This document shows, piece by piece, positions 1 to 64,000 of a stretch of 64,000 bases of DNA. The notes below the pieces were generated by a model. It searched no databases. It saw only the letters and a program-made list of their open reading frames with translations, and was not told where the DNA came from. Each line of letters starts with the position of its first letter. Within the stretch, counting starts at the first letter, position 1. Location of the stretch: positions 853,978 through 917,977 of the forward strand of contig JACPJW010000001.1 in NCBI GenBank assembly GCA_016187335.1. The letters are read 5' to 3'. Made by a program: the position numbers and the translations under genes. This DNA comes from Candidatus Aenigmatarchaeota archaeon. Lineage in GTDB: Archaea > Aenigmatarchaeota > Aenigmatarchaeia > GW2011-AR5.

Positions 1-14
1 TCTTTCAACCGGTT

Positions 15-467
15 TTATTTTACTATGCTTAGCCATACTACCGCACCTAAAATCAGCGTTGACGCTATTTCAAAATGCATCCTGTATTTGTCGGGAAGCA
101 TCCCCAAGGAAATCTCCTTTTTTGAGAAAGGATAGAAGGGCCTGCTTTTGCCCACCAGAAAATCGGCGGCGTAGTGGACAATAGCCGAAAGCGCTATGAC
201 CTTTGCCAGCGTGGCACCGGAGAAAAAAGCAAGCAGAGACGCGGCTGCCGAAAAGAGCGTTAATCCGTACAGTTCATGGAACCTTGACCTGGATTCGGAA
301 CCGAATTTCTTCCGCAGGACTTTTCTCCTTGTTTTTATTACATACGGGATGTGGTCAAGGTCAAGGATAACGGAAAACAGAAGGATGTAAACGGCGTAGT
401 TGTAGGCATTGCCTAAGGCGCCTTCAACAACAAGGTAGCTGAGAAAAAAATGAAGCAGCGTGTTCAT
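15..467 (-). CDS. membrane-bound metal-dependent hydrolase-like (DUF457-type) integral membrane protein
   Basis: 150 aa ORF with several hydrophobic segments and His/Asp-rich loops (LDLDHIPYV, IVHYAADF). Family assignment is from memory of motif style only. Confidence 0.4.
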   Translation of the reverse strand: MNTLLHFFLSYLVVEGALGNAYNYAVYILLFSVILDLDHIPYVIKTRRKVLRKKFGSESRSRFHELYGLTLFSAAASLLAFFSGATLAKVIALSAIVHYAADFLVGKSRPFYPFSKKEISLGMLPDKYRMHFEIASTLILGAVVWLSIVK

Positions 468-530
468 GATTTTTATTTATCCTTTCTTTTTATAAAGTAT
501 CTGAAAATTAAAATATAAACGGTATTTTTC

Positions 531-2036
531 ATGAAAATCTACAACACGCTGACAAGGCGGAAAGAAGATCTCGTGCCGCTGCAGGACAATACTGTGCGAA
601 TATACACGTGCGGCCCGACGGTTTACGATTACGCGCACATCGGCAACCTGCGCACGTACGTTTTCGAGGATGCCCTTGTCCGTGTTTTGGAATGGCTGGG
701 ATTCACCACACTGCGCGTGATGAACATAACCGACGTCGGGCACCTGACCAGCGACGCCGACACTGGCGAGGACAAGATAGAAGTGGGCGCGCGCCGCGAA
801 GGCAGGAGCGCGTGGGAAATTGCTGCTTTCTATACCGAAGCATTCCTCAGTGACATGAAAAAGCTGAGGATAAAGGAAGCCGATGTATTGTGCAAGGCAA
901 CCGACCACGTAAGCGAGATGATTCAGATTATACAGGAGCTGGAAAGGCGCGGATTCACTTACAAAATCTCCGACGGGATTTATTTTGACACCTCAAGGCT
1001 GAAGGATTACGGGAATATGGCGCTGGTTGATTTGGAGCAGTTAAAGGCGGGGGCGCGCGTCGAGATGGTTCCGGGCAAAAAGAATGCAACGGACTTCGCG
1101 CTGTGGAAATTAACGCCGAAACAGACCGACGCCGAAGGCGTCATGCGCCCTGTCAAAAGGCAAATGGAATGGGACTCGCCATGGGGCCGCGGCTTCCCCG
1201 GCTGGCACATCGAGTGCAGCGCCATGTCAATGAAATATATCACGGACGCTTTTCTCAGCGGCGTATTCAAGCCTGAAAAATTCCAGACGATTGACGTTCA
1301 CGGCGGAGGCGTTGACCACATAAACGTTCATCACACCAACGAGATAGCGCAGAGCGAGGGGGCGACAGGCAAAAAATTCGTGAATTACTGGGTCCATGGG
1401 GAGTTCCTGCTGGTGGAAGGGCAGAAGATGGCAAAATCCCTCGGGAACCTTTATACTGTAGCTGATTTGGAAAAGAAAGGCTACAGCCCGCTGGCGTTCC
1501 GCCTGCTCTGCCTGATGTCCCATTACCGCAACCAGATGAACTTCACCTTCAACGCATTGGACGACGCAGAAAAAAATTTGGAAACAGTGAACGATTTTTT
1601 CTGCAGGGTGGAAGATTACCTGAAATGGAGCGCCGTGCCCGAACTGAAAGAAGCGCCTTTGCTCGTGGAGGAATTCAGGGAAAAAATAAGGCTCAAGCTT
1701 GCGGACGACCTTAACACGCCGGAAGCTCTGGCGGTTTTCTTTGATTTCATGAGCGAAATAAACAAGCTGCTTGACAGGAACGTTCTTGGCAGGGAATCGC
1801 TCGGGCTTGTAAGGGATTTTGTTCTTGAATTAGATGATGTTTTCTGTTTCCTTCAGCCCAAGGGAGAGCTTACTGACGTTGAGCAGGACCTTCTGGAAAA
1901 AAGAGAAGCCGCGCGCGCCGCGAAGGACTACGAGAAATCAGACCACTACCGCGCCCGCTTGCGCAGCATGGGCGTTGTTCTGGAAGACACGCCGTATGGA
2001 ACGAGATGGAGAAGAACGAAGTTTAAGGAAGAATAG
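531..2036 (+). CDS. cysS: cysteine--tRNA ligase
   Basis: 501 aa with class I HIGH-type motif (YDYAHIGNLRTY) and KMSKS variant (KMAKSLGN). It also has Cys/Trp zinc-site residues typical of CysRS (CSAMS, GWHIEC). Confidence 0.9.
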   Translation: MKIYNTLTRRKEDLVPLQDNTVRIYTCGPTVYDYAHIGNLRTYVFEDALVRVLEWLGFTTLRVMNITDVGHLTSDADTGEDKIEVGARREGRSAWEIAAFYTEAFLSDMKKLRIKEADVLCKATDHVSEMIQIIQELERRGFTYKISDGIYFDTSRLKDYGNMALVDLEQLKAGARVEMVPGKKNATDFALWKLTPKQTDAEGVMRPVKRQMEWDSPWGRGFPGWHIECSAMSMKYITDAFLSGVFKPEKFQTIDVHGGGVDHINVHHTNEIAQSEGATGKKFVNYWVHGEFLLVEGQKMAKSLGNLYTVADLEKKGYSPLAFRLLCLMSHYRNQMNFTFNALDDAEKNLETVNDFFCRVEDYLKWSAVPELKEAPLLVEEFREKIRLKLADDLNTPEALAVFFDFMSEINKLLDRNVLGRESLGLVRDFVLELDDVFCFLQPKGELTDVEQDLLEKREAARAAKDYEKSDHYRARLRSMGVVLEDTPYGTRWRRTKFKEE

Positions 2037-2052
2037 AAGATTTAAATAAATT

Positions 2053-2069
2053 AGTATACTTAGTATACT
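2053..2069. promoter_or_regulatory. tandem palindromic operator-like repeat (AGTATACT x2) preceded by an AT-rich TATA-like stretch, overlapping the vapB start
   Basis: agtatact at 2053-2060 and 2062-2069, each self-complementary. ttaaataaatt lies just upstream. Typical position for an autoregulated toxin-antitoxin operator. Confidence 0.4.
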
Positions 2070-2326
2070 TGGTGTTAAAAGTGGAAAAAACTATAAAAGT
2101 GGATGAACGCACTTACAAGCTTCTTAACGAGCTTGTCGGAGAGATAAGGGCTGAAGAAAAGAGGCCTGTTTCTATAAACGAGGCCCTTTCGCGGGTGCTG
2201 AAAGAAAAGAAAAAGCGTAATTTAATGGATTTCGCCGGGTCATGGTCGATGAGCGACAACGAAGCGAAAAAAATGAAGTCTGGGTTAAGAAAAGTGTGGT
2301 CTAAATGGAAGCCAAGGTCGTTCTAG
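2069..2326 (+). CDS. vapB: VapB-like antitoxin
   Basis: 85 aa Lys/Glu-rich ORF ending 22 nt inside the downstream PIN-domain ORF. Start is ambiguous (TTG 2069, GTG 2072 or 2081). Confidence 0.55.
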   Translation: MVLKVEKTIKVDERTYKLLNELVGEIRAEEKRPVSINEALSRVLKEKKKRNLMDFAGSWSMSDNEAKKMKSGLRKVWSKWKPRSF

Positions 2327-2700
2327 ACACATCAATCCTGATAGATTTCATCAGAAACAGGGACGGCGCTGTTTCTCTTGTAAAAAGGCTTTCAGAAAAG
2401 TATGATATCTGCACAACAGACATAAATGTATTTGAACTCTATTACGGCGCTTACCTGAGCAAAGAAACAAGCAAAAACATGGCTGCGGTGAAAGGAATTA
2501 TTAATACCATACTTGTTTTCAGCACTTCACCGGAGAGCGTGGAGATATCGGCAAAAATACTGGCAGAATTGGACAGGAAAGGCCAAAAGATTGAAATCAA
2601 GGATATACTTGTGGCTGGCATTTGCATGGTAAATTCTTGCATTGTAGCAACGCATAACAAGCAGCACTTTGAACGGATGGGCGTAAAATTAATAGAATAA
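2305..2700 (+). CDS. vapC: PIN-domain ribonuclease toxin VapC
   Basis: 131 aa with N-terminal VVLDTSILIDF and acidic residues spaced as in PIN domains. Overlaps the upstream small ORF. Confidence 0.75.
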   Translation: MEAKVVLDTSILIDFIRNRDGAVSLVKRLSEKYDICTTDINVFELYYGAYLSKETSKNMAAVKGIINTILVFSTSPESVEISAKILAELDRKGQKIEIKDILVAGICMVNSCIVATHNKQHFERMGVKLIE

Positions 2701-2722
2701 GGAATTCATGGGGGAATAATTC

Positions 2723-3025
2723 ATGCGCTCGCGCAGCAAGCCGGAATACCAGCTGAAGATAGCAAGGGAGCGGATACAGATACTGTTTGATGAAGCTGAG
2801 CATGCCGAAGACCCGAAGCTCGCGAAGCGGTACATCGAGCTGGCGCGAAAAATCGGCATGCGCTACAACGTCAGGATACCAAGGGACCTGAAAAGGAAAT
2901 ACTGCAGGCACTGCGGGGCATTTTTAAGGTACGGCGCCAACGCAAGACACAGCGTCAGGAAAGGCGTAGTAACTATTAAATGCTTTTCCTGTCAAAGTGA
3001 AATGCACTATCCGTACGGGAAGTAA
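2723..3025 (+). CDS. rnp4: RNase P protein component Rpp21/Rpr2 (zinc ribbon)
   Basis: 100 aa with a basic N-terminal helix (KRYIELARKIGMRYNVRIP) and C-terminal CxxC...CxxC (CRHCGAF...CFSCQ). Confidence 0.7.
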   Translation: MRSRSKPEYQLKIARERIQILFDEAEHAEDPKLAKRYIELARKIGMRYNVRIPRDLKRKYCRHCGAFLRYGANARHSVRKGVVTIKCFSCQSEMHYPYGK

Positions 3026-3040
3026 AGTGGAAAGATTGAT

Positions 3041-3451
3041 ATGGTTTCAGCAAGAGACGCAGAACCGCAAAGGCTCATCGAAAGTACAGCGGAAGAGCTG
3101 AAAAAAACCTTGAAAAGACCTGGCTGGGCCGATTACGTAAAGACCGGTGTATCGCGGGAGCGCCCGCCCGAGGACGCTGACTGGTGGTATATGCGCGCCG
3201 CATCCGTGCTGAGAAAGGTTTATGTTGACGGCCCTGTTGGCGTGTCGCGGCTGCGCAGCTTTTACGGCGGCCTGCACAGGAGGGGGCACAAGCCTGCGCA
3301 TTTCGCCAAGGGCGGCGGGAAGGTTGTGCGTGTCATCCTGCAGGACCTGGAAAAAGCCGGCTTTGTGAAGCAGGCCGAGAAGAGGAAAGGGCGTATAATC
3401 ACCCCGGCCGGCCAGAAGTTCCTGAACGGTGTCGCGAAAAACACTAAATGA
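3041..3451 (+). CDS. rps19e: 30S ribosomal protein S19e
   Basis: 136 aa. PGWADYVKTGVSRERPPED...WYMRAASVLRKVYVDGPVGV is characteristic of S19e. Confidence 0.85.
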   Translation: MVSARDAEPQRLIESTAEELKKTLKRPGWADYVKTGVSRERPPEDADWWYMRAASVLRKVYVDGPVGVSRLRSFYGGLHRRGHKPAHFAKGGGKVVRVILQDLEKAGFVKQAEKRKGRIITPAGQKFLNGVAKNTK

Positions 3452-3767
3452 TTGCTGTAACTCCTTCTGCAATAATTTTATTTGTTCTGAAATCCAAAAG
3501 GTAAGCATCCGAGTGATGCCTTTGATAAGACACAATCCATATCCGGCACAAAATATCCCTGACATTCCGTATGTAGAAGGTTTCTGTCAAGAAAGGCATT
3601 TGCTTTATACGAGAAATTTTCCACATGCACGTTCATATATGGGTGACAGGACCGCCGTAGAAAAAGTTCTTTTTCACAGGAGCTTGAGAAAATATTGTCA
3701 CAAGCCGGATATTTCTCGATGGGAAAAACATTGGAGTTTCCGATGGATATAGACCTTTTTAAAACCT

Positions 3768-4121
3768 TTGCGGCCATCTTTTGATATGCCCACGGAAGAA
3801 GAACTGAAAAGGAAGATATTGCAGCAGCGCATGCTTGAGCAGCAACAGCATGCGCTTCAGGAGCATATGCAGGCACAGGCGCAGCAGCAGCAAATGGAAG
3901 AAGTCCTGCGCGTCATAAAGATGCAGGTCCTGGAGCCGAAGGCCCGCGAGCGCCTGGCAAACCTGAAGCTGGTCAAGCCGGAGCTGGCAACGCAGCTTGA
4001 GCTTTATCTGGCCCAGCTTTACCAGTCCGGCCAGATACGCGGAAAAATCAATGATGAGCAGATGGTCTCAATCTTAAAAAAGATTTCCGAGAAGAAAGAA
4101 TACAGGATAAAGAGGAAATAG
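3768..4121 (+). CDS. PDCD5/TFAR19-like double-stranded DNA-binding protein
   Basis: 117 aa with a Gln-rich helical N-terminus and a conserved ARERLANLKLVKPELA...QLYQSGQIRGKI block. Lies in the conserved ribosomal-protein neighbourhood. Confidence 0.6.
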   Translation: MRPSFDMPTEEELKRKILQQRMLEQQQHALQEHMQAQAQQQQMEEVLRVIKMQVLEPKARERLANLKLVKPELATQLELYLAQLYQSGQIRGKINDEQMVSILKKISEKKEYRIKRK

Positions 4122-4174
4122 CCTGGATTTAAAGATGCGCTAACAATTCTGTTACGCTTTTGAAAGTGATATTC

Positions 4175-4339
4175 ATGGGCTCAAAAAAAACATTGTGGCA
4201 GAAAATAAAGCTGATAGCGTCCAGAAGAAGCAACGCGCCGCGCTGGGCGGACATAAAGAAGTTCGGGCTGAAAAGAGCCAGAGGCCGCCGCATCGCTGCG
4301 GTTACCAAGCACTGGCGCCGCGGCAGGAACAAGATATAG
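4175..4339 (+). CDS. rpl39e: 50S ribosomal protein L39e (ORF below the 60 aa cutoff, not in the supplied track)
   Basis: Manual translation gives MGSKKTLWQKIKLIASRRSNAPRWADIKKFGLKRARGRRIAAVTKHWRRGRNKI* (54 aa). The basic HWRR C-terminus and its position just upstream of L31e match the archaeal L39e-L31e-eIF6 cluster. Confidence 0.65.
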   Translation: MGSKKTLWQKIKLIASRRSNAPRWADIKKFGLKRARGRRIAAVTKHWRRGRNKI

Positions 4340-4427
4340 AAAACCGGAAGCAAAAGTTCGGCTTATGTTCCAACGGCAACTGACGTTTTGAAATTAGGAA
4401 ACTAGAAGCTTTTCCGTCCTGACAAGA

Positions 4428-4826
4428 GTGGTTCTCATGCCTGAAGAAAAAATCTACACGATACCGATTCGCGCAGAAAAGAAAACGCGCGTAAAGAGAA
4501 GCGCGCACGCTGTAAGGATTGTCCGCGCCTTTTTGAAAAAGCACTCTAAAGCTGACGAAATAAAGCTTGGCAGAAAGCTCAACGAAGCTGTATGGAGCAG
4601 GGGTGCAAAGAAGCCGCCTTCTTCCGTGCGCGTCAAAGCAGTGAAAGACGCCGGCGTCGTGCGCGCAGAGCTGCTCGGCTTCGATTACGAGGAATTCCGC
4701 GCGAAACCCAAGGAAGAAAAGAAGGGCATGAAGGAGCGGCTGATGGAACGCCTGGGCCCGAAGGCGCAGCAGAAGCAGGAACTGGAAGAAAAGATAGAGG
4801 GGAAAGCTGAGGAAAAGAATGAATAA
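4428..4826 (+). CDS. rpl31e: 50S ribosomal protein L31e
   Basis: 132 aa. The N-terminal EKIYTIPIRAEKKTRVKRSAHAVRIVRAFLKKH matches the L31e signature. A Lys/Glu-rich C-terminal extension follows. Confidence 0.8.
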   Translation: MVLMPEEKIYTIPIRAEKKTRVKRSAHAVRIVRAFLKKHSKADEIKLGRKLNEAVWSRGAKKPPSSVRVKAVKDAGVVRAELLGFDYEEFRAKPKEEKKGMKERLMERLGPKAQQKQELEEKIEGKAEEKNE

Positions 4827-4875
4827 GTTACTATAAAGTAGTGACTTTAAGTACTTTTATTCTAAACTTGTTATC

Positions 4876-5973
4876 ATGGCATCACAGTTTGTAGAAAGAA
4901 AAGATTATTTAGTCGGAAAATTGCTGGATGGCAACAGAGTTTTATATGAATTTTTTGAAGTGGTGATTTCTAGAAAAAGTACTGACCCGTTTCAAGTAGC
5001 TGAAAATCTTATACGTCATTATAATCTTACTCCAAATCAACAGAAATATTTGCGCAGAATTGCTGACAGAACACAAAGAGCAAAAAGAGTTATTTCTTAT
5101 CTTGAAAAAAGATTTGGAATTAACAGAGAGGGATATTTCGATAATCCAGAAGAAGTTTATAGATTTATGCATAGTGGCAAAGAACCACCAAAGCCGGTTT
5201 TGAATGCAAAACCTTATTCTATAGCTGTTGGGTTTGAACATGTTGAATGGGTTTATCAAAATATATTAGGTTATGCCGGACGAGGAAGTGTGGATATTGA
5301 TTCTTTGGACTCAGATGAAAATCTTAGAAGAACTTTCAAAAGAGCAATTAAAGGCGATGATAGAAGTTTTGAAATGTTATCATTTTCTTATCGCACGCCA
5401 GAACAAAGACATAGAATTTTAGAACAAGAATTTCTAGATTATTTAGGAACAGATGAAAGTGCAGATGTCAAGGCACTAAAACATGGTGTTCGTCGTACTG
5501 TATTACATGAGATAAGACATGTTATAAATAGAATAATTTCACCAGAAAATTATTATTCAGAAGAAATAAGTGCTCGTTTATACGAAAGAGGTGGTGACCT
5601 TTTGAGTGTTTATACCGGATTTGACCAAGAAATTGAAAAGGCTAAAAAAATGGCAGAAAAACTTATAAATGAACATGAAATGAGATTGAAAAGACTGATT
5701 GAGCAAGGAGCACCACCTATTATTGTTGAAAGATCAAATAAGCGACTTCCCGAATTAAGAGAAAGGGGAAAGAAAGATGTAGAAGATATAACCAGTTGGG
5801 AAGATCTTACAAGGCAGATTTTAGGAAGTCTTAGATGGAATAGTACTTATAGAAGAGAACTTTCATACTTTTTCACTACAACGCCCCAAGAAAAAACAAG
5901 ACACAGACTGGAACTAATAAGAGATTATTTACCTAGAAGGATAAAACGAAAAGGCAAAAGTATTAAACATTAA
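4876..5973 (+). CDS. hypothetical protein with an HExxH zinc-metallopeptidase-like motif (AT-rich, likely foreign)
   Basis: 365 aa. HEIRH in TVLHEIRHVINRI plus a downstream Glu (SEEISARLYE) would fit a gluzincin-like arrangement. About 35 % GC versus 50-55 % in flanking ribosomal genes. Confidence 0.5.
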   Translation: MASQFVERKDYLVGKLLDGNRVLYEFFEVVISRKSTDPFQVAENLIRHYNLTPNQQKYLRRIADRTQRAKRVISYLEKRFGINREGYFDNPEEVYRFMHSGKEPPKPVLNAKPYSIAVGFEHVEWVYQNILGYAGRGSVDIDSLDSDENLRRTFKRAIKGDDRSFEMLSFSYRTPEQRHRILEQEFLDYLGTDESADVKALKHGVRRTVLHEIRHVINRIISPENYYSEEISARLYERGGDLLSVYTGFDQEIEKAKKMAEKLINEHEMRLKRLIEQGAPPIIVERSNKRLPELRERGKKDVEDITSWEDLTRQILGSLRWNSTYRRELSYFFTTTPQEKTRHRLELIRDYLPRRIKRKGKSIKH

Positions 5974-6032
5974 TTTTTCTATATCAAGTCCTAGGAGAAT
6001 TCTTTTATAAGCCTTTAATAAAAATAATACTC

Positions 6033-6488
6033 ATGCTCGCGAAAGCGACGGTTTCGCCGGGAGTTCACAGAGGATCAGGCCTCATAAAGAAATATGCGCC
6101 ACGCCTCAGGAGTATCATAGGGTTCAAGCCTTTCCCGGGAACCATGAACCTGAAAATAGAAAGAAAGATCAGCTTCAGGCTGTACGCCACGCAGACAATC
6201 GGTCATCTCCTTCTGAGCGGCCACAGCTACGTGGAGGCATACCTTGCGCCCGCGCGGCTGCATATCCGCGGAGAAAGCTACGACTGCTGGGGTTTCTGGC
6301 CTTTCGTGCAGGACAGGACAACGCAGCGGAACGAAGTGGAAATAATAGCCCGTGACAATCTTCACGAAAAATTCAAGCTCGAGGACGGTGACGAAGTTAC
6401 ATTGGAGCTGCTTGAGCACCCCGGCAGGCCGAAGAAGGATGGCATCCTGAAAGGGCTTTTCAGGAACGAGACGAGAATTTCAAGGTAA
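6033..6488 (+). CDS. ribK: archaeal CTP-dependent riboflavin kinase
   Basis: 151 aa. The GTMNLKIE motif and C-terminal FKLEDGDEVTLELL resemble the MJ0056-type RibK family. Confidence 0.65.
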   Translation: MLAKATVSPGVHRGSGLIKKYAPRLRSIIGFKPFPGTMNLKIERKISFRLYATQTIGHLLLSGHSYVEAYLAPARLHIRGESYDCWGFWPFVQDRTTQRNEVEIIARDNLHEKFKLEDGDEVTLELLEHPGRPKKDGILKGLFRNETRISR

Positions 6489-6595
6489 AAATCAAAACGG
6501 AATGTAATTTACCATTCATTTCCTGGCATAAACTTTGCTTTCTTCTTTTGAATTTTTCAGACTTAAAAAACTGACTGTTCATTATCTTTCTGAAC

Positions 6596-7249
6596 ATGTT
6601 CCTGAAAACGTCTGTGAGGGGGGACCCCAACATAGGGCTGTACGGCTTTGCAACCGACAAGTACGCTTTTTTCGGTGCAAATCCGGAAAAGAAGGTAAAG
6701 GAAATTTTAGGCGTGAAAATCGTGACCTCGACGACAATGCACACGGATTTCGCCGGGATGTTCGCTGCAGGAAATTCTTCGGGCATTGTCGTGCCTGGAA
6801 TCCTTGAAGAATACGAGCTGCCCCGTCTTCGCAGGCATTTCAGGGATGTACTTGTCCTTGAAACAAATTACACGGCACTGGGAAACCTGATTCTCATGAA
6901 CGACGCCGGCATTGTCCTCTCCCCGCTGCTGAGGAAGCACAAAGCCGCTGTAGAAAGGTTTTTCGGCCTGAACGCCGAGACAGCAACAATAGCGGGAATA
7001 AATCTTGTCGGTTCCGTGGCGATAGCAACAAACAAAGGATGCCTTGCCCACCCGAAAATAAGGGAAAAGGAAGCCGCCATTGTCGAGAAAACGCTTGGTG
7101 TCCAGCTGAATGTCGGCACGGTGAATTTCGGCTCGCGCTTCGTGAAGGCGGGCGTCATTGCGAACAGTTCAGGCTTCCTTGCTTCCAAGAGCACCTCCGG
7201 CTCCGAGCTCGGCAGGATAAACGAGGCGCTGGGCTTTCTGAAAGCTTAA
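6596..7249 (+). CDS. eif6: translation initiation factor 6 (aIF6)
   Basis: 217 aa with repeated Gly-rich pentein-fold motifs (GDPNIGLYGFATDKYAFFG, AGNSSGIVVP, NDAGIVLSP, ANSSGFLAS). Confidence 0.85.
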   Translation: MFLKTSVRGDPNIGLYGFATDKYAFFGANPEKKVKEILGVKIVTSTTMHTDFAGMFAAGNSSGIVVPGILEEYELPRLRRHFRDVLVLETNYTALGNLILMNDAGIVLSPLLRKHKAAVERFFGLNAETATIAGINLVGSVAIATNKGCLAHPKIREKEAAIVEKTLGVQLNVGTVNFGSRFVKAGVIANSSGFLASKSTSGSELGRINEALGFLKA

Positions 7250-7274
7250 ATAAACTGGAGTTATTTTTCTGATA

Positions 7275-7751
7275 ATGGGAATGGCAAATTATATGAGAGT
7301 AACTCCACCGGCAAGTCCGGTAATTATAAGAACAATTTTACAAGTTCTTCCAGAGCCTTCTTCAGTAGAAGTTCATTTATCAGGTAATTTAGATTATTCC
7401 TCTATTTCAAAACAGGTTGGGGAAATACTTCCAGGTGTAGAAATTTACAAGGGTCATGATTTTTATTTAAAGGATCCTGAAAAAGAAACTATTTTTGACA
7501 TTTTCTTGCCATCCAGCGGGAGTGCTAACGCTGAACGTCATAGTGTAAGAGGAATCCAATTAATAAAAGCTACTTGGTACATACCAGACCTAATGGCTTA
7601 TGATCTTAGACATCCTAGCAGTGCCCATATAGAGCTGACGCCTTATGAACTCAGCATAAGTTACAACAGCCCAATGCCCGACTACGTTTCCAAACTCGTA
7701 CAAAAGATTAGGAGAGGAAAAGTTGCACTTAAATTTGAACTTAGTTCTTAA
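7275..7751 (+). CDS. hypothetical protein (AT-rich block)
   Basis: 158 aa ORF with no recognisable motif. Low GC like its neighbours at 7761-8428. Confidence 0.4.
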   Translation: MGMANYMRVTPPASPVIIRTILQVLPEPSSVEVHLSGNLDYSSISKQVGEILPGVEIYKGHDFYLKDPEKETIFDIFLPSSGSANAERHSVRGIQLIKATWYIPDLMAYDLRHPSSAHIELTPYELSISYNSPMPDYVSKLVQKIRRGKVALKFELSS

Positions 7752-7760
7752 TTATCAAGA

Positions 7761-8051
7761 TTAAACTCTGAAAATCCTTTCAATGATTTCTTTCTTTCCT
7801 TTGTGCTTGTAATAAAAGCCAAGCGCCGCCCGGTAAAGCCTGTAATTCCCGTAGGGCATTATTTCCCATGAAAAGGTCTGGAATTTCTTGTGCCACAGAA
7901 GCCTGAAAATCAGGTAGTCTTTTTTTGATTTCCCGAACTTCTCGGCTTCCTCGACCTTTTCAAACATCCTTGAGTGAATCCTTCTTGTGTTCCTGGTTAC
8001 CCAGACGACCTTTATGGTTCCTTTTTCTATTGCCATACTATCCTCGTGCAT
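7761..8051 (-). CDS. hypothetical protein (AT-rich block)
   Basis: 96 aa basic ORF with no recognisable motif. Confidence 0.35.
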   Translation of the reverse strand: MHEDSMAIEKGTIKVVWVTRNTRRIHSRMFEKVEEAEKFGKSKKDYLIFRLLWHKKFQTFSWEIMPYGNYRLYRAALGFYYKHKGKKEIIERIFRV

Positions 8052-8110
8052 TATCTAACTGTAATATCTTAAAAAGAAAGAGGGTCAAGGGAGAAAGGCT
8101 TTTCTCCTTG

Positions 8111-8428
8111 TTACCAGTGGCTGACTTTCTTGGACGATGACTTCATCTCAATGTCTTCCTCGACGTACCACAGCTCCTTGTGACGGTAAAGGAAAAAGCT
8201 TCCTACCATCAGGGAAGTTCCCGACACTACAAGGACCATTCCTTCCAGCGAGAACAGGGGGATGTTGTAAAGGTAGGAGAAAACGATGAAATGCGCGTCA
8301 AAAAGGTAAATTCCTGTGGACATGAAAATCCATATGTATTTGTATTTGTTGGAAAGCTGCGCGACGTACGAAAGGACAAAGGCCGATATAAGGTATTCAA
8401 TAAAGGCCACTATAATCGCTGTTGCCAT
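8111..8428 (-). CDS. hypothetical small membrane protein (AT-rich block)
   Basis: 105 aa with 3 hydrophobic segments and an aromatic-rich sequence. Confidence 0.4.
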   Translation of the reverse strand: MATAIIVAFIEYLISAFVLSYVAQLSNKYKYIWIFMSTGIYLFDAHFIVFSYLYNIPLFSLEGMVLVVSGTSLMVGSFFLYRHKELWYVEEDIEMKSSSKKVSHW

Positions 8429-8530
8429 TCTTACATCTTCCCGCTACAAAGACTATTTTCTCGGCCCTTATTTAAAGATTTATAAAAACTTTTACAGCAA
8501 AGCCGGAAATGCAGCATTCCGTCCGCTGAG

Positions 8531-8977
8531 GTGGATATCATGCCCAACGAAAAAGAGATACAGAAAAAATACATCCAGGCCCAGCTGCTCAAGCAGCAGA
8601 TAAACGCCATGATAGAGCAGAAAAGCGCTATAGATGAAAAGCTCGGCGAAATGGCCGTTTCCCTGGACGCCATAAGCAAGCTGGAAGAAATAAGGAAAGG
8701 CGAGGAGATATGGTCTTCCGTGGGCGGCGGCGTGTTCGTGAGGAGCGACATAAAGGACACTGAAAGCATCCTTGTGAGCGTCGGTGCCGGGGTTGTTGCC
8801 AAAAAATCGCGGCAAAGGGCCTCGGAAATCCTGAAAGAAAGGATGGTCGAGCTGAAAAAGGCGGATTTGCAGATAATGGAAGAAGTGACCAGCTATGCGC
8901 ACCAGATCGAGGAGCTGGAAGGGGAAATGGAATCCATGATGGAAGAGCAAGAAGGGAAAAAAAGCAGGAAGAAATGA
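8531..8977 (+). CDS. pfdA: prefoldin alpha subunit
   Basis: 148 aa coiled-coil protein with a central beta-hairpin segment (EEIWSSVGGGVFVRSDIKD). Lies in the conserved position between eif6 and ftsY. Confidence 0.75.
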   Translation: MDIMPNEKEIQKKYIQAQLLKQQINAMIEQKSAIDEKLGEMAVSLDAISKLEEIRKGEEIWSSVGGGVFVRSDIKDTESILVSVGAGVVAKKSRQRASEILKERMVELKKADLQIMEEVTSYAHQIEELEGEMESMMEEQEGKKSRKK

Positions 8978-9101
8978 GGCGCCTTTGATTCTTGGCATTG
9001 AAACGTCGTTCTCGGATTTCTTTTATAAACATTCTCCTGATACTTAATTAAAATAAAATGGTCTGGACAGAATTGCTTTGCAATTCTGGGTAGTGATACT
9101 T

Positions 9102-10367
9102 ATGTTCGGCGCTTTGAAGAAAAAACTGCAGGAAGCAATAAGCAGGATTACGGGCAAGGAAAAGCCGGCTGAAGAGGAAAAGCCAAAGCCACAAGAAACG
9201 ACGGTGGAACCGAAACAGCCTGAAGTTCCTTCGAAACTTCCTTCTGCCCAAGATCTTCTTGAAGAGAAAACAGAAGGGAGAGAAGAGAAACCAGGGCAGC
9301 CGGAAGAAATCAAAAAGGAAGAGGCGAAGCCTTTTGTCTTGGAAAAAGAAGAAAAGCCGCTGATAAAAGAAGTTGACGAAATTCTTGAAGAAGAGAAGCT
9401 TCCTGTTACGGAAAAAGAGGAAAAAGAACGGCTGGGCAGGAGAGAAGAGCTGAAACCGGAGCCTGTTCTGGAAGAAGAAAAGCCCGGATTTTTTTCCGGT
9501 CTGCTGAGGAAAGTCACGAAGAAGGTAACGGAAAAAACGCTTGGCGGCGAGGAAATTGACAAGTTCCTGAAAGATTTGCAGTTAGCGCTGCTTGAAAACG
9601 ACGTTTCAATGGAAACAGCAGAACGGATATGCGAAGAAGTGAAGCAGCAGCTGAGCGGCAAAAGCGTGAGGCGCGGCGATGTTGAAAAGGAAATAAAGTC
9701 AGCGTTGCGCAGCGCCATGCTCGACGTGATGCAACAGCCTGAACTGGATTTGGAAAAAATGATAGAAGAAAAAGGCGGCAGCCCGCTGCTTGTGGTGTTC
9801 TTCGGCTTCAACGGCACCGGAAAAACTACAAGCATAGCAAAGCTTGCGCACAGGCTGAAGCAGTACAGGCCCGTGATTGCCGCAGGCGATACGTTCCGCG
9901 CGGCGAGCATCGAGCAGCTGGAGGAGCACGGCCGCAGGCTTGGCGTTGATGTTGTAAAGCACAAATACGGCGCTGACAGCGCTGCGGTGATTTTTGACGC
10001 CGTGAAGCATGCATCAGCAGTTGGCGGCAAAATAGTGCTGGCGGATACAGCCGGCCGCAGCCACAGCAACGTGAATTTGATGGACGAGCTGAAAAAAATA
10101 GTGCGGGTGAACAAGCCTGACCTGAAGGTCCTGATACTGGATTCCATAACCGGCAACGACATCTACGACCAGTCGGTGCTTTTTGAAAAAGCCGCGGGCG
10201 TTGACGCAATAATACTGACAAAAGCCGACGTCTACGAGAAAGGCGGGGCGGCGCTTTCAGCTACTCATACGCTGAAAAAGCCCGTGCTGTTCCTTGGCGT
10301 AGGGCAGGAATACGGTGATTTGAAGGAGTTCGAGCCCGAGGAGATCGTAAGGAATCTGCTGGAGTAG
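9102..10367 (+). CDS. ftsY: signal recognition particle receptor FtsY
   Basis: Glu/Lys-rich acidic N-domain, then an NG domain with G1 (GFNGTGKTTS), DTFRAAS, DTAGR and TKAD motifs. The likely start is Met 9102 (the track ORF begins at 9078). Confidence 0.9.
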   Translation: MFGALKKKLQEAISRITGKEKPAEEEKPKPQETTVEPKQPEVPSKLPSAQDLLEEKTEGREEKPGQPEEIKKEEAKPFVLEKEEKPLIKEVDEILEEEKLPVTEKEEKERLGRREELKPEPVLEEEKPGFFSGLLRKVTKKVTEKTLGGEEIDKFLKDLQLALLENDVSMETAERICEEVKQQLSGKSVRRGDVEKEIKSALRSAMLDVMQQPELDLEKMIEEKGGSPLLVVFFGFNGTGKTTSIAKLAHRLKQYRPVIAAGDTFRAASIEQLEEHGRRLGVDVVKHKYGADSAAVIFDAVKHASAVGGKIVLADTAGRSHSNVNLMDELKKIVRVNKPDLKVLILDSITGNDIYDQSVLFEKAAGVDAIILTKADVYEKGGAALSATHTLKKPVLFLGVGQEYGDLKEFEPEEIVRNLLE

Positions 10368-10777
10368 AAATCGAAATGGAAATTTTTGAGTTCTAAACCA
10401 AATAACTTATAAACTGGTTAGTCGATTCTCGAAATCAGAGGGTCAGTTCTACCGATACAAACAATATCTGATTCACCAGCACCTACATATGATGATTTTC
10501 CTAACCGCCACTTGAAATTTTTTACTGTATTTAGATTCACTTCAAAATCTGTGTTTCTAGGTCCTAGTCTTTTAATGTACAATTCCGATGTACCAAAGGG
10601 GTTTCTGTCCTTATTGCAGGGAAAGTATGAAAGAACCTTTTTCTGGGACGATCCGCTTGATCCTTAGTCATTTTGATGCACCTATGCAATTCTCTTTATT
10701 TGCTAATAAAATCCAACTTCTGGCCTCTCATGCACGCTTATCTTGAAAGAATATCGTGTGTTTTGATCGCTTCGCGT

Positions 10778-10924
10778 CTAGTTCCCGTTGTTCTCGCCCA
10801 CGAGCTTGCGGACAGCGTCCCTGACAGCTTCGCTGCGGTTCGGGTAGACGCCTTTCTTGACAAGAACGTCTATGTTCTTTATCTGCTTCTCCGTGAGCCT
10901 TATCTGGATTGTTTCCATGACCAT
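10778..10924 (-). CDS. ribbon-helix-helix (CopG/NikR-type) small DNA-binding protein (48 aa, not in ORF track)
   Basis: Manual reverse translation gives MVMETIQIRLTEKQIKNIDVLVKKGVYPNRSEAVRDAVRKLVGENNGN*. This is a classic RHH pattern (beta-strand IQIRL, helix, SRSEAVR helix). It lies 12 nt downstream of the 10937-11251 ORF on the same strand. Confidence 0.6.
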   Translation of the reverse strand: MVMETIQIRLTEKQIKNIDVLVKKGVYPNRSEAVRDAVRKLVGENNGN

Positions 10925-10936
10925 GATGATTTCACC

Positions 10937-11251
10937 TCATTTCAATTGAAGAGTTTTTGTCGTATCTTTACCAACATAAAAATCCGGTATTGAAGCCTCA
11001 TTTTGCGGTTCTCCGTCTGGAATACCAAAAACGCGATAATACCCTTCTTTAACTTTAGTTGTGACAAAGGGATCTTCGTCAAAAGCGTCCACTTCTAATG
11101 GAAGGCCGACACGGACACCATTTATCGTCATTATGCTAACTTTAACCGGATATCTGCCTTCACGGCTTCCTCTTCTTGCAATTACATTTTCAGGGTCCAA
11201 TCTTATTCTCAGATTGTATTTCGGCATTTCACCCATCAGACCACCTTCCAA
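10937..11251 (-). CDS. hypothetical protein, co-oriented immediately upstream of the RHH gene
   Basis: 104 aa ORF with no recognisable motif. Possible alternative start at internal Met (MPKYNL). Confidence 0.4.
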   Translation of the reverse strand: MEGGLMGEMPKYNLRIRLDPENVIARRGSREGRYPVKVSIMTINGVRVGLPLEVDAFDEDPFVTTKVKEGYYRVFGIPDGEPQNEASIPDFYVGKDTTKTLQLK

Positions 11252-11413
11252 ATGTGCGTGTAATGCATTACCTTCATAATGTAATTACTTTACAATAGTG
11301 ATTATAGTAATCTTTAAATACCTTACTACGGGGCGGTGACTATAAGCAGGAAACTGCTGCTTTACAATGAATTTGTTTCCGAGGATTTAATCTTTTTGCT
11401 TCATCTTGTTGTT

Positions 11414-12718
11414 ATGCTTTCAGGATTGTCGCAGAAGCTCAGGGACGCCATAGACAGGTTCTCCAGGGGCGGCGCGAACAGGGAGGAAGTGGATGAGCTG
11501 GTGAGGGAAATCCAGCGCTCCCTGATATCCGCGGACGTTGATGTCCAGCTTGTCCTGCAGCTGAGCGAGTCCATAAAGAAGCAGTCCTTTGAAAAGATGC
11601 CCGCAGGCCTGACAAGAAGGGAGCATGTTGTCCGCGTTGTCTACGAGGAACTGGCGGAAATAATGGGCAGAGAGAAGTCGGCTATCGCCCTAAAACCGAA
11701 AAAAATACTGCTTGCGGGGCTTTACGGCAGCGGAAAGACGACTACAGCCGCAAAGCTCGCGCGCTTTTACCAGAAAAAAGGGCTGAAAACAGCGCTGATA
11801 TGCTGCGATACGGTAAGGCCCGCGGCTTATGAGCAGCTGAAGCAGCTGGCGGAAAAAATAGACGCGGAATTCTACGGCGAGAAGGGCGAGAAGGATTCTG
11901 CTGCTGTTTTAAGAAACGCGCTGAAAAAAGTCCGCGGCGACGTGATCATTGTAGACTCATCAGGAAGAAACGCCCTTGACGGTTCTTTGATAGAAGAGAT
12001 AAAGGAAATTGATTCTTTGCTTAATCCCGACGAGCGCATTTTAGTGATACCAGCCGACATCGGCCAGGCGGCTAATGAGCAGGCGACGGCGTTTTCTAAT
12101 GCCCTTCACATCACGGACGTCATTGTCACAAAACTGGACGCGACGGCGAAAGGCGGCGGAGCGCTTACGGCTTGTTATCAGACGAGGGCGAAAGTGATTT
12201 TTGTCACCGTAGGCGAGACGCCTGAGGACCTTGAGCAGTACGACCCGAAAAAATTCGTCGCGCGGCTGCTGGGTTTCCCGGATTTAGAGGCGCTGCTGGA
12301 AAAAGCCAAGACCGCAGTTGATGAAGAAAAGGCGAAAAAAGTTGTCAGCGGGGATTTTACAATAGAGGAATTCTACGAGCAGATAGAGTCTGTGCAAAAA
12401 ATGGGCCCGCTGTCGCAGATAATGGACATGATGGGCCTCGGCAAGATGAGCGGAAAGGTTCCGGGCGGCGTTGATGTCCACGAGGCGAAGATGAAGAAAT
12501 GGGGGCACATCATAAAAAGCATGACAAGAGAGGAGAAATCCAGCCCGGACATCATCAATCCTTCGCGCGTGAGCAGGATAGCCAGGGGCAGCGGAACAAG
12601 CGAATCAGAAGTCCGCGAGCTGCTGTCAAACTACGGAAAAATAAAGAAGATGATGAAGAAGATGTCGCCATCAAAATTAAAAAGAAGCGGGCTGTTCAGG
12701 AAGTTCGGGCTGAGATAG
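11414..12718 (+). CDS. srp54: signal recognition particle protein SRP54
   Basis: N domain, then a G domain (GLYGSGKTTTAAKLA, DTVRPAAYEQL, DSSGR, TKLD) and a Met-rich M domain (MGPLSQIMDMMGLGKM). Start chosen at Met 11414 (track ORF 11336). Confidence 0.9.
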   Translation: MLSGLSQKLRDAIDRFSRGGANREEVDELVREIQRSLISADVDVQLVLQLSESIKKQSFEKMPAGLTRREHVVRVVYEELAEIMGREKSAIALKPKKILLAGLYGSGKTTTAAKLARFYQKKGLKTALICCDTVRPAAYEQLKQLAEKIDAEFYGEKGEKDSAAVLRNALKKVRGDVIIVDSSGRNALDGSLIEEIKEIDSLLNPDERILVIPADIGQAANEQATAFSNALHITDVIVTKLDATAKGGGALTACYQTRAKVIFVTVGETPEDLEQYDPKKFVARLLGFPDLEALLEKAKTAVDEEKAKKVVSGDFTIEEFYEQIESVQKMGPLSQIMDMMGLGKMSGKVPGGVDVHEAKMKKWGHIIKSMTREEKSSPDIINPSRVSRIARGSGTSESEVRELLSNYGKIKKMMKKMSPSKLKRSGLFRKFGLR

Positions 12719-12739
12719 CAATTCTGGAGTTTTTCATTA

Positions 12740-13387
12740 TCAGGATTGCGGCGAATAAGGCAGGAAAAGCACGGTTTCTCTCAGCGAAAACATTTTCGGA
12801 TAATAATCGCTTCTGCCTTGCCTGTCCACGAGAACTCCTCTTATCCCTGCTTTTCCGGCGCCTTCAATGTCGTCGGCAATCCTGTCGCCGACCATCACCG
12901 CTTGTTCAGCAGTAACTCCTAATCTTTCTAATGCCGTTCTGTAAATCCGCGGGTCCGGTTTCACCAGACCAATGTCGCAGGAAACAATAACGGCGTCAAA
13001 GCAATCGTATATGCCAAGGCCTTTGATCATGCTGTGGGCGCCAGCGTAGCCGTTTGACACTATGCCGAGCTTGTATCTTTTTTCTTTCAATTTATGAAGG
13101 ACTTCCCTTGTTTCAGGAAACAATCTTACCTTTCTTACGTTCTCTTCCCATATTGAGGCAAGCTTCTCCTCAACAGAAGCGTCGCTCACGCCAAACTCCC
13201 CGCAGACGTACGCAAAAGCGGCTTTGAAAGAAGGAAACTGCCTTGTCATCAGTGACGACTGGAATTTCGCCATGAATTCCTCGAAGCTTTTGTCGTAGCC
13301 AAGAAGTTCCCGCGCTTTTTGCACAGGATTTCCCGCCTCGCTGTAAATAAGCGTGTCCCACAAGTCAAATATGACCGCGCGAATCAT
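12740..13387 (-). CDS. HAD-superfamily hydrolase (phosphatase/dehalogenase-like)
   Basis: N-terminal motif I VIFDLWDTLI (DxD-type) and C-terminal GDRIADDIEGA motif. Confidence 0.75.
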   Translation of the reverse strand: MIRAVIFDLWDTLIYSEAGNPVQKARELLGYDKSFEEFMAKFQSSLMTRQFPSFKAAFAYVCGEFGVSDASVEEKLASIWEENVRKVRLFPETREVLHKLKEKRYKLGIVSNGYAGAHSMIKGLGIYDCFDAVIVSCDIGLVKPDPRIYRTALERLGVTAEQAVMVGDRIADDIEGAGKAGIRGVLVDRQGRSDYYPKMFSLRETVLFLPYSPQS

Positions 13388-13589
13388 GTTAACTCACATT
13401 TCTGGTTTCAGATTAGCTTAAAAAGTTATTGTTGTATATCATAAGTTGATAATATTTTCTCCGGGAAAGCTGTTGCAGACCGTCATCGGCTGCTTGATCC
13501 AGATTCCTGGCGGTCTCGTGGAACGCCTGGCGTTCTCTTGGCTTTTAGAAAAATGAAAAGAGGTTTTTGATATCGAAGTAACTCCCCCT

Positions 13590-14285
13590 ATGAAGCAGAT
13601 GGGATATGACCGCGCCATCGTTGTATTTTCTCCAGAGGGCAGGATGTATCAGGTGGAGTACGCAAGGAAAGCTGTTGAAAAGGCAACAACCATAGTCGGC
13701 GTGACGTTTGTCAACGGCGTCGTGCTCGTGGCAACAAAAAGCCTGCAGAAGCTGCTCGTTCCCGAAAGCGTGGAGAAGATTTCAAAGATAGACGAGCACA
13801 TAGGCGCAGGCTCTGCGGGCATTCTTGCTGACGCCCGTGTCCTTGTTGATTACGCGCGCGTGCGCTGCCAGGTCAACAGGATAAGCTTCGGCGAATCCAT
13901 AGAAATCAACGCGCTTGTAAAGGACATTTCCGACAGGAAGCAGAGGTTCACCCAATTAGGCGGCATCAGGCCTTACGGTGTATCGCTGCTTTTGGCAGGA
14001 GTGGACGGCGGGCCGCATCTGTACGAAACAGACCCTTCCGGCACGATCAGGGAGTGGCGCGCGCATGCCATAGGCAGGGGCGCGAAGGAAGCGAAGAAAG
14101 TTCTCATAGAAGAATACAAGGATGAAATAAGCAGGGAAGAAGCCCTTGCGCTTGCGCTGAAGGCGCTGAAAACCGGCGAAAAGAAGCTTGCAGCAAAGGC
14201 CGTGGAGATAGGAGTTGTCGAGGACGGGAAATTCCGCTTGCTGGAGCGCAATGAGGTCCGCGAGGCGCTGAAGGGATTTGTGTGA
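13590..14285 (+). CDS. psmA: proteasome subunit alpha
   Basis: The N-terminal YDRAIVVFSPEGRMYQVEYA block is the archaeal/eukaryotic proteasome alpha signature. Confidence 0.9.
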   Translation: MKQMGYDRAIVVFSPEGRMYQVEYARKAVEKATTIVGVTFVNGVVLVATKSLQKLLVPESVEKISKIDEHIGAGSAGILADARVLVDYARVRCQVNRISFGESIEINALVKDISDRKQRFTQLGGIRPYGVSLLLAGVDGGPHLYETDPSGTIREWRAHAIGRGAKEAKKVLIEEYKDEISREEALALALKALKTGEKKLAAKAVEIGVVEDGKFRLLERNEVREALKGFV

Positions 14286-14287
14286 AG

Positions 14288-15127
14288 TTAATAGACTTTT
14301 CTTCTAGCAAGAGCAATGTATTTTTCAGAAGATTTTAAATTGCCTCCACCGAGGTAAAATTTGTCTCGAGCATCCCAAAGATGATTACTATCGCGATCTC
14401 CTAAAAATCTCCTAAAACCATCAAGAAGTCCATGTTCTTCGACAAATTGTCTCGGTCGCATTCTGTAAAGCGCGTCGCAAAATTCTTCAGCATGAGGAAT
14501 TTCTAATGCATCAAGTCTTTGCCTTAACCTGTCAATACGCCTTTCTCTGTCTTTGCCGTCCATCCAATCGAATACTTCCGACCAGTAAGTCAAATCTGGC
14601 ATGTGTTTGCGATAAAGAAAATGATGCATTGCTGTAGAAATTCTTTCAGGTCTTGATAAGTGAGGATTTGAAAATTCTTCGTGGATGGGAAGCGCTTCAA
14701 GGAAGGAAGGTAAAATATTGTCAATACCTACTATCATGTCAGAAGCTGCGTGCATGTATTCGTGAGTTAAGGCAGGTCTGCCAGATAAATACATTACAAT
14801 TCCATAAAGACCAATACAAGATGCCGGAATTATAGAAATTTTCCCTATTGCTGTATAAGATAAAATTCCTAACGCTGTGGAAAGAGCAATACTTCCTGTA
14901 ATTACACCAACATCATGACCAAAAATGTAAATGGTTTCAGTCTCGGGATCGTAATGCGTATAATAAGGTTTTCCTGTTTTTGGACCATAGACTGGACTGC
15001 CTATAAATTTTAGTTCAATGCCCGACAAATCAACATCATATTTCGTTTCGATATAACTTCGTGTCTGTTTAATTGCGGATTCGTTTATCATAGTTATTAA
15101 GAAGTGGTGACAAATGTTTAAATGCAT
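14288..15127 (-). CDS. hypothetical membrane protein with an HExxH motif (putative zinc metalloprotease)
   Basis: 279 aa. LTHEYMHAASD contains HExxH, with hydrophobic segments in the N-terminal half. Confidence 0.4.
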   Translation of the reverse strand: MHLNICHHFLITMINESAIKQTRSYIETKYDVDLSGIELKFIGSPVYGPKTGKPYYTHYDPETETIYIFGHDVGVITGSIALSTALGILSYTAIGKISIIPASCIGLYGIVMYLSGRPALTHEYMHAASDMIVGIDNILPSFLEALPIHEEFSNPHLSRPERISTAMHHFLYRKHMPDLTYWSEVFDWMDGKDRERRIDRLRQRLDALEIPHAEEFCDALYRMRPRQFVEEHGLLDGFRRFLGDRDSNHLWDARDKFYLGGGNLKSSEKYIALARRKVY

Positions 15128-15231
15128 GAGCCCTGAGCTTTCAGGAACGCGTTAATTATGTGAAAATGAATTACGCATTACTCCTGAATTACGTTTTTCG
15201 CCATTTCAAATCTTAAAAGTGTTTTTGTGAA

Positions 15232-16275
15232 TTGTATCTAATGGGCAGCGTAAAGGACCTGGTAGTCCGTCAGCATCCGTCTCCGCAGGAAATGGGCTCG
15301 GGCGCGTTTGTTTTTTCTGACCGCTATTCTGTTTTTGACTGGGGAGAAATGCCTGATCATGTACCTAACAAAGGTTCTTCCCTGTGCTTGATGTCGGCAT
15401 ATTTCTTCGCGCAGCTTAATCAAAGCGGAATCCGGACGCATTATACCGGGCTTGATGGCAACCATGCAATGAATGTGCATCTTGTGAATGTTGTGAAGCC
15501 CGGCGTCCTTGCTGGCGGCTATGATTATTCATCTTTTCGTTCAATGCAGGGTAATTTCGTAATTCCTTTTGAGATAATTTACAGGAACACCTTGCCGAAA
15601 GGAAGCTCTGTGTTCAAAAGGCTGAGAGAAGGTTCGCTTTCCCTCTTGTCAATGGGCTTGACGGAGCAGCCCGGAGAAGGCGACCCTCTGCCGCGAATGT
15701 TTCCGGATATAAGCACAAAATACGAGGCATTCGACCGCTATCCGGATGAAAGAAAAGGCGAAAGCAGGGCAGCGTTCCTAAGAGACCTTGGCGGCCTGAG
15801 CGAAGAAGAAGCAGTGATGATAGACTGCATTACAAAAGAAGCAAACAAAGTTATAACAGATGGTATCGGGCACGCTGGCCTGCGCAATGATGACGGGAAG
15901 CTTGAATTCGCTTTCACGCCTGAAAGAGATCTGATGGTTGTTGATGCCATAGGCACGCTTGATGAATGCAGGTTCACATATCCTGCTGGAGGCAGGCGGA
16001 TAGAGGTGAGCAAGGAAATCCCGAGGCAGTGGTACCGTTACAGGCAGCCGGAATGGGTCGCAGAAGTGGAAGCTGCAAAAAGCACAGGAAATGCTGAGTG
16101 GCGGGCTCTTGTTACGCAGAAACCTGAACCATTGCCGCCACGTTTATTGGAATTGCTGGGCATGGCTTACGCGTCGTCAGCAAACGCGGTTTTGGGAAAA
16201 GACGTCTTTGATTGCCCGCCGCTGGATACAGTTGTAAGGGAATACCAGAGGTTCAAGGAGATTGAGATGAAATGA
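15232..16275 (+). CDS. purC: SAICAR synthetase-like protein (phosphoribosylaminoimidazole-succinocarboxamide synthase family)
   Basis: 347 aa with an N-terminal GSVKDLVV...FSDRYSVFDW pattern reminiscent of PurC. Sits next to purB and purF. Longer than typical PurC, so the assignment is tentative. Confidence 0.5.
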   Translation: MYLMGSVKDLVVRQHPSPQEMGSGAFVFSDRYSVFDWGEMPDHVPNKGSSLCLMSAYFFAQLNQSGIRTHYTGLDGNHAMNVHLVNVVKPGVLAGGYDYSSFRSMQGNFVIPFEIIYRNTLPKGSSVFKRLREGSLSLLSMGLTEQPGEGDPLPRMFPDISTKYEAFDRYPDERKGESRAAFLRDLGGLSEEEAVMIDCITKEANKVITDGIGHAGLRNDDGKLEFAFTPERDLMVVDAIGTLDECRFTYPAGGRRIEVSKEIPRQWYRYRQPEWVAEVEAAKSTGNAEWRALVTQKPEPLPPRLLELLGMAYASSANAVLGKDVFDCPPLDTVVREYQRFKEIEMK

Positions 16276-17693
16276 GCTCGGTTCTTGAAAAAAGATATGC
16301 TAGCAGGCGCATGCGAGAAATCTGGGATGATAACCAGAAATATCTCAGGTGGCGTGGCGTATGGGTTGCATCGGCCGAGGCATTGATGGAATTAGGAATC
16401 CTGGGAACTCAGGAACAGATTGACGAGCTACGTGCTTATCGTAGCATAATTGATTATGACAAGGTTGCGGTGTACGAAAGGCAAACAAAACATGATGTTC
16501 TTGCCCACAGAAAAGCTTATGCAGACCTATGCCCTAATGGCGGAAAAATATTGCATGCGGGTCTGACAAGCGATAACGTCACAAGCCCTGCTGAATCAAT
16601 GCAGATGCGGGATGCGCTTCATCTTCTTGTTTTGGAAGCGGCGCGAACCGTAGACCTGCTTGGCATGCAGGCAGAACGTTACCGGGACCTTCCTTGCGTC
16701 GGTTACACCCATTTTCAGGAAGCCCAGCCAACAACTATTGGAAAACGCATCGCATTATGGGGCCAAGGATTTTCAGATGCTCTTCACGACTTAGAAAAAA
16801 GGCTTGAATTAAGATGGGGTGGAATGAGGGGAGCAACAGGAACGCAGGAAGCGCTTTTGCATCTTTTCAATGGAGACGTCAAGAAAATAGAAGAGTACGA
16901 AAGGCGCGTTGCAGAAAAGCTTGGTCTGGGCGAAACTTATATATTAACGGGCCAGACGCCGCCAAGGTCAGGCGACTACCAGATTCTTTCTGCTTTGGCT
17001 GAAATAGGAATGGCAGGACAAAAATTTGGCACGGACATACGGCTTTTATGGAATACAAAGCAGGTCGGGGAGCCGTTTGAAGAGGGACAACTGGGTTCCA
17101 GCGCAATGGCTTACAAACAAAATCCCAGCCGTTCAGAAAGGATTTGCGGGCTTGCAAGAAATTTGTATGCATACGCGGAAGCTGCGGCGCATATGGCCGG
17201 ACAACAATGGCTTGAAAGAACTTTGGATGATTCTTCGCAGCGAAGGATTATAAACCCGGATGCGTTTCTGACTGCCGATGCTGTCCTGAACCTTGCCATG
17301 TATGTCGCAAAAGGTCTTCGTGTTTATCCCGCGCGTGTAAAGCGTGAATTAATTGAGCACCTTCCTTTTGTGGCAACTGAAAATATAATCACATCAGCTG
17401 TAAGGTCCGGCAGGGACAGAACAACTGTTTATGACGCTGTGCAGAGACACAGCAGAAGTGTTATGGAACATCTTATGGAAGATCCTTATGCGCAAAACGA
17501 CCTTCTAGAACGTATTGCCCGTGACCCCGATGTAGGATTGGCGAAAGAACAAATAGACGGAATTGTTGGGGACGGCCGCCATTATGCAGGTCTTGCGCCG
17601 CAGCAAGTTGATAAGTTTCTCCGGGAAGTTGTCCAGCCTGTCCGTGAAAAATATCCGGAAGCATTGGTCATAGAGCCGGAAGTTGAAATCTGA
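16272..17693 (+). CDS. purB: adenylosuccinate lyase
   Basis: 473 aa fumarase/aspartase-fold protein with GSSAMAYKQNP (lyase signature SSxMPxKxN). Confidence 0.85.
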   Translation: MSSVLEKRYASRRMREIWDDNQKYLRWRGVWVASAEALMELGILGTQEQIDELRAYRSIIDYDKVAVYERQTKHDVLAHRKAYADLCPNGGKILHAGLTSDNVTSPAESMQMRDALHLLVLEAARTVDLLGMQAERYRDLPCVGYTHFQEAQPTTIGKRIALWGQGFSDALHDLEKRLELRWGGMRGATGTQEALLHLFNGDVKKIEEYERRVAEKLGLGETYILTGQTPPRSGDYQILSALAEIGMAGQKFGTDIRLLWNTKQVGEPFEEGQLGSSAMAYKQNPSRSERICGLARNLYAYAEAAAHMAGQQWLERTLDDSSQRRIINPDAFLTADAVLNLAMYVAKGLRVYPARVKRELIEHLPFVATENIITSAVRSGRDRTTVYDAVQRHSRSVMEHLMEDPYAQNDLLERIARDPDVGLAKEQIDGIVGDGRHYAGLAPQQVDKFLREVVQPVREKYPEALVIEPEVEI

Positions 17694-17783
17694 TTTATAA
17701 GATTTGCGGGTATTGATTCTGCATGGTGCTGCAGCATAACTGCGGAATAGCCGCGGTTTACAATCCAAACAGACTAGGCTGAA

Positions 17784-19247
17784 CTATTTCACGCCTTGAA
17801 ATTCTTTTAGAAAATTTGGTGCTTCAATTTTCCCGTCAAAGCCTATCCCGAGGCATTTCATGCATATTTCCTCGCCAAGAACCTCTTGTAAACCTTCTAT
17901 TGTCATGTAACCCCACGAGTCGGCACCTGTTAGTTGTCTCATATATTCATTTGCTACTTTTATATCATCCGAAGCAATCTGGCTTGCTATTAATTCCTCG
18001 GCTCCTCTGAAATCAATACCCCAGTGGCAGGCGTATTTTATCGGAGGGTCAGAAACTCTGATATGCACCTCTTTGGCGTTCATTTTTTTTAGCAACTCTA
18101 TATTTCGTCCTATCGTTGTTCCCCTTACAACACTGTCTGTAAGATACCCGACTCTTTTACCACTAACAAATTCTTCCAAAAGAAGTCTGTTTCCAGCTAT
18201 GAACTGTCTTTTCTGCAAGTTGTCTGTCATGAACCCTCTCTGAGACAGACTGACACCTCTGTCAGCCAGTTTTACAGGAAATCTTTCTTTGGGCATAGCT
18301 TTTATGTACAAAGTGCCTGCTTGTGCTGCAAATCCCATTGCTACATAGTCGCCTGACTCCGAATCAGGGACGATAACGTCAACGTCAGCAGGACAAATCT
18401 CATGTAATTTTTCGCCAAGCCTGTATCTAGCAACGGCTACCCGCAAATTTCCATTAGTTGTTGTGAAAGATGAATCGGGTCGTGCAAAATAAATGAATTC
18501 AAAGTGGCATAGCGATCTATTCGGATGACTTTCAATAGTATGAGTACGAATCCCGCCTTTATTTACAACTATTAACTGGGTGGGACCTATTTCTTCGATT
18601 TTTTGAATCGGGAAATCTGGACACAAGCCGTTATGTATTGCAGGCTCTTCAGAAGCAAATACATATGTCGCGCCTGATTGTCCGAAGAAAAGAGGTCTGT
18701 AGTTTTTCGGGTCCTGAATAGCCAGCAAAGTATTCTGTTCAGGAAGCAAGGCGACAACAGCGTAAGCACTGTCCTCCAGTTCTTTCATAAGTTTCTTCGT
18801 CCCGTTTTCGATTCCGTGTTGAGAAATTTCCCGCAGCCACAGTGCACCCAGAGATTCAGTGTCAGTCGTTGTCGTGTGATGATAGCCATCTCTTTCCATG
18901 TATTGTCTGAGTACATCTGCATAAGGTACATTCCCGTTGTGCACAATATGAAGCGACATGCCTTTGTACCCGACTACAATAGGAGGAGCGTTTACCATGC
19001 CTGACCGCCCACCTTCTGTACCGTATCTTAATCCTGCCACGCCCATATGCCCGGAGAGTCTGCCAGATATGTTGGGAAAGAATTCATAAGGTGGGTCAAG
19101 GCTCTTTTCTATCGGCAAAGTGCCGTTTGAAATTCCTACACCCTGCGGGTGCAAGCCGCCACGATTTTGCAGCATCTGAGCCGCTGTTGAAATCAAAGGA
19201 ATTACGTTTCTTCCATCAACAGAATAAGCTCCCGTAATTCCGCACAT
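17784..19247 (-). CDS. purF: amidophosphoribosyltransferase
   Basis: N-terminal MCGITG (Ntn Cys), then a glutamine amidotransferase class II domain and a PRTase motif (GYLTDSVVRGTT). Confidence 0.9.
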   Translation of the reverse strand: MCGITGAYSVDGRNVIPLISTAAQMLQNRGGLHPQGVGISNGTLPIEKSLDPPYEFFPNISGRLSGHMGVAGLRYGTEGGRSGMVNAPPIVVGYKGMSLHIVHNGNVPYADVLRQYMERDGYHHTTTTDTESLGALWLREISQHGIENGTKKLMKELEDSAYAVVALLPEQNTLLAIQDPKNYRPLFFGQSGATYVFASEEPAIHNGLCPDFPIQKIEEIGPTQLIVVNKGGIRTHTIESHPNRSLCHFEFIYFARPDSSFTTTNGNLRVAVARYRLGEKLHEICPADVDVIVPDSESGDYVAMGFAAQAGTLYIKAMPKERFPVKLADRGVSLSQRGFMTDNLQKRQFIAGNRLLLEEFVSGKRVGYLTDSVVRGTTIGRNIELLKKMNAKEVHIRVSDPPIKYACHWGIDFRGAEELIASQIASDDIKVANEYMRQLTGADSWGYMTIEGLQEVLGEEICMKCLGIGFDGKIEAPNFLKEFQGVK

Positions 19248-19415
19248 AAACTATCTTAAACCAGTGAAATTTTAAAAAGTGATTCTGTTCTGCTGCGGAC
19301 TGAATAATCTCCGATGTTTTTAACCCCTTAAATCCTTTGCGATTCAGAATAATTCTTGGAATTACGAAAAGGCTCCCTATTACGCACGCTGTGCTTACAA
19401 ACGGAGCCTCGGATT

Positions 19416-20126
19416 ACCGGTGAAAAGATGGTTACAGTCGACGAAGCCATAATTGCCAAGTACAGCAGGGAAGGAAAGCATTTTGAAATCCTTGTTGACC
19501 CTGACTTGGCTTATGACCTCAAGGAAGGCAGAACTGTTTCTCTTTCCAGAATGTTGGCTGTTAACACGGTGTTTACAGACGCGCGCAAGGCGGACAAGGC
19601 GTCGCCGTCGGACATCCAGAAGGCTTTCGGCACAGGCGACGCCGAGAAGATAGCTGAGTTCATCGTGAAGCACGGCGAAGTGCAGCTCACGACGGAATTC
19701 CGCAGGAAGAAAACGGAGGAGAAGAGGAAGCAGATAGCCGCCTTCATCTCGCGCAATGCAATAAATCCGCAGACCCGCGTGCCGCATCCGCCCGAAAGAA
19801 TTCTTACAGCCATGGAGCAGGCACGGGTCAGCATAGACCCGTTCAGGCCCGCGGAGCAGCAGGTGGATGACGCCGTAAAGGCGATAAAAAGCATCATCCC
19901 GATATCAATAGAAGAAATCGTGCTGGACATTGAAATACCGGCGAAATATTCGGCGCGCGCTTACGGGCTTTTGAAGGAACTGGGAACGCTGCAGAAGGAC
20001 AACTGGCTCAGCGACGGCTCGCTTTTCGCCAAATTGCTCATCCCCGCGGGGCTCAAGGAGTCAGTATTCAGAAGGCTAGGCGCAGTCACGGAAGGCAATG
20101 TCAGTATTACGGAAGCGAAGAAATAA
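19416..20126 (+). CDS. sdo1: SBDS/Sdo1 ribosome maturation protein
   Basis: FYSH-domain N-terminus VDEAIIAKYSREGKHFEILVDPD. Located upstream of the exosome operon as in most archaea. Start chosen at Met 19416. Confidence 0.8.
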   Translation, partial: TGEKMVTVDEAIIAKYSREGKHFEILVDPDLAYDLKEGRTVSLSRMLAVNTVFTDARKADKASPSDIQKAFGTGDAEKIAEFIVKHGEVQLTTEFRRKKTEEKRKQIAAFISRNAINPQTRVPHPPERILTAMEQARVSIDPFRPAEQQVDDAVKAIKSIIPISIEEIVLDIEIPAKYSARAYGLLKELGTLQKDNWLSDGSLFAKLLIPAGLKESVFRRLGAVTEGNVSITEAKK

Positions 20127-20158
20127 AATGGTCTAGACAGAATCCGAAGGAGTATGAG

Positions 20159-20890
20159 GTGTTGATTATGGAAATGGAAACAACGGAGACAAAAAGGAAG
20201 CTTGTAGTTCCAGGCGACCTGCTGGGAGAAGGCCGCGCGGGGCGGGGCGCTTACGAAGACGGCGACAGGGTTTACTCGCAATACATCGGGCTTGCCGAGG
20301 AGCGCAACGGCGTTTTCGTCGTGATTCCGCTGAGCGGCATTTACGACCCGAAGCGCGGCGACGGGGTAGTGGGCAAGATAGAGGACATAATTTTCTCGAA
20401 ATGGATTGTTGACATAAACAGCCCGTACGAAGCTGTCCTGCCGATAAGCGAAGCAACGGACGAGTTCATAGACATGACAAAGACGGACCTGACGCATTTC
20501 TTTAATTACGGCGACCTGATTTTCGCGGAAATCAGCAGCGTGACAAAGACAAAAAACGTTCAGCTGTCAATGATGAACAGGAAATGCAGGAAGCTGAAAG
20601 GCGGGCGCATCATCAAGGTCACCCCCGCGAAAGTTCCTCGCATAATAGGGAAAGCCGGCTCGATGGTCGAGATGATAAAGAAGCTCACGGACACGCAGAT
20701 TGTTGTCGGCCAGAACGGCATCGTCTGGGTAAAGGGGACGAACGAAGACGTTGCGGCTGAAGCGGTCCTGCTGATAGAAAAGAAATCGCACATTTCCGGG
20801 CTCACCGATTACATAAGCAGCATGCTCCAGCAGCGCCTGGGCGAGAAAACGGAAACGAAGGGCGATAATGATGATTTTGGAGGACGATAA
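20159..20890 (+). CDS. rrp4: exosome complex RNA-binding protein Rrp4 (S1 + KH)
   Basis: N-terminal domain, an S1-like region, and a KH motif IIKVTPAKVPRIIGKAGSMVEMI. Confidence 0.8.
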   Translation: MLIMEMETTETKRKLVVPGDLLGEGRAGRGAYEDGDRVYSQYIGLAEERNGVFVVIPLSGIYDPKRGDGVVGKIEDIIFSKWIVDINSPYEAVLPISEATDEFIDMTKTDLTHFFNYGDLIFAEISSVTKTKNVQLSMMNRKCRKLKGGRIIKVTPAKVPRIIGKAGSMVEMIKKLTDTQIVVGQNGIVWVKGTNEDVAAEAVLLIEKKSHISGLTDYISSMLQQRLGEKTETKGDNDDFGGR

Positions 20891-20892
20891 TC

Positions 20893-21630
20893 ATGGGCGG
20901 AAAAACGAATCCCGACATAATAAAAAACGGCATCCGCATTGACGGCCGCAGGCTTGATGAGATGCGCCCCGTGGAAGCGCAGGTCGGCGTGCTGAAAAAT
21001 GCCGACGGCTCCGCGCTTTTCAGGATGGGCAGCACAATAGCCGTGGCAGGCGTTTACGGCCCGAGAAAGGTGCACCCCAAGCACGAAGAGGAAGCGGAAA
21101 GGGCAATTTTACGCACGCGGTACAACATGGCGGCTTTCTCCACTACGGAAAGAAGCAGGCCCGGACCGAGCAGGAGAAGCCAGGAAATATCAAAGGTCAC
21201 AAGGGAAGCGCTCGCGCCCGTGATATTTCTGGAGGAATTCCCGAAAACTGCGATAGACGTTTACATCGAGATACTGCAGGCGGACGCTTCAACGCGCATT
21301 GCCGGCATAAACGCCGCCTCGCTGGCGCTGGCTGACGCCGGAATCCCGATGGCAGACCTCGTTGCAGCGTGCAGCGCGGGAAAGGTCGCGGGCCATCTCG
21401 TGCTTGATGTCGCAGGAAAAGAGGATACGGAAGGCGAGCTGGATCTGCCCGTGGCGCTTTACAAGAGAAAAAACATCATAACGCTCCTGCAGATGGACGG
21501 GCTGGCGCCGAAAGAAGAAGTCAAGGAGCTGATTAAGCTGGCACTGAAGGGCTGCGAGATTGTTTATGAGAAGCAGAGGAGCGCCCTGAAGAAAGAATAT
21601 TCTGTTGACGAAAAAGAGGCGGGGAAGTAA
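20893..21630 (+). CDS. rrp41: exosome complex exonuclease Rrp41 (RNase PH domain)
   Basis: RIDGRRLDEMRPVEAQVGVLKNADGSALFRMGST is a typical RNase PH/Rrp41 N-terminus. Confidence 0.85.
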   Translation: MGGKTNPDIIKNGIRIDGRRLDEMRPVEAQVGVLKNADGSALFRMGSTIAVAGVYGPRKVHPKHEEEAERAILRTRYNMAAFSTTERSRPGPSRRSQEISKVTREALAPVIFLEEFPKTAIDVYIEILQADASTRIAGINAASLALADAGIPMADLVAACSAGKVAGHLVLDVAGKEDTEGELDLPVALYKRKNIITLLQMDGLAPKEEVKELIKLALKGCEIVYEKQRSALKKEYSVDEKEAGK

Positions 21631-21643
21631 AGGAGGCTAAAAA

Positions 21644-22444
21644 ATGACACTGGAAATCGATGCTGACCTGGTTAAGGAAATCGTAGGAAACGAGAAAAGG
21701 CTGGATTACAGGAAGTTTGACCAGTACAGGGACATCGTGATTGAGACGGATTTCATAACATCGGCAGAAGGCTCAGCCAGAGTCAGGCTGGGCGACAGCG
21801 TTGTCGTTGCCGGGGTGAAGATGGACGTTGGCGAGCCTTTTCCTGACACTCCTGATGAAGGGGTAATGATGGTTGCCGCGGAATTCCTGCCGCTGGCTTC
21901 GCCGGAATTCGAGCCCGGCCCGCCTGGCGAGAATGCCATTGAATTGTCAAGGGTTGTTGACCGCGCCATCCGCGAATCAAAGTGCATCGACTTCAAGAAA
22001 TTGTGCATAACGCCGGGCGAAAAGGTCTGGATGGTTTTCATTGACCTTGATATTCTGGATGACGACGGAAACCTGATAGACGCCGCAGGGCTCGCCGCGA
22101 TGGCTGCCCTGCTCAATGCGAGAATGCCTGCGCTGAAAGAAGACGGAAGGACTGATTACGACAATAAAACGGACAAAAAACTGCCCATGAGCGGCGTTGC
22201 TGTGTCAACGACGTTCGCGAAAATTGCCGACCGCATCATTGCCGACCCTTCCTACCCTGAATGGCGTGCGCTTGACGCGCGCCTTACAGTAGGCACAGTC
22301 GACAAGGGCGGAAAAACCATGCTCAGCTCAATGCAGAAAGGCGGCAGCTACGGCTTTACCTTGGAAGAAATAGAATACATAGTCGGGAAAGCCGTGGAAA
22401 AGGGCGATGAGCTGAGAAGCAAGATAAAAGAAGCGGTTTCTTAG
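21644..22444 (+). CDS. rrp42: exosome complex subunit Rrp42
   Basis: RNase PH-like. Sits immediately after rrp41 in the canonical operon order rrp4-rrp41-rrp42. Confidence 0.85.
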   Translation: MTLEIDADLVKEIVGNEKRLDYRKFDQYRDIVIETDFITSAEGSARVRLGDSVVVAGVKMDVGEPFPDTPDEGVMMVAAEFLPLASPEFEPGPPGENAIELSRVVDRAIRESKCIDFKKLCITPGEKVWMVFIDLDILDDDGNLIDAAGLAAMAALLNARMPALKEDGRTDYDNKTDKKLPMSGVAVSTTFAKIADRIIADPSYPEWRALDARLTVGTVDKGGKTMLSSMQKGGSYGFTLEEIEYIVGKAVEKGDELRSKIKEAVS

Positions 22445-22515
22445 TCAGCTTTCTTTTTTATGGGTCCTGAATGTTCGTGTGATACCTATTCAGCAGACGG
22501 AGTTCATCAGCGCTT

Positions 22516-22872
22516 TTATTTTCTTCTGCGCCTGCGCACATAAACGATAGTTTCCCTGGGCACGATTTTCAGGGTTCCAAGACCTTCGCCAAAAGGAATT
22601 ACTTCGTAAGGCATCTTCTTTTTCAGGGAACGTAGCTTTCTGGAGAAGTACTTTCCTGTTCTTCTGATGTCGGGCCCGATGCCGTCGATTGCTTCTTTTA
22701 AATATTCAACCCCTATCTCGCTTCCAAGCATCCCGGAATTTTCAATGTAGCTTCTTATGCTCGCGTAAAGATCTCCCACATGTCCTCTCAATTTTTCCTG
22801 CAGGTACGATAAAACTGTTTCTCTTGCACGTATCTCTTCCAGCAAACGCATGGCTTCTTCTTTCTGCGACAT
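22516..22872 (-). CDS. hypothetical protein
   Basis: Start chosen at Met (MSQKEE). The longer track ORF would overlap htpX. Confidence 0.35.
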   Translation of the reverse strand: MSQKEEAMRLLEEIRARETVLSYLQEKLRGHVGDLYASIRSYIENSGMLGSEIGVEYLKEAIDGIGPDIRRTGKYFSRKLRSLKKKMPYEVIPFGEGLGTLKIVPRETIVYVRRRRRK

Positions 22873-22940
22873 GCAAACCAGAAAACGATAACATGAAAAC
22901 TTTTTAAGATTAGAAATTACGCATGTAATTACAAAGTAAT

Positions 22941-24071
22941 TCACTTCTTCTTCCATTCCCGCGCCATCTTGATGCGCCGCCACGTCGCCGGGTGCGTATG
23001 GAACAGGGCTTCAATTATTGGGTGCGGCCTGTGGTCGCCCAGGGAAAGGTCCGCGAGCCTCTTTTCCGTGGACACCTGCGCCTTCGCTTTCTGCACAGTG
23101 TTCAGGGCGAACAGGTCCGCCTCGGCTTCCCTTCGGCGTGAATAAGTGTTGGCAAGGGGCATGGCGATAAGCTCTGCTACGGAGAACAGCAGCATGAACA
23201 GGGGCAGCGCGGCAAGGTCGCCGAAATACGCTATGCCGAAATAATTCACCGAAGAATGCATTATTTTGTCAATGATGAACAAAACGGGGAAAATCTTTAT
23301 AGCATCAACAGCAATGGAACGCCATATGTCATGGTTCACGTAATGGCCGAGCTCGTGGCCGATGACCGTTTCTATCTCATCCTCGGTGAAATTGTTTGTC
23401 AGCGTGTCGAACAAGGCGATTTTCTTGGTGTTGCCGAAGCCCGTGAAGAATGCGTTGGGCTTCTTGCTTTTTTCTGATTCCTTTACGACAATCACGTCCT
23501 TTATCTCGCTGACGCCAAGCATCCTGCACAAAGCAAGCAGTTTTTTCTTGTGCCTCTGGTTCCTGTAAGGCCCGAACTTGTAGAAGAACGGGACGAGCAC
23601 GACGGGATAAATATAGTTGAGAAATACTGAGAACAGGGTATAGAGCACCCCGGCAACCAGCCACCAGCTGCTTACCGACCATAAATAAAAGAAAGCCGTC
23701 AGCGTTATTATCCCGATAATGTACCCGATAAGCTGCCTTTTCATGTAGTCTTTGAACCAGCCGCGAATAGTGTAATTGGACAGCCCGTACTTGTGCTCAA
23801 AGACATAGCCGGCGTAAAAGCTGAGCGGCAGCTTTGCGAGGTTCATTATGGTCATCAGAAAGAAGGCATAAAGCGGGACAACCAGCAGCGTGGGCAGCGG
23901 CGACAATGCCTCCTTCAGGAAAACGTTCGCCTGGAAAAGCAGTATAAGCAGCAATGTTAGCAGCTCAATTATTATGCCGTTGGCTATTCCCATCAGCAGC
24001 CTTTGCCTTGAGTAAAGCTTTGCCATATTGCGCTTTTTCGGGTCGAATTCGTAGGGATATTTGATGGGCAT
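22941..24071 (-). CDS. htpX: M48-family zinc metalloprotease (HtpX/Ste24-like), membrane
   Basis: Multiple TM segments, HELGHYVNHD (HExxH), and downstream EAEAD (third ligand region). Confidence 0.8.
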   Translation of the reverse strand: MPIKYPYEFDPKKRNMAKLYSRQRLLMGIANGIIIELLTLLLILLFQANVFLKEALSPLPTLLVVPLYAFFLMTIMNLAKLPLSFYAGYVFEHKYGLSNYTIRGWFKDYMKRQLIGYIIGIITLTAFFYLWSVSSWWLVAGVLYTLFSVFLNYIYPVVLVPFFYKFGPYRNQRHKKKLLALCRMLGVSEIKDVIVVKESEKSKKPNAFFTGFGNTKKIALFDTLTNNFTEDEIETVIGHELGHYVNHDIWRSIAVDAIKIFPVLFIIDKIMHSSVNYFGIAYFGDLAALPLFMLLFSVAELIAMPLANTYSRRREAEADLFALNTVQKAKAQVSTEKRLADLSLGDHRPHPIIEALFHTHPATWRRIKMAREWKKK

Positions 24072-24239
24072 ATTGATACCTCATTAGGATTTTAAAGTCT
24101 TGTTGCAGGATAAATAGGTTATAGCGATACAAGGAGAACATCCGGTTCTCCTGTATGTGAAACCAGGAAATCTTGTTATATCTTCTGGTTTCACTATAAA
24201 TGGCGCAAAGCATTTTTAAGGTTTTTCGCGTATGCTTAG

Positions 24240-25196
24240 GTGGTTCTCGTGAACGATCTTGCTGAACATATTCTCGGGCGGGGGGCCAGAAAGGTCATGC
24301 TGCAGATGCCGGAAGGGCTGAAATCAAGGGCTGCAGCGATAGCCGGGATGCTGGAGAAAGAGGGCATTGAAACTTTGATTTCCGCCGAGGCATGCTACGG
24401 CGCCTGCGACCTGCGCGACCATGAGGCGAAAGCGGCTGGGTGCGACCTGCTTGTCCACATAGGACACAGCAAGTTCTACGTGGATTCCGCTACGGAAGTG
24501 CCTGTTTTGTATTATCCATACCACGTGCCGTATCGATTTGACGGAATCGACTTCTCGCCGATTCCCGAGAAAAGGATAGGCCTTGTCACCACGATACAGC
24601 ACCTGCCCCTGCTGAAGGACGTAAAGCAGCTGCTGGAGAAGCAGGGCAGAGAAGCCGTCGTAGGCGGCCAGATTCTGGGCTGCTGGTTCGTGAATGCTGA
24701 AAAAATTGAGGAGAAGGTAGACGCCTTCCTCTTCGTCGGCTCGGGAAAGTTCCACCCTCTCGGCATGGAAACGAAAAAACCGGTGTATACATACGATCTG
24801 GAAACGCACGAGCTTGAGAAGATTGACCTGGTGACTGCAAAAAAGCGGAAATACGCGATGATTTACATGTGCAAGGACGCGAAGACCTTCGGCGTCATCG
24901 TCTCGTCAAAAACGGGCCAGCACGAGCTGCAGGGAAGGGCGGAAAAAATTGTCAGCTACCTGAAAGAAAAGGATAAAAGGGCTTTCATCATAGTTATGGA
25001 TGAGATAACGGACAATAAATTGCTGGCATTAAGATTGGACGCTTACGTCAACACCGCATGCCCGCGGCTGATGGACGACCATTTCACCAAGCCGCTCATA
25101 AACGCCGAGGACGTCCCGAAAATCTTTGACGAGGATTTTATTGATTTTGAAGGAGCGATGAACCGGGAAAGAATTGAAGCGGAAAAGGAAATTTAG
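24240..25196 (+). CDS. dph2: 2-(3-amino-3-carboxypropyl)histidine synthase (diphthamide biosynthesis Dph2)
   Basis: 318 aa with three conserved Cys in separate domains (CYGACD, GCWF, NTACP), typical of archaeal radical-SAM-type Dph2. Confidence 0.8.
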   Translation: MVLVNDLAEHILGRGARKVMLQMPEGLKSRAAAIAGMLEKEGIETLISAEACYGACDLRDHEAKAAGCDLLVHIGHSKFYVDSATEVPVLYYPYHVPYRFDGIDFSPIPEKRIGLVTTIQHLPLLKDVKQLLEKQGREAVVGGQILGCWFVNAEKIEEKVDAFLFVGSGKFHPLGMETKKPVYTYDLETHELEKIDLVTAKKRKYAMIYMCKDAKTFGVIVSSKTGQHELQGRAEKIVSYLKEKDKRAFIIVMDEITDNKLLALRLDAYVNTACPRLMDDHFTKPLINAEDVPKIFDEDFIDFEGAMNRERIEAEKEI

Positions 25197-25205
25197 GTGT
25201 CTTAT

Positions 25206-25475
25206 ATGAAAATCGAAGTCCTTGAAGATGAAGATGAAAGGCTGAAAATAGAAGTCCACGACAACCTGACGCTGCTGAACCTGCTCAACGAGAACCTGTG
25301 GAAGCAGCGGGGGCTTGATTACGCCGCCTATGCCCAGGACCATCCGTACATTTCCAAGCCCGTTCTTGTCGTGAAAAGCAGGAATCCCAAGAAAGCCCTG
25401 CTGGACGCCGCTGACCGGATTGTTGAGGACGCCAGGGATTTGAGGAAGCAGCTGGAGCGGGAACTGAAGGACTGA
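25206..25475 (+). CDS. rpoL: DNA-directed RNA polymerase subunit L
   Basis: MKIEVLEDEDERLKIEVHDNLTLLNLLNENL is the Rpb11/RpoL fold signature. ATG at 25206 is preferred over GTG at 25197. Confidence 0.75.
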   Translation: MKIEVLEDEDERLKIEVHDNLTLLNLLNENLWKQRGLDYAAYAQDHPYISKPVLVVKSRNPKKALLDAADRIVEDARDLRKQLERELKD

Positions 25476-25516
25476 ACAAAAACAGCATTAATTCTTTTCT
25501 TCTCACTTTATTATCC

Positions 25517-26089
25517 ATGTTCAAGCCCGAGGTCCGCATTATAGCCTGGGACGACTGCTCCTTCAAATACAGGACGAAGAAGGTCCGTCTTGTAGGCGTT
25601 GTCTACCGCGGCGGCTCGTTCCCTGACGGATTATTGTCTTCGAGCATTAAGAAGGACGGACTTGACGCTACGGAAAAAATCTCCGCAGCAATAAACAGCT
25701 CAAGGCATTACGACCAGCTGTCCTTAATCATGACAGACGGCATAACCTTTGCGGGCTTCAACGTAGTGGACATAAAACAGCTGGCGAAGCAGACGAAGAT
25801 GCCTGTTATAGCAGTAATAAGAAAAAAGCCGGACATGCAGCAGTTTTTGCAGGCTCTGGGAAAGTTTGGCAGTCTTAAAAAAAGAAAAAATGCCGTCAGG
25901 AACGCGGGGAAAATCTACAAGTATAAAAGCAGGTTCGGCGATATCTTTTACCAAAAGCGCGGGCTGGGCAGCAGGGACGCAAAGGAAATTTTGAAGATAA
26001 CGTGTATCAGGTCCAATATCCCGGAGCCGATACGCGTCGCCCATCTTATTGCAACAGGGCTTTCCGGAGAATCAAGAGGAAGAGCGTAA
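25517..26089 (+). CDS. conserved archaeal protein of the DUF99/UPF0215 family
   Basis: 190 aa. A RIIAWDDCSFKY N-terminus and its position next to rpoL fit this family (recognised from memory). Confidence 0.55.
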   Translation: MFKPEVRIIAWDDCSFKYRTKKVRLVGVVYRGGSFPDGLLSSSIKKDGLDATEKISAAINSSRHYDQLSLIMTDGITFAGFNVVDIKQLAKQTKMPVIAVIRKKPDMQQFLQALGKFGSLKKRKNAVRNAGKIYKYKSRFGDIFYQKRGLGSRDAKEILKITCIRSNIPEPIRVAHLIATGLSGESRGRA

Positions 26090-26616
26090 TGCCGAAAAAG
26101 AAAAACTGGCTTCACGATTTGGGTGAAATACTCGTAGCTTTCGTCGCGGCGTTTGTTTTTTACCAGCTTCTGGCGTTCGCCACGGGCACGCCTATGCCCA
26201 TAGTTTCCGTTGTCTCGCAGTCAATGTACCATAGCAGCCCTTCCCCGTATGCTTCGTTCGACCAATGGTGGAACGAGAAGTCTTCTTTCTATATTTCCAG
26301 CGGCATCTCAAAGCAGGAATTCAAGGCATTTCCTAACCCCAACGGCATGTCGCGCGGCGATTTGCTGCTTGTGATAAAGGAAAAGCCCCGCGTCGGCGAC
26401 ATAGTCATTTTCCAGACAACAACAGCACCGTACACGATTGTCCACAGGGTTTTGAGAATCAATACTGACGGCACTTTGGAAACGAAAGGCGACGCCAACA
26501 GCGGCCAGAACAGCTACGAGCACAGCATCCCTGAAGAAAAAATCGTCGGCAAGGTAATCTTTGCCGTGCCGCTGCTGGGCTATCCGCGCCTCGCGCTGCA
26601 TGCCGTGGGGATATGA
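26089..26616 (+). CDS. signal peptidase I (archaeal Sec11/S26B type)
   Basis: N-terminal TM anchor, catalytic-region motifs (VSQSMYHS, GDLLLVIKE, GDIVIFQT), and a C-terminal VPLLGYP. Start overlaps the upstream stop (TAATG). Confidence 0.75.
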   Translation: MPKKKNWLHDLGEILVAFVAAFVFYQLLAFATGTPMPIVSVVSQSMYHSSPSPYASFDQWWNEKSSFYISSGISKQEFKAFPNPNGMSRGDLLLVIKEKPRVGDIVIFQTTTAPYTIVHRVLRINTDGTLETKGDANSGQNSYEHSIPEEKIVGKVIFAVPLLGYPRLALHAVGI

Positions 26617-26651
26617 ATTACGAACTTTGACTAAGAAATTTAAGGCTTGTT

Positions 26652-27062
26652 CTATTTATGTATCCCATGTCTTCTCTTGTAACAGTTGCGCTGAATTATC
26701 CAGTCTGAAAATTGTAGGGAAGACACCTTGATTTTCTTGTATTTGGGCATGACCTCTATGTGGCACACGCTTGTGCGCCCTGCGGTTCTCAGACGGCTTG
26801 CATCAACTTTCTCGGATTTGAGCTCCTTCAGAATGTTCATCCCGTCTTCGTCTTCCCCACAAGTTCCTATAATCCCTGTCCGCAGGCCGAACCGTGCCAG
26901 AGTTATTATAGTGCTCGTGTTGGACCCGCCGTGAAATTTCTTCCTGCCTTCAGGCGTATAAAGTATGTCCACAAACGGATTGTCGACTCCTACCACATCA
27001 AGACGCATAGAAAAAAATGTCGGTAAAGGTTTAATTCCTTTTATTTTCCGAATCTCTGCCAA
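26652..27062 (-). pseudogene. truncated PfkB-family sugar/ribokinase (N-terminal fragment only)
   Basis: 136 aa with the PfkB N-terminal Gly-Gly region (FHGGSNTSTIITLARFG). It lacks the C-terminal ATP-binding DTxGAGD half. Only 35 nt separate its stop from the upstream signal peptidase gene. Confidence 0.45.
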
Positions 27063-27073
27063 AAAGGCTTCTT

Positions 27074-27553
27074 CTATGGATTTTTTGCTCCTTGATCCTG
27101 TGGCCCTTTTGTTTCTTCGTTCTCTCTGTTAGCAGCCATGTCGGCAAGGTTGCGCGTATCGTGTTCCACAGCGAACAAAACTTCTATTAAACCTAGAGTG
27201 TCCATGCGTTCTCTTTGCTTCAGGGGTTCAACATCTCGCCTAAAGGTTGTCGCTGTGTATACGGCATCGTCAACAATTACAAGCTTTCTGCCCCTGACAT
27301 CGTTTAATCTATATTCCGGAATGCCTTCTCCTTTCCTGATTTCTACGTATGTCACATCTGACCCTTCTTGTGTTAAGTATGCGTAAAGTTTCAGGGCAAA
27401 AAACTTCCCGCCGTCTCCTATAGGAGCTACGCATGCGGGATAACCACCAATCCTGGAAAGTATTTTTGGTCCTAACTTGACTACAAAATAGTTGACCCTC
27501 GGGTCGTCGATTGCCACTATAGTAGGTTTGCAGTCAACAGTCATAACGGTCAC
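27074..27553 (-). CDS. type I phosphoribosyltransferase
   Basis: PRPP-binding motif KLVIVDDAVYTATTF. Confidence 0.7.
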   Translation of the reverse strand: MTVMTVDCKPTIVAIDDPRVNYFVVKLGPKILSRIGGYPACVAPIGDGGKFFALKLYAYLTQEGSDVTYVEIRKGEGIPEYRLNDVRGRKLVIVDDAVYTATTFRRDVEPLKQRERMDTLGLIEVLFAVEHDTRNLADMAANRENEETKGPQDQGAKNP

Positions 27554-28485
27554 TCCAAAAATTCCACGGAATCTATTATTCCATCGCTGTCTTTGTCAAA
27601 GCCTCTAACAACCTTTGCCATAATTTTTTTATCTTTATCGTTGCCTTTCATTATTTCTTCCATGTGTCTTGTGAAAGCTAAAACGGCTGTTTCGAGTCCT
27701 GCCGACCTCTTGCCCGCTAAAATCAATATTTCATTTTTTTTATTGAACGGATTTCTTGTTCTGATTATAACTGCATCGTGATCGTAGTCGTAAGAGTTGC
27801 CGCTGATTTTTGACGTTATTGACCATTCCCTGTTCTTGTCAAAATATACAGGCAAAGTTCCATTAAGCTTGTCTGTAATAGCATTTATCTTCGGATTGCC
27901 TATTATGATAAGATTTTCTTCCAAATCCTTCTCCTTTACTTCTGTATCAAGCTTGTAATTCATGGAGTTAAGGTGTGTCAGAAACGATCCGAGGAACAGC
28001 GCAAGGTCAACTGCATGGACTCCGTCCCTTGCCGTTGCTGCATATCTGCCGTGCGGTCGGGGGCTGCCTAAAATGATTCTGGCGTTCAGCTTCCCGCCTT
28101 TGATGAACGGCTTCAGGAACTCTTCTATTTCAGGGTCCCTGGGTACATCCTTGCTGACAGTCCTGTACCCCTCCTCGTGCAGTTTCGCTGCTATAACCGG
28201 GGAAACCAGCTCGTAAATCTTCGCCGTCATGCCGGAGCGGTTTTCCTCGATGAGAAGTCTTATCAATCCGGCGTTGCGCAGTCTTTTCAGGTGGTAGTAG
28301 ACATTCTGCTCGTGCTCCTTCAGCTTCCTGGCAAGGTCCATGGCGCACTGCGGCTGCTTCCCAAGCTCGCGCACGATTTTCATGGGCAGGCCGTTGCTGA
28401 AGACATTCAGGCTCTCAGGCTTCACGAGCACTGTGTTGTAAACGCGCTGGTTCTCTCTATCTTTCTCAACAAGGACTGTTCCCAT
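27550..28485 (-). CDS. winged-helix (ArsR-like) transcriptional regulator with a large C-terminal domain
   Basis: N-terminal MKIVRELGKQPQCAMDLARKLKEHEQNVYYHLKRLRNAGLIRL (wHTH), then an uncharacterised domain of about 200 aa. Confidence 0.55.
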   Translation of the reverse strand: MGTVLVEKDRENQRVYNTVLVKPESLNVFSNGLPMKIVRELGKQPQCAMDLARKLKEHEQNVYYHLKRLRNAGLIRLLIEENRSGMTAKIYELVSPVIAAKLHEEGYRTVSKDVPRDPEIEEFLKPFIKGGKLNARIILGSPRPHGRYAATARDGVHAVDLALFLGSFLTHLNSMNYKLDTEVKEKDLEENLIIIGNPKINAITDKLNGTLPVYFDKNREWSITSKISGNSYDYDHDAVIIRTRNPFNKKNEILILAGKRSAGLETAVLAFTRHMEEIMKGNDKDKKIMAKVVRGFDKDSDGIIDSVEFLE

Positions 28486-28835
28486 TTCAGCTCAACTTCA
28501 GGGTATATAGCTATATCCGCTAGACTAGTCTTCTTCAGAAAGCAGTTTCCATGCCGAAGAATTATTTTAATTAGCCATGAAAAGCTTTTAAAGATTCTGT
28601 TAAGGTTACAAACTTTTTCATAGATACCTATTTAAGTATCATGCCTGATTTGCAAGAAAATTCATAAGTTTTCTAAGGAAAGTCTTGACCGGAGCTTATA
28701 TCGGTTCTTTGTCTCTGTTATTATGCCCATGACTTAGGTGGGATAACAGTGGGCTGTAGAAAATGGAAAAATTACGCGAATTAACATGATTTGCTGGTGT
28801 TTGCTGTGGATCACATAAAATGCTGCGGCAGGGAA

Positions 28836-28949
28836 ATGAAGCTGAAGATAGAGACGCTGCGGTTCAGCGAATTCGGCTGCGAAAAATGCGGCGACATTGT
28901 TTACATCAAAAAGATTTCCAGCTCAAAGCCGCAGCTGCTGGACGATTGA
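28836..28949 (+). CDS. small zinc-ribbon protein (possible GTG-extended start at 28806)
   Basis: MKLKIETLRFSEFGCEKCGDIVYIKK with CxxC. The upstream in-frame KCCGRE would complete a 4-Cys ribbon if the GTG start is used. Confidence 0.3.
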   Translation: MKLKIETLRFSEFGCEKCGDIVYIKKISSSKPQLLDD

Positions 28950-28958
28950 GGTGCTGGC

Positions 28959-29324
28959 ATGAACATAGCCAAGACAAGGATTGACTCAAAGGGGCGCATT
29001 TCAATACCCTACCATATGCGCACTTCCCTGAATCTGGACAGCTCTTCTGAAATGAAAATAGCCGCGAACGAAAAGGAGATAGTCCTGACGCCTTCCATGG
29101 ACGGCGTAAGGGTGAGGATAAGGTTCAGGGATTTCCCTGCCCTGCTTAGGGTTATAAAAATGATTTCCGGATTCAAGGTATACATAGGGGACGACAGGAT
29201 AACAAATTTTGACCGCAGGAACGTTGAGTGGTCGGCAGTCCTTGAAGGGGACAGCAGAATTCTGAAAAACCTGGTAAAGAAAATAAAGAAATACGGAAGC
29301 GTCAAAAGCGTTGTTTTAAACTGA
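28959..29324 (+). CDS. AbrB/SpoVT (swapped-hairpin) N-domain + ACT-like C-domain protein
   Basis: N-terminal RIDSKGRISIPYHMRTSL (AbrB/MazE-type motif). The C-terminal VRVRIRFRDFPALLRVIKMI is ACT-like. Confidence 0.55.
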   Translation: MNIAKTRIDSKGRISIPYHMRTSLNLDSSSEMKIAANEKEIVLTPSMDGVRVRIRFRDFPALLRVIKMISGFKVYIGDDRITNFDRRNVEWSAVLEGDSRILKNLVKKIKKYGSVKSVVLN

Positions 29325-29336
29325 GAATGATGCCTT

Positions 29337-29732
29337 CTAGTTATTCTTGATTTCAGCGCTTTTCACCGCGCTGAGCGATTTCAGCTGCCTTTCAAGCTTT
29401 TTGGAGTCGCTGCATTTTGATACGTCTATGATCGCCGTCCATTCCGCCGTTTTGCCTTTCACGACAGTCTTGCTCATGCTTATCAGTATGTCAACCTTGT
29501 GCTTCGCGACCGTTTCAATAACCTTTGCGAGCGACCCCGGCGTGTCGTTAAGCAGAACGCTGACGTTGGCCGTTGAGGAATTCAGCGGGAATATCCTTAG
29601 TTCCTTTTTCCCGTTGTTGCTTACAATCAGCTCCGTTCCTTCCTTGAGGCCCAAATAATCCCTGATGTGGAAAGGAACTATAATCCTGCCTTTTGAATCT
29701 ACCCTGACAACGTTGAAATTTTTCATAAGCAA
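29337..29732 (-). CDS. AbrB/SpoVT N-domain + ACT-domain protein (paralog of 28959-29324, convergent)
   Basis: N-terminal VRVDSKGRIIVPFHIRDYLGLKEGTEL. The C-terminal VLLNDTPGSLAKVIETVAKHKVDILI is a classic ACT motif. Confidence 0.55.
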   Translation of the reverse strand: MLMKNFNVVRVDSKGRIIVPFHIRDYLGLKEGTELIVSNNGKKELRIFPLNSSTANVSVLLNDTPGSLAKVIETVAKHKVDILISMSKTVVKGKTAEWTAIIDVSKCSDSKKLERQLKSLSAVKSAEIKNN

Positions 29733-29916
29733 TCACGAATTATCAAGATGGAAAGATGGGCCGGGCTTGAAAATAGATTTTTAGAAAAATTATATTCCAT
29801 TTTTGCTTCCCTTGACCACAAACGTCCCACCTAACTTATATAAAGATATTTTTAAAAGGATTGTGCTTAGTGAATATCGTTTATTTTGCTATGCGAAAAA
29901 AATCCGCGTGATTCTT

Positions 29917-30306
29917 ATGGCAGGGAAAAAAAGAGCGAAAAAGGAGAAGAAGACAGCCAAGCAGGCGCCGCCAAAAGCTCCTTCCGTGGAATTCTGCAAG
30001 AAATGCGGCGCGATTCTTGTTCCGCAGAAAAAAAGAACAAACGTTGTCATGAAATGCCGCCATTGCGGCTACGAGCTGAAAAAAAATATCAGGAACCTGA
30101 AGATAGTTGAGGAGAAAAAGAAACCCGCCGGTATAATTGTCTTGGAAAAAGACGACACGCCCCTGCCGATGACAGTAAGGGAATGCCCGAAATGCGAAAA
30201 CCAGAAGGCATGGTACTGGATGCAGCAGACGCGCGCCGCTGATGAGCCGCCGACCCAGTTCTTCCGCTGCACCAGATGCAAGCATGTCTGGCGCGAGTAC
30301 AAGTAG
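29917..30306 (+). CDS. tfs: transcription factor S (TFIIS-type) / RNAP subunit M paralog
   Basis: N-terminal Zn ribbon (FCKKCGAIL...CRHCGY) and C-terminal TFIIS-type ribbon (CPKCENQKAWYWMQQTRAADEPPTQFFRCTRCKHVW, which includes the acidic insertion-hairpin DE). Start chosen at Met 29917. Confidence 0.8.
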   Translation: MAGKKRAKKEKKTAKQAPPKAPSVEFCKKCGAILVPQKKRTNVVMKCRHCGYELKKNIRNLKIVEEKKKPAGIIVLEKDDTPLPMTVRECPKCENQKAWYWMQQTRAADEPPTQFFRCTRCKHVWREYK

Positions 30307-30396
30307 ACCCTTTTTCTTTGAAAGAAAAACCGTCTACGGAAAAAGAACATATTAGTTTTCAATAAAAAGAAAAGCTACATTTTCCAAAAGAAAATA

Positions 30397-30807
30397 TTAC
30401 TTTCTAAAGGCCTTAGCGCAGCTGGGGCAGCAGAAATATTTTGTCGCGCCTTTCACTTTCTCGCTGTGGCCGCCGCTGTATATCTCGCAGCCGCAGTGGG
30501 CGCACGTCTTGAGCCTGTTTTGCACGGCAAGTTCAACCATAGAACCGAATTTTTCTATCATTGCTTTTGAAAATCTTTCGCCGCTTTTCGTCAGAACGTA
30601 AACCTTCTTGTCTCTGGTTCCGACCTTTCGTATTTTCACATAACCAAGATTCTGCAGCTTTTTCAGGAAAGGGTATATCTGTCCGGGCGAGGCGTTCCTG
30701 CCCAGCTTCTCCTTTATCGTTTTGATTATCTCGTAGCCGTGCACCTGCTTTTGCAGAAGCAGCAGTGCGTACAGCTTCACCAAGTTGTCTACCCTGACTT
30801 CTTTCAT
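30397..30807 (-). CDS. PadR-like winged-helix regulator fused to a C-terminal TRASH-type Cys motif (candidate copper-responsive regulator)
   Basis: The N-terminal LLLQKQVHGYEIIKTIKEKLG...GQIYPFLKKLQNLGYV is a PadR signature. The C-terminal CAHCGCEIY...YFCCPSCAKAF is a CxxC-Xn-CxxxC TRASH/YHS-like pattern. Divergent from the copper locus. Confidence 0.6.
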   Translation of the reverse strand: MKEVRVDNLVKLYALLLLQKQVHGYEIIKTIKEKLGRNASPGQIYPFLKKLQNLGYVKIRKVGTRDKKVYVLTKSGERFSKAMIEKFGSMVELAVQNRLKTCAHCGCEIYSGGHSEKVKGATKYFCCPSCAKAFRK

Positions 30808-30884
30808 GAACTATTCTTATGGAAGAATCTTTAAATATATTACTTATCATGATATATCAGATTATGATATATGGAGGCGGTTAA

Positions 30885-31208
30885 ATGGCAAAAAAGAAGG
30901 AATGGAACGCGGCTTTGATTTTTGGCGCCGGTATGCTGGCTATGCTAATGCTTCTGACAGCATGGAATTACGCAACTGCACCGCGCTATCCCAACGCTTA
31001 CATGATGCCTATGGCGAGGATGATGATGGGAAGCGCAAGAAGCGTTGATTGCGGCTCCCTGACGGAAAACGACCTGGAAATAATAGGTGACAGCATGATG
31101 GGTCAGATGATCGGCGACGAACAGCTGCATGAGCAGATGGACGCACAAATGCGCGATGAAAGGGTAATGCATATACTCATGGCAAAGATGATGACCGGTT
31201 GTCGATAA
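30885..31208 (+). CDS. Met-rich membrane/secreted protein (candidate Cu(I)-binding)
   Basis: 107 aa with a signal anchor and dense Met clusters (MMPMARMMMGS, MMGQMIGDEQLHEQMDAQM, MAKMM). Met-rich motifs are known Cu(I) ligands in CopC/PcoC/CusF-type proteins. Confidence 0.5.
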   Translation: MAKKKEWNAALIFGAGMLAMLMLLTAWNYATAPRYPNAYMMPMARMMMGSARSVDCGSLTENDLEIIGDSMMGQMIGDEQLHEQMDAQMRDERVMHILMAKMMTGCR

Positions 31209-31223
31209 TGGAGGTATGATATC

Positions 31224-31460
31224 ATGGCACTGAACGAAAAAGCCTTTGCGTTCGCGTCAGCGGCAGTAACCGCTTTGACCGACGTGGCGGGCTATGTGTG
31301 GCACGGCCTGCTTCAGCAGCCGAGCATGATGAACACGCTGTATCCGGGATTCTGGAGCGACTGGACACTGATGGCTCTAGGTTTGATCGGAACAGTTGTT
31401 GGCGCCTACATATTGGGCTACGTGTTCGCATGGGCTTACAACAAGCAGAGCAAGAAGTAA
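31224..31460 (+). CDS. small membrane protein
   Basis: 78 aa with two hydrophobic segments. Confidence 0.4.
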   Translation: MALNEKAFAFASAAVTALTDVAGYVWHGLLQQPSMMNTLYPGFWSDWTLMALGLIGTVVGAYILGYVFAWAYNKQSKK

Positions 31461-31472
31461 ATCAATAAAGAA

Positions 31473-31685
31473 GTGATGAAAAGAATGGTGAAACAAAATC
31501 TGGACAGACTTGACAGGGTCCTGCGCTTTGCGCTCGCCTTCTGGTGGCTCGGGCCTCTTGCCCCGCAATACAGCGCCGTGTGGGCAAACTGGATTATAGC
31601 TGCTATAGGCTGGATCGCGCTCATAGAGAGCTTCATCGGCTGGTGCTGGCTGCATGACATGCTTGGCATAAAAAAGGGTAGGTGA
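31473..31685 (+). CDS. small inner-membrane protein (YgaP-like DUF2892-type)
   Basis: 70 aa. A Trp-rich two-TM pattern (FWWLGPLAPQYSAVWANWIIAAIGW) is typical of the DUF2892 family. Confidence 0.4.
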   Translation: MMKRMVKQNLDRLDRVLRFALAFWWLGPLAPQYSAVWANWIIAAIGWIALIESFIGWCWLHDMLGIKKGR

Positions 31686-31755
31686 TTTCATGGCAAAGAA
31701 GAAGGAAAGGAAGCACGGCTGCTGCTGAGTTTTTTGTTTTTTATCTTCTTTTTAA

Positions 31756-32004
31756 TTGATTCGGCGGGATGATTTTATGAAAGAAAAATGCCTGGTATGC
31801 GGCATGGAAAAAATTTATTCAAACCAGCATAAATGCAAGAGAAGCAAGCTTCTCTGTAAGATGTGCGGCATGGCGGTAAACTATGAAAGCGCCGAATATT
31901 TTATGAATTTTGTTTTCTGCTCCAAGAGGTGCAGGATTCTGTTTGAAAATCTGCTTGAAAAAACAAACGTTAAGGATTTATTTGAGAGAGAAATTGTAAT
32001 TTAG
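31756..32004 (+). CDS. TRASH/YHS-type metal-binding zinc-finger protein (metallochaperone-like)
   Basis: CLVCGMEK ... [26 protein letters not shown]: two CxxCGM units as in TRASH domains. Immediately upstream of copA. Confidence 0.5.
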
Positions 32005-32012
32005 GGGTAACC

Positions 32013-34121
32013 ATGGCAAAAGACGTAATATGCGGCATGTACGTTGACGAGAAGACGCCGTTCAGGGCGGAGCAGGACGGCGTAAAGTATTACTTCTGCA
32101 GCCAGAAGTGCCTTGACACGTTTTTGCAGCCGCAGGTTGAGATGAGAAAGCTGAAATACCTGACGGTGTTCGCTTTGACTTTCGGCTTCCTTACCGCGTT
32201 CTTTGAATATTTCTACCCTGTGTCGCCTTTCGGCCTGCCTAACTACGTTCTATTGTTTCTGTTAGCCACGCCGGTCCAGTTCGTAGCCGGCTGGCGCTTC
32301 TACCAGGGCGCGCGCGACGCTGTAAAGGCAAAGCAGGCGAACATGGACCTTCTCATTGCCATAGGCACGAGCGCCGCGTGGATTTACTCAACGCTGTACA
32401 CATTCCAGGGCATTTTGTGGCCAAGGTTCCTGCCGTCAGTGTCAGCAGGAACGGAGGTTTATTTCACGGAATCCGGGCTCATTATTGGCTTCATCCTTCT
32501 CGGAAAATACATGGAGCACATCGTTAAAGGAAGGGCGTCGCGGGCAATAAGCCGCCTGATTGACTTGCAGCCCAGGATGGCAACAGTTGTCAGAAAGGGA
32601 AAGGAAATTCAGGTGCCCGTAGAGCAGGTGAAAGTCGGAGATGTTATCATCGTAAAGCCCGGCGAGAAAATACCCGTTGACGGGCTGGTTGTTGACGGCT
32701 ATTCTTCCGTTGACCAGTCAATGATAACCGGAGAAAGCATTCCTGTGGAAAAAAAGAAAGGCGACGAGGTAATCGGTGCGACCATAAACAAAACGGGCTT
32801 GCTGAAAGTAAAAGCGACTAAGGTGGGAAGCGACACAACGCTGTCGCAGATAGTCAAGATGGTCCAGGAAGCGATTGTCTCAAGGACGCCGATGCAGCGC
32901 CTGGCCGACGTTGTTTCGTCTTATTTCGTGCCTGCTGTGGTGCTCATAGCCGTATCTTCCTTCCTGTTCTGGTATTACATAGCTGGCCTGGAGTTCTCTT
33001 TGGCATTCACGATGCTCATCGCCGTGCTGATTATCGCATGCCCTTGCGCCCTGGGCATTGCCACGCCCGCTGCAATAATGATAGGCGCGGGCAAGGGCGC
33101 GCAATACGGTATCCTGATAAAAAGCGGCGAGTATCTCGAAAAGGCGAGAAAGATTAACGTTATTGTTTTTGACAAGACGGGAACGCTGACAAGGGGTGAA
33201 CCGTCAGTAACAGACGTGATGCCAATAAGCGGCAGCGACAAGGATGTTCTCCGGTACGCAGCGATAGCTGAGAAAGGCTCGGAGCATCCGCTTGGTGAAG
33301 CGATCGTCCGCGCTGCGCAGGAAAAAAGAATAAAAATACCTTCTGCAGGCAGATTCCGCGCAATTCCTGGTCACGGCGTGGAAGCTTCCTATCAGGGAAA
33401 GAAAATCCTGCTGGGGAACAGGAAATTAATGGGAAAGAGCAAGATAAAGATTGGGAGCGAGGAAAAAATTCAGCAGCTTGAAAATGAGGGAAAAACCGTC
33501 ATGCTTCTGGCAGTCAATAAAAAACTTCTCGGCATGATTGCTGTCGCCGACACGCTGAAGGAAGAATCAGCGGAAACCGTGGAGAAGCTTCATAGTATGA
33601 ACATTGAGACTGTCATGATAACCGGCGACAACCCCAGGACAGCTGATGCCATAGCATCAAAGTTAGGAATAAAGCGCGTGCTTGCGGAAGTGCTGCCGCA
33701 GGACAAGGCAAAAGAAATAAAAAAGCTGCAAAAAGAAGGTAAGATAGTTGCTATGGTCGGCGACGGCATAAACGACGCGCCCGCGCTTGCGCAGGCTGAT
33801 GTCGGCATCGCCGTAGGCGCGGGAACGGACGTTGCAAAGGAAACCGGCGGCATAATATTGATCAAGAACGACCTCCGCGACGTTGTGTTCAGCATTGAAT
33901 TGAGCAGGAAAACCGTGAGGAAGATAAAGGAGAATCTTTTCTGGGCGTTCTTCTATAACATCGCCCTCATCCCGGTTGCCGCCGGTGCCCTGTATCCTTT
34001 CGGGATACTGCTTAATCCTGTTTACGCCGCGATAGCGATGGCGCTCAGCTCCGTCACGGTCGTCGGCAACTCCATGCTGCTGAACCTGTACAATCCGAAA
34101 AAAGGTGATGCGCATCAATGA
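32013..34121 (+). CDS. copA: copper-translocating P1B-type ATPase
   Basis: N-terminal TRASH/YHS metal-binding domain (ICGMYVD...YYFCSQKC), TM CPC motif (IIACPCALG), DKTGTLT phosphorylation site, GDGINDAP hinge, and HP motif (SEHPLGEA). Confidence 0.9.
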
Positions 34122-35259
34122 GAAAAAAGTGGCTTCATTTATCATAGCCATACTCATACTGTCAATTTTGGCGATAATCATATTGTCCGTGTCAATGGCA
34201 TGGTTCTTTTTCAAGTCGCCGCCAAAGACCGGCGGGATTTCCGAGAATGTCCTGAAATCTTCAATGAAAGGGATGATGGGCTACGCATCGCCTGATGACA
34301 TTCCAATTAGGACTCCGCATGACAGGACACCGTTAAGCTTTAATGAGAAAGACGGCGTCAAAGAATTCCGTCTTTCTGCGGAGCCTATAAGATGGGAATA
34401 CGCGAACGGCTATTACGTGACAGCATGGGGGTTCAACGGCCAGGTGCCGGGACCGGAGATACGCGTTTCAGAAGGCGACAGGGTGAGAATAATTTTCACG
34501 AATAACCTTCCAAAGGCAACAGCAGTCCACTGGCACGGCGTAAACGTCCCTAACGGCATGGATGGCGTTCCCGGCGTTACGCAGGAAGCTGTAAAGCCCA
34601 ATGAAACTTTCGTTTACGAATTCACAGCAGAACCAAAAGGCACAAGATACTACCATGCCCACGGCTCGTCGCACATGGACGAGGCCCAGCAGCTTGACAT
34701 GGGATTGTACGGCGCATTCATAATAGAGCCAAGCAACTTTTCAGAAAAGTTGCATCAAAACGGTAAATACGACAAGGAATTTACGCTGCTGCTTGACGAA
34801 TGGGAAATCATGCCCGATGGAACAAACGCTGCCATGCTGCCAGGAATGCATTCAATGGACCATAACGTTTTTACCATAAACGGAAGAGCTTTTCCCGACA
34901 CGGAGCCGCTCAATGTCGCGGAAGGAGATAAGGTTCTTGTGAGAATAATAAACGCCGGCTCGTCAACGGCACATCCCATGCACTTGCACGGGCATTCCTT
35001 CAAAATTGTTGCCGTTGACGGGAATCCCGTGCAGGCGGGGGCGCAGATTGTGAGGGACACCCTGCCTGTGAGCCCGGGAGAGCGATATGATATAGAAATC
35101 ACGGCCGGCAATCCCGGAACATGGATATTCCACTGCCACGAGCTTCATCATGCGGACGGCGGGATGATAATACCTTTTATGTATGAAGGGTATGATAACA
35201 TAAGCAGGCCGCCATCCCAAAAAGTGCCGGGCTTGGGGCACGAAATGCACGGAGGATAA
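34105..35259 (+). CDS. multicopper oxidase (two/three cupredoxin domains)
   Basis: HWHG (type 2/3 Cu site), HxH (HAHGSSH), C-terminal [12 protein letters not shown] (type 1 Cu Cys plus His pairs), and an N-terminal signal anchor. Overlaps the copA 3' end by 17 nt. Confidence 0.8.
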
Positions 35260-35260
35260 A

Positions 35261-35758
35261 ATGTTAAGCAACATTTCATTGAGCAGGAAAAACATCGGCG
35301 CGATAATCATAGTCATATCGCTTTTCATCTTCGTGCTTTCATACCTCTACATGGACACCGTGAAAAAGCTGGATGCGCAGCTCCACAAGGACTGCGACCT
35401 GCCTGACGAGATATGCCCGTTCAAGAAGAACATACCGCCCGAAGCTGCGGCGGGCTTCGCCGTTTCAGCCGTTACAGGCTTGTTCGGCGCTTTCGTTTAT
35501 TTTTCCTCTCCCAAAAACGAAAAGGAAGTCGCGGAAAAATTAAGCAGGAGCAAAGAAATTCTCTCAAGGCTTGACATCGACGAAAAGAAAATCTACGGCA
35601 TGATAGCAGAAAGCGGCTCAGTGTTCCAGAGCGAGCTTGTTGAGAAGAGCGGCATGAGCAAGGTGAAGATAACGCGATTATTGGATAGATTAGAGTCAAA
35701 AGGCGTCGTGGAAAGGAAGAGAAGGGGCATGACGAACATAGTCATGGTGAAGCAGTAA
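35261..35758 (+). CDS. membrane-anchored winged-helix (MarR-like) transcriptional regulator
   Basis: N-terminal TM, a second hydrophobic segment, and a C-terminal wHTH (ESGSVFQSELVEKSGMSKVKITRLLDRLESKGVVERK). Confidence 0.5.
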   Translation: MLSNISLSRKNIGAIIIVISLFIFVLSYLYMDTVKKLDAQLHKDCDLPDEICPFKKNIPPEAAAGFAVSAVTGLFGAFVYFSSPKNEKEVAEKLSRSKEILSRLDIDEKKIYGMIAESGSVFQSELVEKSGMSKVKITRLLDRLESKGVVERKRRGMTNIVMVKQ

Positions 35759-35882
35759 AACGAAGAATTTCTCTTTCATCTAATTCTATTTTAATTGCAG
35801 AACAAAATGGAAGTTCAAATAGCTCGGTAAGTTGCCAGAACCAAGCATTACCATCAACTTTATTATGCCGATATTCACATAA

Positions 35883-37193
35883 ATGATTATCATGAAAAAC
35901 AAAAAAGGCCATTACAAGCTGAAGCGCTCGCTGGGATTGCTTGAGTTGTCTTTGTACGGCATCGGGATAATCCTCGGCGCCGGGATTTACGCCCTGATAG
36001 GCGTTGGCGCAGGGATTGCCGGAAATGCGTTGTGGATTTCCTTTGTCGTAGCGGCGATGATAGCGGCTTTTACGGGGCTGAGCTACGCGGAACTGTCTTC
36101 TATATATCCTAAGGAAGCCGCGGAATACAATTACACGAAAAATGCGTTCAATAGAAAATACCTGTCGTTCAGCGTAGGCTGGCTCATGGTCGTCGCAAGC
36201 GTCGTCGCGGCTGTTACCGTGGCTTTCGGCTTCGCAGGTTATTTCACGCACATGTTCGGCGGCAACGTAACAATTGTCGCTGCCGCTCTGGTCCTGGTTC
36301 TTTCGGCCATAAATTACATCGGGATAAAGGAGTCATCCGCCTTTAACATAGTTTCCACTATTATTGAAAGCGCAGGCCTGCTGATTGTGATTTTTGTAGG
36401 GCTGCTCTTTTTCGGCTCAAACGGAGTCAGTGTCGACCTGTTCGAGACCCCGGGCAGTGCGGGCATTCCTGCAATCCTTTCCGCGACGGCGCTGATATTC
36501 TTCGCTTACCTGGGCTTCGAGGACATTGTCAACGTTTCCGAAGAGACGAAAAACGCAAAAAAGATTGTCCCGAAAGCGCTTTTGATAGCGATAGTCGTGT
36601 CCACGGTGCTTTACATTCTGGTGGCCCTCTCCGCCGTGAATATCTTGGGATGGGAAAGGCTTGCCGCGAGCAAGGCGCCGCTCACGGAGGCGGTTTCTTC
36701 GGTAATTCCTAACAGCGATTTCATGTTTTCGCTCATTGCGCTTTTTGCAACGGCGAACACGGCGCTGATACTGCTCATTGTCGGCTCGCGCATACTTTAC
36801 GGCATGTCTTCGGACCGCTCCATGCCCGAAATGTTCTCCGTCATAGGCAAGAGGGGAACGCCTTATTTCTCCGTCGCGGCTGTCGCGCTTGCCTCGATGG
36901 CTGTAACCTCTGTCGGAAACATCAAGGCTGTTGCGTCGATAACCGACATCACGCTGTTCATCATCTATTTCGCCGTCAACGCGTCGCTGATTGCGCTGCG
37001 ATATAAACAGCCCAATGCGAAAAGAACTTTCAGGACTCCCCTGAACATCGGAAAATTCCCGGTCCTCGCTTTCCTCGGCCTGCTTTCCTCGCTCTTCATG
37101 CTGTTTTATTTTGAGAAGGACCTCATCGTCATCGAAATCGCCCTCATCCTTGCGGGCTTCGTTCTTTACAAGGCTTTCGGCAAGAAACAGTGA
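35883..37193 (+). CDS. APC-superfamily amino acid/polyamine permease
   Basis: 12 predicted TM segments. The N-terminal LGLLELSLYGIGIILGAGIYALIG is typical of the APC family. Confidence 0.8.
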   Translation: MIIMKNKKGHYKLKRSLGLLELSLYGIGIILGAGIYALIGVGAGIAGNALWISFVVAAMIAAFTGLSYAELSSIYPKEAAEYNYTKNAFNRKYLSFSVGWLMVVASVVAAVTVAFGFAGYFTHMFGGNVTIVAAALVLVLSAINYIGIKESSAFNIVSTIIESAGLLIVIFVGLLFFGSNGVSVDLFETPGSAGIPAILSATALIFFAYLGFEDIVNVSEETKNAKKIVPKALLIAIVVSTVLYILVALSAVNILGWERLAASKAPLTEAVSSVIPNSDFMFSLIALFATANTALILLIVGSRILYGMSSDRSMPEMFSVIGKRGTPYFSVAAVALASMAVTSVGNIKAVASITDITLFIIYFAVNASLIALRYKQPNAKRTFRTPLNIGKFPVLAFLGLLSSLFMLFYFEKDLIVIEIALILAGFVLYKAFGKKQ

Positions 37194-37370
37194 AACTTTT
37201 TCCAGAAATTCCTCAGAATCTGAGCTTGTTCACGACGCCGTCCAGTGCCTTGGCAAATTTCTTGTGCAAAATAATTTCAGAAACCTCGTTGGCGAAGTCG
37301 CCGAATCTGTGCTTTCTGACCTTGTTTTTCACGAATCCTATTGGCATGAAAGTGATTTCTTCCGTAGCGT

Positions 37371-37805
37371 TCACCCCGCGCCGCTGATTTTCTTTCGGGG
37401 CATCAGGTAGAGTGAAACAAGCCTGTCAGCAAGCTTGTCCTCGTATTTCATCAGGTCTGTTGCAGTTACCATGCCTATGCACCTGTTGTCCTTGCATACT
37501 GGCAGCCGCTTGATGTTGTGCTTCAGCATAAGTCTTGCAGCTTCTTCCAGCGTCGTTTCCGGCGTTATCGTGATGACTTTTTTTGTCATTATGTTTTTTA
37601 TCAGCGTGTCCGGGCTTTTCCCTGCTGCAAACGCCTTTAAAATATCCCGCTCCGTGATGATGCCGCTCAGCTCAAAGCTGTCAACAACAATCAGGGAGCC
37701 GATGCCGTACTTGCTCATGACCTCGGCGGCAAACCTTATTGTTTCGCCTGGCTCGATTATTTTCAGCTTCGTGCTCATGATTTCCTTGACTTTCATCGGT
37801 TTCAA
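37371..37805 (-). CDS. CBS domain pair protein
   Basis: Two CBS motifs (VKEIMSTKLKIIEPGETIRFAAEVMSKYGIGSLIVV and IMTKKVITITPETTLEEAARLMLKHNIKRLPV). Confidence 0.75.
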   Translation of the reverse strand: MKPMKVKEIMSTKLKIIEPGETIRFAAEVMSKYGIGSLIVVDSFELSGIITERDILKAFAAGKSPDTLIKNIMTKKVITITPETTLEEAARLMLKHNIKRLPVCKDNRCIGMVTATDLMKYEDKLADRLVSLYLMPRKKISGAG

Positions 37806-37908
37806 TTCCTCCGCTGATGACTTAACATTATAGTTCCTTGCTTATAAATAGCTAGATGAAACTAGTTTCACCTTATCCGATATATGGTGTTTCATTTATT
37901 CTAAATGC

Positions 37909-38643
37909 ATGAACGAAAAGGAAAACGGCAACAAAGAAAAGCGCGGGGAAGTCGTAAACCTGAGCATCCCGCTGGAAACAATAACCATCGTCCTGGCAGT
38001 TGCCCTGGTCATCGTGGTTGTCTACAACCAGCTGGCAATCAACGAGCTCGGCTACCTTGCGGCTGCGGTCGGCGCGTCGCCGGAAAACCAGAACGCCGCT
38101 CAAAGCGCTGTATTAAGCAGCATTGACGTGACTCCGAAAGGCGTTCCGGCGGTGTACGGAGCGGAACTCGGAATAAGCTACGATGACGTGAGCGCAGGCA
38201 ATCCCCAGAAAGCCGATGCAACGATACAAAAATTAGCGGCATATGACACAAGCATAGAGCTTGATGCGCAGCAGCTTGAGCGGTACGTGAAAATTGCAGG
38301 CCAGATATCCTGCGAGTACTGCTGCGGGGCCGACTCAATTATCTTCACGAAGGATTCAGGACAGTACAAGAAGGGCGACGCGGCATGCGGCTGCGCGCAC
38401 AGCTACGCGATGAGGGGCTTGGCGAAATACCTGATAACGCAGCACGGTGACGAATTCACGGACGACCAGATACTCGAGGAACTGGGCAAGTGGAAGACGC
38501 TGTTCTTCCCTGACATCCTGGCACAGAAAGCTGCAGTGCTCCAGGATAAAGGAATAGAGCTTAACTACGTGAACCTTGCCTCCAACAAGTACAGGAACAT
38601 AGAAGCGGGAACTGACGGAGGCGGAATGGTAGGAGGTTGCTGA
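37909..38643 (+). CDS. secreted/membrane-anchored Cys-motif protein (PCYCGC-like motifs) ending in GGGMVGGC
   Basis: N-terminal TM, SCEYCCGADS and ACGCAHS motifs, and a C-terminus GTDGGGMVGGC*. First gene of a co-directional cluster. Confidence 0.45.
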   Translation: MNEKENGNKEKRGEVVNLSIPLETITIVLAVALVIVVVYNQLAINELGYLAAAVGASPENQNAAQSAVLSSIDVTPKGVPAVYGAELGISYDDVSAGNPQKADATIQKLAAYDTSIELDAQQLERYVKIAGQISCEYCCGADSIIFTKDSGQYKKGDAACGCAHSYAMRGLAKYLITQHGDEFTDDQILEELGKWKTLFFPDILAQKAAVLQDKGIELNYVNLASNKYRNIEAGTDGGGMVGGC

Positions 38644-38647
38644 ATTT

Positions 38648-38671
38648 GAAACTTTGCTTCTCCAAAGTTTC
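38648..38671. repeat. B-type hairpin (GAAACTTT-N8-AAAGTTTC) in the intergenic spacer between 38643 and 38697
   Basis: Perfect 8-bp inverted repeat, a member of the AACTTTT/AAAAGTT hairpin family seen elsewhere in the window. Confidence 0.55.
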
Positions 38672-38696
38672 ATCAAAAGAGACTAGTGGTGAATAA

Positions 38697-38888
38697 ATGA
38701 ACGTAAATATCTTGTTTGCAGTATTCATGGCTGTCCTGCTTGTGCTGTCCGTGTTCCAGACGATGCAGATAACAAGCATAAAGAGCGAGCTGAAAACAAA
38801 AATATCTGCCTCGCCGTCTGCCGCATCAAGCAGTCAAAGCCAGGGAAGCACGGGCTCCAGCAGCTCCGGAATGGTCGGTGGGTGCTGA
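38697..38888 (+). CDS. small single-TM protein with Ser-rich tail ending in SGMVGGC
   Basis: 63 aa. Shares the C-terminal GMVGGC-stop with the upstream gene at both amino-acid and nucleotide level (ggaatggtNggNggNtgctga). Stop overlaps the next start (TGATG). Confidence 0.4.
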   Translation: MNVNILFAVFMAVLLVLSVFQTMQITSIKSELKTKISASPSAASSSQSQGSTGSSSSGMVGGC

Positions 38889-39400
38889 TGATAGCCTTCT
38901 TTGCTTTTTTTATTATTTTTTTGCTTTCGCTGGCGCAGAAATCTTTCGCCCACTGCCCGCTGTGCGTGGCTGCAACGGGCTCTGTGGTGGCTGCATCAAG
39001 GGTAATGGGAGTTGACGATGCCATAACCGGAACGTTCGCGGGAGCTTTCATAATATCGACAGCATTGTGGACGGACAAAATGCTTTCAAAAAGAAAAGTC
39101 CATCTGCCTTTGCAGCCATACCTGCTGTCGGCGCTATTCATTACAATGACATTCGCAGGGTTTTACCTTTTCGGATTCGTCGGGACCGAGCCGGGATTCC
39201 TTAGCATAATGGGGATCGAGAGGCTCTCTTTTGGCATCATTGCCGGAAGCTTAATAGTCCTGATTTCGTATGAAGCTCACAACTTTTTGAGAAAATCGAA
39301 CAGCGGCAGGAATCACATACCTTTCCAGGGAATTCTTGTGCCGATAATTGCTCTGGTCATTTTTGACGTGCTGATGTACGTAGCAGGTGTGTTCGGATGA
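38888..39400 (+). CDS. integral membrane protein with HCPLC motif
   Basis: 4-5 TM segments and a CPLC pair at the start of the first TM (AHCPLCVAATG). Candidate thiol/metal-handling membrane protein. Confidence 0.45.
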   Translation: MIAFFAFFIIFLLSLAQKSFAHCPLCVAATGSVVAASRVMGVDDAITGTFAGAFIISTALWTDKMLSKRKVHLPLQPYLLSALFITMTFAGFYLFGFVGTEPGFLSIMGIERLSFGIIAGSLIVLISYEAHNFLRKSNSGRNHIPFQGILVPIIALVIFDVLMYVAGVFG

Positions 39401-39822
39401 AGCCGCAGAAAAATAATAAGGGAAATGAGGTTAGAAGGAGAAAAACCGTAGGTTTTTCCTCCTCTAAAGGCGATGTAACGAAGGCGCAGGACCTCGCGCT
39501 CGCAGTCACGAACCTGATAAGCCTTGAGGAGCACCTTGCCTTCACGGCAATGAAGACAGGAAACAGCGACTTTCACGAGATGGCTAAAGCAGTGAGAAAG
39601 ATAAGAATCATGTGCCTGCGCAACCTGATAGGCGAGCCTGCGGGCGAGTTATGGTGCTCGTCAAAGCACGCGCTGTCGGCCATGATGCGTTTGTTTGAGG
39701 TCGCGAGCAAGGAAGAAGGCAAAAAATGCGAGGAATACATGAAAGCTGCGTTCGATCTGTACCAGCTGTTCTGGCTTTTCAAGGAGATAGGAAATGATGG
39801 AACTAAAACTAAAAAGGCTTAA
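39397..39822 (+). CDS. hypothetical protein
   Basis: 141 aa soluble ORF with conserved Cys (CLRNL, WCSS, KKCEEY). No recognisable family. Confidence 0.35.
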   Translation: MKPQKNNKGNEVRRRKTVGFSSSKGDVTKAQDLALAVTNLISLEEHLAFTAMKTGNSDFHEMAKAVRKIRIMCLRNLIGEPAGELWCSSKHALSAMMRLFEVASKEEGKKCEEYMKAAFDLYQLFWLFKEIGNDGTKTKKA

Positions 39823-39858
39823 AGCAAAATTAAGCAAAGCGGTAAAAAACGCGCTGCA

Positions 39859-40290
39859 GTGCTGCTACGAGGAGTGAACAAACTTTTCAAAATGGTGATA
39901 AAATTCATGAAGAAGATATACCTTGCACTTGCTGTATTTCTGGTCGCCGCGCTTGTCGCAGGAGTTGTCATAGCATTTCCCAATAAAAATGCGGTTCCGG
40001 CGTATGCAACAAGGCATCCCCTGATAAAGGAAGCCTACATGTTTTCAGTGGACAGCCCCGAAGCACTTGACGGCGTGAACTGCTACTGCGGCTGCATGCA
40101 CCACCCTCATGACGGGCGCATTCATGCCCGCGGGCTGCTTGACTGCTTCAGGACAGCAGACGGCGGCTTTGACCGGCACGCGAGTGAGTGCGACATGTGC
40201 ATCAAGGATGCACTAGAGGTCAAGCAGATGACCCAGCAGGGAAAATCACGCGATGAAATAAGAAGCTACATAGACGGAAAATACGCCTGA
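39859..40290 (+). CDS. PCYCGC-motif domain protein (membrane-anchored)
   Basis: Signal anchor, then VNCYCGCMHHPHDG...CDMC. The CYCGC motif defines the PCYCGC family of unknown function. Confidence 0.5.
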   Translation: MLLRGVNKLFKMVIKFMKKIYLALAVFLVAALVAGVVIAFPNKNAVPAYATRHPLIKEAYMFSVDSPEALDGVNCYCGCMHHPHDGRIHARGLLDCFRTADGGFDRHASECDMCIKDALEVKQMTQQGKSRDEIRSYIDGKYA

Positions 40291-40292
40291 AA

Positions 40293-40360
40293 GAAACTTT
40301 TCCAAAAAGTTTCATCATTTGCGAAGAAACAAAGTTTCTTCGAAATCCCGAAGAACTTCG
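40293..40360. repeat. three consecutive hairpins immediately after the 40290 stop
   Basis: gaaactttt-cca-aaaagtttc (40293-40313), cgaagaaac-aaa-gtttcttcg (40322-40342), and cgaag-aa-cttcg (40349-40360). Confidence 0.55.
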
Positions 40361-40440
40361 CTCTTCGAGGAAAATGGTAGACCTTCTTAGAGGTCTTCAA
40401 TCAAAAATAAGAATCCAAGGTTTGCTTTCCATCTTGATAG

Positions 40441-40908
40441 ATGATTGTTATGAAAAAAACGGGGAAAAAGAACGGCAAAAGTATCTTTGGTTGGCTGGGT
40501 TCAGCTTCAGGAAGCGGCGCGATAGCGGGCGCCCACAACGTATGCCATGCCCTGTGCCAGGGCTTGGTTCTTTTCTTGGCGCTGTTCGGGATAGCCGTCT
40601 CGTCAACCGCCCTCATGTTTCTGGAGGACTACGCGGTGTATTTCTGGTCAATGGGACTGTTTTTCCTTTTAATCTCGGCGTATTTTTTTGCTGTCAGGAA
40701 ACAGGGCTCGCAAAAGCTGCTGCTCGCGAACTCGGGAATACTTTTGGCAGGAATACCTTTCAGGCAGTTCGAGGCATTTTCGGCGGCTTTTCTTGCCGCG
40801 GGCGGGGCGATGATAGCTTTCAGTGTTTTCCTTTATTTGAACGAAAGAAATTTTCTTGTATTTGGAAATAGGAACAATGGAGGGCGTAAGAATGGCAAAA
40901 GTGGCTAA
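40441..40908 (+). CDS. integral membrane protein with CxxxC motif
   Basis: 155 aa with 4 TM segments. NVCHALCQG lies at the first TM. Confidence 0.45.
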   Translation: MIVMKKTGKKNGKSIFGWLGSASGSGAIAGAHNVCHALCQGLVLFLALFGIAVSSTALMFLEDYAVYFWSMGLFFLLISAYFFAVRKQGSQKLLLANSGILLAGIPFRQFEAFSAAFLAAGGAMIAFSVFLYLNERNFLVFGNRNNGGRKNGKSG

Positions 40909-41134
40909 GGAAAAAATATTCACGTATGTATTGGCAGGAGCGATAGCAGTGCTCGTCGCAGTTCTTTTATGGTCGCTGCTCCAGCCGGCGCCTGATTACT
41001 ACGGCGCCAGCTATGAGCGCGCGAAGCAGAGCAAGCTGTCAGACAAATGCGCGACGCCGTCTGGCTACACCGATGCGCAGTGGCGCGAGCATATGGGCCA
41101 CCACCCGGACCAGTACGCGGAATGCTTTAAGTAA
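40877..41134 (+). CDS. small TM-anchored protein with C-terminal Cys/His motif
   Basis: Start uncertain (40856/40877/40892). C-terminus CATPSGYTDAQWREHMGHHPDQYAEC. Confidence 0.35.
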   Translation: MEGVRMAKVAKEKIFTYVLAGAIAVLVAVLLWSLLQPAPDYYGASYERAKQSKLSDKCATPSGYTDAQWREHMGHHPDQYAECFK

Positions 41135-41169
41135 ATTTTTGAATAATTTGAACTGCGGAAAGGATAGGA

Positions 41170-41787
41170 ATGAAAATGAAAAAAGCCGCATATATTGCCG
41201 CAGGGCTTATTCTTGTTGCTATAATCTACCTTGCATTCTTCACCAAGCCTTCCTATGAGCCGGGAGAGATGGAAGAGCACATCAGGGGAAACCACAACGC
41301 TCCCATTGTCATCGTGGAGTTCAGCGACTTCCAGTGCCCTTACTGCAGGGCCGTGCAGCCGGCGCTCAACCAGCTGCTAACGGAATACCCCGATGATGTC
41401 AAGCTGATTTACCGGCATTTCCCGCTGCCTTCGCACCAGTACGCCATGAAAGCCGCGGAAGCCTCGGAATGCGCAGCCAACCAGGGAAAGTTCTGGGAAT
41501 ATCACGACATGCTTTTCCAGAATCAGGAGCGGCTTGACGTAAATTCGCTGAAAAGTTACGCAAAGCAACTTGGATTAAACACGACCTCTTTCAATGCGTG
41601 CCTTGACAGCGGAGCAATGCAGCAACGCATAGAAATAATCGTAAAGAACGGCGCGGAGAAAGGCGTTACAGGGACGCCGACATTCCTGATAAACGACAAA
41701 ATGCTGTCAGGCAACCAGCCCTACAGCGTGTTCAAAACATCTGTGGACGAAGAGCTGAAAAAATTAAATGAAACCCGGCGAGTCTAA
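41170..41787 (+). CDS. DsbA-like thiol:disulfide oxidoreductase (thioredoxin fold), membrane-anchored
   Basis: Signal anchor plus a CPYC active site in FSDFQCPYCRAV, and a DsbA-type second domain. Confidence 0.7.
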   Translation: MKMKKAAYIAAGLILVAIIYLAFFTKPSYEPGEMEEHIRGNHNAPIVIVEFSDFQCPYCRAVQPALNQLLTEYPDDVKLIYRHFPLPSHQYAMKAAEASECAANQGKFWEYHDMLFQNQERLDVNSLKSYAKQLGLNTTSFNACLDSGAMQQRIEIIVKNGAEKGVTGTPTFLINDKMLSGNQPYSVFKTSVDEELKKLNETRRV

Positions 41788-42128
41788 TGATTTGCATCGC
41801 GGCTTTGATAGTCCTCGGCATTCTCGGCATTTTTTCCGCATATCATCGGAAGCTCGCCAGAGAAGCCTTTGACTGCGTGCTGAACAGGATAAAGCTGCGC
41901 GAGTGCGAGGCGGGCTTTGACCGCAGGATGAAGATGGCTGTTTTCAATAAGCTTTCATGGTCGCCGCGCCTTGCACGGCTCTGGTATGACCACTTTGAGC
42001 TTGTTTCGTGGGCTTTCGTGATTTTGTTTTTTGCAAGCCTGTATTTCGCGGCTGCCGGAATCTACAACCTTATAACATACGGGACATGCGACCCCGCGAC
42101 GGGGCAGTGCATTTTGAAATTGAAATAG
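41787..42128 (+). CDS. small membrane protein with conserved Cys pairs
   Basis: 113 aa with two TM segments. CVLNRIKLRECEAG and a C-terminal GTCDPATGQC. Start overlaps the dsbA-like stop. Confidence 0.4.
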   Translation: MICIAALIVLGILGIFSAYHRKLAREAFDCVLNRIKLRECEAGFDRRMKMAVFNKLSWSPRLARLWYDHFELVSWAFVILFFASLYFAAAGIYNLITYGTCDPATGQCILKLK

Positions 42129-42130
42129 AA

Positions 42131-43306
42131 TCAGTACCTTCTTCTGCCGAAGCGCCTGTGAAATCCCCTTTCCTGATACCTTCTTTTCACGAAAACCTTC
42201 GGATAGTCCCTTTCGACAATTTTTTCTATGTCAGAAATGAAACGCATTATGCGCCTGAAAGATTCGTGGTCCTTTTTTGACAGGAGGGTTATTGCCTTGC
42301 CCTCTCTGCCTATGCGCGCTGTCCTGCCTATCCGGTGCGTGTAGCCGTCGGCATCGTTTGGGACATCGTAATTGAAGATGTGCGTGACGTTTCGTATGTC
42401 CAGGCCGCGCGCCGCGACATCCGTGGCAACAAGTATATGCGGCCTGCCCCGGTGGAATCCCTCCATGACATGCATTCTCTGCTGCTGGGTCATGTCGCCG
42501 TGTATCGCTTTCGCCTCAGCGCCGTTCTGTTCCAGCGCGTCGGCGACAAAATCCGTTTCCCTTTTCGTGTTACAGAAAATTATTGCCAGAGAAGGCTTTT
42601 CCTTCTTTATCAGGTGCAGCAGGAGCGATATCTTGTCATCTTCGCGCACGTCATAATAAAACTGCTTCAGCTTGTGCTTCGGCACGCGCAGGGCGACTGA
42701 AATCCTGACAGGCTCGTGCATGTAATTCCTTGCTATTCGCATAACATCGTCGGATATCGTCGCCGAGAACAGCATGGTCTGCCTTTTCCGGGGCAGGGCG
42801 CTGATGATGCGCCGTATGTCGTCGATGAATCCCATGTCAAGCATGCGGTCCGCTTCGTCCAGGACAAGTATTTTTAGCGACGAGAAATTCACGGTTCTTC
42901 TGCTCATGTGATCCAATATTCTGCCGGGCGTTCCGACAACTATTTCGGATGACCGCAGCGCGTTTATCTGCGGCTCTATGCCCACGCCGCCGTAAACCTT
43001 CGCGACGTTCAGCTGCATGTATTTCGAGAATTTTCTCATCTCGTTGGCAACCTGCTCGGCCAGTTCCCTTGTCGGCACAAGGACAAGCGCCTGCACGCCG
43101 CGCCGCGCCTCAATGGAATGAAGCATCGGGACGCCGAAAGCAGCTGTTTTGCCGGACCCCGTCATTGACTGTGCCACGACGTCATTGCCGCGCATCGCTA
43201 TGGGTATAACTTTTTCCTGTATTTCCGTCGTCTTGACGAAGCGCATATCCTTGAGCGCTGACAGAACTCTTTTGTCAATATTCAGCTTTTCAAACATGAT
43301 AATCAA
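42131..43306 (-). CDS. deaD: DEAD-box ATP-dependent RNA helicase
   Basis: Q motif (FVKTTEIQ), motif I AQSMTGSGKT, PTRELA, DEAD (VLDEADRMLD), SAT, and HRIGRTAR. Confidence 0.85.
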   Translation of the reverse strand: MIIMFEKLNIDKRVLSALKDMRFVKTTEIQEKVIPIAMRGNDVVAQSMTGSGKTAAFGVPMLHSIEARRGVQALVLVPTRELAEQVANEMRKFSKYMQLNVAKVYGGVGIEPQINALRSSEIVVGTPGRILDHMSRRTVNFSSLKILVLDEADRMLDMGFIDDIRRIISALPRKRQTMLFSATISDDVMRIARNYMHEPVRISVALRVPKHKLKQFYYDVREDDKISLLLHLIKKEKPSLAIIFCNTKRETDFVADALEQNGAEAKAIHGDMTQQQRMHVMEGFHRGRPHILVATDVAARGLDIRNVTHIFNYDVPNDADGYTHRIGRTARIGREGKAITLLSKKDHESFRRIMRFISDIEKIVERDYPKVFVKRRYQERGFHRRFGRRRY

Positions 43307-43327
43307 TTGGATGGTAGGTTTATATCT

Positions 43328-43589
43328 GCAGAAAGCATAGCTTTCTGAGATTTCAAAAAGCTTTGCTTTTTGTAAATTCTGTTAAGATGGGGAGGAAATC
43401 CCGTTTTTATTGCATGAAATGCAGTCAATAAGTTCATAATACTTCTGCATTCGCTCAAAAAGCGAAGCTTTTTGGCGTGTCAGAAAGCTCTGCTTTCTGA
43501 ACATATGCAACTCGAAGAAAGCGAAGCTTTCTTGAGTCTTCGGAAAGCTATGCTTTCCTGAAGAAAATACTACGGGCTTTAGCCCGTAG
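43328..43589. repeat. tandem array of 7 short palindromic hairpins (A-type: xRAAAGC-N3-GCTTTYx) in the deaD upstream/leader region
   Basis: cagaaagc-ata-gctttctg (43328-43346), caaaaagc-ttt-gctttttg (43353-43371), caaaaagc-gaa-gctttttg (43456-43474), cagaaagc-tct-gctttctg (43481-43499), aagaaagc-gaa-gctttctt (43515-43533), ggaaagc-tat-gctttcc (43542-43558), and ctacgggct-tt-agcccgtag (43570-43589). Base changes are compensatory between arms. Confidence 0.6.
43561..43589 (-). terminator. GC-rich hairpin followed (on the minus strand) by a U-tract: candidate terminator of the 43642-44643 gene
   Basis: Minus-strand reading gives ctacgggctaaagcccgtag tattttctt, 50 nt after the stop. Confidence 0.3.
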
Positions 43590-43641
43590 ATATTTATCCG
43601 CTGCTTTGAACGGAAAATCCACTTTTCGCCCCGTTTTGCTT

Positions 43642-44643
43642 TTACCCGAACGTGAACGCGAAAATCTTCAGCCCGTCCTCCGTGACGATTTTTATCTCCC
43701 TGGTGCCGTGGTTTCCTTTTACGAGATTGTACATATCGGGATGCGTTACGACGACAAAGCTCTTTCCGCCCTCGGTGACGACATCATCGCCCGCTTCTTC
43801 TTTCTTCAGGGGCTTGTCGTTGAGCAGTATTTCCGCTTTCGCTTTGCTGGAGTCCATCACGGCGTTGACTTCCGAGGCCGTGAATTTCAATGTGAGGTGA
43901 CCTTTCTTCTTTTCATGCTGCAGGAACTCGTCGTGCTGCGACCAGTCGCCGTCAAGGTAGATTGTGTCATTGCGGTGGTGCTTCGGGTCTGCGTAGGAAC
44001 CGCAGTCGCCGGGCATGCAGACGATGCCGTTGCCCAGCCCGGGATTGCGCAGCAGGCCGCAATACAGTTCGGGTGTTATTTTCAAAGCGGAAGGGCGGGG
44101 CTCGCTCCCAAGCTTGGCCGGAAGATCATCCTTGGTTTTTCTTTTTATTCCGAGCAGTTCGACAATCTTTCCCTCCGTTTCCCCGTAGGCGCCCTCGCCG
44201 GCGTGGTCGTAAACAATAACGCCTTTCCTGTCAACAAGAAGCTTTCTCGGCCACCATCTGTTTTTGTATCTGTACCATGTTTTGTATTCGCTGTCAACCG
44301 CTACGGGGTAAGCAATGTTATACTTTTTCACGGCGCTGCGCACATTTTCAGCGTCCTTCTCAAAATCAAACTCCGGCGTATGCACGCCGATTATCACCAA
44401 GCCTTTCTTTGAGTACTGCTGATGCCACTGCTTCAGGTATGGCAGCGTCCTCTGGCAGTTGACGCATGAATACGTCCAGAAATCTATCAGAACAACCTTG
44501 CCCTTTAGTTGGCTGATTTTCAGCGGCTTTGAATTGAGCCATGCCACAGCGTCTATTTCAGGCGCCTGTTTGCCCATCCATCCCTGTGAAAGCAGTCTTT
44601 CGAACATGATTAACACCGGAAGAAAAGCAGAGCGATCCGGCAA
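43642..44643 (-). CDS. thioredoxin-like (TlpA/ResA-type CxxC) oxidoreductase with a C-terminal beta-rich domain (DipZ C-terminal-like)
   Basis: FWTYSCVNCQRTLP is the redoxin active site. An extra domain of about 170 aa with conserved Cys (YCGLL, CMPGDCGSY) follows. Confidence 0.6.
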   Translation of the reverse strand: MPDRSAFLPVLIMFERLLSQGWMGKQAPEIDAVAWLNSKPLKISQLKGKVVLIDFWTYSCVNCQRTLPYLKQWHQQYSKKGLVIIGVHTPEFDFEKDAENVRSAVKKYNIAYPVAVDSEYKTWYRYKNRWWPRKLLVDRKGVIVYDHAGEGAYGETEGKIVELLGIKRKTKDDLPAKLGSEPRPSALKITPELYCGLLRNPGLGNGIVCMPGDCGSYADPKHHRNDTIYLDGDWSQHDEFLQHEKKKGHLTLKFTASEVNAVMDSSKAKAEILLNDKPLKKEEAGDDVVTEGGKSFVVVTHPDMYNLVKGNHGTREIKIVTEDGLKIFAFTFG

Positions 44644-44684
44644 AAGGTTCGTCTGCTCTTTGTTTGAAAAATTTAATCCTCCTC

Positions 44685-44843
44685 TTACTTTGCGTACTTG
44701 TCAGGGCTTTCCATGAACTTTTTCCTGCAATCCGGGCTGCAGAAGAAATAGCCAGCACCCTTGTAGCTCGCCCTCTCTCTGCCGGCGCTTATGTGCATCT
44801 TGCAGACAGGGTCTATCGGCATAATTCCATCCTTTCTGTTCAT
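44685..44843 (-). CDS. YHS-domain small metal-binding protein (52 aa, not in ORF track)
   Basis: Manual translation gives MNRKDGIMPIDPVCKMHISAGRERASYKGAGYFFCSPDCRKKFMESPDKYAK*. It fits the YHS consensus (DPVCGM...Y.G..YYFCS..C...F). Lies directly upstream of, and co-oriented with, the redoxin gene. Confidence 0.6.
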   Translation of the reverse strand: MNRKDGIMPIDPVCKMHISAGRERASYKGAGYFFCSPDCRKKFMESPDKYAK

Positions 44844-45036
44844 TAACTTTGTGATTAAGGGTTTAAATTCCTGAAAACAAGAAGAGGATGATTATAGGGA
44901 AATGGGGATAAGAAGAAAATCTGTAATATTTTTAATTAAGGAAATGAGGGTACAAGCAGTTTGATAAATTATATAAAATTTGAAATAGTTTGTCAAACTG
45001 CTTGAAGGGAGAGAAACCGCAAGTTTCCCTTTTGAT

Positions 45037-45057
45037 GAAACTTTTCGGAAAAGTTTC
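45037..45057. repeat. B-type hairpin gaaacttttc-g-gaaaagtttc abutting the 5' end of tRNA-Cys
   Basis: Perfect 10-bp inverted repeat whose arms are identical to the hairpin at 40293-40313. Confidence 0.55.
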
Positions 45058-45225
45058 GCTGGGTTGGCAGATCGGCTATCTGCAAAGACCGTCGGAAAAA
45101 CGGTTGCGGATAACGCAAACCGAAGATGTGCCCGCCTGCAGAAACCCTTTTGCACATGTAAACGTGCAAAAGCGTTTACGGAAAGCAGCGAGCGGGATAG
45201 GGGGGTTCGACTCCCTCACCCAGCT
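45058..45225 (+). tRNA. tRNA-Cys(GCA) with two introns (non-canonical intron near position 26/27 and canonical 37/38 intron)
   Basis: Acceptor GCTGGGT/ACCCAGC (7/7 bp) and D-arm GCAG-ATCGGCTAT-CTGC (45067-45083). Exon 2 CCCGC-CTGCAG (45131-45141) gives the anticodon loop C-T-GCA-G. Exon 3 from 45191 (A38, then GCGGG pairing CCCGC), variable loop ATAG, T-arm GGGGG-TTCGACT-CCCTC, discriminator T. Introns about 45084-45130 and 45142-45190. The 5' half resembles known archaeal tRNA-Cys (GCCAGGGTGGCAGA...GGCTAT). Confidence 0.6.
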
Positions 45226-45291
45226 TTATAGAAAATTAAAAGTGGGTGAATAGTTTTTTATATTTATCTTTCTTACTACTCTGAAATAACT

Positions 45292-46395
45292 ATGAGAAAT
45301 CTTAATCCTGACTTTGATATAAAAGGTTCGTCGCCGGCAATAAATGGGGTAAAATTGCTGATTGAAACGTATGCGCCATGGGATATTTCGGTCCTAATAA
45401 CAGGAGAGAAGGGAACCGGAAAAGAACTTGTTGCGCGCCAGATGCATAATAGGTCAGGACGAAAAGGCAATTTTGTTGCTCAGAATTGCGGCGGCGTACC
45501 AGAGGGTCTCGCGCCTACGCTTTTTTACGGCCATAGAAAAGGTGCATTTACAGATGCCAGGGATGACAAACCCGGGCTATTCTTGCTCGCTGAAAACGGC
45601 ACGTTGTTTCTTGACGAAGCCGAAGCCATGCCTCTGTCAATTCAACCGGTATTACTAAGGCCGCTTGATGGTTACGGCATCAGGCCGATAGGCAGCACTG
45701 CAGAAATTTATCCTAATTTTCGTGTTGTTGCAGCCACAAATCAAGAGCTTACACCAGACGGTTTCAGGAGCGACCTTCTTGACCGGCTTGATGGTTTCAG
45801 AATTCATATGCCGCCGCTGCGCGAGATACGAGAGGATATCCCAGAGATAGTAGAATTTTACTTGGAACAGATGAGGCGTAATTACGGTAGGAGAAAACAA
45901 TTTACAAGTGACGCGCTTTCCTTGTTGAAAAATCATGACTTTCCCGGAAACACGCGCCAGCTTATAAATGTTGTAAAATACGCTTATTTTGGCTCGAATA
46001 TGCACGATTTTATAGGAGCCGACCTGGTAGAACGGAGGCTATTTGGGAAAACAGCTGTAGAAGTTCCTGAAAAAGATGCGCCAGCTTATGAACCCGGAAG
46101 AGTTGTACCTGTTACCGGCAACGGTGAAGTCCGGGATAGAATTGCTGCCATACAAAATCCGCGCGAAAGAGAAATAGTTGAGGCGCTTTTAAGGCATGGC
46201 GGAAGAATGAGAGATGTCGCAGCAGAAATGCATATTACGTATCAAGGATTGTACGGAAGAATAAGAGCCTTAGGTTATCCAGGAACGGAAGAATTATATG
46301 TAAAGCATGAAATACCGAATTACAGGACTAGAACATCCAAGGCTCCTCCAGGTGTGCGGGTTGAAGTGCGGCAAAGAAGCAGCCATGTTATGTAG
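45292..46395 (+). CDS. sigma54-interaction-domain AAA+ transcriptional activator (PspF-like bEBP lacking a sensor domain) with a C-terminal Fis-type HTH
   Basis: Walker A GEKGTGKE, GAFTGA-like loop KGAFTDA, Walker B LFLDEAEAM, R-finger RVVAATNQ, and the FRSDLLDRL...PPLREIREDI block. C-terminal HTH IVEALLRHGGRMRDVAAEMHITYQGLYGRI. Confidence 0.75.
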   Translation: MRNLNPDFDIKGSSPAINGVKLLIETYAPWDISVLITGEKGTGKELVARQMHNRSGRKGNFVAQNCGGVPEGLAPTLFYGHRKGAFTDARDDKPGLFLLAENGTLFLDEAEAMPLSIQPVLLRPLDGYGIRPIGSTAEIYPNFRVVAATNQELTPDGFRSDLLDRLDGFRIHMPPLREIREDIPEIVEFYLEQMRRNYGRRKQFTSDALSLLKNHDFPGNTRQLINVVKYAYFGSNMHDFIGADLVERRLFGKTAVEVPEKDAPAYEPGRVVPVTGNGEVRDRIAAIQNPREREIVEALLRHGGRMRDVAAEMHITYQGLYGRIRALGYPGTEELYVKHEIPNYRTRTSKAPPGVRVEVRQRSSHVM

Positions 46396-46425
46396 GCTTC
46401 GCTGGTTCTAAATTCATGCGTCTTG

Positions 46426-47559
46426 TTATATACCGTGTTCTATGCCGTAAAGAATGGCTTCGGCCCTGCTGTGAACGCCTAATTTCTTGAAAAGAGTGCC
46501 AGCATGCGTTTCAACTGTTTTAACTTGTAATCCCATCCTTTTTGCGATCTGCCTATATGTATTTGCCTCGCCGCTGGCCAGAACGCGCAGCACTTCCTTT
46601 TCACGTCGTGTAAGAGGTTCAGGCGGGGAGTAATCATGTCCGGTGACTTGGTCCTGCCGGGATTCAAATCCATGAAAACTGCCGTTCCTTAAGAGTTCGC
46701 GGAACCTGGCGTAAACGATAAGTTGCGCTTTTTTTTCAAGACCCAGCTTTTCCATAATATGTGAAACATGTGCTTCAGCCGTCTTCACCGACATGCAAAG
46801 GCTGCCGGCAATCTCCTTGTTTCCGGTGCATACACCCTCCCCGATAAGCTTCAGGATTCTTTGCTCCATTGGGGCAAGTTTCAAAGTATTGTATTTAACG
46901 CCTTCGGGATGCCCGCGGAAATCTGCGTCTTCAGGCCTTCTGTAGACGTAGCCTATCCCGCCAACATTCATGATGTAGGGGGTTTCGGCGTCTCCGGTTT
47001 TCAAGTTAAGCGACCGGACCATTGAATCAACATCAATTTCATTCAAATGACCGTTTCCTGCTGCGTGGCTTAGTTCCTTGGGCGTCATGACAGTGCCGGA
47101 TGCCGCCAGCGCGTGCAGCAGCGACAGCTCCGGGCGCGACATTTCTCTGCGCCTGCCGCCAATCACCGCGTAATCCTCGGTCATCGTAATTTGCGAGTCT
47201 CTGTACACTATCCTTGGTTCTGCCATGTGCTTGAGCCTGTCCTGCTCAAACTTGATCCTTTCAACGTCAATCCGCATGCATACCCTCTCTCCATCTATCG
47301 GACTGATGTATCCTTGCGTCATAGCATCGTTCAAATAACTCCAAAATGTCCTGGCATCCATCCCCATATTCCTGCATTTAGCCCAAAGGGAATCTTCATA
47401 AAATATTCCGGTCTCCTGATTGGTGCTTTCAAGGGCTGCAAGAACAAGCTGCGCAAAACCGCTCATAGGGCGGTGATGCTGTTTGTTGTTTTGTCTCCTA
47501 TAGCTGAAATCATTTACTCCTGTCTGGTAAGTAATTTTTGCTCTTTTTCCTGAAGCCAT
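46426..47559 (-). CDS. transcriptional regulator with two LuxR/GerE-type HTH domains
   Basis: Two segments matching the LuxR-type HTH signature (MEQRILKLIGEGVCTGNKEIAGSLCMSVKTAEAHVSHIMEKLG and TRREKEVLRVLASGEANTYRQIAKRMGLQVKTVETHAGTLFKKLG). Confidence 0.6.
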   Translation of the reverse strand: MASGKRAKITYQTGVNDFSYRRQNNKQHHRPMSGFAQLVLAALESTNQETGIFYEDSLWAKCRNMGMDARTFWSYLNDAMTQGYISPIDGERVCMRIDVERIKFEQDRLKHMAEPRIVYRDSQITMTEDYAVIGGRRREMSRPELSLLHALAASGTVMTPKELSHAAGNGHLNEIDVDSMVRSLNLKTGDAETPYIMNVGGIGYVYRRPEDADFRGHPEGVKYNTLKLAPMEQRILKLIGEGVCTGNKEIAGSLCMSVKTAEAHVSHIMEKLGLEKKAQLIVYARFRELLRNGSFHGFESRQDQVTGHDYSPPEPLTRREKEVLRVLASGEANTYRQIAKRMGLQVKTVETHAGTLFKKLGVHSRAEAILYGIEHGI

Positions 47560-47792
47560 ATTACATGTTAAAACACAATGTTTTTAAATCCATGGCGTCT
47601 GGGACGATTTCCCATGCGACCTAAGCCTGCGCTGTTGTACAATCCTGCCCAGCTCTTGGAACAAAATTGCTAATCTGTTAACCCTTTTAAGCGCGCGGAA
47701 ACAAATTATCAAAGACATCAAAGACGGAATGAATTAGCTGGAATTTAACTGCGCGGGCTTTCCTTTCCGTTTTGATATGGAGGTTGTGAAAA

Positions 47793-48377
47793 ATGGCAGA
47801 AAATGTCAAGGACCTGATAGAGGAAGCGAAAAACCTTTCCGAGCTGATGCTGGATTTGTCTTATTCCGCCGTGCTTTTTGAGAGCAAGGACATAGCAAAA
47901 GAGGTCATTATATCTTACGACAGGCTGAAGGAGCTGCAGGAGCGGCTTTACATGCACCTGTTTGCTGCGTCGCGCGGAAAATTCTCAAGAAAGTTCGTGA
48001 GCATCATAGACCTGATAGAGAACGCCGAAAGGGTGGCTGTTGCCGCAAAGAACATGTCTGAGCTTGTTCTGGAAGGCAGGGAAATGCATCCTGTGATAAA
48101 GTCAGCCCTGAAAGGAAGCGACGAGACGATGGTCCGCACGCAGGTCAGCGGCAATTCCGTTCTTGCAGGCCAGGTGATAGGCGACCTGAAGATAAGGACG
48201 CAGACAGGCGCGCAGATTATAGCGATAAGAAGGGACGAGGGAGGGCGCAGCAAGTGGGTGTTCAGCCCGAAGAAGGATACAGTTATTGTAGGGAATGATG
48301 TTATCATCGCCGTGGGCCCGAAGCAGGCGTGCGACAAGCTGCGTAAACTAGCCGAAGGGGTGCTGAAAAAGTTATGA
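47793..48377 (+). CDS. PhoU-like / TrkA-C (RCK_C) regulatory protein
   Basis: Helical N-terminal domain and a C-terminal RCK_C-like beta domain (VSGNSVLAGQVIGDLKIRTQTGAQIIAIRR...VGNDVIIAVG). Stop abuts the start of the downstream transporter. Confidence 0.6.
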   Translation: MAENVKDLIEEAKNLSELMLDLSYSAVLFESKDIAKEVIISYDRLKELQERLYMHLFAASRGKFSRKFVSIIDLIENAERVAVAAKNMSELVLEGREMHPVIKSALKGSDETMVRTQVSGNSVLAGQVIGDLKIRTQTGAQIIAIRRDEGGRSKWVFSPKKDTVIVGNDVIIAVGPKQACDKLRKLAEGVLKKL

Positions 48378-49727
48378 GTGAGAGCGATGAAAAGGACGCA
48401 CAAAGGAACTTTTCAGGAAAGTTCCACCAGAACGGAGAGGGCACAACCAGAACCCCTTTCAGGCGAGAAGACGATTTACGAATCAATCGCCTCAACGTTT
48501 TCTGATTTCTTCAGCCTTCTCGGGGGGAGCTCCGATGTCCTGAGGCAGAGCCTCACGGCAATAATGCTGAGCATTGCAACGGACGTGTTTGCAGGCGTGC
48601 TGCTTCACGGCGCCGAGGAGACGCTGGCGCTTCTGCCGGGGCTTATCGTTCTTGTTCCGGCGGCCATAGGAATGCGCGGAAACATATTCTCGTCCATGGG
48701 CTCGCGCCTGGGATCTGCCCTCCATCTGGGAGCTGTTGACAGGCTGTCCCTTGACGACAGGACCGTGAAGAACAATATTTACGCCCCATTGAGCCTCAGC
48801 ATCATTTTTTCTGTCCTTTCCGCTTTCATCGCGAAAGCCGTGCTCCTTCTGGCAGGGTTCCCGAGCATAAGTGTTTTTTCGCTTGTCCTGATCTCCTTCA
48901 TCGGCGGCATGATATCAAGCATCCTCCTGCTGATAATCACCTTCGGCATTTCCTTCCAGTCATACAGGCGCGGATGGGATCCGGACAACCTTACGTCGCC
49001 TATGCTGTCAGGACTTGGCGACCTGTTCACGATACCGGCATTGCTCATCGCGGCGGAATTCGTCATTGGCCTGGGCGGCAGGACCCAGATTGCCGAGGTT
49101 TTTGTGCTTTCAATTTTCATTCTCAGCGTCCTTTTCTTCTTCAAGGCCGGGATGTCCAGGGAAGCGGTAGCGGGCAGCTACAGGGGGATAGTTCTTCAGA
49201 GCGCTCCCGTCATCGCGGTGGGCCTTCTGCTCGATTCTTTCGCCGGCCTTTTCATCCACATAAAATTCGAGAACTTCGCGACCCTCGGGTTCCTGATTGT
49301 CATGCTTCCAGCTTTCCTGGAAGAGGGCGGGAACATAGGGACTATACTCGCCTCCCGGCTTGGGACGAAGCTGCATCTGGGCACTTTGGACCCCGAGCTT
49401 ACGATATCAAAGGAAATAAAGAAGGAATTCTTCAACTCTTACTTCCTTGCCATGGTTATATTCCCTGTAGTTGCCGTGGCTTCGTACTTCACGGCAAGGA
49501 TACTTTCGATACCTGTCTTGCCGCTTGCGCAGGCCGTGTACATCTCCGTATTCGCGGGGCTTGCGCTGACGACGCTGATCATCATACTCAGCTTCTCGAT
49601 TTCCGTCATTTCCTACAAGCACAACCTGGATCCTGACAACGTTACGATACCGCTGATAACGAGCACAGCCGACCTGGTGGGCGCGTTCTCGCTTCTCGCA
49701 ACCGCAAGCCTGTTCGGGATAATTTAA
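48378..49727 (+). CDS. MgtE/SLC41-family divalent cation transporter (duplicated MgtE TM domain)
   Basis: Two internal repeats, each with PGLIVLVPAAIGMRGNIFSSMGSRLGSALHLG-like and DPDN(L/V)T motifs, and 10 TM segments. Confidence 0.7.
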   Translation: MRAMKRTHKGTFQESSTRTERAQPEPLSGEKTIYESIASTFSDFFSLLGGSSDVLRQSLTAIMLSIATDVFAGVLLHGAEETLALLPGLIVLVPAAIGMRGNIFSSMGSRLGSALHLGAVDRLSLDDRTVKNNIYAPLSLSIIFSVLSAFIAKAVLLLAGFPSISVFSLVLISFIGGMISSILLLIITFGISFQSYRRGWDPDNLTSPMLSGLGDLFTIPALLIAAEFVIGLGGRTQIAEVFVLSIFILSVLFFFKAGMSREAVAGSYRGIVLQSAPVIAVGLLLDSFAGLFIHIKFENFATLGFLIVMLPAFLEEGGNIGTILASRLGTKLHLGTLDPELTISKEIKKEFFNSYFLAMVIFPVVAVASYFTARILSIPVLPLAQAVYISVFAGLALTTLIIILSFSISVISYKHNLDPDNVTIPLITSTADLVGAFSLLATASLFGII

Positions 49728-49747
49728 GAAATAATATGTTCTTTGCT

Positions 49748-49844
49748 CAGAAAGCAAAGCTTTCTGGCAACTCAAGAAGCTTATGCTTCTTCGAGTTTTC
49801 CGTAGACGATTTTCGTTTTGATGCAACTTTTCTGAAAAGTTGCA
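49748..49844. repeat. hairpin cluster between convergent transporter and mscL genes: two A-type and one B-type
   Basis: cagaaagc-aaa-gctttctg (49748-49766), aagaagc-ttat-gcttctt (49774-49791), and tgcaactttt-ctg-aaaagttgca (49822-49844). A T-rich tract (tctatttcttttcatcttt) follows. Confidence 0.55.
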
Positions 49845-49850
49845 AAGGGT

Positions 49851-50147
49851 CTATTTCTTTTCATCTTTCGCGACCTTCTTCACGATAATGAAGACCACAA
49901 GCGCGATAATCAGGAAGTTTATCACTGCCGCAAGGAACGCGCCCCATCCGATGACAACAGGCCCTATGGACAGCTTTGCGGTCTGCCACTCCCCGCCGGG
50001 AATGAAAAAAGTTATCACGGGCATGATTACGTTGCTTACCAATGACTGCACCAGCGCCGTCAGGGCAAGCCCTATGATGAACGCCACTGCCAGTCCTACG
50101 ACTTTGTATTCCTGCAAAAATTCGCTGAACTCCTGCGCAAAGCCCAT
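49851..50147 (-). CDS. mscL: large-conductance mechanosensitive channel
   Basis: 98 aa. VVGLAVAFIIGLALTALVQSLVSNVIMPVI is the MscL TM1 signature, and the C-terminus is charged. Confidence 0.8.
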   Translation of the reverse strand: MGFAQEFSEFLQEYKVVGLAVAFIIGLALTALVQSLVSNVIMPVITFFIPGGEWQTAKLSIGPVVIGWGAFLAAVINFLIIALVVFIIVKKVAKDEKK

Positions 50148-50493
50148 AAAAATCCTTATCCACCCAAGAAGCAGGAAGAAGACCTAAATTCTCATAGGAG
50201 GCGAAAGGTTCTTAATGGTTTCAAGGCATCAGAACAGCGCGTCAACCTTCACTCCGTGCTCTGTTAAATCATCTGTTGCAAAAACAGGCGTTAAACTTCT
50301 GTTGCTGGACTTTTTCTCTGGATGGCGGTCTGAACGAATAAGCGAACTTATATAGCCCTTACTCTGTCGTCTTTTGTGATTGGTTAAATGATTGCGGTAA
50401 ATTATTGAATATCACTTTTGGCTGTTCTTGTTGTTTTCTTGCTGTTGAGGGAAGGGCTTTTAAAGTTAAGTTTGAAAAAATAAAATATAAGAA

Positions 50494-50781
50494 GTGTCTA
50501 AAATGGAACAGAAAGAAAAAGACAATATAATTAAAGAAATAAAAAAAAGAGCACCTCATCCTTCATGCCCTATTTGTGGCAATAAGCAATTTTCTTTGGC
50601 AGATGGCTATCATAACAAAAACCTGCAAGATAAATTATCTGGCGGAATCATTTTTGGTGGCAAAGCTATACCAACTGTTTGTGCAATATGTAGTAATTGC
50701 GGTTATATTGCAGAATTAGCCGTTGGTATTCTTGGATTTTTACCAAAAAGTGAGGGAAATGAAGATGAAAAACAAAAGTAA
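50494..50781 (+). CDS. small zinc-ribbon protein (AT-rich block)
   Basis: CPICGN ... CAICSNCG gives a four-Cys ribbon. About 30 % GC. Confidence 0.4.
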   Translation: MSKMEQKEKDNIIKEIKKRAPHPSCPICGNKQFSLADGYHNKNLQDKLSGGIIFGGKAIPTVCAICSNCGYIAELAVGILGFLPKSEGNEDEKQK

Positions 50782-51133
50782 AAAGCCGGCGATAAGCGAT
50801 ACCCCACTTAAAGTATATGATGTCGCAAAGAATGAAGGTTTATTTCGTATAACAGAAAACCAATTAGCTTCGGTATTACGTAAATCTCATGAAACAAAAA
50901 GTTATAAAGAAAGTTTTTTCTTTTCATTAAGTATCGTAATAGGAATTAGTCTTGTATTTGGAACAACTAATTTTATAGATGCTTTAGGTGTTCCATCAAC
51001 TTCTTGGCAAGCGGTTTTTATAATACTTTTTGGATTGGCTTTTTTATGTATTTGTTATTTTGGTTATAAGTGGTATACCAATAGATGTTCAGTAGATGAA
51101 ACCATAGAAAAACTAAAGGAAAATAAAATATAA
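50759..51133 (+). CDS. small membrane protein (AT-rich block)
   Basis: Two TM segments after a basic N-terminus. Overlaps the upstream zinc-ribbon ORF by 23 nt. Start at Met 50759 (TTG 50723 is also possible). Confidence 0.35.
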   Translation: MKMKNKSKKPAISDTPLKVYDVAKNEGLFRITENQLASVLRKSHETKSYKESFFFSLSIVIGISLVFGTTNFIDALGVPSTSWQAVFIILFGLAFLCICYFGYKWYTNRCSVDETIEKLKENKI

Positions 51134-51182
51134 CAATAGGATTTTAACAAGAGATGAATTTCACTGAAAAACAACAGTTCGT

Positions 51183-51923
51183 TTAACAGAGCATCACTCC
51201 GCTTTCCTTGAAAACTGCAGCCAGCTCGTCCCTGGTTCTTTCATAAAACTCCTTGCCCAGCTGCAGCTTATGCTTTTCCGCTATGCTTTTCCACAGCTGC
51301 GGGTAATTCAGCTTGTCTATGAACGCGCTGTCTATATTCGGCGAGACCGCGTTTCCTACTGCTGAAGCGTCCATCGGCAGCATCGGCCCTATGAACGCAT
51401 AAGTCCGCAGCCCTGCATCCTTGAGCTTTTTCAGCGTTTCTATCCTGACCCTGAAAGGCGGCGTGAACGGCTCAAAAATATTTTTTATTTTGTCGTTGTC
51501 CGTGGTGATGCTCACGCCGACGGTGCATTCCCTGAACTGCTGAAGCAGGTCAATATCGCGCATGACCAGAGGGGAACGTGTAAGGATAGTTATCGGAAAA
51601 TCATGCTTCAGCAGGATTTCCAGGCACTTCCTTGTCAGCTCGTATTTCTTTTCAAACGGCTGGTAAGGATCAGTAACGGAAGAAAGCATTACAACGCCCT
51701 TTTCTGCTTTCTTTATTTCCCTTTCCAGAAGCTCCGGTGCGTTCACCTTTACATCCAGATATCCGCCCCATTCCTCGTTGGGATGGAACTTGCGGATAAG
51801 CAGCTGCGCGTAGCAGTAAGTGCAGCCGAAGCCGCAGCCCATGTAGCAGTTCACGCAGTAATCCGTGATTCCGCTTTTGCTGAGGATGCTTCTAGCCTGA
51901 ACTTCGCGGATTTTCAGCGGCAT
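51183..51923 (-). CDS. radical SAM protein of the SplB-like (DNA repair photolyase) family
   Basis: CVNCYMGCGFGCTYCYA Cys cluster near the N-terminus. 246 aa. Confidence 0.65.
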   Translation of the reverse strand: MPLKIREVQARSILSKSGITDYCVNCYMGCGFGCTYCYAQLLIRKFHPNEEWGGYLDVKVNAPELLEREIKKAEKGVVMLSSVTDPYQPFEKKYELTRKCLEILLKHDFPITILTRSPLVMRDIDLLQQFRECTVGVSITTDNDKIKNIFEPFTPPFRVRIETLKKLKDAGLRTYAFIGPMLPMDASAVGNAVSPNIDSAFIDKLNYPQLWKSIAEKHKLQLGKEFYERTRDELAAVFKESGVMLC

Positions 51924-51984
51924 GATAAGAGTAAGCCGGGAAAGTTAAAAAAGAAGCAGGGTGAAAATCATAGCGCGCAAGTGA

Positions 51985-52650
51985 TTACGAAGCCGGCACG
52001 TCCCGGTAAAGAATGTCCAGGGCATCGGTGATTTCCGGCGTGATTTCCTGCGAATAAGCGTTGAACGGGAACATCACGCTGTGGGAATTGTCGTTGTGGG
52101 CGAAGCCCATTACGTGCCCTATCTCGTGCATTATCTGGACAAGGTTCTCGGCGCCCCCGAAAGTGGGCTCCAGTTTCATTTCTCCTCCCGTTATCAGGCT
52201 GTAGTCGTCATACTGGTATCCGAACGGCCTTGCCTCGCCTATCGTGTCGCTTGTCAGGTTCGTGACGAGCTTTATGGTTATCCCGTCCTCCGGTTTCTGG
52301 GATGCCTGCACGAACATTACCCTTCCTTTCGTGGCGTTTTCCCACCTGTCAAACGCTGTCCTTACGTTCCTCATCGTCAGCTCGTACTTGTATTCGTTGA
52401 TTTCCGTGTCGTTGTACACGTAGTAAGGCATCGGCGATTTCACTATCGGGAACTTAACGAGAAGCGGGTGCTTTATTTCCGTTGCCGGCGGCTTGTAGTT
52501 CTCGTAGTCAAAGCCTTTGCTGGTTTCAAGGTTTTTGTTCTGGACGGCCTTCTCGTAGCCGTATGTTCCCTGCGTTCCCTGCGAGACGCATGCCGAAGCG
52601 AGCACGGCAAGAATTAACGCAAGCGCAGATAAGTTCCTGAAAAGTTTCAT
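51985..52650 (-). CDS. secreted metzincin-type zinc metalloprotease (matrixin/archaemetzincin-like)
   Basis: Signal peptide, then HEIGHVMGFAHNDNSHSVMFP (HExxHxxGxxH plus Met-turn). Confidence 0.75.
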   Translation of the reverse strand: MKLFRNLSALALILAVLASACVSQGTQGTYGYEKAVQNKNLETSKGFDYENYKPPATEIKHPLLVKFPIVKSPMPYYVYNDTEINEYKYELTMRNVRTAFDRWENATKGRVMFVQASQKPEDGITIKLVTNLTSDTIGEARPFGYQYDDYSLITGGEMKLEPTFGGAENLVQIMHEIGHVMGFAHNDNSHSVMFPFNAYSQEITPEITDALDILYRDVPAS

Positions 52651-52714
52651 AATAACAAATGCTGCGGTTAGATTTTAATAAGCAATCACAATAGATTAAT
52701 GAATCGTCTGGATT

Positions 52715-52906
52715 GCGTCTGTAGTCTAAACAACTTTTCTTGGAAAGAAAAATTGTATCAAAAGAATCCAAGAAAGTTGGGATAACGGTTAGGACCTCAG
52801 CCTTCCATGAAAGGCTGTCAGAAGAAAATTTTAGAAAGAAGTTTTTGACCAAACTTTTTTCTAAAAAGTTTGGCTGATGATCCGGGTTCGAATCCCGGCG
52901 GACGCA
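52715..52906 (+). tRNA. tRNA-Gly(UCC) with two introns (D-loop intron and canonical 37/38 intron)
   Basis: Acceptor GCGTCTG/CGGACGC, TA, D-stem GTCT (52724-52727) pairing GGAC (52792-52795), and D-loop AAAC[intron about 52732-52785]CGGTTA. C26, anticodon stem TCAGC (52797-52801), loop C-T-TCC-A (52802-52807), intron 52808-52871, G38, stem GCTGA (52873-52877), variable TGAT, T-arm CCGGG-TTCGAAT-CCCGG, discriminator A. Matches the archaeal tRNA-Gly pattern GTAGTCTA..GGTTAGGAC...CTTCCA. Confidence 0.75.
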
Positions 52907-52912
52907 TTATTT
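52892..52912. repeat. 21-nt direct repeat copy 1 (tRNA-Gly 3' end, attL-like)
   Basis: atcccggcggacgcattattt, identical to 54430-54450. Confidence 0.7.
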
Positions 52913-52915
52913 GAA

Positions 52916-53209
52916 TTAAAGTTCGATGTGAAGAACCCTTTTGATGAATTCTTTCATTTCCTGCGACTTTGTAGAATTCAGTGACACATGCAATCCGTAG
53001 GAAGTCGGCTTTTTTATTATGAAGCCTTCTCTTGCCAGCTCGTCGGCAAGCCTGCCTATTCTCTTGTGCCCTGACTTTCCCAGATGCTGCGGCTTGAATC
53101 CTTTTGAAATATTCTCGAAATCAGTATGCCTTCCGTGAAAATATCCGTGCTTTGCAAGCTTGTACAAAATCCATGCCTTCAACTCCTCATCGCTTTTTTC
53201 TTGTCTCAT
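52916..53209 (-). CDS. hypothetical small protein (possible winged-helix) inside cassette 1
   Basis: 97 aa basic ORF. No confident family. Confidence 0.35.
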   Translation of the reverse strand: MRQEKSDEELKAWILYKLAKHGYFHGRHTDFENISKGFKPQHLGKSGHKRIGRLADELAREGFIIKKPTSYGLHVSLNSTKSQEMKEFIKRVLHIEL

Positions 53210-53262
53210 ATGCTTTACATCTAAAATAAAGCTTTTAATACTTTAATTCTCTATATTTTTGT

Positions 53263-53580
53263 ATGGAAACATTGCTGAAATCCTTGAGGCCGAACATAAC
53301 GGACCTGATAAACCCTTCGGTCAGAAAAGTCCTTGAATTTCTGGTTGAAAACAGGGGGTTTGATTACTCGAAAGAAGAAATAGCCGGAGGCTCGGGTATA
53401 TCGCGCCCCACATTATACAGGATATGGCCAATGCTGGAAAGGAACGGGCTGCTTCAGGCAACGAGGAAATACGGGAAAACGCAGCTTTACAAGATAAACG
53501 AAAGCAGCGAGCTAGTCAAGCTCCTGATAAAGCTGGAGATAGCCGCGGTGAAGGAGCAGTTCAAGCGGATGGAAAGATAA
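53263..53580 (+). CDS. winged-helix transcriptional regulator (MarR/ArsR-like) inside cassette 1
   Basis: VRKVLEFLVENRGFDYSKEEIAGGSGISRPTLYRIWPMLERNGLL is a wHTH. Confidence 0.5.
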   Translation: METLLKSLRPNITDLINPSVRKVLEFLVENRGFDYSKEEIAGGSGISRPTLYRIWPMLERNGLLQATRKYGKTQLYKINESSELVKLLIKLEIAAVKEQFKRMER

Positions 53581-53656
53581 CATGAAGGGCAGATGCAGAT
53601 TTATTATGATGAAGAGGGCGGGAAATAAAGAGAAAGGTTTAGTTCTTGAGATTCTG

Positions 53657-53668
53657 GGCGGACGCATT
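53657..53668. repeat. 12-nt partial copy of the tRNA-Gly 3'-end repeat (internal att-like remnant)
   Basis: ggcggacgcatt, identical to the core of the 21-nt repeat. Confidence 0.45.
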
Positions 53669-53707
53669 GATTAATGGCAATTATAAGACTTTGCCTAAAA
53701 TTCAACT

Positions 53708-54376
53708 TTAGCTAGTAAAACTGCGCCATCTAATTGTTCCTTTTTTTGTAACTTCCCATATGCCGCTTTCAGTTACACTTTCTACCTCAAAATCATATTT
53801 TTCTACAACTTCTCTAATTTGCGGGTCAAATTCTGGCGGAACGTAAATTGTTCCGCGATTTCGGTAATGACTAAGGTCGTTTGATCTCACCCCAATCCCC
53901 ATTTCTTTAAGTGTTCCGTTTATATGTCTCCAAAATTCTTCCTTCTCTCGGTTTCGGTAAGGTTTTGGTTTTAATTTATATCCTGAAAGAGGCTGTACCA
54001 GTTCGACGTTGGAAGGGCCTTCAAGTCTGTCTATTGTATCTTCTTTTGGATGTTTATTGATATCCGGGGCGTTGTAAAATGGTTCTACCATATCTACAAG
54101 AATAGGCGATCCGTATTGAATCCAAGGCGGAACAAGTACGTATCCTTTGCTTGGCGAATCTGATCTCGGAACCAAGTACAAATGACCTGGTGATGCTAGA
54201 TGAAATCTTTTAGATGAAGAAATTAAACCACCAATCTCTTCTTGATCAACTCTAGAAAGCCTGTTTCCAGATAATCTGTTGAGTTCATCATCAAGCTGAT
54301 CTCGAGAGGAGGCGAATTGATTATAAACCCTAACAACATCTTGAGAGGAAGGTATCATAGCCACACAACTTTTCAC
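53708..54376 (-). CDS. hypothetical protein inside cassette 2
   Basis: 222 aa ORF. No recognisable motif. Confidence 0.4.
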   Translation of the reverse strand: MKSCVAMIPSSQDVVRVYNQFASSRDQLDDELNRLSGNRLSRVDQEEIGGLISSSKRFHLASPGHLYLVPRSDSPSKGYVLVPPWIQYGSPILVDMVEPFYNAPDINKHPKEDTIDRLEGPSNVELVQPLSGYKLKPKPYRNREKEEFWRHINGTLKEMGIGVRSNDLSHYRNRGTIYVPPEFDPQIREVVEKYDFEVESVTESGIWEVTKKGTIRWRSFTS

Positions 54377-54429
54377 TACTTTATAGTAATATATATTTAA
54401 AGATATCGCCTTATCGCCCGCCTTCCTTT

Positions 54430-54450
54430 ATCCCGGCGGACGCATTATTT
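54430..54450. repeat. 21-nt direct repeat copy 2 (attR-like)
   Basis: atcccggcggacgcattattt. It provides the stop codon of the 54445-55653 gene. Confidence 0.7.
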
Positions 54451-55653
54451 TCTTCCGTGCCGTGCTTCGGCTTTTTCATACCAGGGCATTATAAGCGATG
54501 CCTCCACGGAGCTTCTTGCATAGACCTTCCTGGCGGAATCAAGATATTCCAAGGTTCCTAAATGAAATTTGCGTCGTGGCTTTCTGAGATGCCTGATAAC
54601 CGCCCCCCTGCTTGCGGGGAGATTATGCGTGGCTGCCGTCATTGCCGCCACAAATATTTCTCTTTCCCTCTCGTCCAGGCTCTCTATAGCTTTTCTCGCA
54701 TCGTCAATCAGCCCGTATCTTCCCAGATCAAACACCATGCGCCTCCAGTTGGCGTAGCTGAACAGCATAGCGGAGTTCGCATGGTCCTGCAGGCTTTTCA
54801 AATTTAGTGCAGACTCCGGTACCCTTTTCGCTTCGGGAAGGAACTGGTTCATGGCAGCCACATCTTCCATGGCATATTTTGTCATCTGGAAAGGGCTGAT
54901 GCTGACGAAAGGATCGGCCCTGGCAGGGTAGAACGTCAGGAATTGTATTCCAGCTTCCTTCAGAAGCCTGTCGAGATACCATGCCTTGAGCGCGGCGTTT
55001 ATCCATTCACGTCTTCCGTTCCTGAATGCTACGCGGGGGAGCATTTCAGTAATGTTATAGCCGATAATGACATCGGGGTTTGTGCTATTCACTACGGCGT
55101 CCATGAAGGGCCGTGCATTGTCGCCGTAAGTTCGCCTCCTGTCCTCGTGAAGCTCTTTAAGAAGTTCTATTGCCTTGGCAGCTTCGTTTTGCTTATACTG
55201 CTTCAATGAATAGCGGGCTCCTTTTCTTGTTTCTGCAACGGCCTTTTCCCTGAATCTTTGGAGAAGTTCTTTCTGCCTTTGGTAACCGGGCCTTGAAAAT
55301 TCGCGCCGTCTTAATTTTTCATCCCACATTGCCCTCATTGCGCGCTCGAAATCAATCTTTTCTCCGTGTCTTGACACTCCGAGGGGCAATGCAAAATCTC
55401 CATCGGTTTCAAGGCGTATAATGCGTTGATCAACGGCCTGCTGGAGTGTAAGAGGATAAAGCTCGCGCGCAACGCCCCATGCCGACGGCGCATCGAAAGT
55501 GTACACTTCATCAAACAGCCTGCCAGTCATCATGTTCTGGGGCTTTTTGTAAGATATTCTTTCCGCCGGCCTGCAACCGGAAAAATAGAAAGCTGCAGCA
55601 CTAGCTAATGCAAGATGTATAAGTTCTCTTCTAGTGGGATTTCCATAGACCAT
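54445..55653 (-). CDS. hypothetical lipoprotein-like protein
   Basis: N-terminal hydrophobic leader ending AAFYFSGC (lipobox-like Cys). 402 aa helical protein. No family recognised. Confidence 0.4.
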   Translation of the reverse strand: MVYGNPTRRELIHLALASAAAFYFSGCRPAERISYKKPQNMMTGRLFDEVYTFDAPSAWGVARELYPLTLQQAVDQRIIRLETDGDFALPLGVSRHGEKIDFERAMRAMWDEKLRRREFSRPGYQRQKELLQRFREKAVAETRKGARYSLKQYKQNEAAKAIELLKELHEDRRRTYGDNARPFMDAVVNSTNPDVIIGYNITEMLPRVAFRNGRREWINAALKAWYLDRLLKEAGIQFLTFYPARADPFVSISPFQMTKYAMEDVAAMNQFLPEAKRVPESALNLKSLQDHANSAMLFSYANWRRMVFDLGRYGLIDDARKAIESLDEREREIFVAAMTAATHNLPASRGAVIRHLRKPRRKFHLGTLEYLDSARKVYARSSVEASLIMPWYEKAEARHGRK

Positions 55654-55718
55654 AAAATACTTTCACAAGAAAGCTTTAAATTTTCACTACTTTGAAGTGA
55701 AACTTTGTTTTCTTCCCT

Positions 55719-57185
55719 CTACCTCGGCTTGTAGTTGTACCGGGGCTCGGATAATTTTCTTCCATGGCCGTGGTAATGGAACCATCCCAGAATGAGCACG
55801 ATTATGATTACGGCTATTAATATAGCTATTCCGTAGTCGGCAACAGCCTTTGGAACTTTTATGCCGGCTATTTCGCCTTGTTCCTGCGGCTGCTCAACCT
55901 GCTGTTGCCCTGCGCCCGGCTCGGCGCTTGCTGCAGGCTGCGCGGTTATCGCGAACACGCTGAAGCCCGGCGTCGCTGCAGTGTACTTTACGGAAGCTGT
56001 TTCTTCGCTCAGCAGCGTTGTTGGAAGCTCATTCCATCCTCCCGCATACCTGCTGAGCTTCACGGAATTCCTGTCCTTGTCCGCGAGCCATGTCTTGTTG
56101 ACGGAAAAAGTGATTGACGCTGATTTTATGTCGCTGTCAGAAATATTGATTGTTTTTATGTCAAGATACTTGTAAACGCCCTGCGGCGGCGCGGGCACGC
56201 TGGGCGCTGTAACCTCCTTGACAGTTATGGAAACATCCTTGACCGCGTTCACAACATCTATCAGAATGCTGCTCACGGCGGTTTTCGTGAACGTGACTGT
56301 TGATGCAACGCCCGGGCTTATCTGGCTTATTGTTTTCGTTTCCGAAACCTCTGTGGTTGTGACAGAGCCGCCGCCGCCTCCACCCCCTCCAGAACTGGAG
56401 CTGCTTGATGGCGAACCGCTGGAACTGCTCCCTGTGCCGCTGAACGTCACCGTCGCGCTTTTTGATTTTGTTGTAGTCACTGATGAAGAAGTTCCCGATG
56501 CCGTTACCGTGTTCGTGCAGTCAGCGCCTCCCTGGACAATGCGCCACGTTCTTGTGGCTTCCGTATTATGCGACAATGCCCCTACGCTCTTGGCGGCAGT
56601 ATGACCAGAAGAAAGCGAGCATCCGCCTGCGCCGCCCCATGTCATTGTAACATCTCCAAGGTCGCCGCCTGCTATGGTTGTTGCCGTCACGTCAAACTCG
56701 GCGCCCTGCGCGGCTGAAGCGACTGATGCCGATGCCGTCAGTGATTTTATGGTTATTACGTTTATGTTTGTGTTCGTCACGAACGTGTCCGCTGTGTTGT
56801 CAATCTGCACCGACTGGAACTTGTTCGTGGCTCCGGGACTCACGGCCTTTATGCCTGAGAAGGTTGCCGTTGTGCTTCCGCCCGCGGTTATGCTCGTTGA
56901 AAAGCTAGTTCCTGTGTAAGACGTCTGCTCCGCCCAGCTGCCGCTGACAAGAAGCGATACTGTGCTTATGCTTGCGGAATTCTGCGTGTCTTCGTTCTTC
57001 AATGATACCTGGCATGAGAACGCCGCGCCGTTCTCCACTACAACCGTGCCCGACTGGCCGTTGCACGTGAACGTCTCGACGCTCACCGCGGCAAAGGCGG
57101 GAGCAATCAGAGCGGAAAGGAAAACCATCAAGGCTGCCAAAAGCGTCATTTTGCCCGGTCCGAATTTTTTTTTCATTCCTTTCAC
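55719..57185 (-). CDS. cell-surface protein with C-terminal TM anchor
   Basis: Signal peptide, Thr/Ser-rich beta-domain, poly-Ser/Gly linker (SSSSSSGGGGGGGGS), Gln/Pro-rich stalk, a C-terminal TM (IAILIAVIIIVLILGWF), and a basic tail. Confidence 0.55.
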   Translation of the reverse strand: MKGMKKKFGPGKMTLLAALMVFLSALIAPAFAAVSVETFTCNGQSGTVVVENGAAFSCQVSLKNEDTQNSASISTVSLLVSGSWAEQTSYTGTSFSTSITAGGSTTATFSGIKAVSPGATNKFQSVQIDNTADTFVTNTNINVITIKSLTASASVASAAQGAEFDVTATTIAGGDLGDVTMTWGGAGGCSLSSGHTAAKSVGALSHNTEATRTWRIVQGGADCTNTVTASGTSSSVTTTKSKSATVTFSGTGSSSSGSPSSSSSSGGGGGGGGSVTTTEVSETKTISQISPGVASTVTFTKTAVSSILIDVVNAVKDVSITVKEVTAPSVPAPPQGVYKYLDIKTINISDSDIKSASITFSVNKTWLADKDRNSVKLSRYAGGWNELPTTLLSEETASVKYTAATPGFSVFAITAQPAASAEPGAGQQQVEQPQEQGEIAGIKVPKAVADYGIAILIAVIIIVLILGWFHYHGHGRKLSEPRYNYKPR

Positions 57186-57195
57186 TTCCGTTTTC

Positions 57196-60100
57196 TTACG
57201 CCGTAGCGTTTATCCTTATCGTGCGCGAAGCCGTGACGTTCGTGTTCCCGAAGGTGTCGTTGGCGTAAACCTTGTACGTGTAATTGCCGATGCTGAGCCC
57301 TGTCTGGTTCCTGAACCAAAGAAGCTTTGTCGCAGACAGGTTGGTCATGCTGTAGTTGGTTCCGTTGAACTCAAGCTGCGCTACATCGGCTGCCTCGTTT
57401 AATGTGATATTAACAAACGTGTGGTTGACGTTAATAACAGCGCCGCTGCTTGCCGTTGGCGCCACAAAAGTAATGTTCGGCCCGTTCGTGTCCACGGTGA
57501 AATTGATTACGGCTGATAAATTGCTTCCGCTGGAATTGCTCACGTTCACCTGCAGTTTGTTGGACCCTTCGCCCCCGAGGAACGATGTGTTCCCGCATGC
57601 AAATGTCGTGAATGATATCCACTCGTCGCTGGTAAGGTTGTAAGTGCATGTTGTTATGTTCCCTGTCCATGTGAAATTAAGAGTGATGTTCTTCGCCGTA
57701 TACGTCGTGTTTGTCGGGCTTTGTACGGATATCTGCGAGGTGAAATTATTCAGGGTCACAGTAAATCTTATGAGCGAAGAATTCGCTGTTGTCCCGCCCG
57801 TGCTGTTGGCGTATATTGTCAGATTGTTCGCCCCTTCGGCTGCCGTGAACGTGCTGTTGCCGCAGCCGGCTAGCGTTACATTCGTTGTGTTGCTGTTCAG
57901 CCTGTACCAGCATGCCGACGCCGTTGCGTTGACTACGGAGTAGCTCAGCGATATGTTCGTGAAACTATAGCTTGTGTTGGCTGGCGATGAAACGGTTACC
58001 GCAGGCGTTCCGTTCATGTTCAACGTGAACCTGACAATAGACGAGTTGACCGTCGTGCCATTGGTGCTGGTCGCATAAACGGTTACGTTGTTGGCGCCGC
58101 TTGAAGCCGTGAAAGAGCTGTTTCCGCAGCCTGTCAGCGTTACATTGCTGGCGTTGTTGAGCTTGTACCAGCACGCTGTGACTGTTCCGCTCACTATGGA
58201 ATAATTAAGCGAAATGTTCGTGGACGCGTACGTTGTGTTCGCGGGCGATGAAACAACTACCGCAAACGTCCCGTTCACGCCGGTGGCGTTGCTCGTTGCG
58301 TTTGACAGTCCTCCTATAAGGTTGAACGTCGTCGCGTTCGTCGCGGAGTTCCAGTCGTTATCATAGCAGTACGTATACACTGTATAGTTCTGCTGCGTCG
58401 TCATGCCCGCCGTGCTGTGGTTGTACGAATGCGACGTTGAGTCTGTGGAAACAGGGACTCCTGAGTTGCTCCACCACTTTGACGCGTAGCTGAAATATGC
58501 CGTGCTTGAATTTGTAGGATCATACTTCGTAAGGTTGCACGCCGAAGGCAGCGAAGTGCCGTTGCTTCCGCAATAGTTAGCGTTGTACTGCCCGTAATTG
58601 TAAATGTAAATATAGCATACGGCCTGCTCCGTTGTGGTCGCAGTGAACAGGATGCTTGTCGCGTTTATCACCTGCTCCGCCGTTGGCGATGTTATCGTTA
58701 TGCTCGGCGCAGTCCTGTCAATGATGCGGAACGTTGCGTCCTTTATTATTCCTATTTCTCCAGTGGTTTTTTCCGTGACAAAGATCTTCACCGCGTAATC
58801 GCCGAAGTCCCATAACCCGCCGGATGCATTGATGCGTATATATCCCGAACCTGTCATGTTGGCTCCTGCAACGCTCGTGAACCTGCCGCTGGTGAGGTTC
58901 ATTGCCTCAAACGTCGCGTTCTGGTATACCCTGCAGCTGTCAGACCAGCATCCTGATGATGTCTTAGCTATCTGGACATTGGTTACGTTCACGCTTATCT
59001 GGGTTCCGCTCACGTTCCGCAGCGAATACACGAACATTGTCACGTTCTCGCGCTGGCCGAAGGAATTCTTCCATCCCCCGCTGTCGTCAACGGAATACAT
59101 GTATCCCGTCAGCGTCTGCTGCGCGTAGAAATAAACGCTGTTGTAGGATTCTATGATTGATGAAGCGTCGTCCTGTTCCACGTATTCAAAGTAAATATAA
59201 TTGTATCCCTCGTTCCACCCGTTCGCAGGGGGCACTATTGTTACTATGGCTGACCTGTTTATGAAGCATGTCGTTGATGTCTGTGAGTCGCAGCTTCCTA
59301 TCACAAACCTGTACCTTGTCTTGCTGGGCCATCCCCAGTAGAATGCCGACGAGAGGTTGCCTGTTGCCGGCGCGCCGGCTGGGGTTGTGAGCGTTATGTT
59401 GACGGTTATGTTCGTGTTGAGGCCGACATTGTAACTGGATATCCTGTTGGTGCTGTCAATGAACGAGGTTACCCTGAACCAGAACCATGCCGTCTGCGTG
59501 TCGTTCGTCAGGTTGTCCTTGACTATTATGGTGCCGCTCTTGTAGCCCGGCCTCCACTTGCCGCTTGTGGGGTTTATCACAAGCGTCGTGGTGTTCCTGA
59601 ACGTCGAGGCGTTGCTGCTTATGCTGTAGTTGAGGTTCGTTATCCTGTAGACGCCGTTGGTCCATGATGTTTCCTGGACTTTCGTGACTGTATAATTTCC
59701 GTTGATAAGGGCGCTGTTGTACCAGTCAGGCTCGTTGACAGTCAGGGAAACAGACGCGTTTTCAGTTGTGCCGACGTTGTAGGAAACAATATTTGTGGAA
59801 ACCCTGAAAGGCTGCACGGAGAACCATATGTACCCTTTTGACGTTGTATTTTCCACGCTCTCTCTCATCTTGATTTCGCCGTTGTACCATCCTGAAGGCC
59901 AGTTTCCTGCAAGATACGTCACGTTTATTATTTGGGTTCCGTTTACAAGCAGCGGCGTTATGTTTATGTCGCCGGGATATCTGAACTCCCGCTGCGACTG
60001 CGTTGTCTGGTCCCACATGCGTATGACGGCTTCTGTTATGGTTGCGTTGACGTAGTCAGCAGCGGTATAGCTGCTTTTTTGCGATTTTGTTGTTGTCACG

Positions 60101-63100
60101 TTGAAATAAATCGGGGTGTTGCCCTTGTTGTTGTAGACGTAACCGGAGCCGTTTGCATTCGTCGGCTGCGTGTTCACGTAGAAGGTTATGACATTGAACC
60201 ATCCGTAGCCGCTTTCCGTGCCGTTCAGGTCTAAAACAACTGAATAATATCCTGACGACCACGTGCCCCCTGTCGGCGAGATGTTGAGCAGGTATTTGCC
60301 GTGCGTTGCCGTATTGGCAGAGGAAAACCACGGGCTTGAGGTGTTTATGGTTATCGGCGTCGCCGTGAAGTTGCTTGTTGTCAGCTCAACAGGCGGCCAC
60401 TGGGAATAGTCAAGTATTTTCTTCACGTTTATCGTGACGTTGCCCAGAGCCGTTCCTCCGTTGTCGTTCCAGTTGCTGGCCTCCGTTATCCTTACGTACA
60501 ATGACACGTTCTCGCGGGCGTTTAATGAGTTCTTGTAATCAAAGCTGCTGCCCCTTATTTCAACGGGCTGCGCGTAGGCGTCCCAGTTCCTTATGCTGAA
60601 CCACGCCTCGCCGTAATCCACCTGGCTGTTAACGGTCACCTTGATGACCGCTGAATAATATCCTCCTGCCCAGATCCCGGATGAGGAACGGCCCGAAGGA
60701 AGCGTGACGCTGCCCACGCCGTTCGTTATGGTCATGTTCAGGCCCGTTGCGTTGTAGTCGTATTTTATCGGCGGCCATATCCATTCGCCGACGCCGCCGT
60801 AAAAGTTTATGCTGTCAACAACAGCTGTCCCCGACAATCCGTTGGAAGACGTCCACCACCCGCTTCCCGCCTCGTAGACGTTGACATTCAGCGAGATGTT
60901 GGAGGTGCCTTTGTTCGCCCAGTTGGTGCTGTAGCCGTACACGTAAAACGCCCGCGCCTCAAAATAGCTTCTTGCCTTGTGGTACGTTATCTTGTCGTCG
61001 CCGAGTATGTTGAAGGTCACGACGTGCCTGCCGCCGTCCCACGTGCCGTCGGGCTGGACGGTGCAGATGTACCCGCCGCTGTTGTCCGTGGCGCTGCATG
61101 TTGACGCGCTCGTATTCAGCGACTTTGTTTTTCCTGTCTGCGTGTTGAACACGTTTTCTATCGTCACTGTCGCGTTGTTGATTGACCTTTTCTTTGTCGT
61201 GTCAAAGCTGCATTGCGTTCCGCGGCCGTAAGAGGCGTTTCCTGATATGTTGCTCAGGGAAGCCTTCCCTGTAGGATTCTGCGCCTCGTTGATTGTCAGC
61301 TGGAAGTAAATCGTATCCGACGTCCTGAACTGGTACCAGTAGTCGCTCGTGCTGGTATCGGATGTGCCTTTTGCCGACGCGCATACGTCATAAGGATTTA
61401 TCCCGAAGCGCGTTGTTACGACAGCTGACTTGTTGTTGGCGTAAACCTCAACAAGATATACGCCGCCTGTCTTCGGGGGATCAATCTGCAGCCTGCCTGC
61501 CGTGCTGTTCCACGCCCACTGCAGCGTCGCGTCGGAAAAATTCATGGAGCTTACGTTCGTCTCGCTGTATGAAAACTGCGTGCCGTTGTCGTAAGTTATG
61601 CTTGATAAAGCCGCGTTGTATATCGTGATATTTGACGTCACGTTCTTGCCGGACAGGGATATGTAAACGAATTCCGTCGTGCCAAAGAGCTCTTTTATAT
61701 TTCCTTCTGAATCCGATGGGTACGAAGTTGCTGTTATGTCCGTTGCTTTTATTGTCTGATCCGCCGATTCGTAAACCCCCGAGTAGTTCGCTGCTACTGA
61801 AAGCGTATAGTCTCCTACCGTGGACGGCACTGCCAGGTTGAATTCGTAGCACGCCTTCCCGCCGCAGCTTGCGTTGTAGCGGACCGTGGTATTTCCTACG
61901 ATGGAGCCCAGCGGGTTTTTCAGAAGGATTGTGAAATTTGACGTGAGGTTCTGCAATACAGTGCCGTTGGCCCTTTCGGTCGGGTACGCTTCAAACGAGA
62001 CGTTCTTGCCGACGAACGCGGTGTAGCCGTATTCAAAGCCGGAGTTCTGGGACGCTTTCTTGAAGCTCATGGACCAGTCGCGCACCTGGAACGATGTTGT
62101 CGCGTTGACGGTCTCGCCGCCCTGCTTCGCAACGGAAATCCTTGTCGTGTAAAATCCTACAATGAGCGACGAAGAAGCAGTAAAAGGTATCTTGTCAACG
62201 AAGCCGTTTGATGAGTTGAGCAGCACGCTTGTCAGGTTCAGCACGTTGTTGCCGTTCGTGTCTATGACATCGCCCGTCGCGTTGTAAACCCCCGTCGGCG
62301 TCGTGGAGTTGTAGCTGACCCGGACTTCAACGAAGCCCGTCTCGCCCCTTGTGAAGATATTCTTGAAAACAAGAGCGGAAGAGTCTTTCATGTACGCTTC
62401 AACGTCAAACGGCACGACCTTGAAATTGGTAAAGCCCACGAAGTTGTTTGCCTCCAGAATGTATGTGCCTGATGCGGAGGGCGCCGTCGTGTTTATGGCG
62501 CATGTTCCCGACGCCGACGTCACGCAGGTGTAGCTGCTGATGATGCTTTCGTTCAGCTGCATCATTGTCATGTTTATTGTAATATTGCTGACAGCGGCGA
62601 AGCTGTCGCCCACTTTCTGCACGGCTCTCACTGTTATTGACATGTTTTCGGACGCGTAGAAATTTATTTTCGCCAGCTGAAAGAGAATGTCGTCAATCCT
62701 GCTGTTCACGACAACGATGTTTGCCTTGGAAATCCATATGCCGCTTTCTATTGACGAGTTGGCAACTAATATGTACGTACCTGTCGCATTGGGCGATAAT
62801 ATTGCCGTGGCGGAAGGGTTGAAGCTGCTCCTGGAGAAGAAGGTGCCGTTCTCGTTTGTCGTGAAAGTGTAATTGCTGACTGTCCCGTTGGTTGAATTGA
62901 GCATGGAAACGTTAACGTTCACGCTGCCGAGATAAGTCGTGATGTTGAGCGTGGAATTGGATGTGATGTTCAGCACGGTCCCTGTTATGGAAACATTTTC
63001 CGCGGGCCCGAAGACGTACTTGGAAACGACAAGCTGTATCTCGTAGGTGCTGGATGCAAAGGATATGGACGAAAGTAGCAATACAAACAAGAACAGGAAC

Positions 63101-63117
63101 AAGCTGTTATTTTTCAT
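57196..63117 (-). CDS. giant secreted surface (S-layer-like) glycoprotein, 1973 aa
   Basis: Signal peptide and extreme Asn/Thr/Ser content with very many N-x-S/T sequons. Four tandem Ig-like repeats of about 85 aa at the C-terminus (VTVSSPANTSYSFTNISLSYS...CWYRLN...). No TM anchor. Confidence 0.6.
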   Translation of the reverse strand: MKNNSLFLFLFVLLLSSISFASSTYEIQLVVSKYVFGPAENVSITGTVLNITSNSTLNITTYLGSVNVNVSMLNSTNGTVSNYTFTTNENGTFFSRSSFNPSATAILSPNATGTYILVANSSIESGIWISKANIVVVNSRIDDILFQLAKINFYASENMSITVRAVQKVGDSFAAVSNITINMTMMQLNESIISSYTCVTSASGTCAINTTAPSASGTYILEANNFVGFTNFKVVPFDVEAYMKDSSALVFKNIFTRGETGFVEVRVSYNSTTPTGVYNATGDVIDTNGNNVLNLTSVLLNSSNGFVDKIPFTASSSLIVGFYTTRISVAKQGGETVNATTSFQVRDWSMSFKKASQNSGFEYGYTAFVGKNVSFEAYPTERANGTVLQNLTSNFTILLKNPLGSIVGNTTVRYNASCGGKACYEFNLAVPSTVGDYTLSVAANYSGVYESADQTIKATDITATSYPSDSEGNIKELFGTTEFVYISLSGKNVTSNITIYNAALSSITYDNGTQFSYSETNVSSMNFSDATLQWAWNSTAGRLQIDPPKTGGVYLVEVYANNKSAVVTTRFGINPYDVCASAKGTSDTSTSDYWYQFRTSDTIYFQLTINEAQNPTGKASLSNISGNASYGRGTQCSFDTTKKRSINNATVTIENVFNTQTGKTKSLNTSASTCSATDNSGGYICTVQPDGTWDGGRHVVTFNILGDDKITYHKARSYFEARAFYVYGYSTNWANKGTSNISLNVNVYEAGSGWWTSSNGLSGTAVVDSINFYGGVGEWIWPPIKYDYNATGLNMTITNGVGSVTLPSGRSSSGIWAGGYYSAVIKVTVNSQVDYGEAWFSIRNWDAYAQPVEIRGSSFDYKNSLNARENVSLYVRITEASNWNDNGGTALGNVTINVKKILDYSQWPPVELTTSNFTATPITINTSSPWFSSANTATHGKYLLNISPTGGTWSSGYYSVVLDLNGTESGYGWFNVITFYVNTQPTNANGSGYVYNNKGNTPIYFNVTTTKSQKSSYTAADYVNATITEAVIRMWDQTTQSQREFRYPGDINITPLLVNGTQIINVTYLAGNWPSGWYNGEIKMRESVENTTSKGYIWFSVQPFRVSTNIVSYNVGTTENASVSLTVNEPDWYNSALINGNYTVTKVQETSWTNGVYRITNLNYSISSNASTFRNTTTLVINPTSGKWRPGYKSGTIIVKDNLTNDTQTAWFWFRVTSFIDSTNRISSYNVGLNTNITVNITLTTPAGAPATGNLSSAFYWGWPSKTRYRFVIGSCDSQTSTTCFINRSAIVTIVPPANGWNEGYNYIYFEYVEQDDASSIIESYNSVYFYAQQTLTGYMYSVDDSGGWKNSFGQRENVTMFVYSLRNVSGTQISVNVTNVQIAKTSSGCWSDSCRVYQNATFEAMNLTSGRFTSVAGANMTGSGYIRINASGGLWDFGDYAVKIFVTEKTTGEIGIIKDATFRIIDRTAPSITITSPTAEQVINATSILFTATTTEQAVCYIYIYNYGQYNANYCGSNGTSLPSACNLTKYDPTNSSTAYFSYASKWWSNSGVPVSTDSTSHSYNHSTAGMTTQQNYTVYTYCYDNDWNSATNATTFNLIGGLSNATSNATGVNGTFAVVVSSPANTTYASTNISLNYSIVSGTVTACWYKLNNASNVTLTGCGNSSFTASSGANNVTVYATSTNGTTVNSSIVRFTLNMNGTPAVTVSSPANTSYSFTNISLSYSVVNATASACWYRLNSNTTNVTLAGCGNSTFTAAEGANNLTIYANSTGGTTANSSLIRFTVTLNNFTSQISVQSPTNTTYTAKNITLNFTWTGNITTCTYNLTSDEWISFTTFACGNTSFLGGEGSNKLQVNVSNSSGSNLSAVINFTVDTNGPNITFVAPTASSGAVINVNHTFVNITLNEAADVAQLEFNGTNYSMTNLSATKLLWFRNQTGLSIGNYTYKVYANDTFGNTNVTASRTIRINATA

Positions 63118-63163
63118 TAATCGCCCTTTCCCCTGACCACTGAAATAATATGCAGAAACACGG

Positions 63164-63171
63164 TATATAAG
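63164..63171 (-). promoter_or_regulatory. candidate archaeal TATA box for the giant surface-protein gene
   Basis: Minus-strand TTATATAC lies about 47 nt upstream of the ATG at 63117. Confidence 0.35.
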
Positions 63172-63222
63172 CGTAATCCCTGCGGAATCCCGGGCAATCC
63201 AGGGCGTAATCCAGGCGTAATG
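63171..63222. promoter_or_regulatory. array of five direct repeats (GCGTAATCC / GGAATCC / GCAATCC) with 10-12 bp periodicity upstream of the surface-protein promoter
   Basis: AATCC at 63175, 63186, 63196 and 63208, plus a partial copy at 63219. The helical-turn spacing suggests an activator-binding array. Confidence 0.4.
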
Positions 63223-63335
63223 TAGTTTAAGAAACAGCTGGGAATATTACAATTTTGGACATTAAGTCTGGTGTAATTTTACCAAAAGGTTAAATTTAAA
63301 TAGATTACTATTAAGTGATAACTTAAGGTACAGAC

Positions 63336-63701
63336 ATGACGAAGAAAATTATTATTGCTGATGACCAGAGCTTCTTTAGAGATTCTATTGTTTTATTAGT
63401 CCAAGGTGAATATCCCACTCTTGAAATTGAAACAGTTGATGACGGGAAGCCCCTTGTAGAAAAAGTCAGAAATGGCGGGTATTCTTTTGTTTTAACGGAT
63501 AATAATATGCCTGTGATTAAGGGAACAGAAGCAGTAAGACAAATAAGACAATACGACGAGAATACTCCAATATATTTGATGAGTAGCAGCAACGATCCTG
63601 ATACAGTAAGAGGAGCTTTAAAAGCAGGAGCAACAGATTTCATATATAAAAATAAATTATGGGAAGAATTACAACCAGTTCTGAAAAAGCATCTGGGATA
63701 A
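63336..63701 (+). CDS. stand-alone response-regulator receiver (CheY-like) protein
   Basis: IIIADDQ, phospho-Asp region FVLTDNNMPVIKG, LMSSS (Thr/Ser) and FIYKN (Lys) all intact. About 36 % GC. Confidence 0.7.
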   Translation: MTKKIIIADDQSFFRDSIVLLVQGEYPTLEIETVDDGKPLVEKVRNGGYSFVLTDNNMPVIKGTEAVRQIRQYDENTPIYLMSSSNDPDTVRGALKAGATDFIYKNKLWEELQPVLKKHLG

Positions 63702-63735
63702 AATTATTAATCCTTCTTATATATTCTTCAAATAA

Positions 63736-63978
63736 TTATTCCAGCTCCCAGCTTTCTATGAAGCGGTCAACAGCCTTGTCAAAGAAGCTCGCCTTGTAGG
63801 CGACAAGGTATTTTATTATCCTTTTCTCGTCGCTCACGGAATAGAAGCGGAACCGCCCCTTCCTTTTCTGCACGACCAGCTTTTTTTCAAGAAGCATTTT
63901 CAGGTACCACGAAAGGTTTGAAGGGCTTACGCCAAGTTCGTCGGATATTTTCCTGGCGTTTGATTTTCTGTTTTCCAT
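63736..63978 (-). CDS. ArsR/winged-helix transcriptional regulator
   Basis: 80 aa. ISDELGVSPSNLSWYLKMLLEKKLVV is a wHTH motif. Confidence 0.6.
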   Translation of the reverse strand: MENRKSNARKISDELGVSPSNLSWYLKMLLEKKLVVQKRKGRFRFYSVSDEKRIIKYLVAYKASFFDKAVDRFIESWELE

Positions 63979-64000
63979 GAGGTGAATAAGTATTTTTCTT

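Follow-up and report, generated by a model that had tools for sequence, protein, structure and literature searches.

Flexible C-terminal tails that carry cysteine are found on MerA (Cys-Cys), high-Mr thioredoxin reductase (Gly-Cys-Sec-Gly), Erv2 (Cys-Gly-Cys), and Ctr1 (His-Cys-His). A buried site, which may lie in the same subunit or in a partner, receives a metal ion or a disulfide from their Cys residues or gives one up to them. The arm of SoxY, as Sauve et al. are said to have reported in 2007, has the sequence GGCGG. SoxY is extracytoplasmic, its functional group is a single Cys in a Gly-Gly context at a flexible C-terminal end, and the active sites of its partners have this arm presented to them (PMC5336275). 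CopG (DUF411) is a periplasmic copper-resistance protein with a thioredoxin-like domain and a CxCC cluster site (PMC7558416). The bacterial Scs systems combine copper-induced extracytoplasmic CxxC proteins with a DsbD-like membrane conduit for reductant, and tie Cu(I) binding to disulfide chemistry (PMC8900818, PMC10907172).

The locus that we compare to these systems lies in a window (the whole 64-kb stretch of DNA analyzed) from a Ca. Aenigmarchaeota MAG, that of a tiny groundwater DPANN archaeon. A first-pass annotation had described a nine-gene co-directional cluster of Cys-motif proteins, here p1 to p9, and on re-reading the open reading frames (ORFs) of the window we find every one of them on the + strand (Table 1). 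The identical GMVGGC ending that it had reported for the 244-aa and 63-aa proteins, p1 and p2, is seen in both translations.

Table 1. Features of the window, with positions counted from its first nucleotide.
Feature	Position	Strand	Description
Cu(I)-type P1B ATPase	32013-34121	+	N-terminal YHS domain; Pfam; CPC, N-x6-YN-x4-P, M-x2-SS in translation
Multicopper oxidase	34105-35259	+	Pfam Cu-oxidase_3/_2
Winged-helix regulator	35261-35758	+	two TM helices, outer loop CDLPDEICPF, C-terminal MarR/TrmB-type wHTH
12-bp palindrome GAAACTAGTTTC	37858-37869		40 nt upstream of p1 start; candidate operator
p1	37909-38643	+	244 aa; CEYCCG, CGCAHS; end ...GGGMVGGC (stop)
p1 tail codons Met-Val-Gly-Gly-Cys	38626-38640	+	ATG GTA GGA GGT TGC; stop TGA 38641-38643
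Inverted repeat GAAACTTTG...CAAAGTTTC	38648-38671		p1-p2 spacer; arms same as operator's
p2	38697-38888	+	63 aa; end ...SSGMVGGC (stop)
p2 tail codons Met-Val-Gly-Gly-Cys	38871-38885	+	ATG GTC GGT GGG TGC; stop TGA 38886-38888 overlaps p3 start
p3	38888-39400 (alternative start 38882)	+	HCPLC membrane protein
p4	39397-39822	+	141 aa, helical
p5	39859-40290 (alternative start 39907, as annotated)	+	CYCGCMHH; PCYCGC / CYCXC family
Inverted repeat GAAACTTTTCC..AAAAAGTTTC	40293-40313		between p5 (upstream) and p6 (downstream)
p6	40441-40908	+	CHALC membrane protein
p7	40892-41134 (alternative start 40856)	+	small anchored protein
p8	41170-41787	+	CPYC, DsbA-like
p9	41787-42128	+	113 aa, two TM, two Cys pairs
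52-aa YHS-domain protein	44685-44843	-	Pfam
Fourth repeat GAAACT..AGTTTC	45037-45057		upstream of the 52-aa YHS-domain gene

The tail codons of p1 and p2 have three synonymous differences, thus it is the proteins that match, and no DNA repeat is involved. These are the only two ORFs in the window that end in G-x-C. When all ORFs of at least 25 aa are counted in the window plus 80 related loci (12,522 ORFs), 161 have a GGC end, which in 154 cases is MVGGC, an enrichment far beyond chance. Absence of the motif from homologs, by which the first-pass annotation would have been refuted, is clearly not what is seen: M[VI]GGC terminates 115 of the 120 closest p1 homologs. Its invariant hexapeptide has to be shortened: the pentapeptide MVGGC is conserved, but the preceding Gly is variable. 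Across the 229 full-length members of the ectodomain superfamily the tail becomes [M/Q/W]-V-G-x-C-COOH, with a terminal Cys and a Gly at position -2 in all 229, and with Gln (32 members) or Trp (3) replacing Met at position -4. Because of these replacements, Met is not an obligatory metal ligand, and a Met-plus-Cys chelate is not general. Every synonymous codon and all three stop codons are in use across loci, which indicates that selection acts on the peptide and that Cys is truly the last residue; between adjacent genes, the tail codons differ at 0-4 of 15 nt (mode 2). The tail is found across Aenigm-, Woese-, Pace-, Nano-, Micr-, and Iainarchaeota, in 329 species genomes. MVGGC-COOH is a strongly conserved protein end, selected for function and no accident; the first-pass annotation had called it undescribed, and so it is in Pfam, NCBIfam, PDB, and the searchable literature.

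The protein p1 has an N-terminal TM anchor (...VYNQLAINEL), a conserved ectodomain of ~170 aa, a G-rich linker, and the tail. The Cys/His motifs of the ectodomain are C135-E-Y-C-C139 and C160-G-C162-A-H164, and the number of Cys is exactly 6, five in the domain plus the terminal one, in 229/229 full-length superfamily members. There are 2103 homologs, DPANN in every case, and 310 clusters at 50% identity, with no relative in Pfam, NCBIfam, or PDB. The AF2 model (pLDDT 85.7) predicts a mainly helical fold with a disordered tail that is not docked in the ectodomain; such disorder is what one would expect of an arm.

The much smaller p2, preceded by a GGTGA 5 nt upstream of its ATG, has a TM anchor (...SVFQTMQITSIK) and, at the end of a Ser-rich linker, MVGGC-COOH; the last residue is its sole Cys. 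A profile search retrieves 174 DPANN "hypothetical proteins". At least 79 of 82 p1-domain genes adjoin a small tail-bearing gene, and when the p1-domain gene has no tail of its own, an adjacent small tail gene is present in 13 of 14 cases, so that cis and trans tails complement each other. At one locus (L072), p1, p3, and p4 are kept and the tail is wholly absent. The pentapeptides of the p1-type protein and the mini-protein of one genome are identical in 65 of 66 pairs; even the QVGGC and MAGAC variants are matched within a genome (QVGGC/QVGGC also in L082), with different codons. The motif h-[NQ]-x-x-Q-[IL] recurs in the N-terminal anchors of both kinds of protein. Met/His modules (WTEDEKMMYEHHG, YEEMMARMHPDQ) occur in 45 of 89 mini-proteins, and in one genome such a module is fused to p1. 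Hydrophobicity and the charge flanking the helices predict membrane-anchored proteins with an extracytoplasmic tail, in agreement with the secreted or membrane nature first proposed.

As a unit, the cluster stands only in part. Its core, which does recur, consists of a TM-wHTH regulator, the GAAACTAGTTTC palindrome, p1, one or more tail mini-proteins, the AHCPLC membrane protein p3, and the 141-aa p4; the nine genes are not invariant. The regulator (Pfam DUF7343/MarR/TrmB) has a homolog in 67 of 80 related loci, mostly directly upstream of p1; in this window a permease gene and a CBS gene lie between them. This membrane-bound wHTH protein probably acts on the operon as both its sensor and its regulator. 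Allowing at most 1 mismatch, a GAAACTAGTTTC-type site lies within 300 nt upstream of p1 in 50 of 78 loci from several DPANN lineages; 1.15 Mb contain only 66 of these sites, and the window has 4 inverted repeats of the operator type where 0.12 are expected. The regulator apart, core proteins have no match in Pfam, NCBIfam, or PDB, and no fold match in PDB is found for p3. This protein, directly after the tail genes in 59/80 loci, has a predicted signal peptide, an invariant A-H-C-P-L-C at the predicted cleavage site, and then five helices (AF2 pLDDT 87); it is predicted from sequence to be polytopic, and HCPLC would face outside. After p3 comes p4 in 44/80 loci, a conserved helical protein with motifs SLEEH and GE-WC-SKH and no predicted TM segment, many of whose homologs terminate in DCCKE.

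The remaining genes are more loosely associated. Frequent members are p6, whose first helix has a conserved C-H-x-x-C (21/80 loci and L082), and p7, with the motif C...W.EHMxHHPDQY.EC (24/80 and L082). We observe that p7 resembles the Met/His modules of the mini-proteins, yet lacks the tail. PCYCGC and DsbA genes are present in 7/80 and 10/80 related loci, which makes both variable accessories. The DsbA-like CPYC oxidoreductase itself, p8, is well supported (PF13462, E 7.6e-34; PF01323, E 1.1e-26), and p9 is translationally coupled to it; present in 1/80 loci, p9 is no conserved member of the system. Of the two PCYCGC-motif proteins claimed, p5 is genuine (PF13798, E 2.9e-13, 50.4 bits against a cut-off of 25; NF041379, E 1.4e-18, 66.7 bits, under the 90-bit cut-off of that model), but p1 has no Pfam hit, and a profile-profile comparison (hhalign) with PCYCGC gives it a probability of 1.7-2.9%. 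Thioredoxin (Trx) genes occur in 17/80 loci, a protein with two or three CxxC Trx motifs directly follows the tail genes in L008, L050, L063, L067, and L082, and a CcdA/DsbD_TM-like protein is found in the neighborhood of related loci.

The link to a neighboring copper island, also proposed in the first-pass annotation, holds beyond this genome. In addition to the copper genes of Table 1, the window encodes PadR-TRASH protein(s), and it has no CopG gene. Among 80 related loci, CopA-type genes lie within 10 kb in 32, and CopG/DUF411 directly follows the tail genes in 26. Cupredoxins and YHS/TRASH proteins are also nearby, and distant superfamily members adjoin CsoR-type and CopY/BlaI-type regulators. 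The operon is DPANN-specific and probably copper-regulated, and would be a system for extracytoplasmic copper handling.

We tentatively propose that the tail is a cysteine swinging arm which partners the Cys5His ectodomain in extracytoplasmic copper handling, a serious possibility if short of a probable one. The N-terminal helix would anchor the protein and a flexible Gly/Ser/Ala/Pro linker would bear the arm outside the cell, supplied in cis by the tail of p1 itself, in trans by the mini-proteins next to it, or in both ways. Mini-proteins would then be little beyond anchor, linker, and arm, some with added Met/His-rich modules. The terminal thiolate would plug into the five-Cys/His site of p1 and there hold Cu(I), in what could be a six-thiolate Cu cluster. 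Cu(I) might be handed on between p1, the mini-proteins, and p3 with its HCPLC site, in a direction that we infer. If this is true, the system sequesters or relays Cu(I) expelled by CopA. On a broader reading, the tail is probably a flexible cysteine arm at the cell surface that handles either copper or disulfides, its thiol being a Cu(I) ligand or a disulfide shuttle. Against a simple ligand speaks the strict V-G-G context, which is more suggestive of a pocket or an enzyme that recognizes it. The tail-less L072 locus and the undocked tail of the AF2 model also count against the copper arm.

Redox chemistry would fit as well, since DsbA, Trx proteins with two or three CxxC, and CcdA-like proteins, all of them thiol-disulfide oxidoreductases, are neighbors that recur equally. 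The terminal Cys could be a shuttle or resolving cysteine whose partners in mixed disulfides would be the odd fifth Cys of p1 and the CxxC of other proteins (HCPLC in p3, multi-Trx proteins, DsbA), with reductant fed by CcdA-like transfer. Its role would be to repair or prevent copper-catalyzed mis-oxidation of surface thiols, or to reduce or oxidize copper, as do bacterial Scs proteins. An odd number of invariant Cys in the p1 domain plus one in the tail, the single external Cys per mini-protein, and, in either type of operon, a gene for a CxxC extracytoplasmic protein right behind the tail genes (p3, or Trx in five loci) all suit this reading, as do the DsbA, CcdA/DsbD_TM-like, and PCYCGC proteins nearby. 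NCBIfam lists selenoprotein members for the families of p5 and p8, suggesting redox catalysis, and in ScsC-type proteins a disulfide isomerase activity is linked with the binding of Cu(I) (PMC8900818, PMC10907172). However, modules rich in Met/His and a neighborhood of CopG, CopA, and cupredoxins point to direct metal binding, the core operon has no evident flavin, quinone, or other terminal electron acceptor, and the DsbA and Trx genes are accessory. We consider a redox arm rather unlikely as the explanation by itself; it overlaps with the copper arm, and both could be true together.

Among the roles that the first-pass annotation had offered is a processing, lipidation, or sorting tag, with an enzyme lipidating, cleaving, or covalently linking the C-terminal Cys (lipid, the S-layer, or a host cell being examples of what it could be joined to). 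The invariant V-G-G-C context at the exact C-terminus does resemble enzyme recognition motifs, the same ending appears on otherwise unrelated protein bodies, and the concerted variants per genome imply one common recognition partner. But a search of the related loci found no co-conserved peptidase, transferase, sortase, or archaeosortase-like gene, which argues against such a tag; the constant partners are p1, p3, and p4 only. Moreover, in known sorting signals the motif is followed by a TM helix, whereas here nothing follows the Cys but a stop, of any of the three kinds. An N-terminal anchor is already present in these proteins, and the tail tracks the p1 domain specifically, each p1 subfamily having it in cis or in trans. 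A tag is therefore improbable. Even more doubtful is a carrier in which the terminal Cys holds sulfane sulfur or another adduct, loaded and unloaded by the p1 domain, possibly to precipitate copper as sulfide. The formal likeness to the Gly-Gly-Cys swinging arm of SoxY, which carries sulfur intermediates (PMC5336275), is close, down to the lone Cys on a flexible Gly-rich arm of extracytoplasmic proteins, but 83 loci have no Sox, rhodanese, DsrE, or TusA genes, and the gene context is one of copper and thiol redox. Finally, a functionless accident of one lineage, or a DNA-level repeat (gene conversion), has nothing for it beyond the likeness of 3′ ends first noticed in a single genome. The conservation over six DPANN lineages, the GGC-end count, the codon differences, and the 229/229 Cys pattern lead us to reject it as next to impossible.

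How does the proposed copper arm compare with known systems? SoxY shares no sequence or family kinship (Pfam, NCBIfam) with the tail proteins, in which Cys is the last residue. They are predicted to be membrane-anchored, in a context of copper instead of sulfur oxidation, with no SoxZ or sox genes, and the arm also occurs on mini-proteins without a folded body. The CxxCC and CxC-x-H of p1 resemble the cluster site of CopG; p1 is, however, no DUF411 member and is predicted mainly helical, and CopG has no C-terminal Cys arm. With PCYCGC proteins (PF13798; NF041379, CYCXC (seleno)protein), p1 has in common the short string CGC-x-H without detectable homology, and in Micrarchaeia (L082/L083) the p1-like gene has a PCYCGC gene immediately upstream. 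The accessory DsbA-like, multi-Trx, and CcdA-like genes are analogous to Scs, whereas p1, p2, p3, and p4 have neither a thioredoxin fold nor an Scs counterpart. And while the tails of MerA, thioredoxin reductase, Erv2, and Ctr1 have two ligand residues each, on proteins that are flavoenzymes or a transporter, the tail of this system has a single terminal Cys, carried by an unrelated ectodomain and by stand-alone mini-proteins.

The invariant parts of the C-terminal tail shared by the ectodomain protein p1 and the mini-protein p2 are the terminal Cys and the Gly at position -2. The first-pass annotation had described nine co-directional ORFs, two of them ending in GMVGGC, and all nine are found in the window with the Cys motifs listed for them (CEYCCG and CGCAHS in p1, HCPLC in the membrane protein p3, CYCGCMHH in p5, CHALC in the membrane protein p6, and CPYC in p8). 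The end of p1 reads TDGGGMVGGC and that of p2 SSSSGMVGGC, each followed by a stop, and no other window ORF ends in G-x-C. When homologues are checked, the motif holds up: M[VI]GGC ends 115 of the 120 best p1 homologues, where a variable Gly/Ser-rich linker precedes it. A deeper p1 set generalises the tail to [M/Q/W]-V-G-x-C-COOH, often with Leu-Pro before it (LPxQVGGC, MVGSC, WVGEC, and others). Terminal Cys and Gly at -2 are both present in 229/229 full-length members of the p1 superfamily, and Val occupies position -3 in 216 of them; at position -4, Met is found 192 times, Gln 32 times, and Trp 3 times. Each of these 229 proteins has exactly six Cys in the ectodomain, five in C-x-x-C-C and C-G-C-x-H plus the terminal one. 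The motif had been called undescribed, and we found no mention of it in the literature searched, nor any relevant paper on PCYCGC or on copper systems of DPANN.

Could the shared tail be a DNA repeat, or a product of gene conversion? Synonymous codon differences rule out such an origin. The tail is encoded as ATG GTA GGA GGT TGC TGA in p1 and as ATG GTC GGT GGG TGC TGA in p2; across the family, every synonymous codon for its Val, Gly, and Cys is in use, and so are TAA, TAG, and TGA as stops. Because of this codon usage, and because the tails of adjacent genes differ at the nucleotide level (0-4 differences per 15 nucleotides), we conclude that selection acts on the peptide and that the Cys is genuinely the C-terminus. 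There are also short p1-domain paralogues, in loci L034 and L053 of the related DPANN loci compared with the window, whose closing residues are AGSCSA or AGSCNV, with the Cys two residues before the end instead of last; the gene of each lies directly 3' of a normal MVGGC mini-protein gene.

The tail sits on a flexible linker and is functionally tied to the Cys5His ectodomain (the p1 domain with five motif Cys and a His: C135, C138, C139, C160, C162, H164), either in cis or in trans. MVGGC ends 154 of 12,522 ORFs in 80 related loci and the window, about 70 of them p1 homologues, and the other 89 tail ORFs encode small proteins of 44-154 aa, in which a single hydrophobic helix at the N-terminus is followed by a low-complexity linker and then the tail. 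In all 86 mini-proteins scored, the terminal Cys is the sole Cys after the helix. Genes for such proteins adjoin no fewer than 79 of the 82 p1-domain genes (manual inspection raises this to 81), and an adjacent one is also found at 13 of the 14 p1-domain genes that have no tail of their own. The p1 tail is the same as that of the nearest small protein in 65 of 66 pairs, and even rare tails are matched within a genome (QVGGC with QVGGC in L035, L037, and also L082; MAGAC with MAGAC in L048). The tails thus change in concert with differing codons, which therefore implies one shared recognition partner.

In p1 and the small proteins alike, the anchor helix ends with the motif h-[N/Q]-x-x-Q-[I/L]-x-x-L, and the tail is predicted to lie outside the cell since the N-terminal flank of the helix is more positively charged. 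Met/His-rich modules occur in about half of the small proteins (WTEDEKMMYEHHGTLPARLQ in 29 and GETYEEMMARMHPDQ in 16), and 18 of the 89 are extended at the N-terminus by a Cys-Cys/His-rich stretch that is predicted to face the cytoplasm. In locus L072 we find a natural fusion of the WTEDEKMMYEHHGTLPARLQ module directly to a p1 ectodomain; this locus has no MVGGC tail anywhere, and p3 and p4 still follow. Pfam and NCBIfam scans return no model for p2, and a profile search with the mini-proteins recovers 174 database proteins, those with a named organism all from DPANN archaea, which are unnamed or labelled hypothetical except for one JGI label, ABC-type molybdate-binding protein. In a sister MAG, the homologue carries a gene annotation (HY368_01575).

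The p1 protein is identical (100 %) to HYW26_05455 of a Ca. Aenigmarchaeota MAG, annotated as a hypothetical protein, which marks the window as DNA of a DPANN archaeon. It has 2103 homologues (E<=1e-3), and all those with a named source are DPANN (Aenigm-, Woese-, Micr-, or Nanoarchaeota, or Diapherotrites). A scan of one genome per species finds a p1 relative in 329 species, and only 310 clusters emerge when 1.84 billion cluster representatives are searched exhaustively with HMMER. No model matches p1 in Pfam (E<=0.1) or NCBIfam, and a PDB sequence search with the p1 profile gives no match. The AF2 model (pLDDT 85.7) is mainly helical with an N-terminal transmembrane (TM) helix, and tail residues 242-244 fall below 50; its best Foldseek match in the PDB has E 0.64, which is not meaningful. 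The cluster had been said to contain two PCYCGC proteins. One of them, p5, is indeed a member (PF13798, 50.4 bits against a cut-off of 25; motif NCYCGCMHH), with 66.7 bits (E 1.4e-18) to NF041379, below the 90-bit equivalog cut-off. The other, p1, is not: besides having no Pfam match, its alignment gives by hhalign 2.9 % over 8 columns against the window PCYCGC protein and 1.7 % against a 9-sequence PCYCGC alignment. Nor is p1 a CopG/DUF411 protein (PF04214), a family recognised by its profile and by CxCC in a thioredoxin-like domain; that profile does not match.

The operon lies in copper-associated gene clusters. The conserved order is a regulator, p1, one to three tail mini-proteins, CopG/DUF411, p3, p4, p6/p7, and a CopA-type ATPase with YHS/TRASH or cupredoxin proteins. 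The two-TM winged-helix regulator is present in 67 of the 80 loci, usually directly upstream of p1; p3 in 59, p4 in 44, the CopA-type ATPase in 32, CopG/DUF411 as separate neighbouring genes in 26 (PF04214, E 1e-23 to 1e-25), p7 in 24, and p6 in 21. DsbA (10/80), PCYCGC (7/80), and p9 (1/80) are accessory. In the window, the genes upstream of the cluster encode a YHS-CopA, a multicopper oxidase, a PadR-TRASH regulator, and a YHS protein. The ATPase is a P1B-1 Cu(I)-ATPase (CopA) by its Pfam domains and by the motifs CPC, YN, and MALSS (MxxSS) in its translation; P1B-1 enzymes combine E1-E2 ATPase and HAD domains with the TM motifs CPC, N-x6-YN-x4-P, and M-x2-SS, these motifs being reportedly as set out by Arguello in 2003. 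Distant Micrarchaeia members adjoin CsoR-type or CopY/BlaI-type regulators, HMA-CopA, DsbD_TM-like, PCYCGC, DsbA, and cupredoxin genes. The link to copper genes that had been drawn from the window is thus robust, because CopG, CopA, YHS/TRASH, cupredoxin, and copper-type regulator neighbours are conserved in the related loci as well. Thiol-redox genes are a recurrent second theme beside the copper genes. In a second operon type, the gene for a p1-domain paralogue, which in some cases is fused to a large membrane domain, is followed by one for a mini-protein ending in NLPx[M/Q]VGGC and then by one for a membrane-anchored protein that carries 2-3 thioredoxin-like CxxC modules; cupredoxin and CcdA-like genes are nearby.

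Positions of the features in the window and in related DPANN loci (L numbers).
Feature	Sequence	Positions	Strand	Remark
CopA, P1B-1 Cu(I)-ATPase	window	32013-34121		
Regulator	window	35261-35758	+	two-TM winged helix
Amino-acid permease	window	35883-37193		
CBS-pair gene	window	37371-37805	-	
Palindrome GAAACTAGTTTC, inverted repeat	window	37858-37869		upstream of p1
p1	window	37909-38643		244 aa
Inverted repeat	window	38648-38671		between p1 and p2
p2	window	38697-38888		63 aa
p5	window	39859-40290		PCYCGC
Inverted repeat	window	40293-40313		upstream of p6
p7	window	40892-41134	+	
p8	window	41170-41787		DsbA-like
p9	window	41787-42128	+	113 aa
Redoxin protein	window	43642-44643	-	333 aa
Inverted repeat	window	45037-45057		upstream of YHS gene
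Sigma-54-interaction protein	window	45292-46395	+	367 aa
p1-domain paralogue, short	L034	5769-6317		
p1-domain paralogue, short	L053	10870-11478		
Module-ectodomain fusion	L072	9959-10732		
p3 with AHCPIC	L022	10904-		
p3 with AHCPIC	L077	1407-		
p4 ending KKIVDCCKE	L022	11451-11954		
p4 ending KKIVDCCKE	L048	11795-12316		
p4 ending KKIVDCCKE	L077	1933-2448		
p7 homologue	L082	8058-8297		
Second operon type	L008	3-1570		
Second operon type	L050	4091-5557		
Second operon type	L063	508-1466		
Second operon type	L067	18092-19832		
Second operon type	L082	6001-8061		

Two further genes near the cluster are of note. The Redoxin protein, with Redoxin/AhpC-TSA and Thioredoxin_10 domains, adjoins the YHS gene and has no homologue within 10 kb in any of the 80 related loci. 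The Sigma-54-interaction protein has a strong AAA+ domain (PF00158, E 1.5e-44), unexpected in an archaeal genome; to our knowledge, archaeal genomes lack sigma-54, and the gene could be horizontally acquired or point to a fault in binning or assembly.

Pfam and NCBIfam scans of the nine cluster proteins match p5 and p8 only, and Pfam scans of the conserved neighbours and of 17 p4 homologues assign no family to p3, p4, p6, or p7. The description of p8 as DsbA-like is borne out by PF13462 (117.7 bits), PF01323 (94.2 bits), and its CPYC. The p3 AF2 model (pLDDT 87.2) has a signal-peptide-like helix and five further helices, with a best Foldseek E of 1.8 against the PDB, again not meaningful. Its A-H-C-P-L-C is invariant at the predicted signal-peptidase site, so the mature protein would start His-Cys-Pro-Leu-Cys on the outer face. 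AHCPIC takes its place in L022, L035, and L077, not in L037; these are the four loci where the tail is of the Gln type (QVGSC or QVGGC) and a p3 was detected, so three of the four have the change, and Met-type loci never do. This may be co-variation or merely shared ancestry, and we treat it as a hint only because it probably represents two or three independent events. A PDB sequence search with the p4 profile gives no match; many p4 homologues end in KKIVDCCKE, with a C-terminal Cys-Cys, an ending that the window p4 lacks. The p7 protein has the motif C-x-x-P-x-G-Y-x4-W-x-E-H-M-x-H-H-P-D-Q-Y-x-E-C, which is similar to the MMARMHPDQ module found in tail mini-proteins; p7 has two Cys and no tail, and co-occurs with the C-H-x-x-C membrane protein p6 even in distant Micrarchaeia. 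Finally, the p9 start overlaps the DsbA stop (TAATG), and with two TM helices and the Cys pairs C-x9-C and C-x6-C, p9 may be a DsbB/VKOR-like reoxidant of p8.

Upstream of p1 by 40 nt there is a 12-bp palindrome, GAAACTAGTTTC. When up to one mismatch is allowed, 50 of 78 loci, which belong to several DPANN lineages, have it in the 300 nt before p1, at a spacing of about 50-90 nt across L001-L079, and only 66 such sites exist in 1.15 Mb. The window has four GAAACT...AGTTTC inverted repeats vs. 0.12 expected, all intergenic and in this gene neighbourhood. We regard GAAACTAGTTTC and these repeats as a candidate operator that appears to span phyla. The regulator (MarR/TrmB/DUF7343) keeps a Cys...Cys-Pro-x-His in its outer loop; in the window it is displaced from p1 by an inserted amino-acid permease and the CBS-pair gene. 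From the repeats and a transmembrane winged-helix protein with a Cys loop, we infer a one-component surface sensor that would control a small regulon. Sigma-70 promoter and intrinsic-terminator scans gave background-level counts, such models being uninformative for an archaeon.

How might the tail work? We propose that it would act as a swinging cysteine arm inserting into a site of the ectodomain. Cu(I) would be the most likely cargo, favoured because of the Met/His modules, the CopG/CopA/cupredoxin context, and the Cys-dense motifs, which are like the CxCC site of CopG. Speculatively, five domain Cys and one tail Cys would give six thiolates, the number in the classical Cu4S6 cluster. The change of Met to Gln or Trp at -4 argues against a Met-plus-Cys chelate, and for a pocket that recognises the peptide. 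A Gly-Gly context suits entry into a narrow pocket, as in SoxY (PMC5336275), and CopG has a CxCC cluster site (PMC7558416). The main rival is a disulfide shuttle, to which the odd number of domain Cys and the CxxC partners (p3, Trx, DsbA) point, and for which Scs proteins are a model (PMC8900818, PMC10907172). The first-pass annotation had suggested a processing or lipidation tag; this is less likely, as nothing follows the terminal Cys and the search for a co-conserved peptidase or transferase found no candidate enzyme among the conserved neighbours.

A more far-reaching reading, to which we give well under even probability, is that the cysteine arm belongs to an unrecognised modular surface carrier system in DPANN. 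It would combine a Cys5His ectodomain, of a fold unlike any solved structure, with interchangeable cysteine arms, in cis or as anchor-linker-xVGGC-COOH mini-proteins; the terminal Cys would take up a cargo, either Cu(I) or a covalent thiol adduct, and pass it along, as in a membrane-tethered, trans-acting analogue of the SoxY arm for metal detoxification, and a transmembrane one-component regulator would act at the pan-DPANN palindromic operator.

This is probably an envelope copper/thiol homeostasis system, with undescribed protein families as its components and a shared C-terminal tag that is new. The core proteins (p1, the mini-proteins, p3, and the 141-aa p4) are annotated as hypothetical and fall outside Pfam, NCBIfam, and PDB families. 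DPANN archaea have tiny genomes, and the operon is retained there, in at least those 329 species-level genomes with a p1 relative. The pentapeptide is kept across phyla, comes either in cis or in trans, and co-varies within genomes, which makes it an experimentally tractable handle on surface copper/thiol stress. If the arm model is true, stand-alone tethered cysteine arms would be a new design for metallochaperone and carrier biology. The conserved candidate operator and transmembrane regulator could also serve regulon prediction in uncultured archaea.

How does the tail compare with known C-terminal signals? SoxY proteins have the SoxY fold or profile, a C-terminal GGCGG, a SoxZ partner, and a sox context; here the tail is xVGGC-COOH, neither p1 nor p2 has a Pfam or NCBIfam match, and no sox genes occur in the loci clustered or looked up. 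Sorting signals (PGF-CTERM, LPXTG, GlyGly-CTERM) consist of a motif, then a hydrophobic helix, then a basic tail, and go with a cognate sortase; the tail here instead ends at the Cys, in 229/229 members and before all three stops, and no sortase-like gene is found among the conserved neighbours. CaaX proteins carry Cys at -4 and Rab-type proteins are cytosolic with a CC/CXC end, unlike the single last-position Cys here, which belongs to N-terminally anchored proteins and is predicted to lie outside the cytoplasm. Ubiquitin-like and ThiS-MoaD proteins with Gly-Gly tails are cytosolic beta-grasp folds with an E1-like adenylating enzyme and a JAMM protease, whereas the p1 model is mainly helical with a TM helix, the mini-proteins have no folded domain, and E1 and JAMM genes are absent among the conserved neighbours. 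We reject these sorting-signal, prenylation, and ubiquitin-like readings, and a RiPP-precursor one as well, given that the protein ends with the Cys, that the predicted location of the tail is extracytoplasmic, and that the conserved neighbours include no cognate enzyme. Though none is a homologue, the closest analogues of the tail system are the SoxY arm, CopG, Scs, and the C-terminal Cys tails of MerA, TrxR, Erv2, and Ctr1.

Follow-up and report, generated by a model that had tools for sequence, protein, structure and literature searches.

Does a short hairpin that recurs at gene ends, beside a tRNA-Cys gene and inside an intron of a tRNA-Gly gene act as a common RNA-processing or terminator signal, or is it a mobile mini-element that has also entered introns? 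A preliminary description of a 64-kb stretch of DNA from a Candidatus Aenigmatarchaeota archaeon (the window) had left both readings standing. We find that the mini-element fits best and that a processing or terminator function as a general signal is disfavoured. Logan contigs match the window at 100% identity; for the nearest relatives, protein identity is only ~60%.

The hairpin element and its copies in the window

The element is asymmetric and consists of TTTTGAT followed by a perfect hairpin, NN-AACTTTT-loop-AAAAGTT-N'N'. The flank (ATCAAAA on the other strand) is present on one side of the hairpin only; this flank and the strict orientation rule given below had been overlooked in the preliminary description. 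The core is fixed as AAC[T/C]TTT ... AAA[A/G]GTT, the two outermost pairs and the loop are variable, and the unit of ~28-32 nt comprises the flank and, directly after it, the perfect hairpin. A pattern search gave seven matches to AACTTT-N(1-12)-AAAGTT in the window against 0.18 expected from shuffled sequences, and the oriented form TGATGMAACTTT..AAAGTTKC occurred five times against 0.00 expected. The copies and their neighbours are as follows.

34733..34762, minus strand: full module CG-TTTTGAT-GCAACTTTTCTGAAAAGTTGC, in frame within the multicopper oxidase ORF 34105-35259
38648..38678, minus strand: hairpin GAAACTTTG-CTTCTC-CAAAGTTTC plus ATCAAAA, beginning 5 bases past the stop of ORF 37909-38643
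40293..40321, minus strand: hairpin GAAACTTTTCCAAAAAGTTTC plus degenerate flank ATCATTTG, beginning 3 bases past the stop of the PCYCGC-family gene 39859-40290
40322..40342, no strand assigned: the earlier 'variant' CGAAGAAAC-AAA-GTTTCTTCG, with a GAAAC/GTTTC core, without T/A tract and without ATCAAAA; doubtful member
40377..40407, minus strand: hairpin whose arms differ, GTAGACCT..AGGTCTTC, with one mismatch, then AATCAAAAA
45030..45057, plus strand: TTTTGAT-GAAACTTTTCGGAAAAGTTTC, directly adjoining nucleotide 1 of the tRNA-Cys gene on its 5' side; orientation opposite to that of the tRNA
48405..48432, minus strand: degenerate member GGAACTTTTCAGGAAAGTTCC plus ACCAGAA, at the PhoU/MgtE junction
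49814..49843, plus strand: full module CG-TTTTGAT-GCAACTTTTCTGAAAAGTTGC; mscL (49851-50147, minus strand) has its stop 7 nt from the hairpin side
52730..52763, minus strand: ACAACTTTTCTTGGAAAGAAAAATTGT-ATCAAAA directly after the exon, first bases of the tRNA-Gly D-loop intron; in sense, as intron copies typically are
52842..52873, plus strand: TTTTTGA-CCAAACTTTTTTCTAAAAAGTTTGG, 3' end of the tRNA-Gly anticodon intron, hairpin side adjoining the 3' exon; reversed

All six hairpins listed in the preliminary description were recovered at their coordinates, and the arms of the copies at 40293 and 45037 are indeed identical. That list was real but short, since 34733-34762, 48405-48425, 52730-52763 and 40377-40407 had been missed, and its variant at 40322-40342 is better regarded as a neighbouring hairpin than as a clear member. 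Three hairpins had been placed immediately after stop codons, which is correct for those following 38643 and 40290 but not for 49727, from which the 49822 copy is 95 nt away.

The copies at 34733-34762 and 49814-49843 have 30 identical bases in common, and three independent Logan contigs terminate at 49824, within this repeat. The former lies between the two cupredoxin domains of the multicopper oxidase and encodes ~7 residues (FSEKLHQ) that are missing from 13 homologues. An ATG is found 22 nt beyond the module at 38648-38678, which is identical at ~27/31 positions to a Thermococcus copy located after tRNA-Arg (L037). The copy at 40293-40321 is the first unit in a run of hairpins; at 40377-40407 only the flank, not the stem, fits the family. 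The degenerate member at 48405-48432 lies 28 nt past the stop of the PhoU/TrkA-C gene, where the MgtE ORF begins with a stretch that is not conserved.

All copies are located at 34.7-52.9 kb, i.e. in the accessory half of the window (32-57 kb), with genes for a Cu-ATPase, MCO, MarR, PCYCGC, DsbA, a sigma54-type AAA+ protein, LuxR, MgtE and MscL. The housekeeping half (1-32 kb; CysRS, eIF6, SRP54, proteasome, pur genes, exosome, TFS) contains no copy of the family. Its ~24 gene ends carry mostly plain T5+ tracts, and none of them has the module; the TFS gene ends in a T5/A5 palindrome comparable to the module. Orientation in the window is 6:3 under a monotonic GC skew and tracks the adjacent gene rather than the replication strand, the hairpin side pointing toward the gene, tRNA or exon.

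Intron-bearing tRNA genes and copies in other genomes

Two tRNA genes of the window are associated with copies.

45058..45225, plus strand: tRNA-Cys(GCA) gene with two introns, parsed manually
52715..52907, plus strand: tRNA-Gly(UCC) gene with two introns

The tRNA-Cys introns lie at ~45085-45130 (after the D arm) and ~45143-45191 (position 37/38), and the acceptor and T arms are recognisable directly in the sequence; those of tRNA-Gly lie at 52730-52785 (D loop) and ~52808-52872 (37/38). Neither gene was detected as a tRNA by default ARAGORN or by Rfam. When spliced in silico, they fold in ARAGORN into clean cloverleaves, as tRNA-Gly(UCC) and tRNA-Cys(GCA), and the predicted fold of the tRNA-Gly gene has a z of -6.8; on these predictions, both are real tRNA genes with two introns each. 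A tRNA-Pro reported at 45058 by ARAGORN -i is a misparse. The copy said to abut the 5' end of tRNA-Cys does so, ending one base before nucleotide 1. The one noted in the tRNA-Gly anticodon intron (hairpin 52849-52873) is likewise present but is the weakest member, with the flank TTTTTGAC and reversed orientation, and is predicted to pair with an upstream arm without forming a local hairpin. The first arm of the D-loop copy can alternatively pair with a third arm at 52767-52778.

An exact-pattern scan revealed more than 117 loci in DPANN, Thermococcus, methanogens and some bacteria. The TTTT of the flank was not part of the query pattern and was present in 93-98% of 85 archaeal matches. In the same 85, base-pair compensation is evident at the free outer stem pair (69 A-T, 16 C-G, none mismatched). 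The outer dinucleotides, of six pair types, are complementary in 149/154, and stems are perfect in 109/112, with Watson-Crick and no G.U pairs. The distribution is patchy, and no family hairpin was found in 137 kb of 15 unrelated archaeal control loci. Tandem arrays of direct units with variant arms occur in DPANN loci; in L020 the module is tandemly duplicated together with a tRNA 5' fragment, and in L009 a duplicated tRNA 3' end lies beside it.

At least 14 matches are tRNA introns, all reading from the exon into the hairpin and then ATCAAAA (14/14 sense), and the short ones, of 31-39 nt, are hardly more than the module. Five copies directly adjoin a tRNA 3' end, oriented as in the introns, and reversed copies at tRNA 5' ends were found three times elsewhere in addition to the tRNA-Cys copy of the window, which is matched by L045 and L072. 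In orthologous Micrarchaeota tRNA-Pro genes the module is found either in the D loop (L029) or at 37/38 (L050, L074, L104), conserved within otherwise unrelated intron sequence. A gene 3' end lies within 50 nt of the hairpin side in 17 archaeal and 14 bacterial cases, compared to 5 on the other side, and bacterial copies obey the same orientation rule. An integrase gene adjoins one Thermococcus copy (L049).

Competing explanations for the family

Scattered copies and their recurrence in many archaea and some bacteria give the family the look of a tiny mobile repeat. We tentatively favour a copy-and-paste palindromic repeat family, REP/MITE-like, that is tolerated at gene ends and forms introns in tRNA genes. 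The 30-base identity, the copy within a coding sequence, the confinement to the accessory half, the empty control loci, the tandem arrays and the shifting intron positions all argue for mobility. New copies would survive where harm is small: in spacers, just past a stop codon or the 3' end of a tRNA, occasionally and in frame in a variable protein loop, and in tRNA genes. In the latter, the hairpin directly after the 5' splice site would form the outer helix of a relaxed bulge-helix-bulge (BHB) motif, and a few bases beyond it would pair with the exon. The insertion could therefore be excised by the archaeal splicing endonuclease, whose specificity is broad, as a BHB intron with the module as its 5' part. 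The orientation bias may reflect selection against the strand with two T-tracts inside transcripts.

Several observations stand against this favoured reading. No transposase, integrase or HUH gene was found in the 64-kb window, none is enriched among the 144 ORFs adjoining archaeal copies, and target-site duplications were not seen. Selfish repeats normally co-evolve with a lineage-specific enzyme, and near-identity across archaeal phyla and bacteria is unusual for them; it suggests, rather, a cellular factor or function that is itself conserved. Orientation by the adjacent gene is also not predicted by classical single-strand insertion of the IS200/IS605 type.

Such a function is the core of a somewhat unlikely alternative, a conserved gene-end module that conserved transcription or RNA-decay machinery reads as a bidirectional oligo-T terminator/insulator or as a hairpin stabilising the 3' end. 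Transcription would be halted by the arm T-tract in the sense direction and by the TTTT flank plus the arm T-tract in antisense, and intron and coding-sequence copies would be by-products. The excess of gene 3' ends on the hairpin side agrees with this proposal, as do hairpins 0-3 nt past the tRNA 3' end in 5/5 abutting cases, stems perfect on both strands (expected if both directions matter), and a sequence kept across phyla and in orthologous introns while adjacent bases diverged. Archaeal terminators are oligo-T, and giant-virus gene ends follow a palindromic 'hairpin rule'; the module resembles both as an AT-rich palindrome with T-runs a few bases from the stop codon, and generic gene ends here have T5+ tracts at the same distance, and the palindrome at the end of the TFS gene is similar. 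Terminators are not one sequence family, however, and the fixed non-T positions of the module (GAT, GAAAC/GTTTC) are not explained by a T-tract terminator. The module is missing from most genes, among them all ~24 housekeeping ends, as well as from the control loci, and one copy lies within a coding sequence. It is also present inside presumably essential tRNA genes with T4-T5 runs: sense T5 runs occur in the presumably single-copy genes L011, L034, L050 and L078, and T5 and T6 runs in the tRNA-Gly intron of the window, so that it cannot be an efficient terminator. The commoner gene-end orientation, moreover, is the one whose sense strand has fewer T-tracts. Where it follows a gene, the module may still act like a terminator as a side effect.

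An HUH-type relative, i.e. a non-autonomous REP/RAYT or IS200/IS605-derived element whose hairpin is bound, and whose adjoining TTGAT is cut, by a transposase encoded elsewhere, appears unlikely. HUH enzymes recognise just such an architecture, a hairpin with a fixed short flank on one side. ISDra2 inserts 3' of TTGAT, and Rep proteins of the pC194/phiX174 type nick within CTTGAT; the flank recalls both sites, and a folded single-strand hairpin by a short TTGAT-containing sequence is also seen at IS200/IS605 ends such as those of ISDra2. Compensating pairs and loops of differing length are signs of a folded single strand, not of a dimer-binding site, and the spread over both domains fits families that, like IS200/IS605, move between bacteria and archaea. 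Against this, neither the window nor the surroundings of the 144 neighbouring ORFs yielded a Y1/HUH transposase (TnpA) or TnpB, and the module has no separate left and right ends. Its flank touches the hairpin, leaving no space for the guide bases of IS608-type enzymes, its stems are perfect where known REP and IS608 ends are imperfect, its arrays are direct and not inverted doublets, and its orientation follows transcription and not the replication strand.

We consider it improbable that an excised, possibly circular, tRNA intron re-inserts by reversed endonuclease/ligase splicing, followed by reverse transcription and recombination. This model predicts sense copies in tRNAs and mRNA 3' regions, in line with the sense orientation in 14/14 introns, in mostly 3' UTR-like positions and in the coding-sequence copy, and with a module found at both canonical and non-canonical intron sites of orthologous tRNAs, reminiscent of the intron transposition reported for Thermoproteales. 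Bacteria, in which the archaeal splicing endonuclease is lacking, nevertheless carry the module under its usual orientation rule. The copy abutting the 5' end of tRNA-Cys and the one in the second tRNA-Gly intron are reversed, no gene for a reverse transcriptase turned up in the window, and Watson-Crick stems without G.U pairs speak against a purely RNA-level constraint.

An operator for a palindrome-binding transcription factor of a metal/stress gene cluster would suit copies grouped among copper/redox genes near MarR- and ArsR-type regulators, but is very improbable given half-site spacings of 2 to 9 bases with co-varying outer pairs, copies after genes and in tRNA introns rather than in promoters, 33 co-directional gene starts versus 44 convergent gene ends downstream of the flank, and unrelated housekeeping genes as neighbours in other genomes.

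Relation to known repeats and tRNA introns

Palindromic repeats of Methanocaldococcus jannaschii were reportedly described by Suyama et al. in 2005. Small palindromic repeats of prokaryotes, including REP/REPIN and Rickettsia palindromic elements, have been reviewed (PMC2229807). The module shares with them short hairpins in many extragenic copies, mostly directly downstream of genes, a conserved short motif at one hairpin foot, and occasional in-frame insertion into coding genes. It differs from REP/REPIN by perfect stems of only 9-12 bp, a TTTTGAT instead of a GTAG flank, direct arrays, the lack of any RAYT-type gene seen with it and copies that form tRNA introns, and from species-specific REPs by an almost unchanged sequence across archaeal phyla and some bacteria.

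Transposition of Thermoproteales tRNA introns has been reported (Fujishima et al. 2010, cited in PMC3239211), and a mobile-element model of tRNA gene disruption was proposed for Caldiarchaeum (PMC3293823). There, too, similar introns occupy canonical and non-canonical positions, in tRNAs that may be orthologous or unrelated, the new site needs a BHB motif, and tRNA fragments are duplicated beside the insertion (here L009 and L020). No counterpart of the 1.8-kb recombinase-bearing element accompanies the module, the Thermococcus integrase at L049 being the sole exception. The Thermoproteales introns are shared within one order, whereas the shared part is here a defined 30-nt module common to several phyla, found also outside tRNA genes (gene ends, one coding sequence) and outside Archaea. 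If the favoured reading is true, the family would be a tiny mobile repeat able to found tRNA introns.

Module copies in the window

All six hairpins of the preliminary description were found in place. The pattern AACTTT-N(1-12)-AAAGTT matches the window seven times, against 0.18 expected from dinucleotide-preserving shuffles, and the matches at 34735 and 48407 had not been listed before. The aligned copies are asymmetric, with TTTTGAT (ATCAAAA on the opposite strand) always on one side of the hairpin, and the oriented motif TGATGMAACTTT..AAAGTTKC gives five matches in the window against 0.00 expected. We refer to this flank and its hairpin as the module. When the flank was searched together with any hairpin, two additional members were obtained. 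The hairpin at 40322, first taken as a variant, is without the flank and without the T/A core and is a doubtful member. The density amounts to eight to nine copies in 18 kb.

No tRNA was reported in the window by ARAGORN with default settings or by Rfam at the gathering threshold. Removal of two introns from each candidate gave clean cloverleaves for tRNA-Gly(UCC) and tRNA-Cys(GCA), in agreement with the first assignments. The practical lesson is that both genes escaped the default tRNA finders and Rfam because of their insertions. A tRNA-Pro(CGG) called at 45058 by ARAGORN -i is a misparse of tRNA-Cys.

Module copies and tRNA genes of the window
After ORF 37909-38643: hairpin begins 5 bases past the stop codon
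After the PCYCGC gene: 3 bases past the stop codon
After the PhoU-like gene: 28 nt
After mscL, a minus-strand gene: 7 nt
Inside the multicopper oxidase gene, 34733-34762: hairpin first, sense strand
First base of the tRNA-Gly D-loop intron, 52730-52763, ACAACTTTTCTTGGAAAGAAAAATTGT-ATCAAAA: hairpin first, sense strand (flank plus any-hairpin search)
5' end of tRNA-Cys: reversed, ends one base before nucleotide 1
tRNA-Gly anticodon intron: reversed, at the intron end beside the 3' exon
40377-40407: hairpin with other arms, then AATCAAAAA (flank plus any-hairpin search)
tRNA-Cys(GCA), 45058-45225: two introns, after the D arm and at 37/38
tRNA-Gly(UCC), 52715-52907: two introns, in the D loop and at 37/38

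Six copies face the end of the neighbouring gene or exon with their hairpin side; read on the sense strand, their ATCAAAA flank points the other way. The copies noticed earlier at the 5' end of tRNA-Cys and inside the anticodon intron of tRNA-Gly are both real and both reversed, and their hairpin side is likewise in contact with tRNA sequence. The anticodon-intron copy is the weakest member: its flank reads TTTTTGAC, and the predicted fold pairs it with an upstream arm and not locally. TTTTGAT lies on the plus strand in three copies and on the minus strand in six, while cumulative GC skew rises monotonically over the window, so that orientation tracks the neighbouring gene and not the replication strand.

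Other palindromes were seen near these sites. About 85 nt upstream of tRNA-Cys, a TATA-like AAATTATATAAAAT is enclosed by a 52-nt near-palindrome (44953-45004), which has 26-nt arms with 85% complementarity and includes TTTGAT. A GAAAC-CGCAA-GTTTC hairpin (45014-45028) stands just ahead of the tRNA-Cys module. Near the expected transcription start of ORF 37909-38643, a miniature GATGAAAC-TA-GTTTC palindrome comes after a canonical TATA-like box, TTATAAATA (together 37841-37873); the palindrome may represent an operator or a degenerate member of the family. The permease gene ends at 37191-37201 in TGAAACTTTTT, a stop codon fused to an apparent lone first family arm that has no partner arm.

The window belongs to a Candidatus Aenigmarchaeota (DPANN) genome bin, and all its copies lie in its accessory half (32-57 kb). 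The housekeeping half (1-32 kb) encodes CysRS, eIF6, SRP54, proteasome alpha, purine synthesis, SBDS, exosome Rrp4/41/42, diphthamide synthesis and TFS; the accessory genes, which are partly bacterial-looking, encode a Cu-ATPase, a multicopper oxidase, a MarR-type regulator, a permease, a PCYCGC protein, DsbA, a DEAD helicase, a thioredoxin-fold protein, a sigma54-type AAA+ protein, LuxR, PhoU/MgtE, MscL, a radical SAM protein and a matrixin-like protease. Several of them form a copper/redox cluster at 32013-44643 (Cu-ATPase with a YHS domain, two-domain multicopper oxidase, MarR/TrmB-type regulator, PCYCGC protein, DsbA and thioredoxin-fold protein). The best relative of the oxidase is 62-66% identical, and its named homologues include candidate-phyla-radiation (CPR) bacteria (Saccharimonadales, Yonathbacteria, Niyogibacteria), which suggests cross-domain gene exchange. 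Directly after tRNA-Cys lies a gene for a sigma54-interaction AAA+ protein (45292-46395; best NCBIfam matches NorR and RtcR), which lacks an N-terminal sensor domain; to our knowledge archaea should have no sigma54. This gene and the next one, for a LuxR/GerE-family regulator (46426-47559), look bacterial in origin. At 55719-63117 an ORF of 1973 residues is followed by one for a protein of 488 residues that has a PGF-pre-PGF domain; both products are probably large surface proteins.

Several Logan assemblies contain DNA of the window at 100% identity. For a comparison of orthologous loci the MgtE of the window was searched in metagenomes, where all relatives were at most 41% identical.

Distribution and conservation of the family

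One genome per species was scanned with the exact pattern GATGMAACTTTT-N(2-6)-AAAAGTTKC, and at least 117 loci were found. Among the matches listed, with hosts named by record title, the archaeal hosts included Micrarchaeota, Iainarchaeota/Diapherotrites, Woese-, Aenigm-, Nano-, Undin- and Altiarchaeota, Marsarchaeota, Thermococcus, Methanocaldococcus, Methanobacteriaceae and Methanosarcinales bins; the bacterial hosts included Defluviitaleaceae (many copies), Acutalibacter, Oscillospiraceae, Rikenellaceae and a CPR bacterium. DPANN genomes carry multiple copies per 8-kb locus, and head-to-tail arrays occur in two loci from other genomes (L018, L087) and in the window (40293-40407). The copy at 38648 agrees at about 27 of 31 positions with a Thermococcus copy located after tRNA-Arg. 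Exact copies were also present in very AT-rich IMG/VR contigs (L127, L131, L132 and L134; GC 18-25%, some in giant-virus bins), two of which (L127 and L131) have flanking repeats in common; possible reasons are mis-binning, chance matches in DNA so rich in A and T, or a host range that is truly wider.

The upstream TTTT, which is outside the search pattern, is present in 93-98% of the 85 archaeal matches listed. Among the matches listed, the free M/K positions form 69 A-T and 16 C-G pairs with no mismatch. The two outer positions left free on each side are complementary in 149 of 154 cases, with six pair types. Stems are perfect in 109 of 112, G.T is almost absent, and loop length ranges from 2 to 9. 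When the flank was ignored, 23 further core hairpins were found, 15 of which have TTTGAT/ATCAA on exactly one side, with near variants in most of the others. These hits show a single family with a base-paired stem, whose complementarity reflects either a constraint on a folded strand or a copying process, and not a dimer-binding site with fixed spacing.

Signs of copying were found within the window. The stretches 34733-34762 and 49814-49843 have 30 identical bases in common. Three independent Logan contigs stop at 49824, within this 30-base repeat, as expected in a k=31 assembly graph, and contig ends of the same organism also occur at 52754, in the D-loop intron hairpin, and at 52902, in the tRNA-Gly T arm (L001-L007 for the three places); these repeats break up short-read assemblies. 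The copy at 34733-34762 keeps the reading frame of the multicopper oxidase and falls between its two cupredoxin domains; in comparison with 13 homologues, the protein has seven extra residues, FSEKLHQ, exactly at the module. ATAGA[G/C]CC precedes both 30-base copies. Since in the oxidase it codes for a conserved I-E-P, the likeness of the two sites is older than the insertion, and we infer that it may represent a target preference or microhomology. No target duplication was found at the copies.

tRNA introns and gene ends

With introns allowed in ARAGORN, 15 strict matches among those listed fell inside tRNA calls, all in a single orientation; 14 lie in introns, and the remaining match (L070) overlaps the 3' end of a tRNA. 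Further intron copies were judged by eye in L052, L074, L083, L088 and L104. The intron always starts as exon|hairpin-ATCAAAA, whether it occupies 37/38 or a non-canonical site, in the D loop (L029) or the T loop (L083, L088). Short introns of 31-39 nt consist of the module and 3-10 more bases. Outside introns, five copies among the matches listed lie 0-3 nt past a tRNA 3' end in the same sense, and three, together with that of the window, lie 1-2 nt ahead of tRNA nucleotide 1 in the reverse sense. Local rearrangements were seen beside some copies, namely a tandem duplication of the module with a 15-nt tRNA 5' fragment in Micrarchaeota (L020, 4700-4830), a duplicated tRNA-Val 3' end in Methanocaldococcus (L009, 2860-3090) and a tyrosine integrase ORF running antisense across a tRNA in Thermococcus (L049, 3780-4894).

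Like archaeal bulge-helix-bulge (BHB) introns, the inserts in tRNA-Gly and tRNA-Cys of the window restore a cloverleaf when they are removed. Four introns (L030, L011, L078 and L041) were parsed by hand. They have the usual 4-bp central helix, formed by the anticodon loop with the 3' part of the intron, and 3-nt bulges, and the module hairpin starts at intron base 1 or 2, in the place of the outer helix. Seven of 13 introns have a third arm, close to their 3' end, as an alternative partner for the first arm, and the first arm of the tRNA-Gly D-loop intron of the window is likewise able to pair with such an arm. In the four hand-parsed introns the module hairpin, or its first arm with the third, is predicted to serve as the outer helix of the BHB. 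In the orthologous tRNA-Pro(UGG) genes of related Micrarchaeota the module lies either in the D loop (L029) or at 37/38 (L050, L074, L104); it is nearly identical in all four, and the remaining intron sequence is unrelated.

Protein genes also border many copies. Among the matches listed, the hairpin side lies within 50 nt of a gene 3' end in 17 archaeal and 14 bacterial cases, and the flank side in 5. The 144 ORFs nearest the archaeal copies listed matched 166 Pfam families, none of them in more than three ORFs. In Defluviitaleaceae bins (L008, L017, L025, L033, L040, L055, L057, L095, L096, L102, L106, L114 and L124) a composite intergenic repeat of about 120 nt, which recurs many times per genome and mostly separates a stop codon from the following gene, has the module as its middle hairpin. 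A GC-rich hairpin stands on either side of the module, and the one away from the stop codon, which has a T-run, looks like the real terminator.

Nature and possible origin of the module

Two explanations had been proposed, a common RNA-processing or terminator signal and a mobile mini-element that also colonised introns. We take the second as the best explanation, because presence is patchy, copies cluster in the flexible half of the window, some copies are identical and one is inserted in frame in a coding sequence, and further because of the tandem arrays, the differing intron positions in orthologous tRNAs and the adjacent duplications. This combination gives the module the look of small non-autonomous repeats; mobility itself we infer. 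Neither transposases nor other mobilising genes were found among the most frequent Pfam families of the 144 ORFs beside copies, nor was a mobilising gene found among the approximately 60 ORFs of the window. Inside tRNA genes the surviving copies would be those that a broad-specificity endonuclease can excise, and the hairpin would always lie at a splice junction because only these survive. The orientation bias may come from selection against the strand with two T-tracts (TTTT-GAT-N-AAACTTTT) within transcripts; the two reversed copies of the window weaken this idea.

Two observations suit a simple selfish repeat poorly and leave a functional role of the module as a serious rival. Its sequence is nearly the same across phyla and in bacteria, and orthologous introns conserve the module and not the neighbouring bases.

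Among known elements, REP/RAYT systems (REPINs) are also multicopy, with many extragenic palindromes of 20-40 nt, and they carry a GTAG-type tetranucleotide at the 5' foot of the hairpin; the conserved one-sided flank of the module is TTTTGAT. Their replicating units are inverted doublets, whereas the module forms head-to-tail arrays. The cognate RAYT is a Y1 HUH transposase gene, usually flanked by REPs; no RAYT-type Pfam match was seen in the approximately 60 ORFs of the window. Membership fails on the doublets and, for the ORFs covered, on the RAYT, and the flank is a different one. Miniatures of IS200/IS605 have distinct left-end and right-end hairpins, insert 3' of a fixed tetra- or pentanucleotide and keep a uniform orientation to the replication strand. 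In the module TTGAT is fixed beside a single hairpin, there are no separate ends, and the 6:3 orientation follows the neighbouring gene; this membership fails as well, on the strand behaviour.

The distribution speaks against a general processing signal or oligo-T/intrinsic terminator. The module is at none of approximately 24 housekeeping gene ends of the window, and no family hairpin was present in 15 unrelated archaeal loci fetched with MgtE (137 kb). The usual archaeal terminator is a plain T5+ tract, and most of these housekeeping genes have one within about 15 nt of the stop codon. The module would terminate weakly, to judge from the T5 runs that lie within tRNA genes presumed to be essential. 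The TFS gene ends in a palindrome with 17-nt arms (30303-30337; GTAGACCCTTTTTCTTT/AAAGAAAAACCGTCTAC); this T5/A5 hairpin has the look of a bidirectional oligo-T terminator and is not a family member.

A promoter was considered, since the palindrome is BRE/TATA-like and three abutting tRNAs have TTTTGAT at about -29 to -22 relative to their nucleotide 1, and was rejected. Canonical TATA boxes stand farther upstream in all three, distances to downstream start codons vary, and beyond the flank the matches listed have 33 co-directional gene starts versus 44 convergent gene ends, which gives no promoter signal. A minihelix mimic for RNase P/RNase Z (hairpin with AUCA for ACCA) is attractive in being valid for both bacteria and archaea; it leaves the reversed copies and the patchy distribution unexplained, and its cleavage chemistry is unsuited to RtcB-type splicing. 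A viral or plasmid origin was rejected: there are only 10 exact matches in 2.9 million viral contigs, some of them in giant-virus bins, and plasmid and phage BLAST matches are at chance level only.

Integron attC sites (55-140 nt, with R''/L''/L'/R' boxes, extrahelical bases and an integrase-linked cassette array) resemble the module only in the AAC...GTT pair and the gene-end position; the module has a perfect hairpin of 21-27 nt, and the window was found to contain no integrase. A box C/D sRNA (RUGAUGA C box, CUGA D box and guides) is rejected because, with UGAUGA on the flank strand, no conserved CUGA follows the hairpin, and a hammerhead (CUGAUGA, stem II, GAAA, stem III and cleavage triplet) because GAUGAAAC is contiguous and no GAAA follows the stem. 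No tRNA has the module on both sides, as split-tRNA leader/trailer pairing would demand, and the defining parts of K-turns, H/ACA RNAs and parS/ORB/dif-like sites are absent. An Rfam search with the module gave no match, and a full-text literature search for its sequence gave nothing relevant.

The module appears to be a kind of small palindromic repeat, unusual in its reach and in its link to tRNA introns. Its nearest counterparts are small palindromic repeats, REP-like ones among them, and the transposed tRNA introns known from Thermoproteales (cited in PMC3239211), and the mobile-element model for tRNA gene disruption (PMC3293823) is also close.

We put forward, as a tentative and rather doubtful proposal, that a conserved 30-nt module (TTTTGAT with an AACTTTT hairpin) moves in and between genomes of DPANN and other archaea, and into some bacteria, by means other than an element-encoded transposase, and that its insertion into or beside tRNA genes is a general way in which BHB tRNA introns are founded at canonical and non-canonical positions. 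The proposal bears on the open question of the source of archaeal tRNA introns and of their appearance at new positions, on which we know of prior evidence only from similar introns within one order and from one population study. The module is defined and searchable by sequence, and it occurs past the ends of genes, within one coding region and at intron starts in many tRNAs across phyla. If it is mobile, intron gain becomes directly testable, and if the proposal is true, archaeal tRNA introns would have in the module a tractable founder element for their origin and spread.

Follow-up and report, generated by a model that had tools for sequence, protein, structure and literature searches.

Hairpin modules between a redoxin gene and a DEAD-box helicase gene in a DPANN archaeon: a probable accumulation of low-copy dispersed repeats

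What is a cluster of covarying hairpins doing directly upstream of an archaeal DEAD-box helicase gene, and how did it come to be there? The cluster occupies the 344-nt spacer between a redoxin gene and deaD, which lie in tandem on the minus strand of the window (the whole stretch of DNA analysed, 64,000 nt). Other genes of the window, including those for CysRS, eIF6, SRP54/FtsY, proteasome alpha, exosome Rrp4/41/42, SBDS and diphthamide synthase, are those of an archaeal chromosome. The closest named relatives of the DeaD protein belong to Candidatus Aenigmarchaeota (DPANN), with identity up to 85%, and the redoxin protein has no exact match on record. The genes at the locus, with the putative promoter element of deaD, are:

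43642..44604, minus strand: redoxin gene with a thioredoxin-like C-terminal domain, upstream of the hairpin array
43318..43325, minus strand: putative TATA box of deaD (ATATAAAC), 20 nt upstream of the ATG
42131..43297, minus strand: DEAD-box helicase gene (deaD), 388 aa, with the ATG at 43295-43297

Six perfect RAAAGC-N3-GCTTTY palindromes with 3-nt loops are found between 43329 and 43558. A sequence-only reading of this DNA had counted seven hairpins of one kind; six are indeed members of the family, whereas the one at 43570-43589 is a different, GC-rich and single-copy hairpin. The individual hairpins are:

43329..43347: unit 1, CAGAAAGC-ATA-GCTTTCTG, 8-bp stem and 3-nt loop, covariance-model match of 30.3 bits
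43354..43372: unit 2, CAAAAAGC-TTT-GCTTTTTG, matched by both the pattern and the covariance model
43456..43474: unit 3, CAAAAAGC-GAA-GCTTTTTG
43480..43500: unit 4, TCAGAAAGC-TCT-GCTTTCTGA
43515..43533: unit 5, AAGAAAGC-GAA-GCTTTCTT
43542..43558: unit 6, GGAAAGC-TAT-GCTTTCC
43570..43589: GC-rich hairpin outside the AAAGC family, CTACGGGC-TTTA-GCCCGTAG; on the minus strand it reads CTACGGGCT-AA-AGCCCGTAG, then TATTTTCTTC, and is terminator-like for the redoxin gene

The pattern RAAAGCNNNGCTTTY has 7 matches in the 64 kb against 0.12 expected, a number reached in 0/100 shuffles. Match number seven lies at 49750, and the hairpin paired with it, at 49774-49791, deviates in having a loop of 4 nt. 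The similar units previously noted at 49748-49791 are thus real. More generally, perfect palindromes with a stem of >=8 bp and a 3-nt loop number 15 in the window, compared with 1.3 +/- 1.4 in Markov simulations. The units had been described as lying between genes, and within the window a covariance model of the unit agrees: its 7 matches all fall in two intergenic spacers, with equal scores on both strands. The same model detects no further AAAGC-type units in ~11 kb flanking the window; among relatives, it matches twice in L005 and not at all in the deaD regions of L006, L007, L414 and L415. From these counts, the hairpin family is dispersed, low-copy (7 units at 2 loci in ~75 kb sampled) and lineage-restricted.

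The arms of the hairpins had been said to covary, with the inference that selection acts on structure rather than on sequence. We assembled 31 units from the window and 11 DPANN loci (these being among the matches listed in a pair-pattern search of genome contigs), selected by their 5-bp core only. Where the search pattern imposed nothing, the covariation holds. Watson-Crick pairing occurs at stem positions 6, 7 and 8 in 29/31, 28/31 and 26/31 units, respectively, by way of GC, AT, CG and TA pairs, and drops to chance at positions 9-11 (8/31, 11/31 and 10/31). The unit is therefore a hairpin with clear-cut limits, 8 bp in the stem and 3 nt in the loop, the loop length being kept in nearly all units of the set. 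Changes on both sides of a pair are seen in 30 cells compared with 9.2 +/- 2.8 after shuffling (0/500 shuffles; 27 distinct units), and this complementarity of variable positions within each unit supports pairing over sequence recognition. A G-T wobble is present in just 1 of 93 unconstrained stem cells. Together with the strict 3-nt loops, this argues that the form which is selected, or generated, is a base-paired hairpin, probably in DNA or required on both strands, and not a one-strand RNA element. The units occur in pairs, 25-26 bp apart.

Comparison with the closest relatives provides clues on how the cluster arose. The redoxin-deaD spacer measures 105 nt in L005 (DeaD 91% identical) and 37 nt in L006 (85%), and when these are aligned to the window the flanks are conserved, with gaps of 187 and 52 nt at two insertions. 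What had appeared as a single tandem array is in fact two insertions with 28 nt of native spacer between them. The insertions and the modules within them, along with the second locus of the window, are:

43406..43592, minus strand: insertion 1, composite, 187 nt, with a direct repeat ATAAA at its borders; comprises units 3-6 together with the GC-rich hairpin and a further ~45 nt that are unique
43378..43405, minus strand: native spacer DNA between the insertions, 28 nt, orthologous to the L005 spacer (AACGGGATTTCC...CTTAACAGA)
43326..43377, minus strand: insertion 2, 52 nt, made up of the two-hairpin module A with units 1 and 2; missing from L005 and L006, flanked by AT and next to the deaD TATA box
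43451..43507, plus strand: module B (unit 3 CAAAAAGC hairpin, unit 4 TCAGAAAGC hairpin, ACATATG), homologous to modules of L019, L022 and L074
43507..43568, minus strand: module E3, with a T-rich lead TATTTTCTTC, the unit 6 GGAAAGC hairpin and a 12-bp bulged hairpin
43510-43537: bulged 12-bp hairpin of E3, ACTCAAGAAAGC-TTC-GCTTTCTTCGAGT, containing unit 5
49740..49799, plus strand: module E1, with CAGAAAGC-AAA-GCTTTCTG (49748-49766), a bulged hairpin and TTTT
49770-49796: bulged hairpin of E1, ACTCAAGAAGC-TTAT-GCTTCTTCGAGT

Two module plans can be distinguished among these oriented two-hairpin modules of ~50-65 nt. In the type II plan, a C(A/G)AAAAGC hairpin is followed by a 6-7-nt spacer and a TCAGAAAGC hairpin; insertion 2 (module A) is of this type, and an inverted copy (module B) resides inside insertion 1. 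Module E consists of a T-rich lead, a GGAAAGC or CAGAAAGC hairpin and a 12-bp ACTCAAGAAAGC-N3-GCTTTCTTCGAGT hairpin with a conserved bulge. E1 begins 13 nt past the MgtE stop, between the convergent MgtE and MscL genes. Modules A and B are 78% identical in inverted orientation and make up 51-nt inverted arms that are 84% complementary. A single MITE with these arms as terminal inverted repeats was considered and rejected, since the 43378-43405 stretch between them aligns with the native L005 spacer; A and B are accordingly separate insertions. The border repeats, ATAAA for the 187-nt insertion and AT for the 52-nt one, are AT-rich, and they are too short and too unequal in length for a clear target-site duplication. 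Through the insertions, the redoxin stop has come to lie ~240 bp farther from the deaD promoter than in L005, T4+ tracts in the spacer have risen from one to four, and the DNA directly upstream of the deaD TATA box, at the BRE position, is now element DNA.

The position of the hairpins relative to the deaD promoter is equally informative. A TATA-like octamer is found 16-21 nt before the start codon in 8/8 deaD orthologues. The distance from TATA box to transcription start is well established in archaea. Applied to this conserved geometry, it implies that deaD transcription starts at or beside the ATG, and that the mRNA would be leaderless, with the hairpins upstream of the core promoter. The nearest hairpin end, 43329, is 32 nt upstream of the deaD ATG. 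No Shine-Dalgarno sequence precedes deaD, and no hairpin sequesters its start codon. Additionally, the array upstream of deaD is absent in 7/7 other orthologues (L005, L006, L007, L414, L415, L416 and L417, with 58-91% identity). The array had been assigned to the deaD leader, as a long structured 5' UTR or thermosensor; the promoter geometry, the seven orthologues and the free start codon speak against both the location and the role.

Copies of the modules elsewhere reveal that these are recurrent entities. Similar modules, whose identity of 71-83% extends to the spacers and flanks, lie next to unrelated genes both in this genome and elsewhere among Aenigmarchaeota (pilins, ornithine decarboxylase/EamA, MFS/DHDPS, an SLT protein). 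E3 is 83% identical over 65 nt to a copy in L127, a different Aenigmatarchaeota genome, where the surrounding 8 kb have no homology to the window. E3 and E1 (49740-49799) are 76% identical, and both have an end hairpin, conserved bulge included, in common with a four-hairpin element of L005. The latter is an insertion of ~106 nt, with E-module end hairpins, between genes that abut in the window; L005 also has a two-hairpin junction missing from the window. Modules A and B resemble those of L019, L022 and L074 (71-81%, with similar spacers), where pilin genes, ornithine decarboxylase/EamA and fn3/Kazal proteins are encoded nearby. With respect to the genes beside them, type II modules are found pointing either way. 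Among the matches listed, loci of Pacearchaeota, Nanoarchaeota and additional Aenigmarchaeota also have hairpin pairs, with other stems. A 23S rRNA locus contains one pair, in an intervening sequence and ~100 nt away from the core of a group I intron.

A profile of the E-module gave high scores for its three founders only. Apart from the DPANN loci, the pair-pattern search of genome contigs returned, among the matches listed, mostly large hairpins of the bacterial terminator type. The matches listed in a metagenome search with a triple pattern were other repeat families, mostly GC-rich. In viral contigs the two-hairpin module patterns had no match, and single-unit patterns matched non-specifically. 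Rfam gave 0 matches in the window at gathering score and sub-threshold miRNA-like noise only at permissive thresholds.

A second hairpin family is also present in the window. An exact 30-nt inverted repeat of 34733-34762 coincides with position 49839, where contigs stop; this AACTTTT-N3-AAAAGTT repeat is a sister family, distinct from the AAAGC family. Its 34733 copy lies inside a multicopper oxidase gene, as a 7-codon in-frame insertion relative to the closest homologues, and the 7 extra residues are located in the linker between cupredoxin domains.

Taken together, we consider it probable, though well short of certain, that the cluster is a recent accumulation of low-copy dispersed repeats, similar to REP/BIME or to double-hairpin elements, placed just after stop codons. 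This explanation has behind it the hairpin units with their geometry and covariation, the insertions, the recurrence of modules in both orientations and the absence of the array from orthologous deaD promoters. The basic unit would be the 19-nt perfect palindrome (8-bp stem, 3-nt loop), which 6-8-nt spacers would join into oriented modules of two to four hairpins and ~50-110 nt. At least two insertion events would have taken place in the redoxin-deaD spacer after the split from the closest sequenced relatives, and related modules would have been placed at other gene ends in this genome, in other Aenigmarchaeota and in DPANN archaea. Spreading might proceed through copying by a trans-acting factor that recognizes hairpins, as in REP/RAYT or IS200/IS605-MITE systems, with AT-rich DNA right past stop codons as the landing site. 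Once there, copies may be tolerated, or may even be useful to the upstream gene as transcript 3'-end hairpins, U-tract terminators or insulators. The small mobile palindromic element (REP/MITE-like), perhaps also a terminator, that had been offered as an alternative to the leader is therefore the idea that the insertions and the module recurrence back.

Some observations run counter to mobility. No transposase, RAYT (Y1/HUH) or integrase was found among the ~55 window ORFs scanned against Pfam. The short and inconsistent border repeats give no clear target-site duplication. Furthermore, in 3/3 assessable cases the E-type module follows right after the stop and reads in sense with the upstream gene, which could reflect functional selection over selfish spread. 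With respect to a REP-like nature, the 7 units at 2 loci in the DNA sampled are a counterpoint in themselves, as classical REPs are far more abundant (tens to hundreds per genome). A bolder version of the dispersed-repeat explanation, which we put forward as a tentative possibility, is that the modules form an undescribed DPANN class: portable multi-hairpin modules of 19-nt units that spread without a linked transposase to gene ends, introns and coding loops and supply bidirectional terminators or insulators, so that the genes of these minimal genomes would gain and exchange 3'-end signals.

Of the alternatives, the one that survives best, and which we nevertheless regard as rather unlikely, is that the hairpins are terminators or insulators that evolved in place, by local duplication under selection for bidirectional termination before the deaD promoter and with no transposition. 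The location of the elements fits well: they lie downstream of stop codons with U4+ tracts on the sense strand, both window loci start soon after a stop codon (53 nt for redoxin, 13 nt for MgtE), and so do most other DPANN arrays, at <100 nt among the matches listed. Their sequence fits too. The minus (sense) strand of the spacer contains the T-tracts ATTTTCC, TATTTTCTTC and two GCTTTTTG, the GC-rich hairpin with TATTTTCTTC scores as terminator-like, and T4-T5 tracts are embedded in the hairpin arms. In the E-module, hairpin B is followed by TTTT in sense orientation; E1 ends in GAGTTTT, 69-72 nt past the MgtE stop, and the orthologous MgtE 3' end is a plain T-tract in L006 and a T-tract palindrome in L005. 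Archaeal terminators are U4-tracts whose number governs termination, more tracts giving stronger termination, and they do not need a hairpin (PMC8716108); the former property favours an origin as terminators, while the latter does not. Evolution in place does not account for whole modules with 76-83% identity, spacers and flanks included, across unrelated loci and genomes, nor for type II modules in antisense (window module B, L074), the pair in the 23S rRNA intervening sequence or the sister hairpin family inside a coding region. A terminator role is plausible as a secondary function compatible with dispersed repeats.

It is improbable, in our assessment, that the cluster is an operator array, that is, 19-bp palindromes bound by a dimeric regulator (PadR/TRASH, MarR/TrmB or ArsR-type) controlling deaD and/or redox/metal genes. 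Perfect dyad symmetry around a fixed 3-bp centre, pairs spaced 25-26 bp apart, one pair abutting the deaD TATA box and several regulator genes in the neighbourhood would all suit operators. Nevertheless, the outer stem positions vary between units and yet stay complementary, as predicted by pairing and not by identical half-sites. The sites are missing from orthologous deaD promoters, copies reside between convergent genes (49740-49799), past stop codons and in the rRNA intervening sequence, and the insertion pattern is that of arrival as ready-made modules.

That the pattern stems from an undescribed family of small non-coding RNA genes or RNA-processing signals is very improbable. The modules are oriented, their bulge is conserved, and in one L005 copy of hairpin B a T-G pair counts as a wobble on the sense strand only; on the other hand, no Rfam family reaches threshold, no promoter is conserved alongside the modules, unit scores are equal on both strands and the modules occur in both orientations. 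Least credible of all is the long structured 5' UTR or RNA thermometer of a cold-shock-type DEAD-box helicase: the array does lie upstream of deaD on its coding strand, in a 344-nt spacer that folds at -120.5 kcal/mol, well beyond shuffles (z = -8.05), but that low energy is a trivial result of the palindromes, 0/7 orthologues have the array, the conserved TATA box 20 nt before the ATG would leave it upstream of the promoter, the start codon is untouched and the same units are found downstream of unrelated genes. Two other candidates were rejected. A word resembling a DNA uptake signal is not indicated, GAAAGC having 102 occurrences against 100.5 expected, and neither is a replication origin, no Orc1/Cdc6 being found among the ORFs scanned in the window and no ORB-like repeats being present.

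How do the dispersed hairpin modules compare with known repeats? Bacterial REP, BIME and REPIN sequences are described as extragenic palindromes, intercistronic or 3' to genes, with suggested roles in termination and mRNA stabilization (PMC3733652, PMC2817692, PMC3116915). The likeness lies in short extragenic palindromes, small clusters, alternating orientation and presence or absence between relatives. The differences are in size and form, the units here being perfect and of 19 nt (8-bp stem, 3-nt loop) and REPs being imperfect and of 20-40 nt. A hallmark of REPs is that one end of the unit bears a conserved tetranucleotide, GTAG or CGTC (PMC3733652). No such tag is present here, the 5' flanks being ctg/ttt/gct/tgt/tcg/ttc; GTAG is found only at the end of the GC-rich hairpin (43570-43589), within its stem. 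Also unlike REPs, which are mobilized by RAYT Y1 transposases, the family has a low copy density in the sampled DNA, no RAYT in the window and a DPANN host. The text of the RepRanger survey of bacterial and archaeal REPs mentions DPANN 0 times.

In the mitochondrial double-hairpin elements, and related palindromic or hairpin-forming mitochondrial repeats, of fungi, sponges and algae, two adjacent hairpins make up a mobile module, for which, to our knowledge, no transposase is known. The family described here shares with them the two-hairpin modules, the placement in intergenic, intron and rRNA regions of compact genomes, and the presence or absence between close relatives. In contrast, the sequence families are unrelated and those elements are eukaryotic and organellar, so that the two are alike only in architecture and behaviour. 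Rickettsia palindromic elements (100-150 nt) insert in frame into protein-coding genes, and the 7-codon insertion in the multicopper oxidase parallels them, although it belongs to the AACTTTT-N3-AAAAGTT family and not to the AAAGC family. IS200/IS605-derived MITEs of archaea (haloarchaea, Sulfolobus) have end hairpins that are recognized as single-stranded DNA, and elements of the IS200/IS605 type leave no target-site duplication. Like these MITEs and palindrome-associated transposable elements, the modules are small non-autonomous elements in archaea; unlike them, they have no related autonomous IS, TnpA, TnpB or defined cleavage tetranucleotide that we could identify. Finally, the position past stop codons and the T4-T5 tracts, in the arms and after the E-module hairpin, are reminiscent of aCPSF1 U-tract terminators, whereas the archaeal U-tract terminators described so far do not require a hairpin and are not dispersed repeats (PMC8716108).

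We regard the family as a further form of short palindromic dispersed repeat, carried by DPANN archaea and outside the named families; it has no REP tag and does not show the terminal inverted repeats of a single MITE. Loci of Aenigmarchaeota, Pacearchaeota and Nanoarchaeota have its strict 8-bp/3-nt geometry in common, and a host or mobile-element factor specific for this structure is a candidate agent. A tempting but wrong annotation, that of a helicase thermosensor, is removed by these results. DPANN genomes are usually described as streamlined and repeat-poor. The testable picture that emerges is one in which modular hairpin repeats would reshape, in a DPANN genome of ~0.9 Mb, the DNA between genes, the sequence close to a promoter and even one coding loop. 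If it is true that the modules terminate transcription, no portable terminators would have been described in archaea before them.

A practical consequence concerns genome assembly. Logan contigs of several sequencing runs match the window with 100% identity and stop at 43471 and 43568, positions that bracket modules B and E3. Further contig stops, at 49839 and 38645, adjoin other hairpins, the former coinciding with the 30-nt inverted repeat of the sister family. If Logan contigs derive from a k = 31 graph, as we assume, copies of roughly 43441-43597 should exist elsewhere in the genome; contig breaks could also stem from causes other than repeats. The odd end of L003 was considered as a sequence variant and is a Nextera adapter. 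Such elements would break short-read assemblies at fixed points, which is of relevance to the reconstruction of DPANN genomes from metagenomes.

Besides the AAAGC-family hairpins, the window holds a second palindrome family of the form (G/T)RAACTTTT-N3-AAAAGTTYC, with stems of 8-11 bp and a T-tract in the 5' arm. The following copies were found:

Copies of the (G/T)RAACTTTT-N3-AAAAGTTYC palindrome
window 34733-34753
window 38647-38672
window 40293-40313
window 45037-45057
window 48405-48425, PhoU/TrkA-C to MgtE gene junction
window 49822-49844
window 52849-52873
L419 239-261

A stop codon precedes most copies by 30 nt or less, and the palindrome may represent a bidirectional U-tract terminator. 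The family occurs too in L006 and L007 (loci of relatives with deaD orthologues), in L070 and L019 (both with AAAGC-family hairpin pairs) and in L060, thus indicating a broader spread in Aenigmarchaeota than that of the AAAGC family. Overall, the perfect hairpins of the window concentrate at 30-53 kb, a metal and redox gene region encoding a copper ATPase, a multicopper oxidase, DsbA, redoxins and YHS/TRASH proteins; the housekeeping part (1-30 kb) is almost devoid of them.

The copy at the PhoU/TrkA-C to MgtE junction falls within the first MgtE codons as called. A hairpin is found at the same position in the two closest relatives (L005 6422-6442 and L006 2206-2226), with compensatory changes among the three genomes (GGAACTTT / CAAGCTTTT / GGAACTTTT). 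This hairpin may serve in translational or Mg-related control; alternatively, the MgtE start may have been mis-called.

Window segments 34733-34762 and 49814-49843 are exact 30-nt inverted repeats of each other and contain the hairpin GCAACTTTT-CAG-AAAAGTTGC. Of these, the copy at 34733-34762 is placed in frame within the multicopper oxidase gene, where it accounts for a 7-residue insertion in the inter-domain linker with respect to the closest homologues, which read K...VKE at this place. This in-frame copy resembles a Rickettsia palindromic element insertion.

Hairpin elements were also observed at other loci. Among the matches listed in a metagenome scan are two abundant GC-rich four-hairpin repeat elements, both probably bacterial, whose tips are AAGC-N3-GCTT as in the AAAGC family. 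One reads CGTTCCCAAGC-tct-GCTTGGGAACG ... GGAAGC ... CGAAGC ... CGTTCCCAAGC-aga-GCTTGGGAACG, and the other is bordered by ggagtGC...GCactcc. The loci carrying such elements fall into two groups, the first comprising at least L135-L137, L144, L148, L153, L155, L161, L176, L183, L209, L241 and L245, and the second L154, L158, L172, L184, L198, L219 and L242. In L070, the Aenigmatarchaeota 23S rRNA locus (223-6930) spans 6.7 kb versus the 2987 positions of the rRNA model, and includes:

3926-4176, group I intron core
4276-4320, AAAGC-family hairpin pair

At a Nanoarchaeota contig end (L083 4052-4266), a 116-nt tandem duplication carries two family-like hairpins per copy. The contig of L099, labelled Nanoarchaeota, encodes a sigma-70 family protein (870-2021, regions 2 and 4), and so may be a mis-binned bacterial (CPR) sequence; caution is advised with its hairpin pair.

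In this archaeal genome, three genes of the window encode bacterial-type regulators, listed here with a long ORF:

45292-46395, AAA+ protein with a sigma-54-interaction domain, without obvious sigma-54 context
46426-47559, protein with two LuxR/GerE domains
63336-63701, stand-alone response-regulator receiver
57196-63117, minus strand, 1973-aa ORF

For the 1973-aa ORF, no Pfam family matched at E <= 1e-4. The breaks of independent Logan contigs at 60072 and 61834 both fall within this ORF, which suggests internal repeats.
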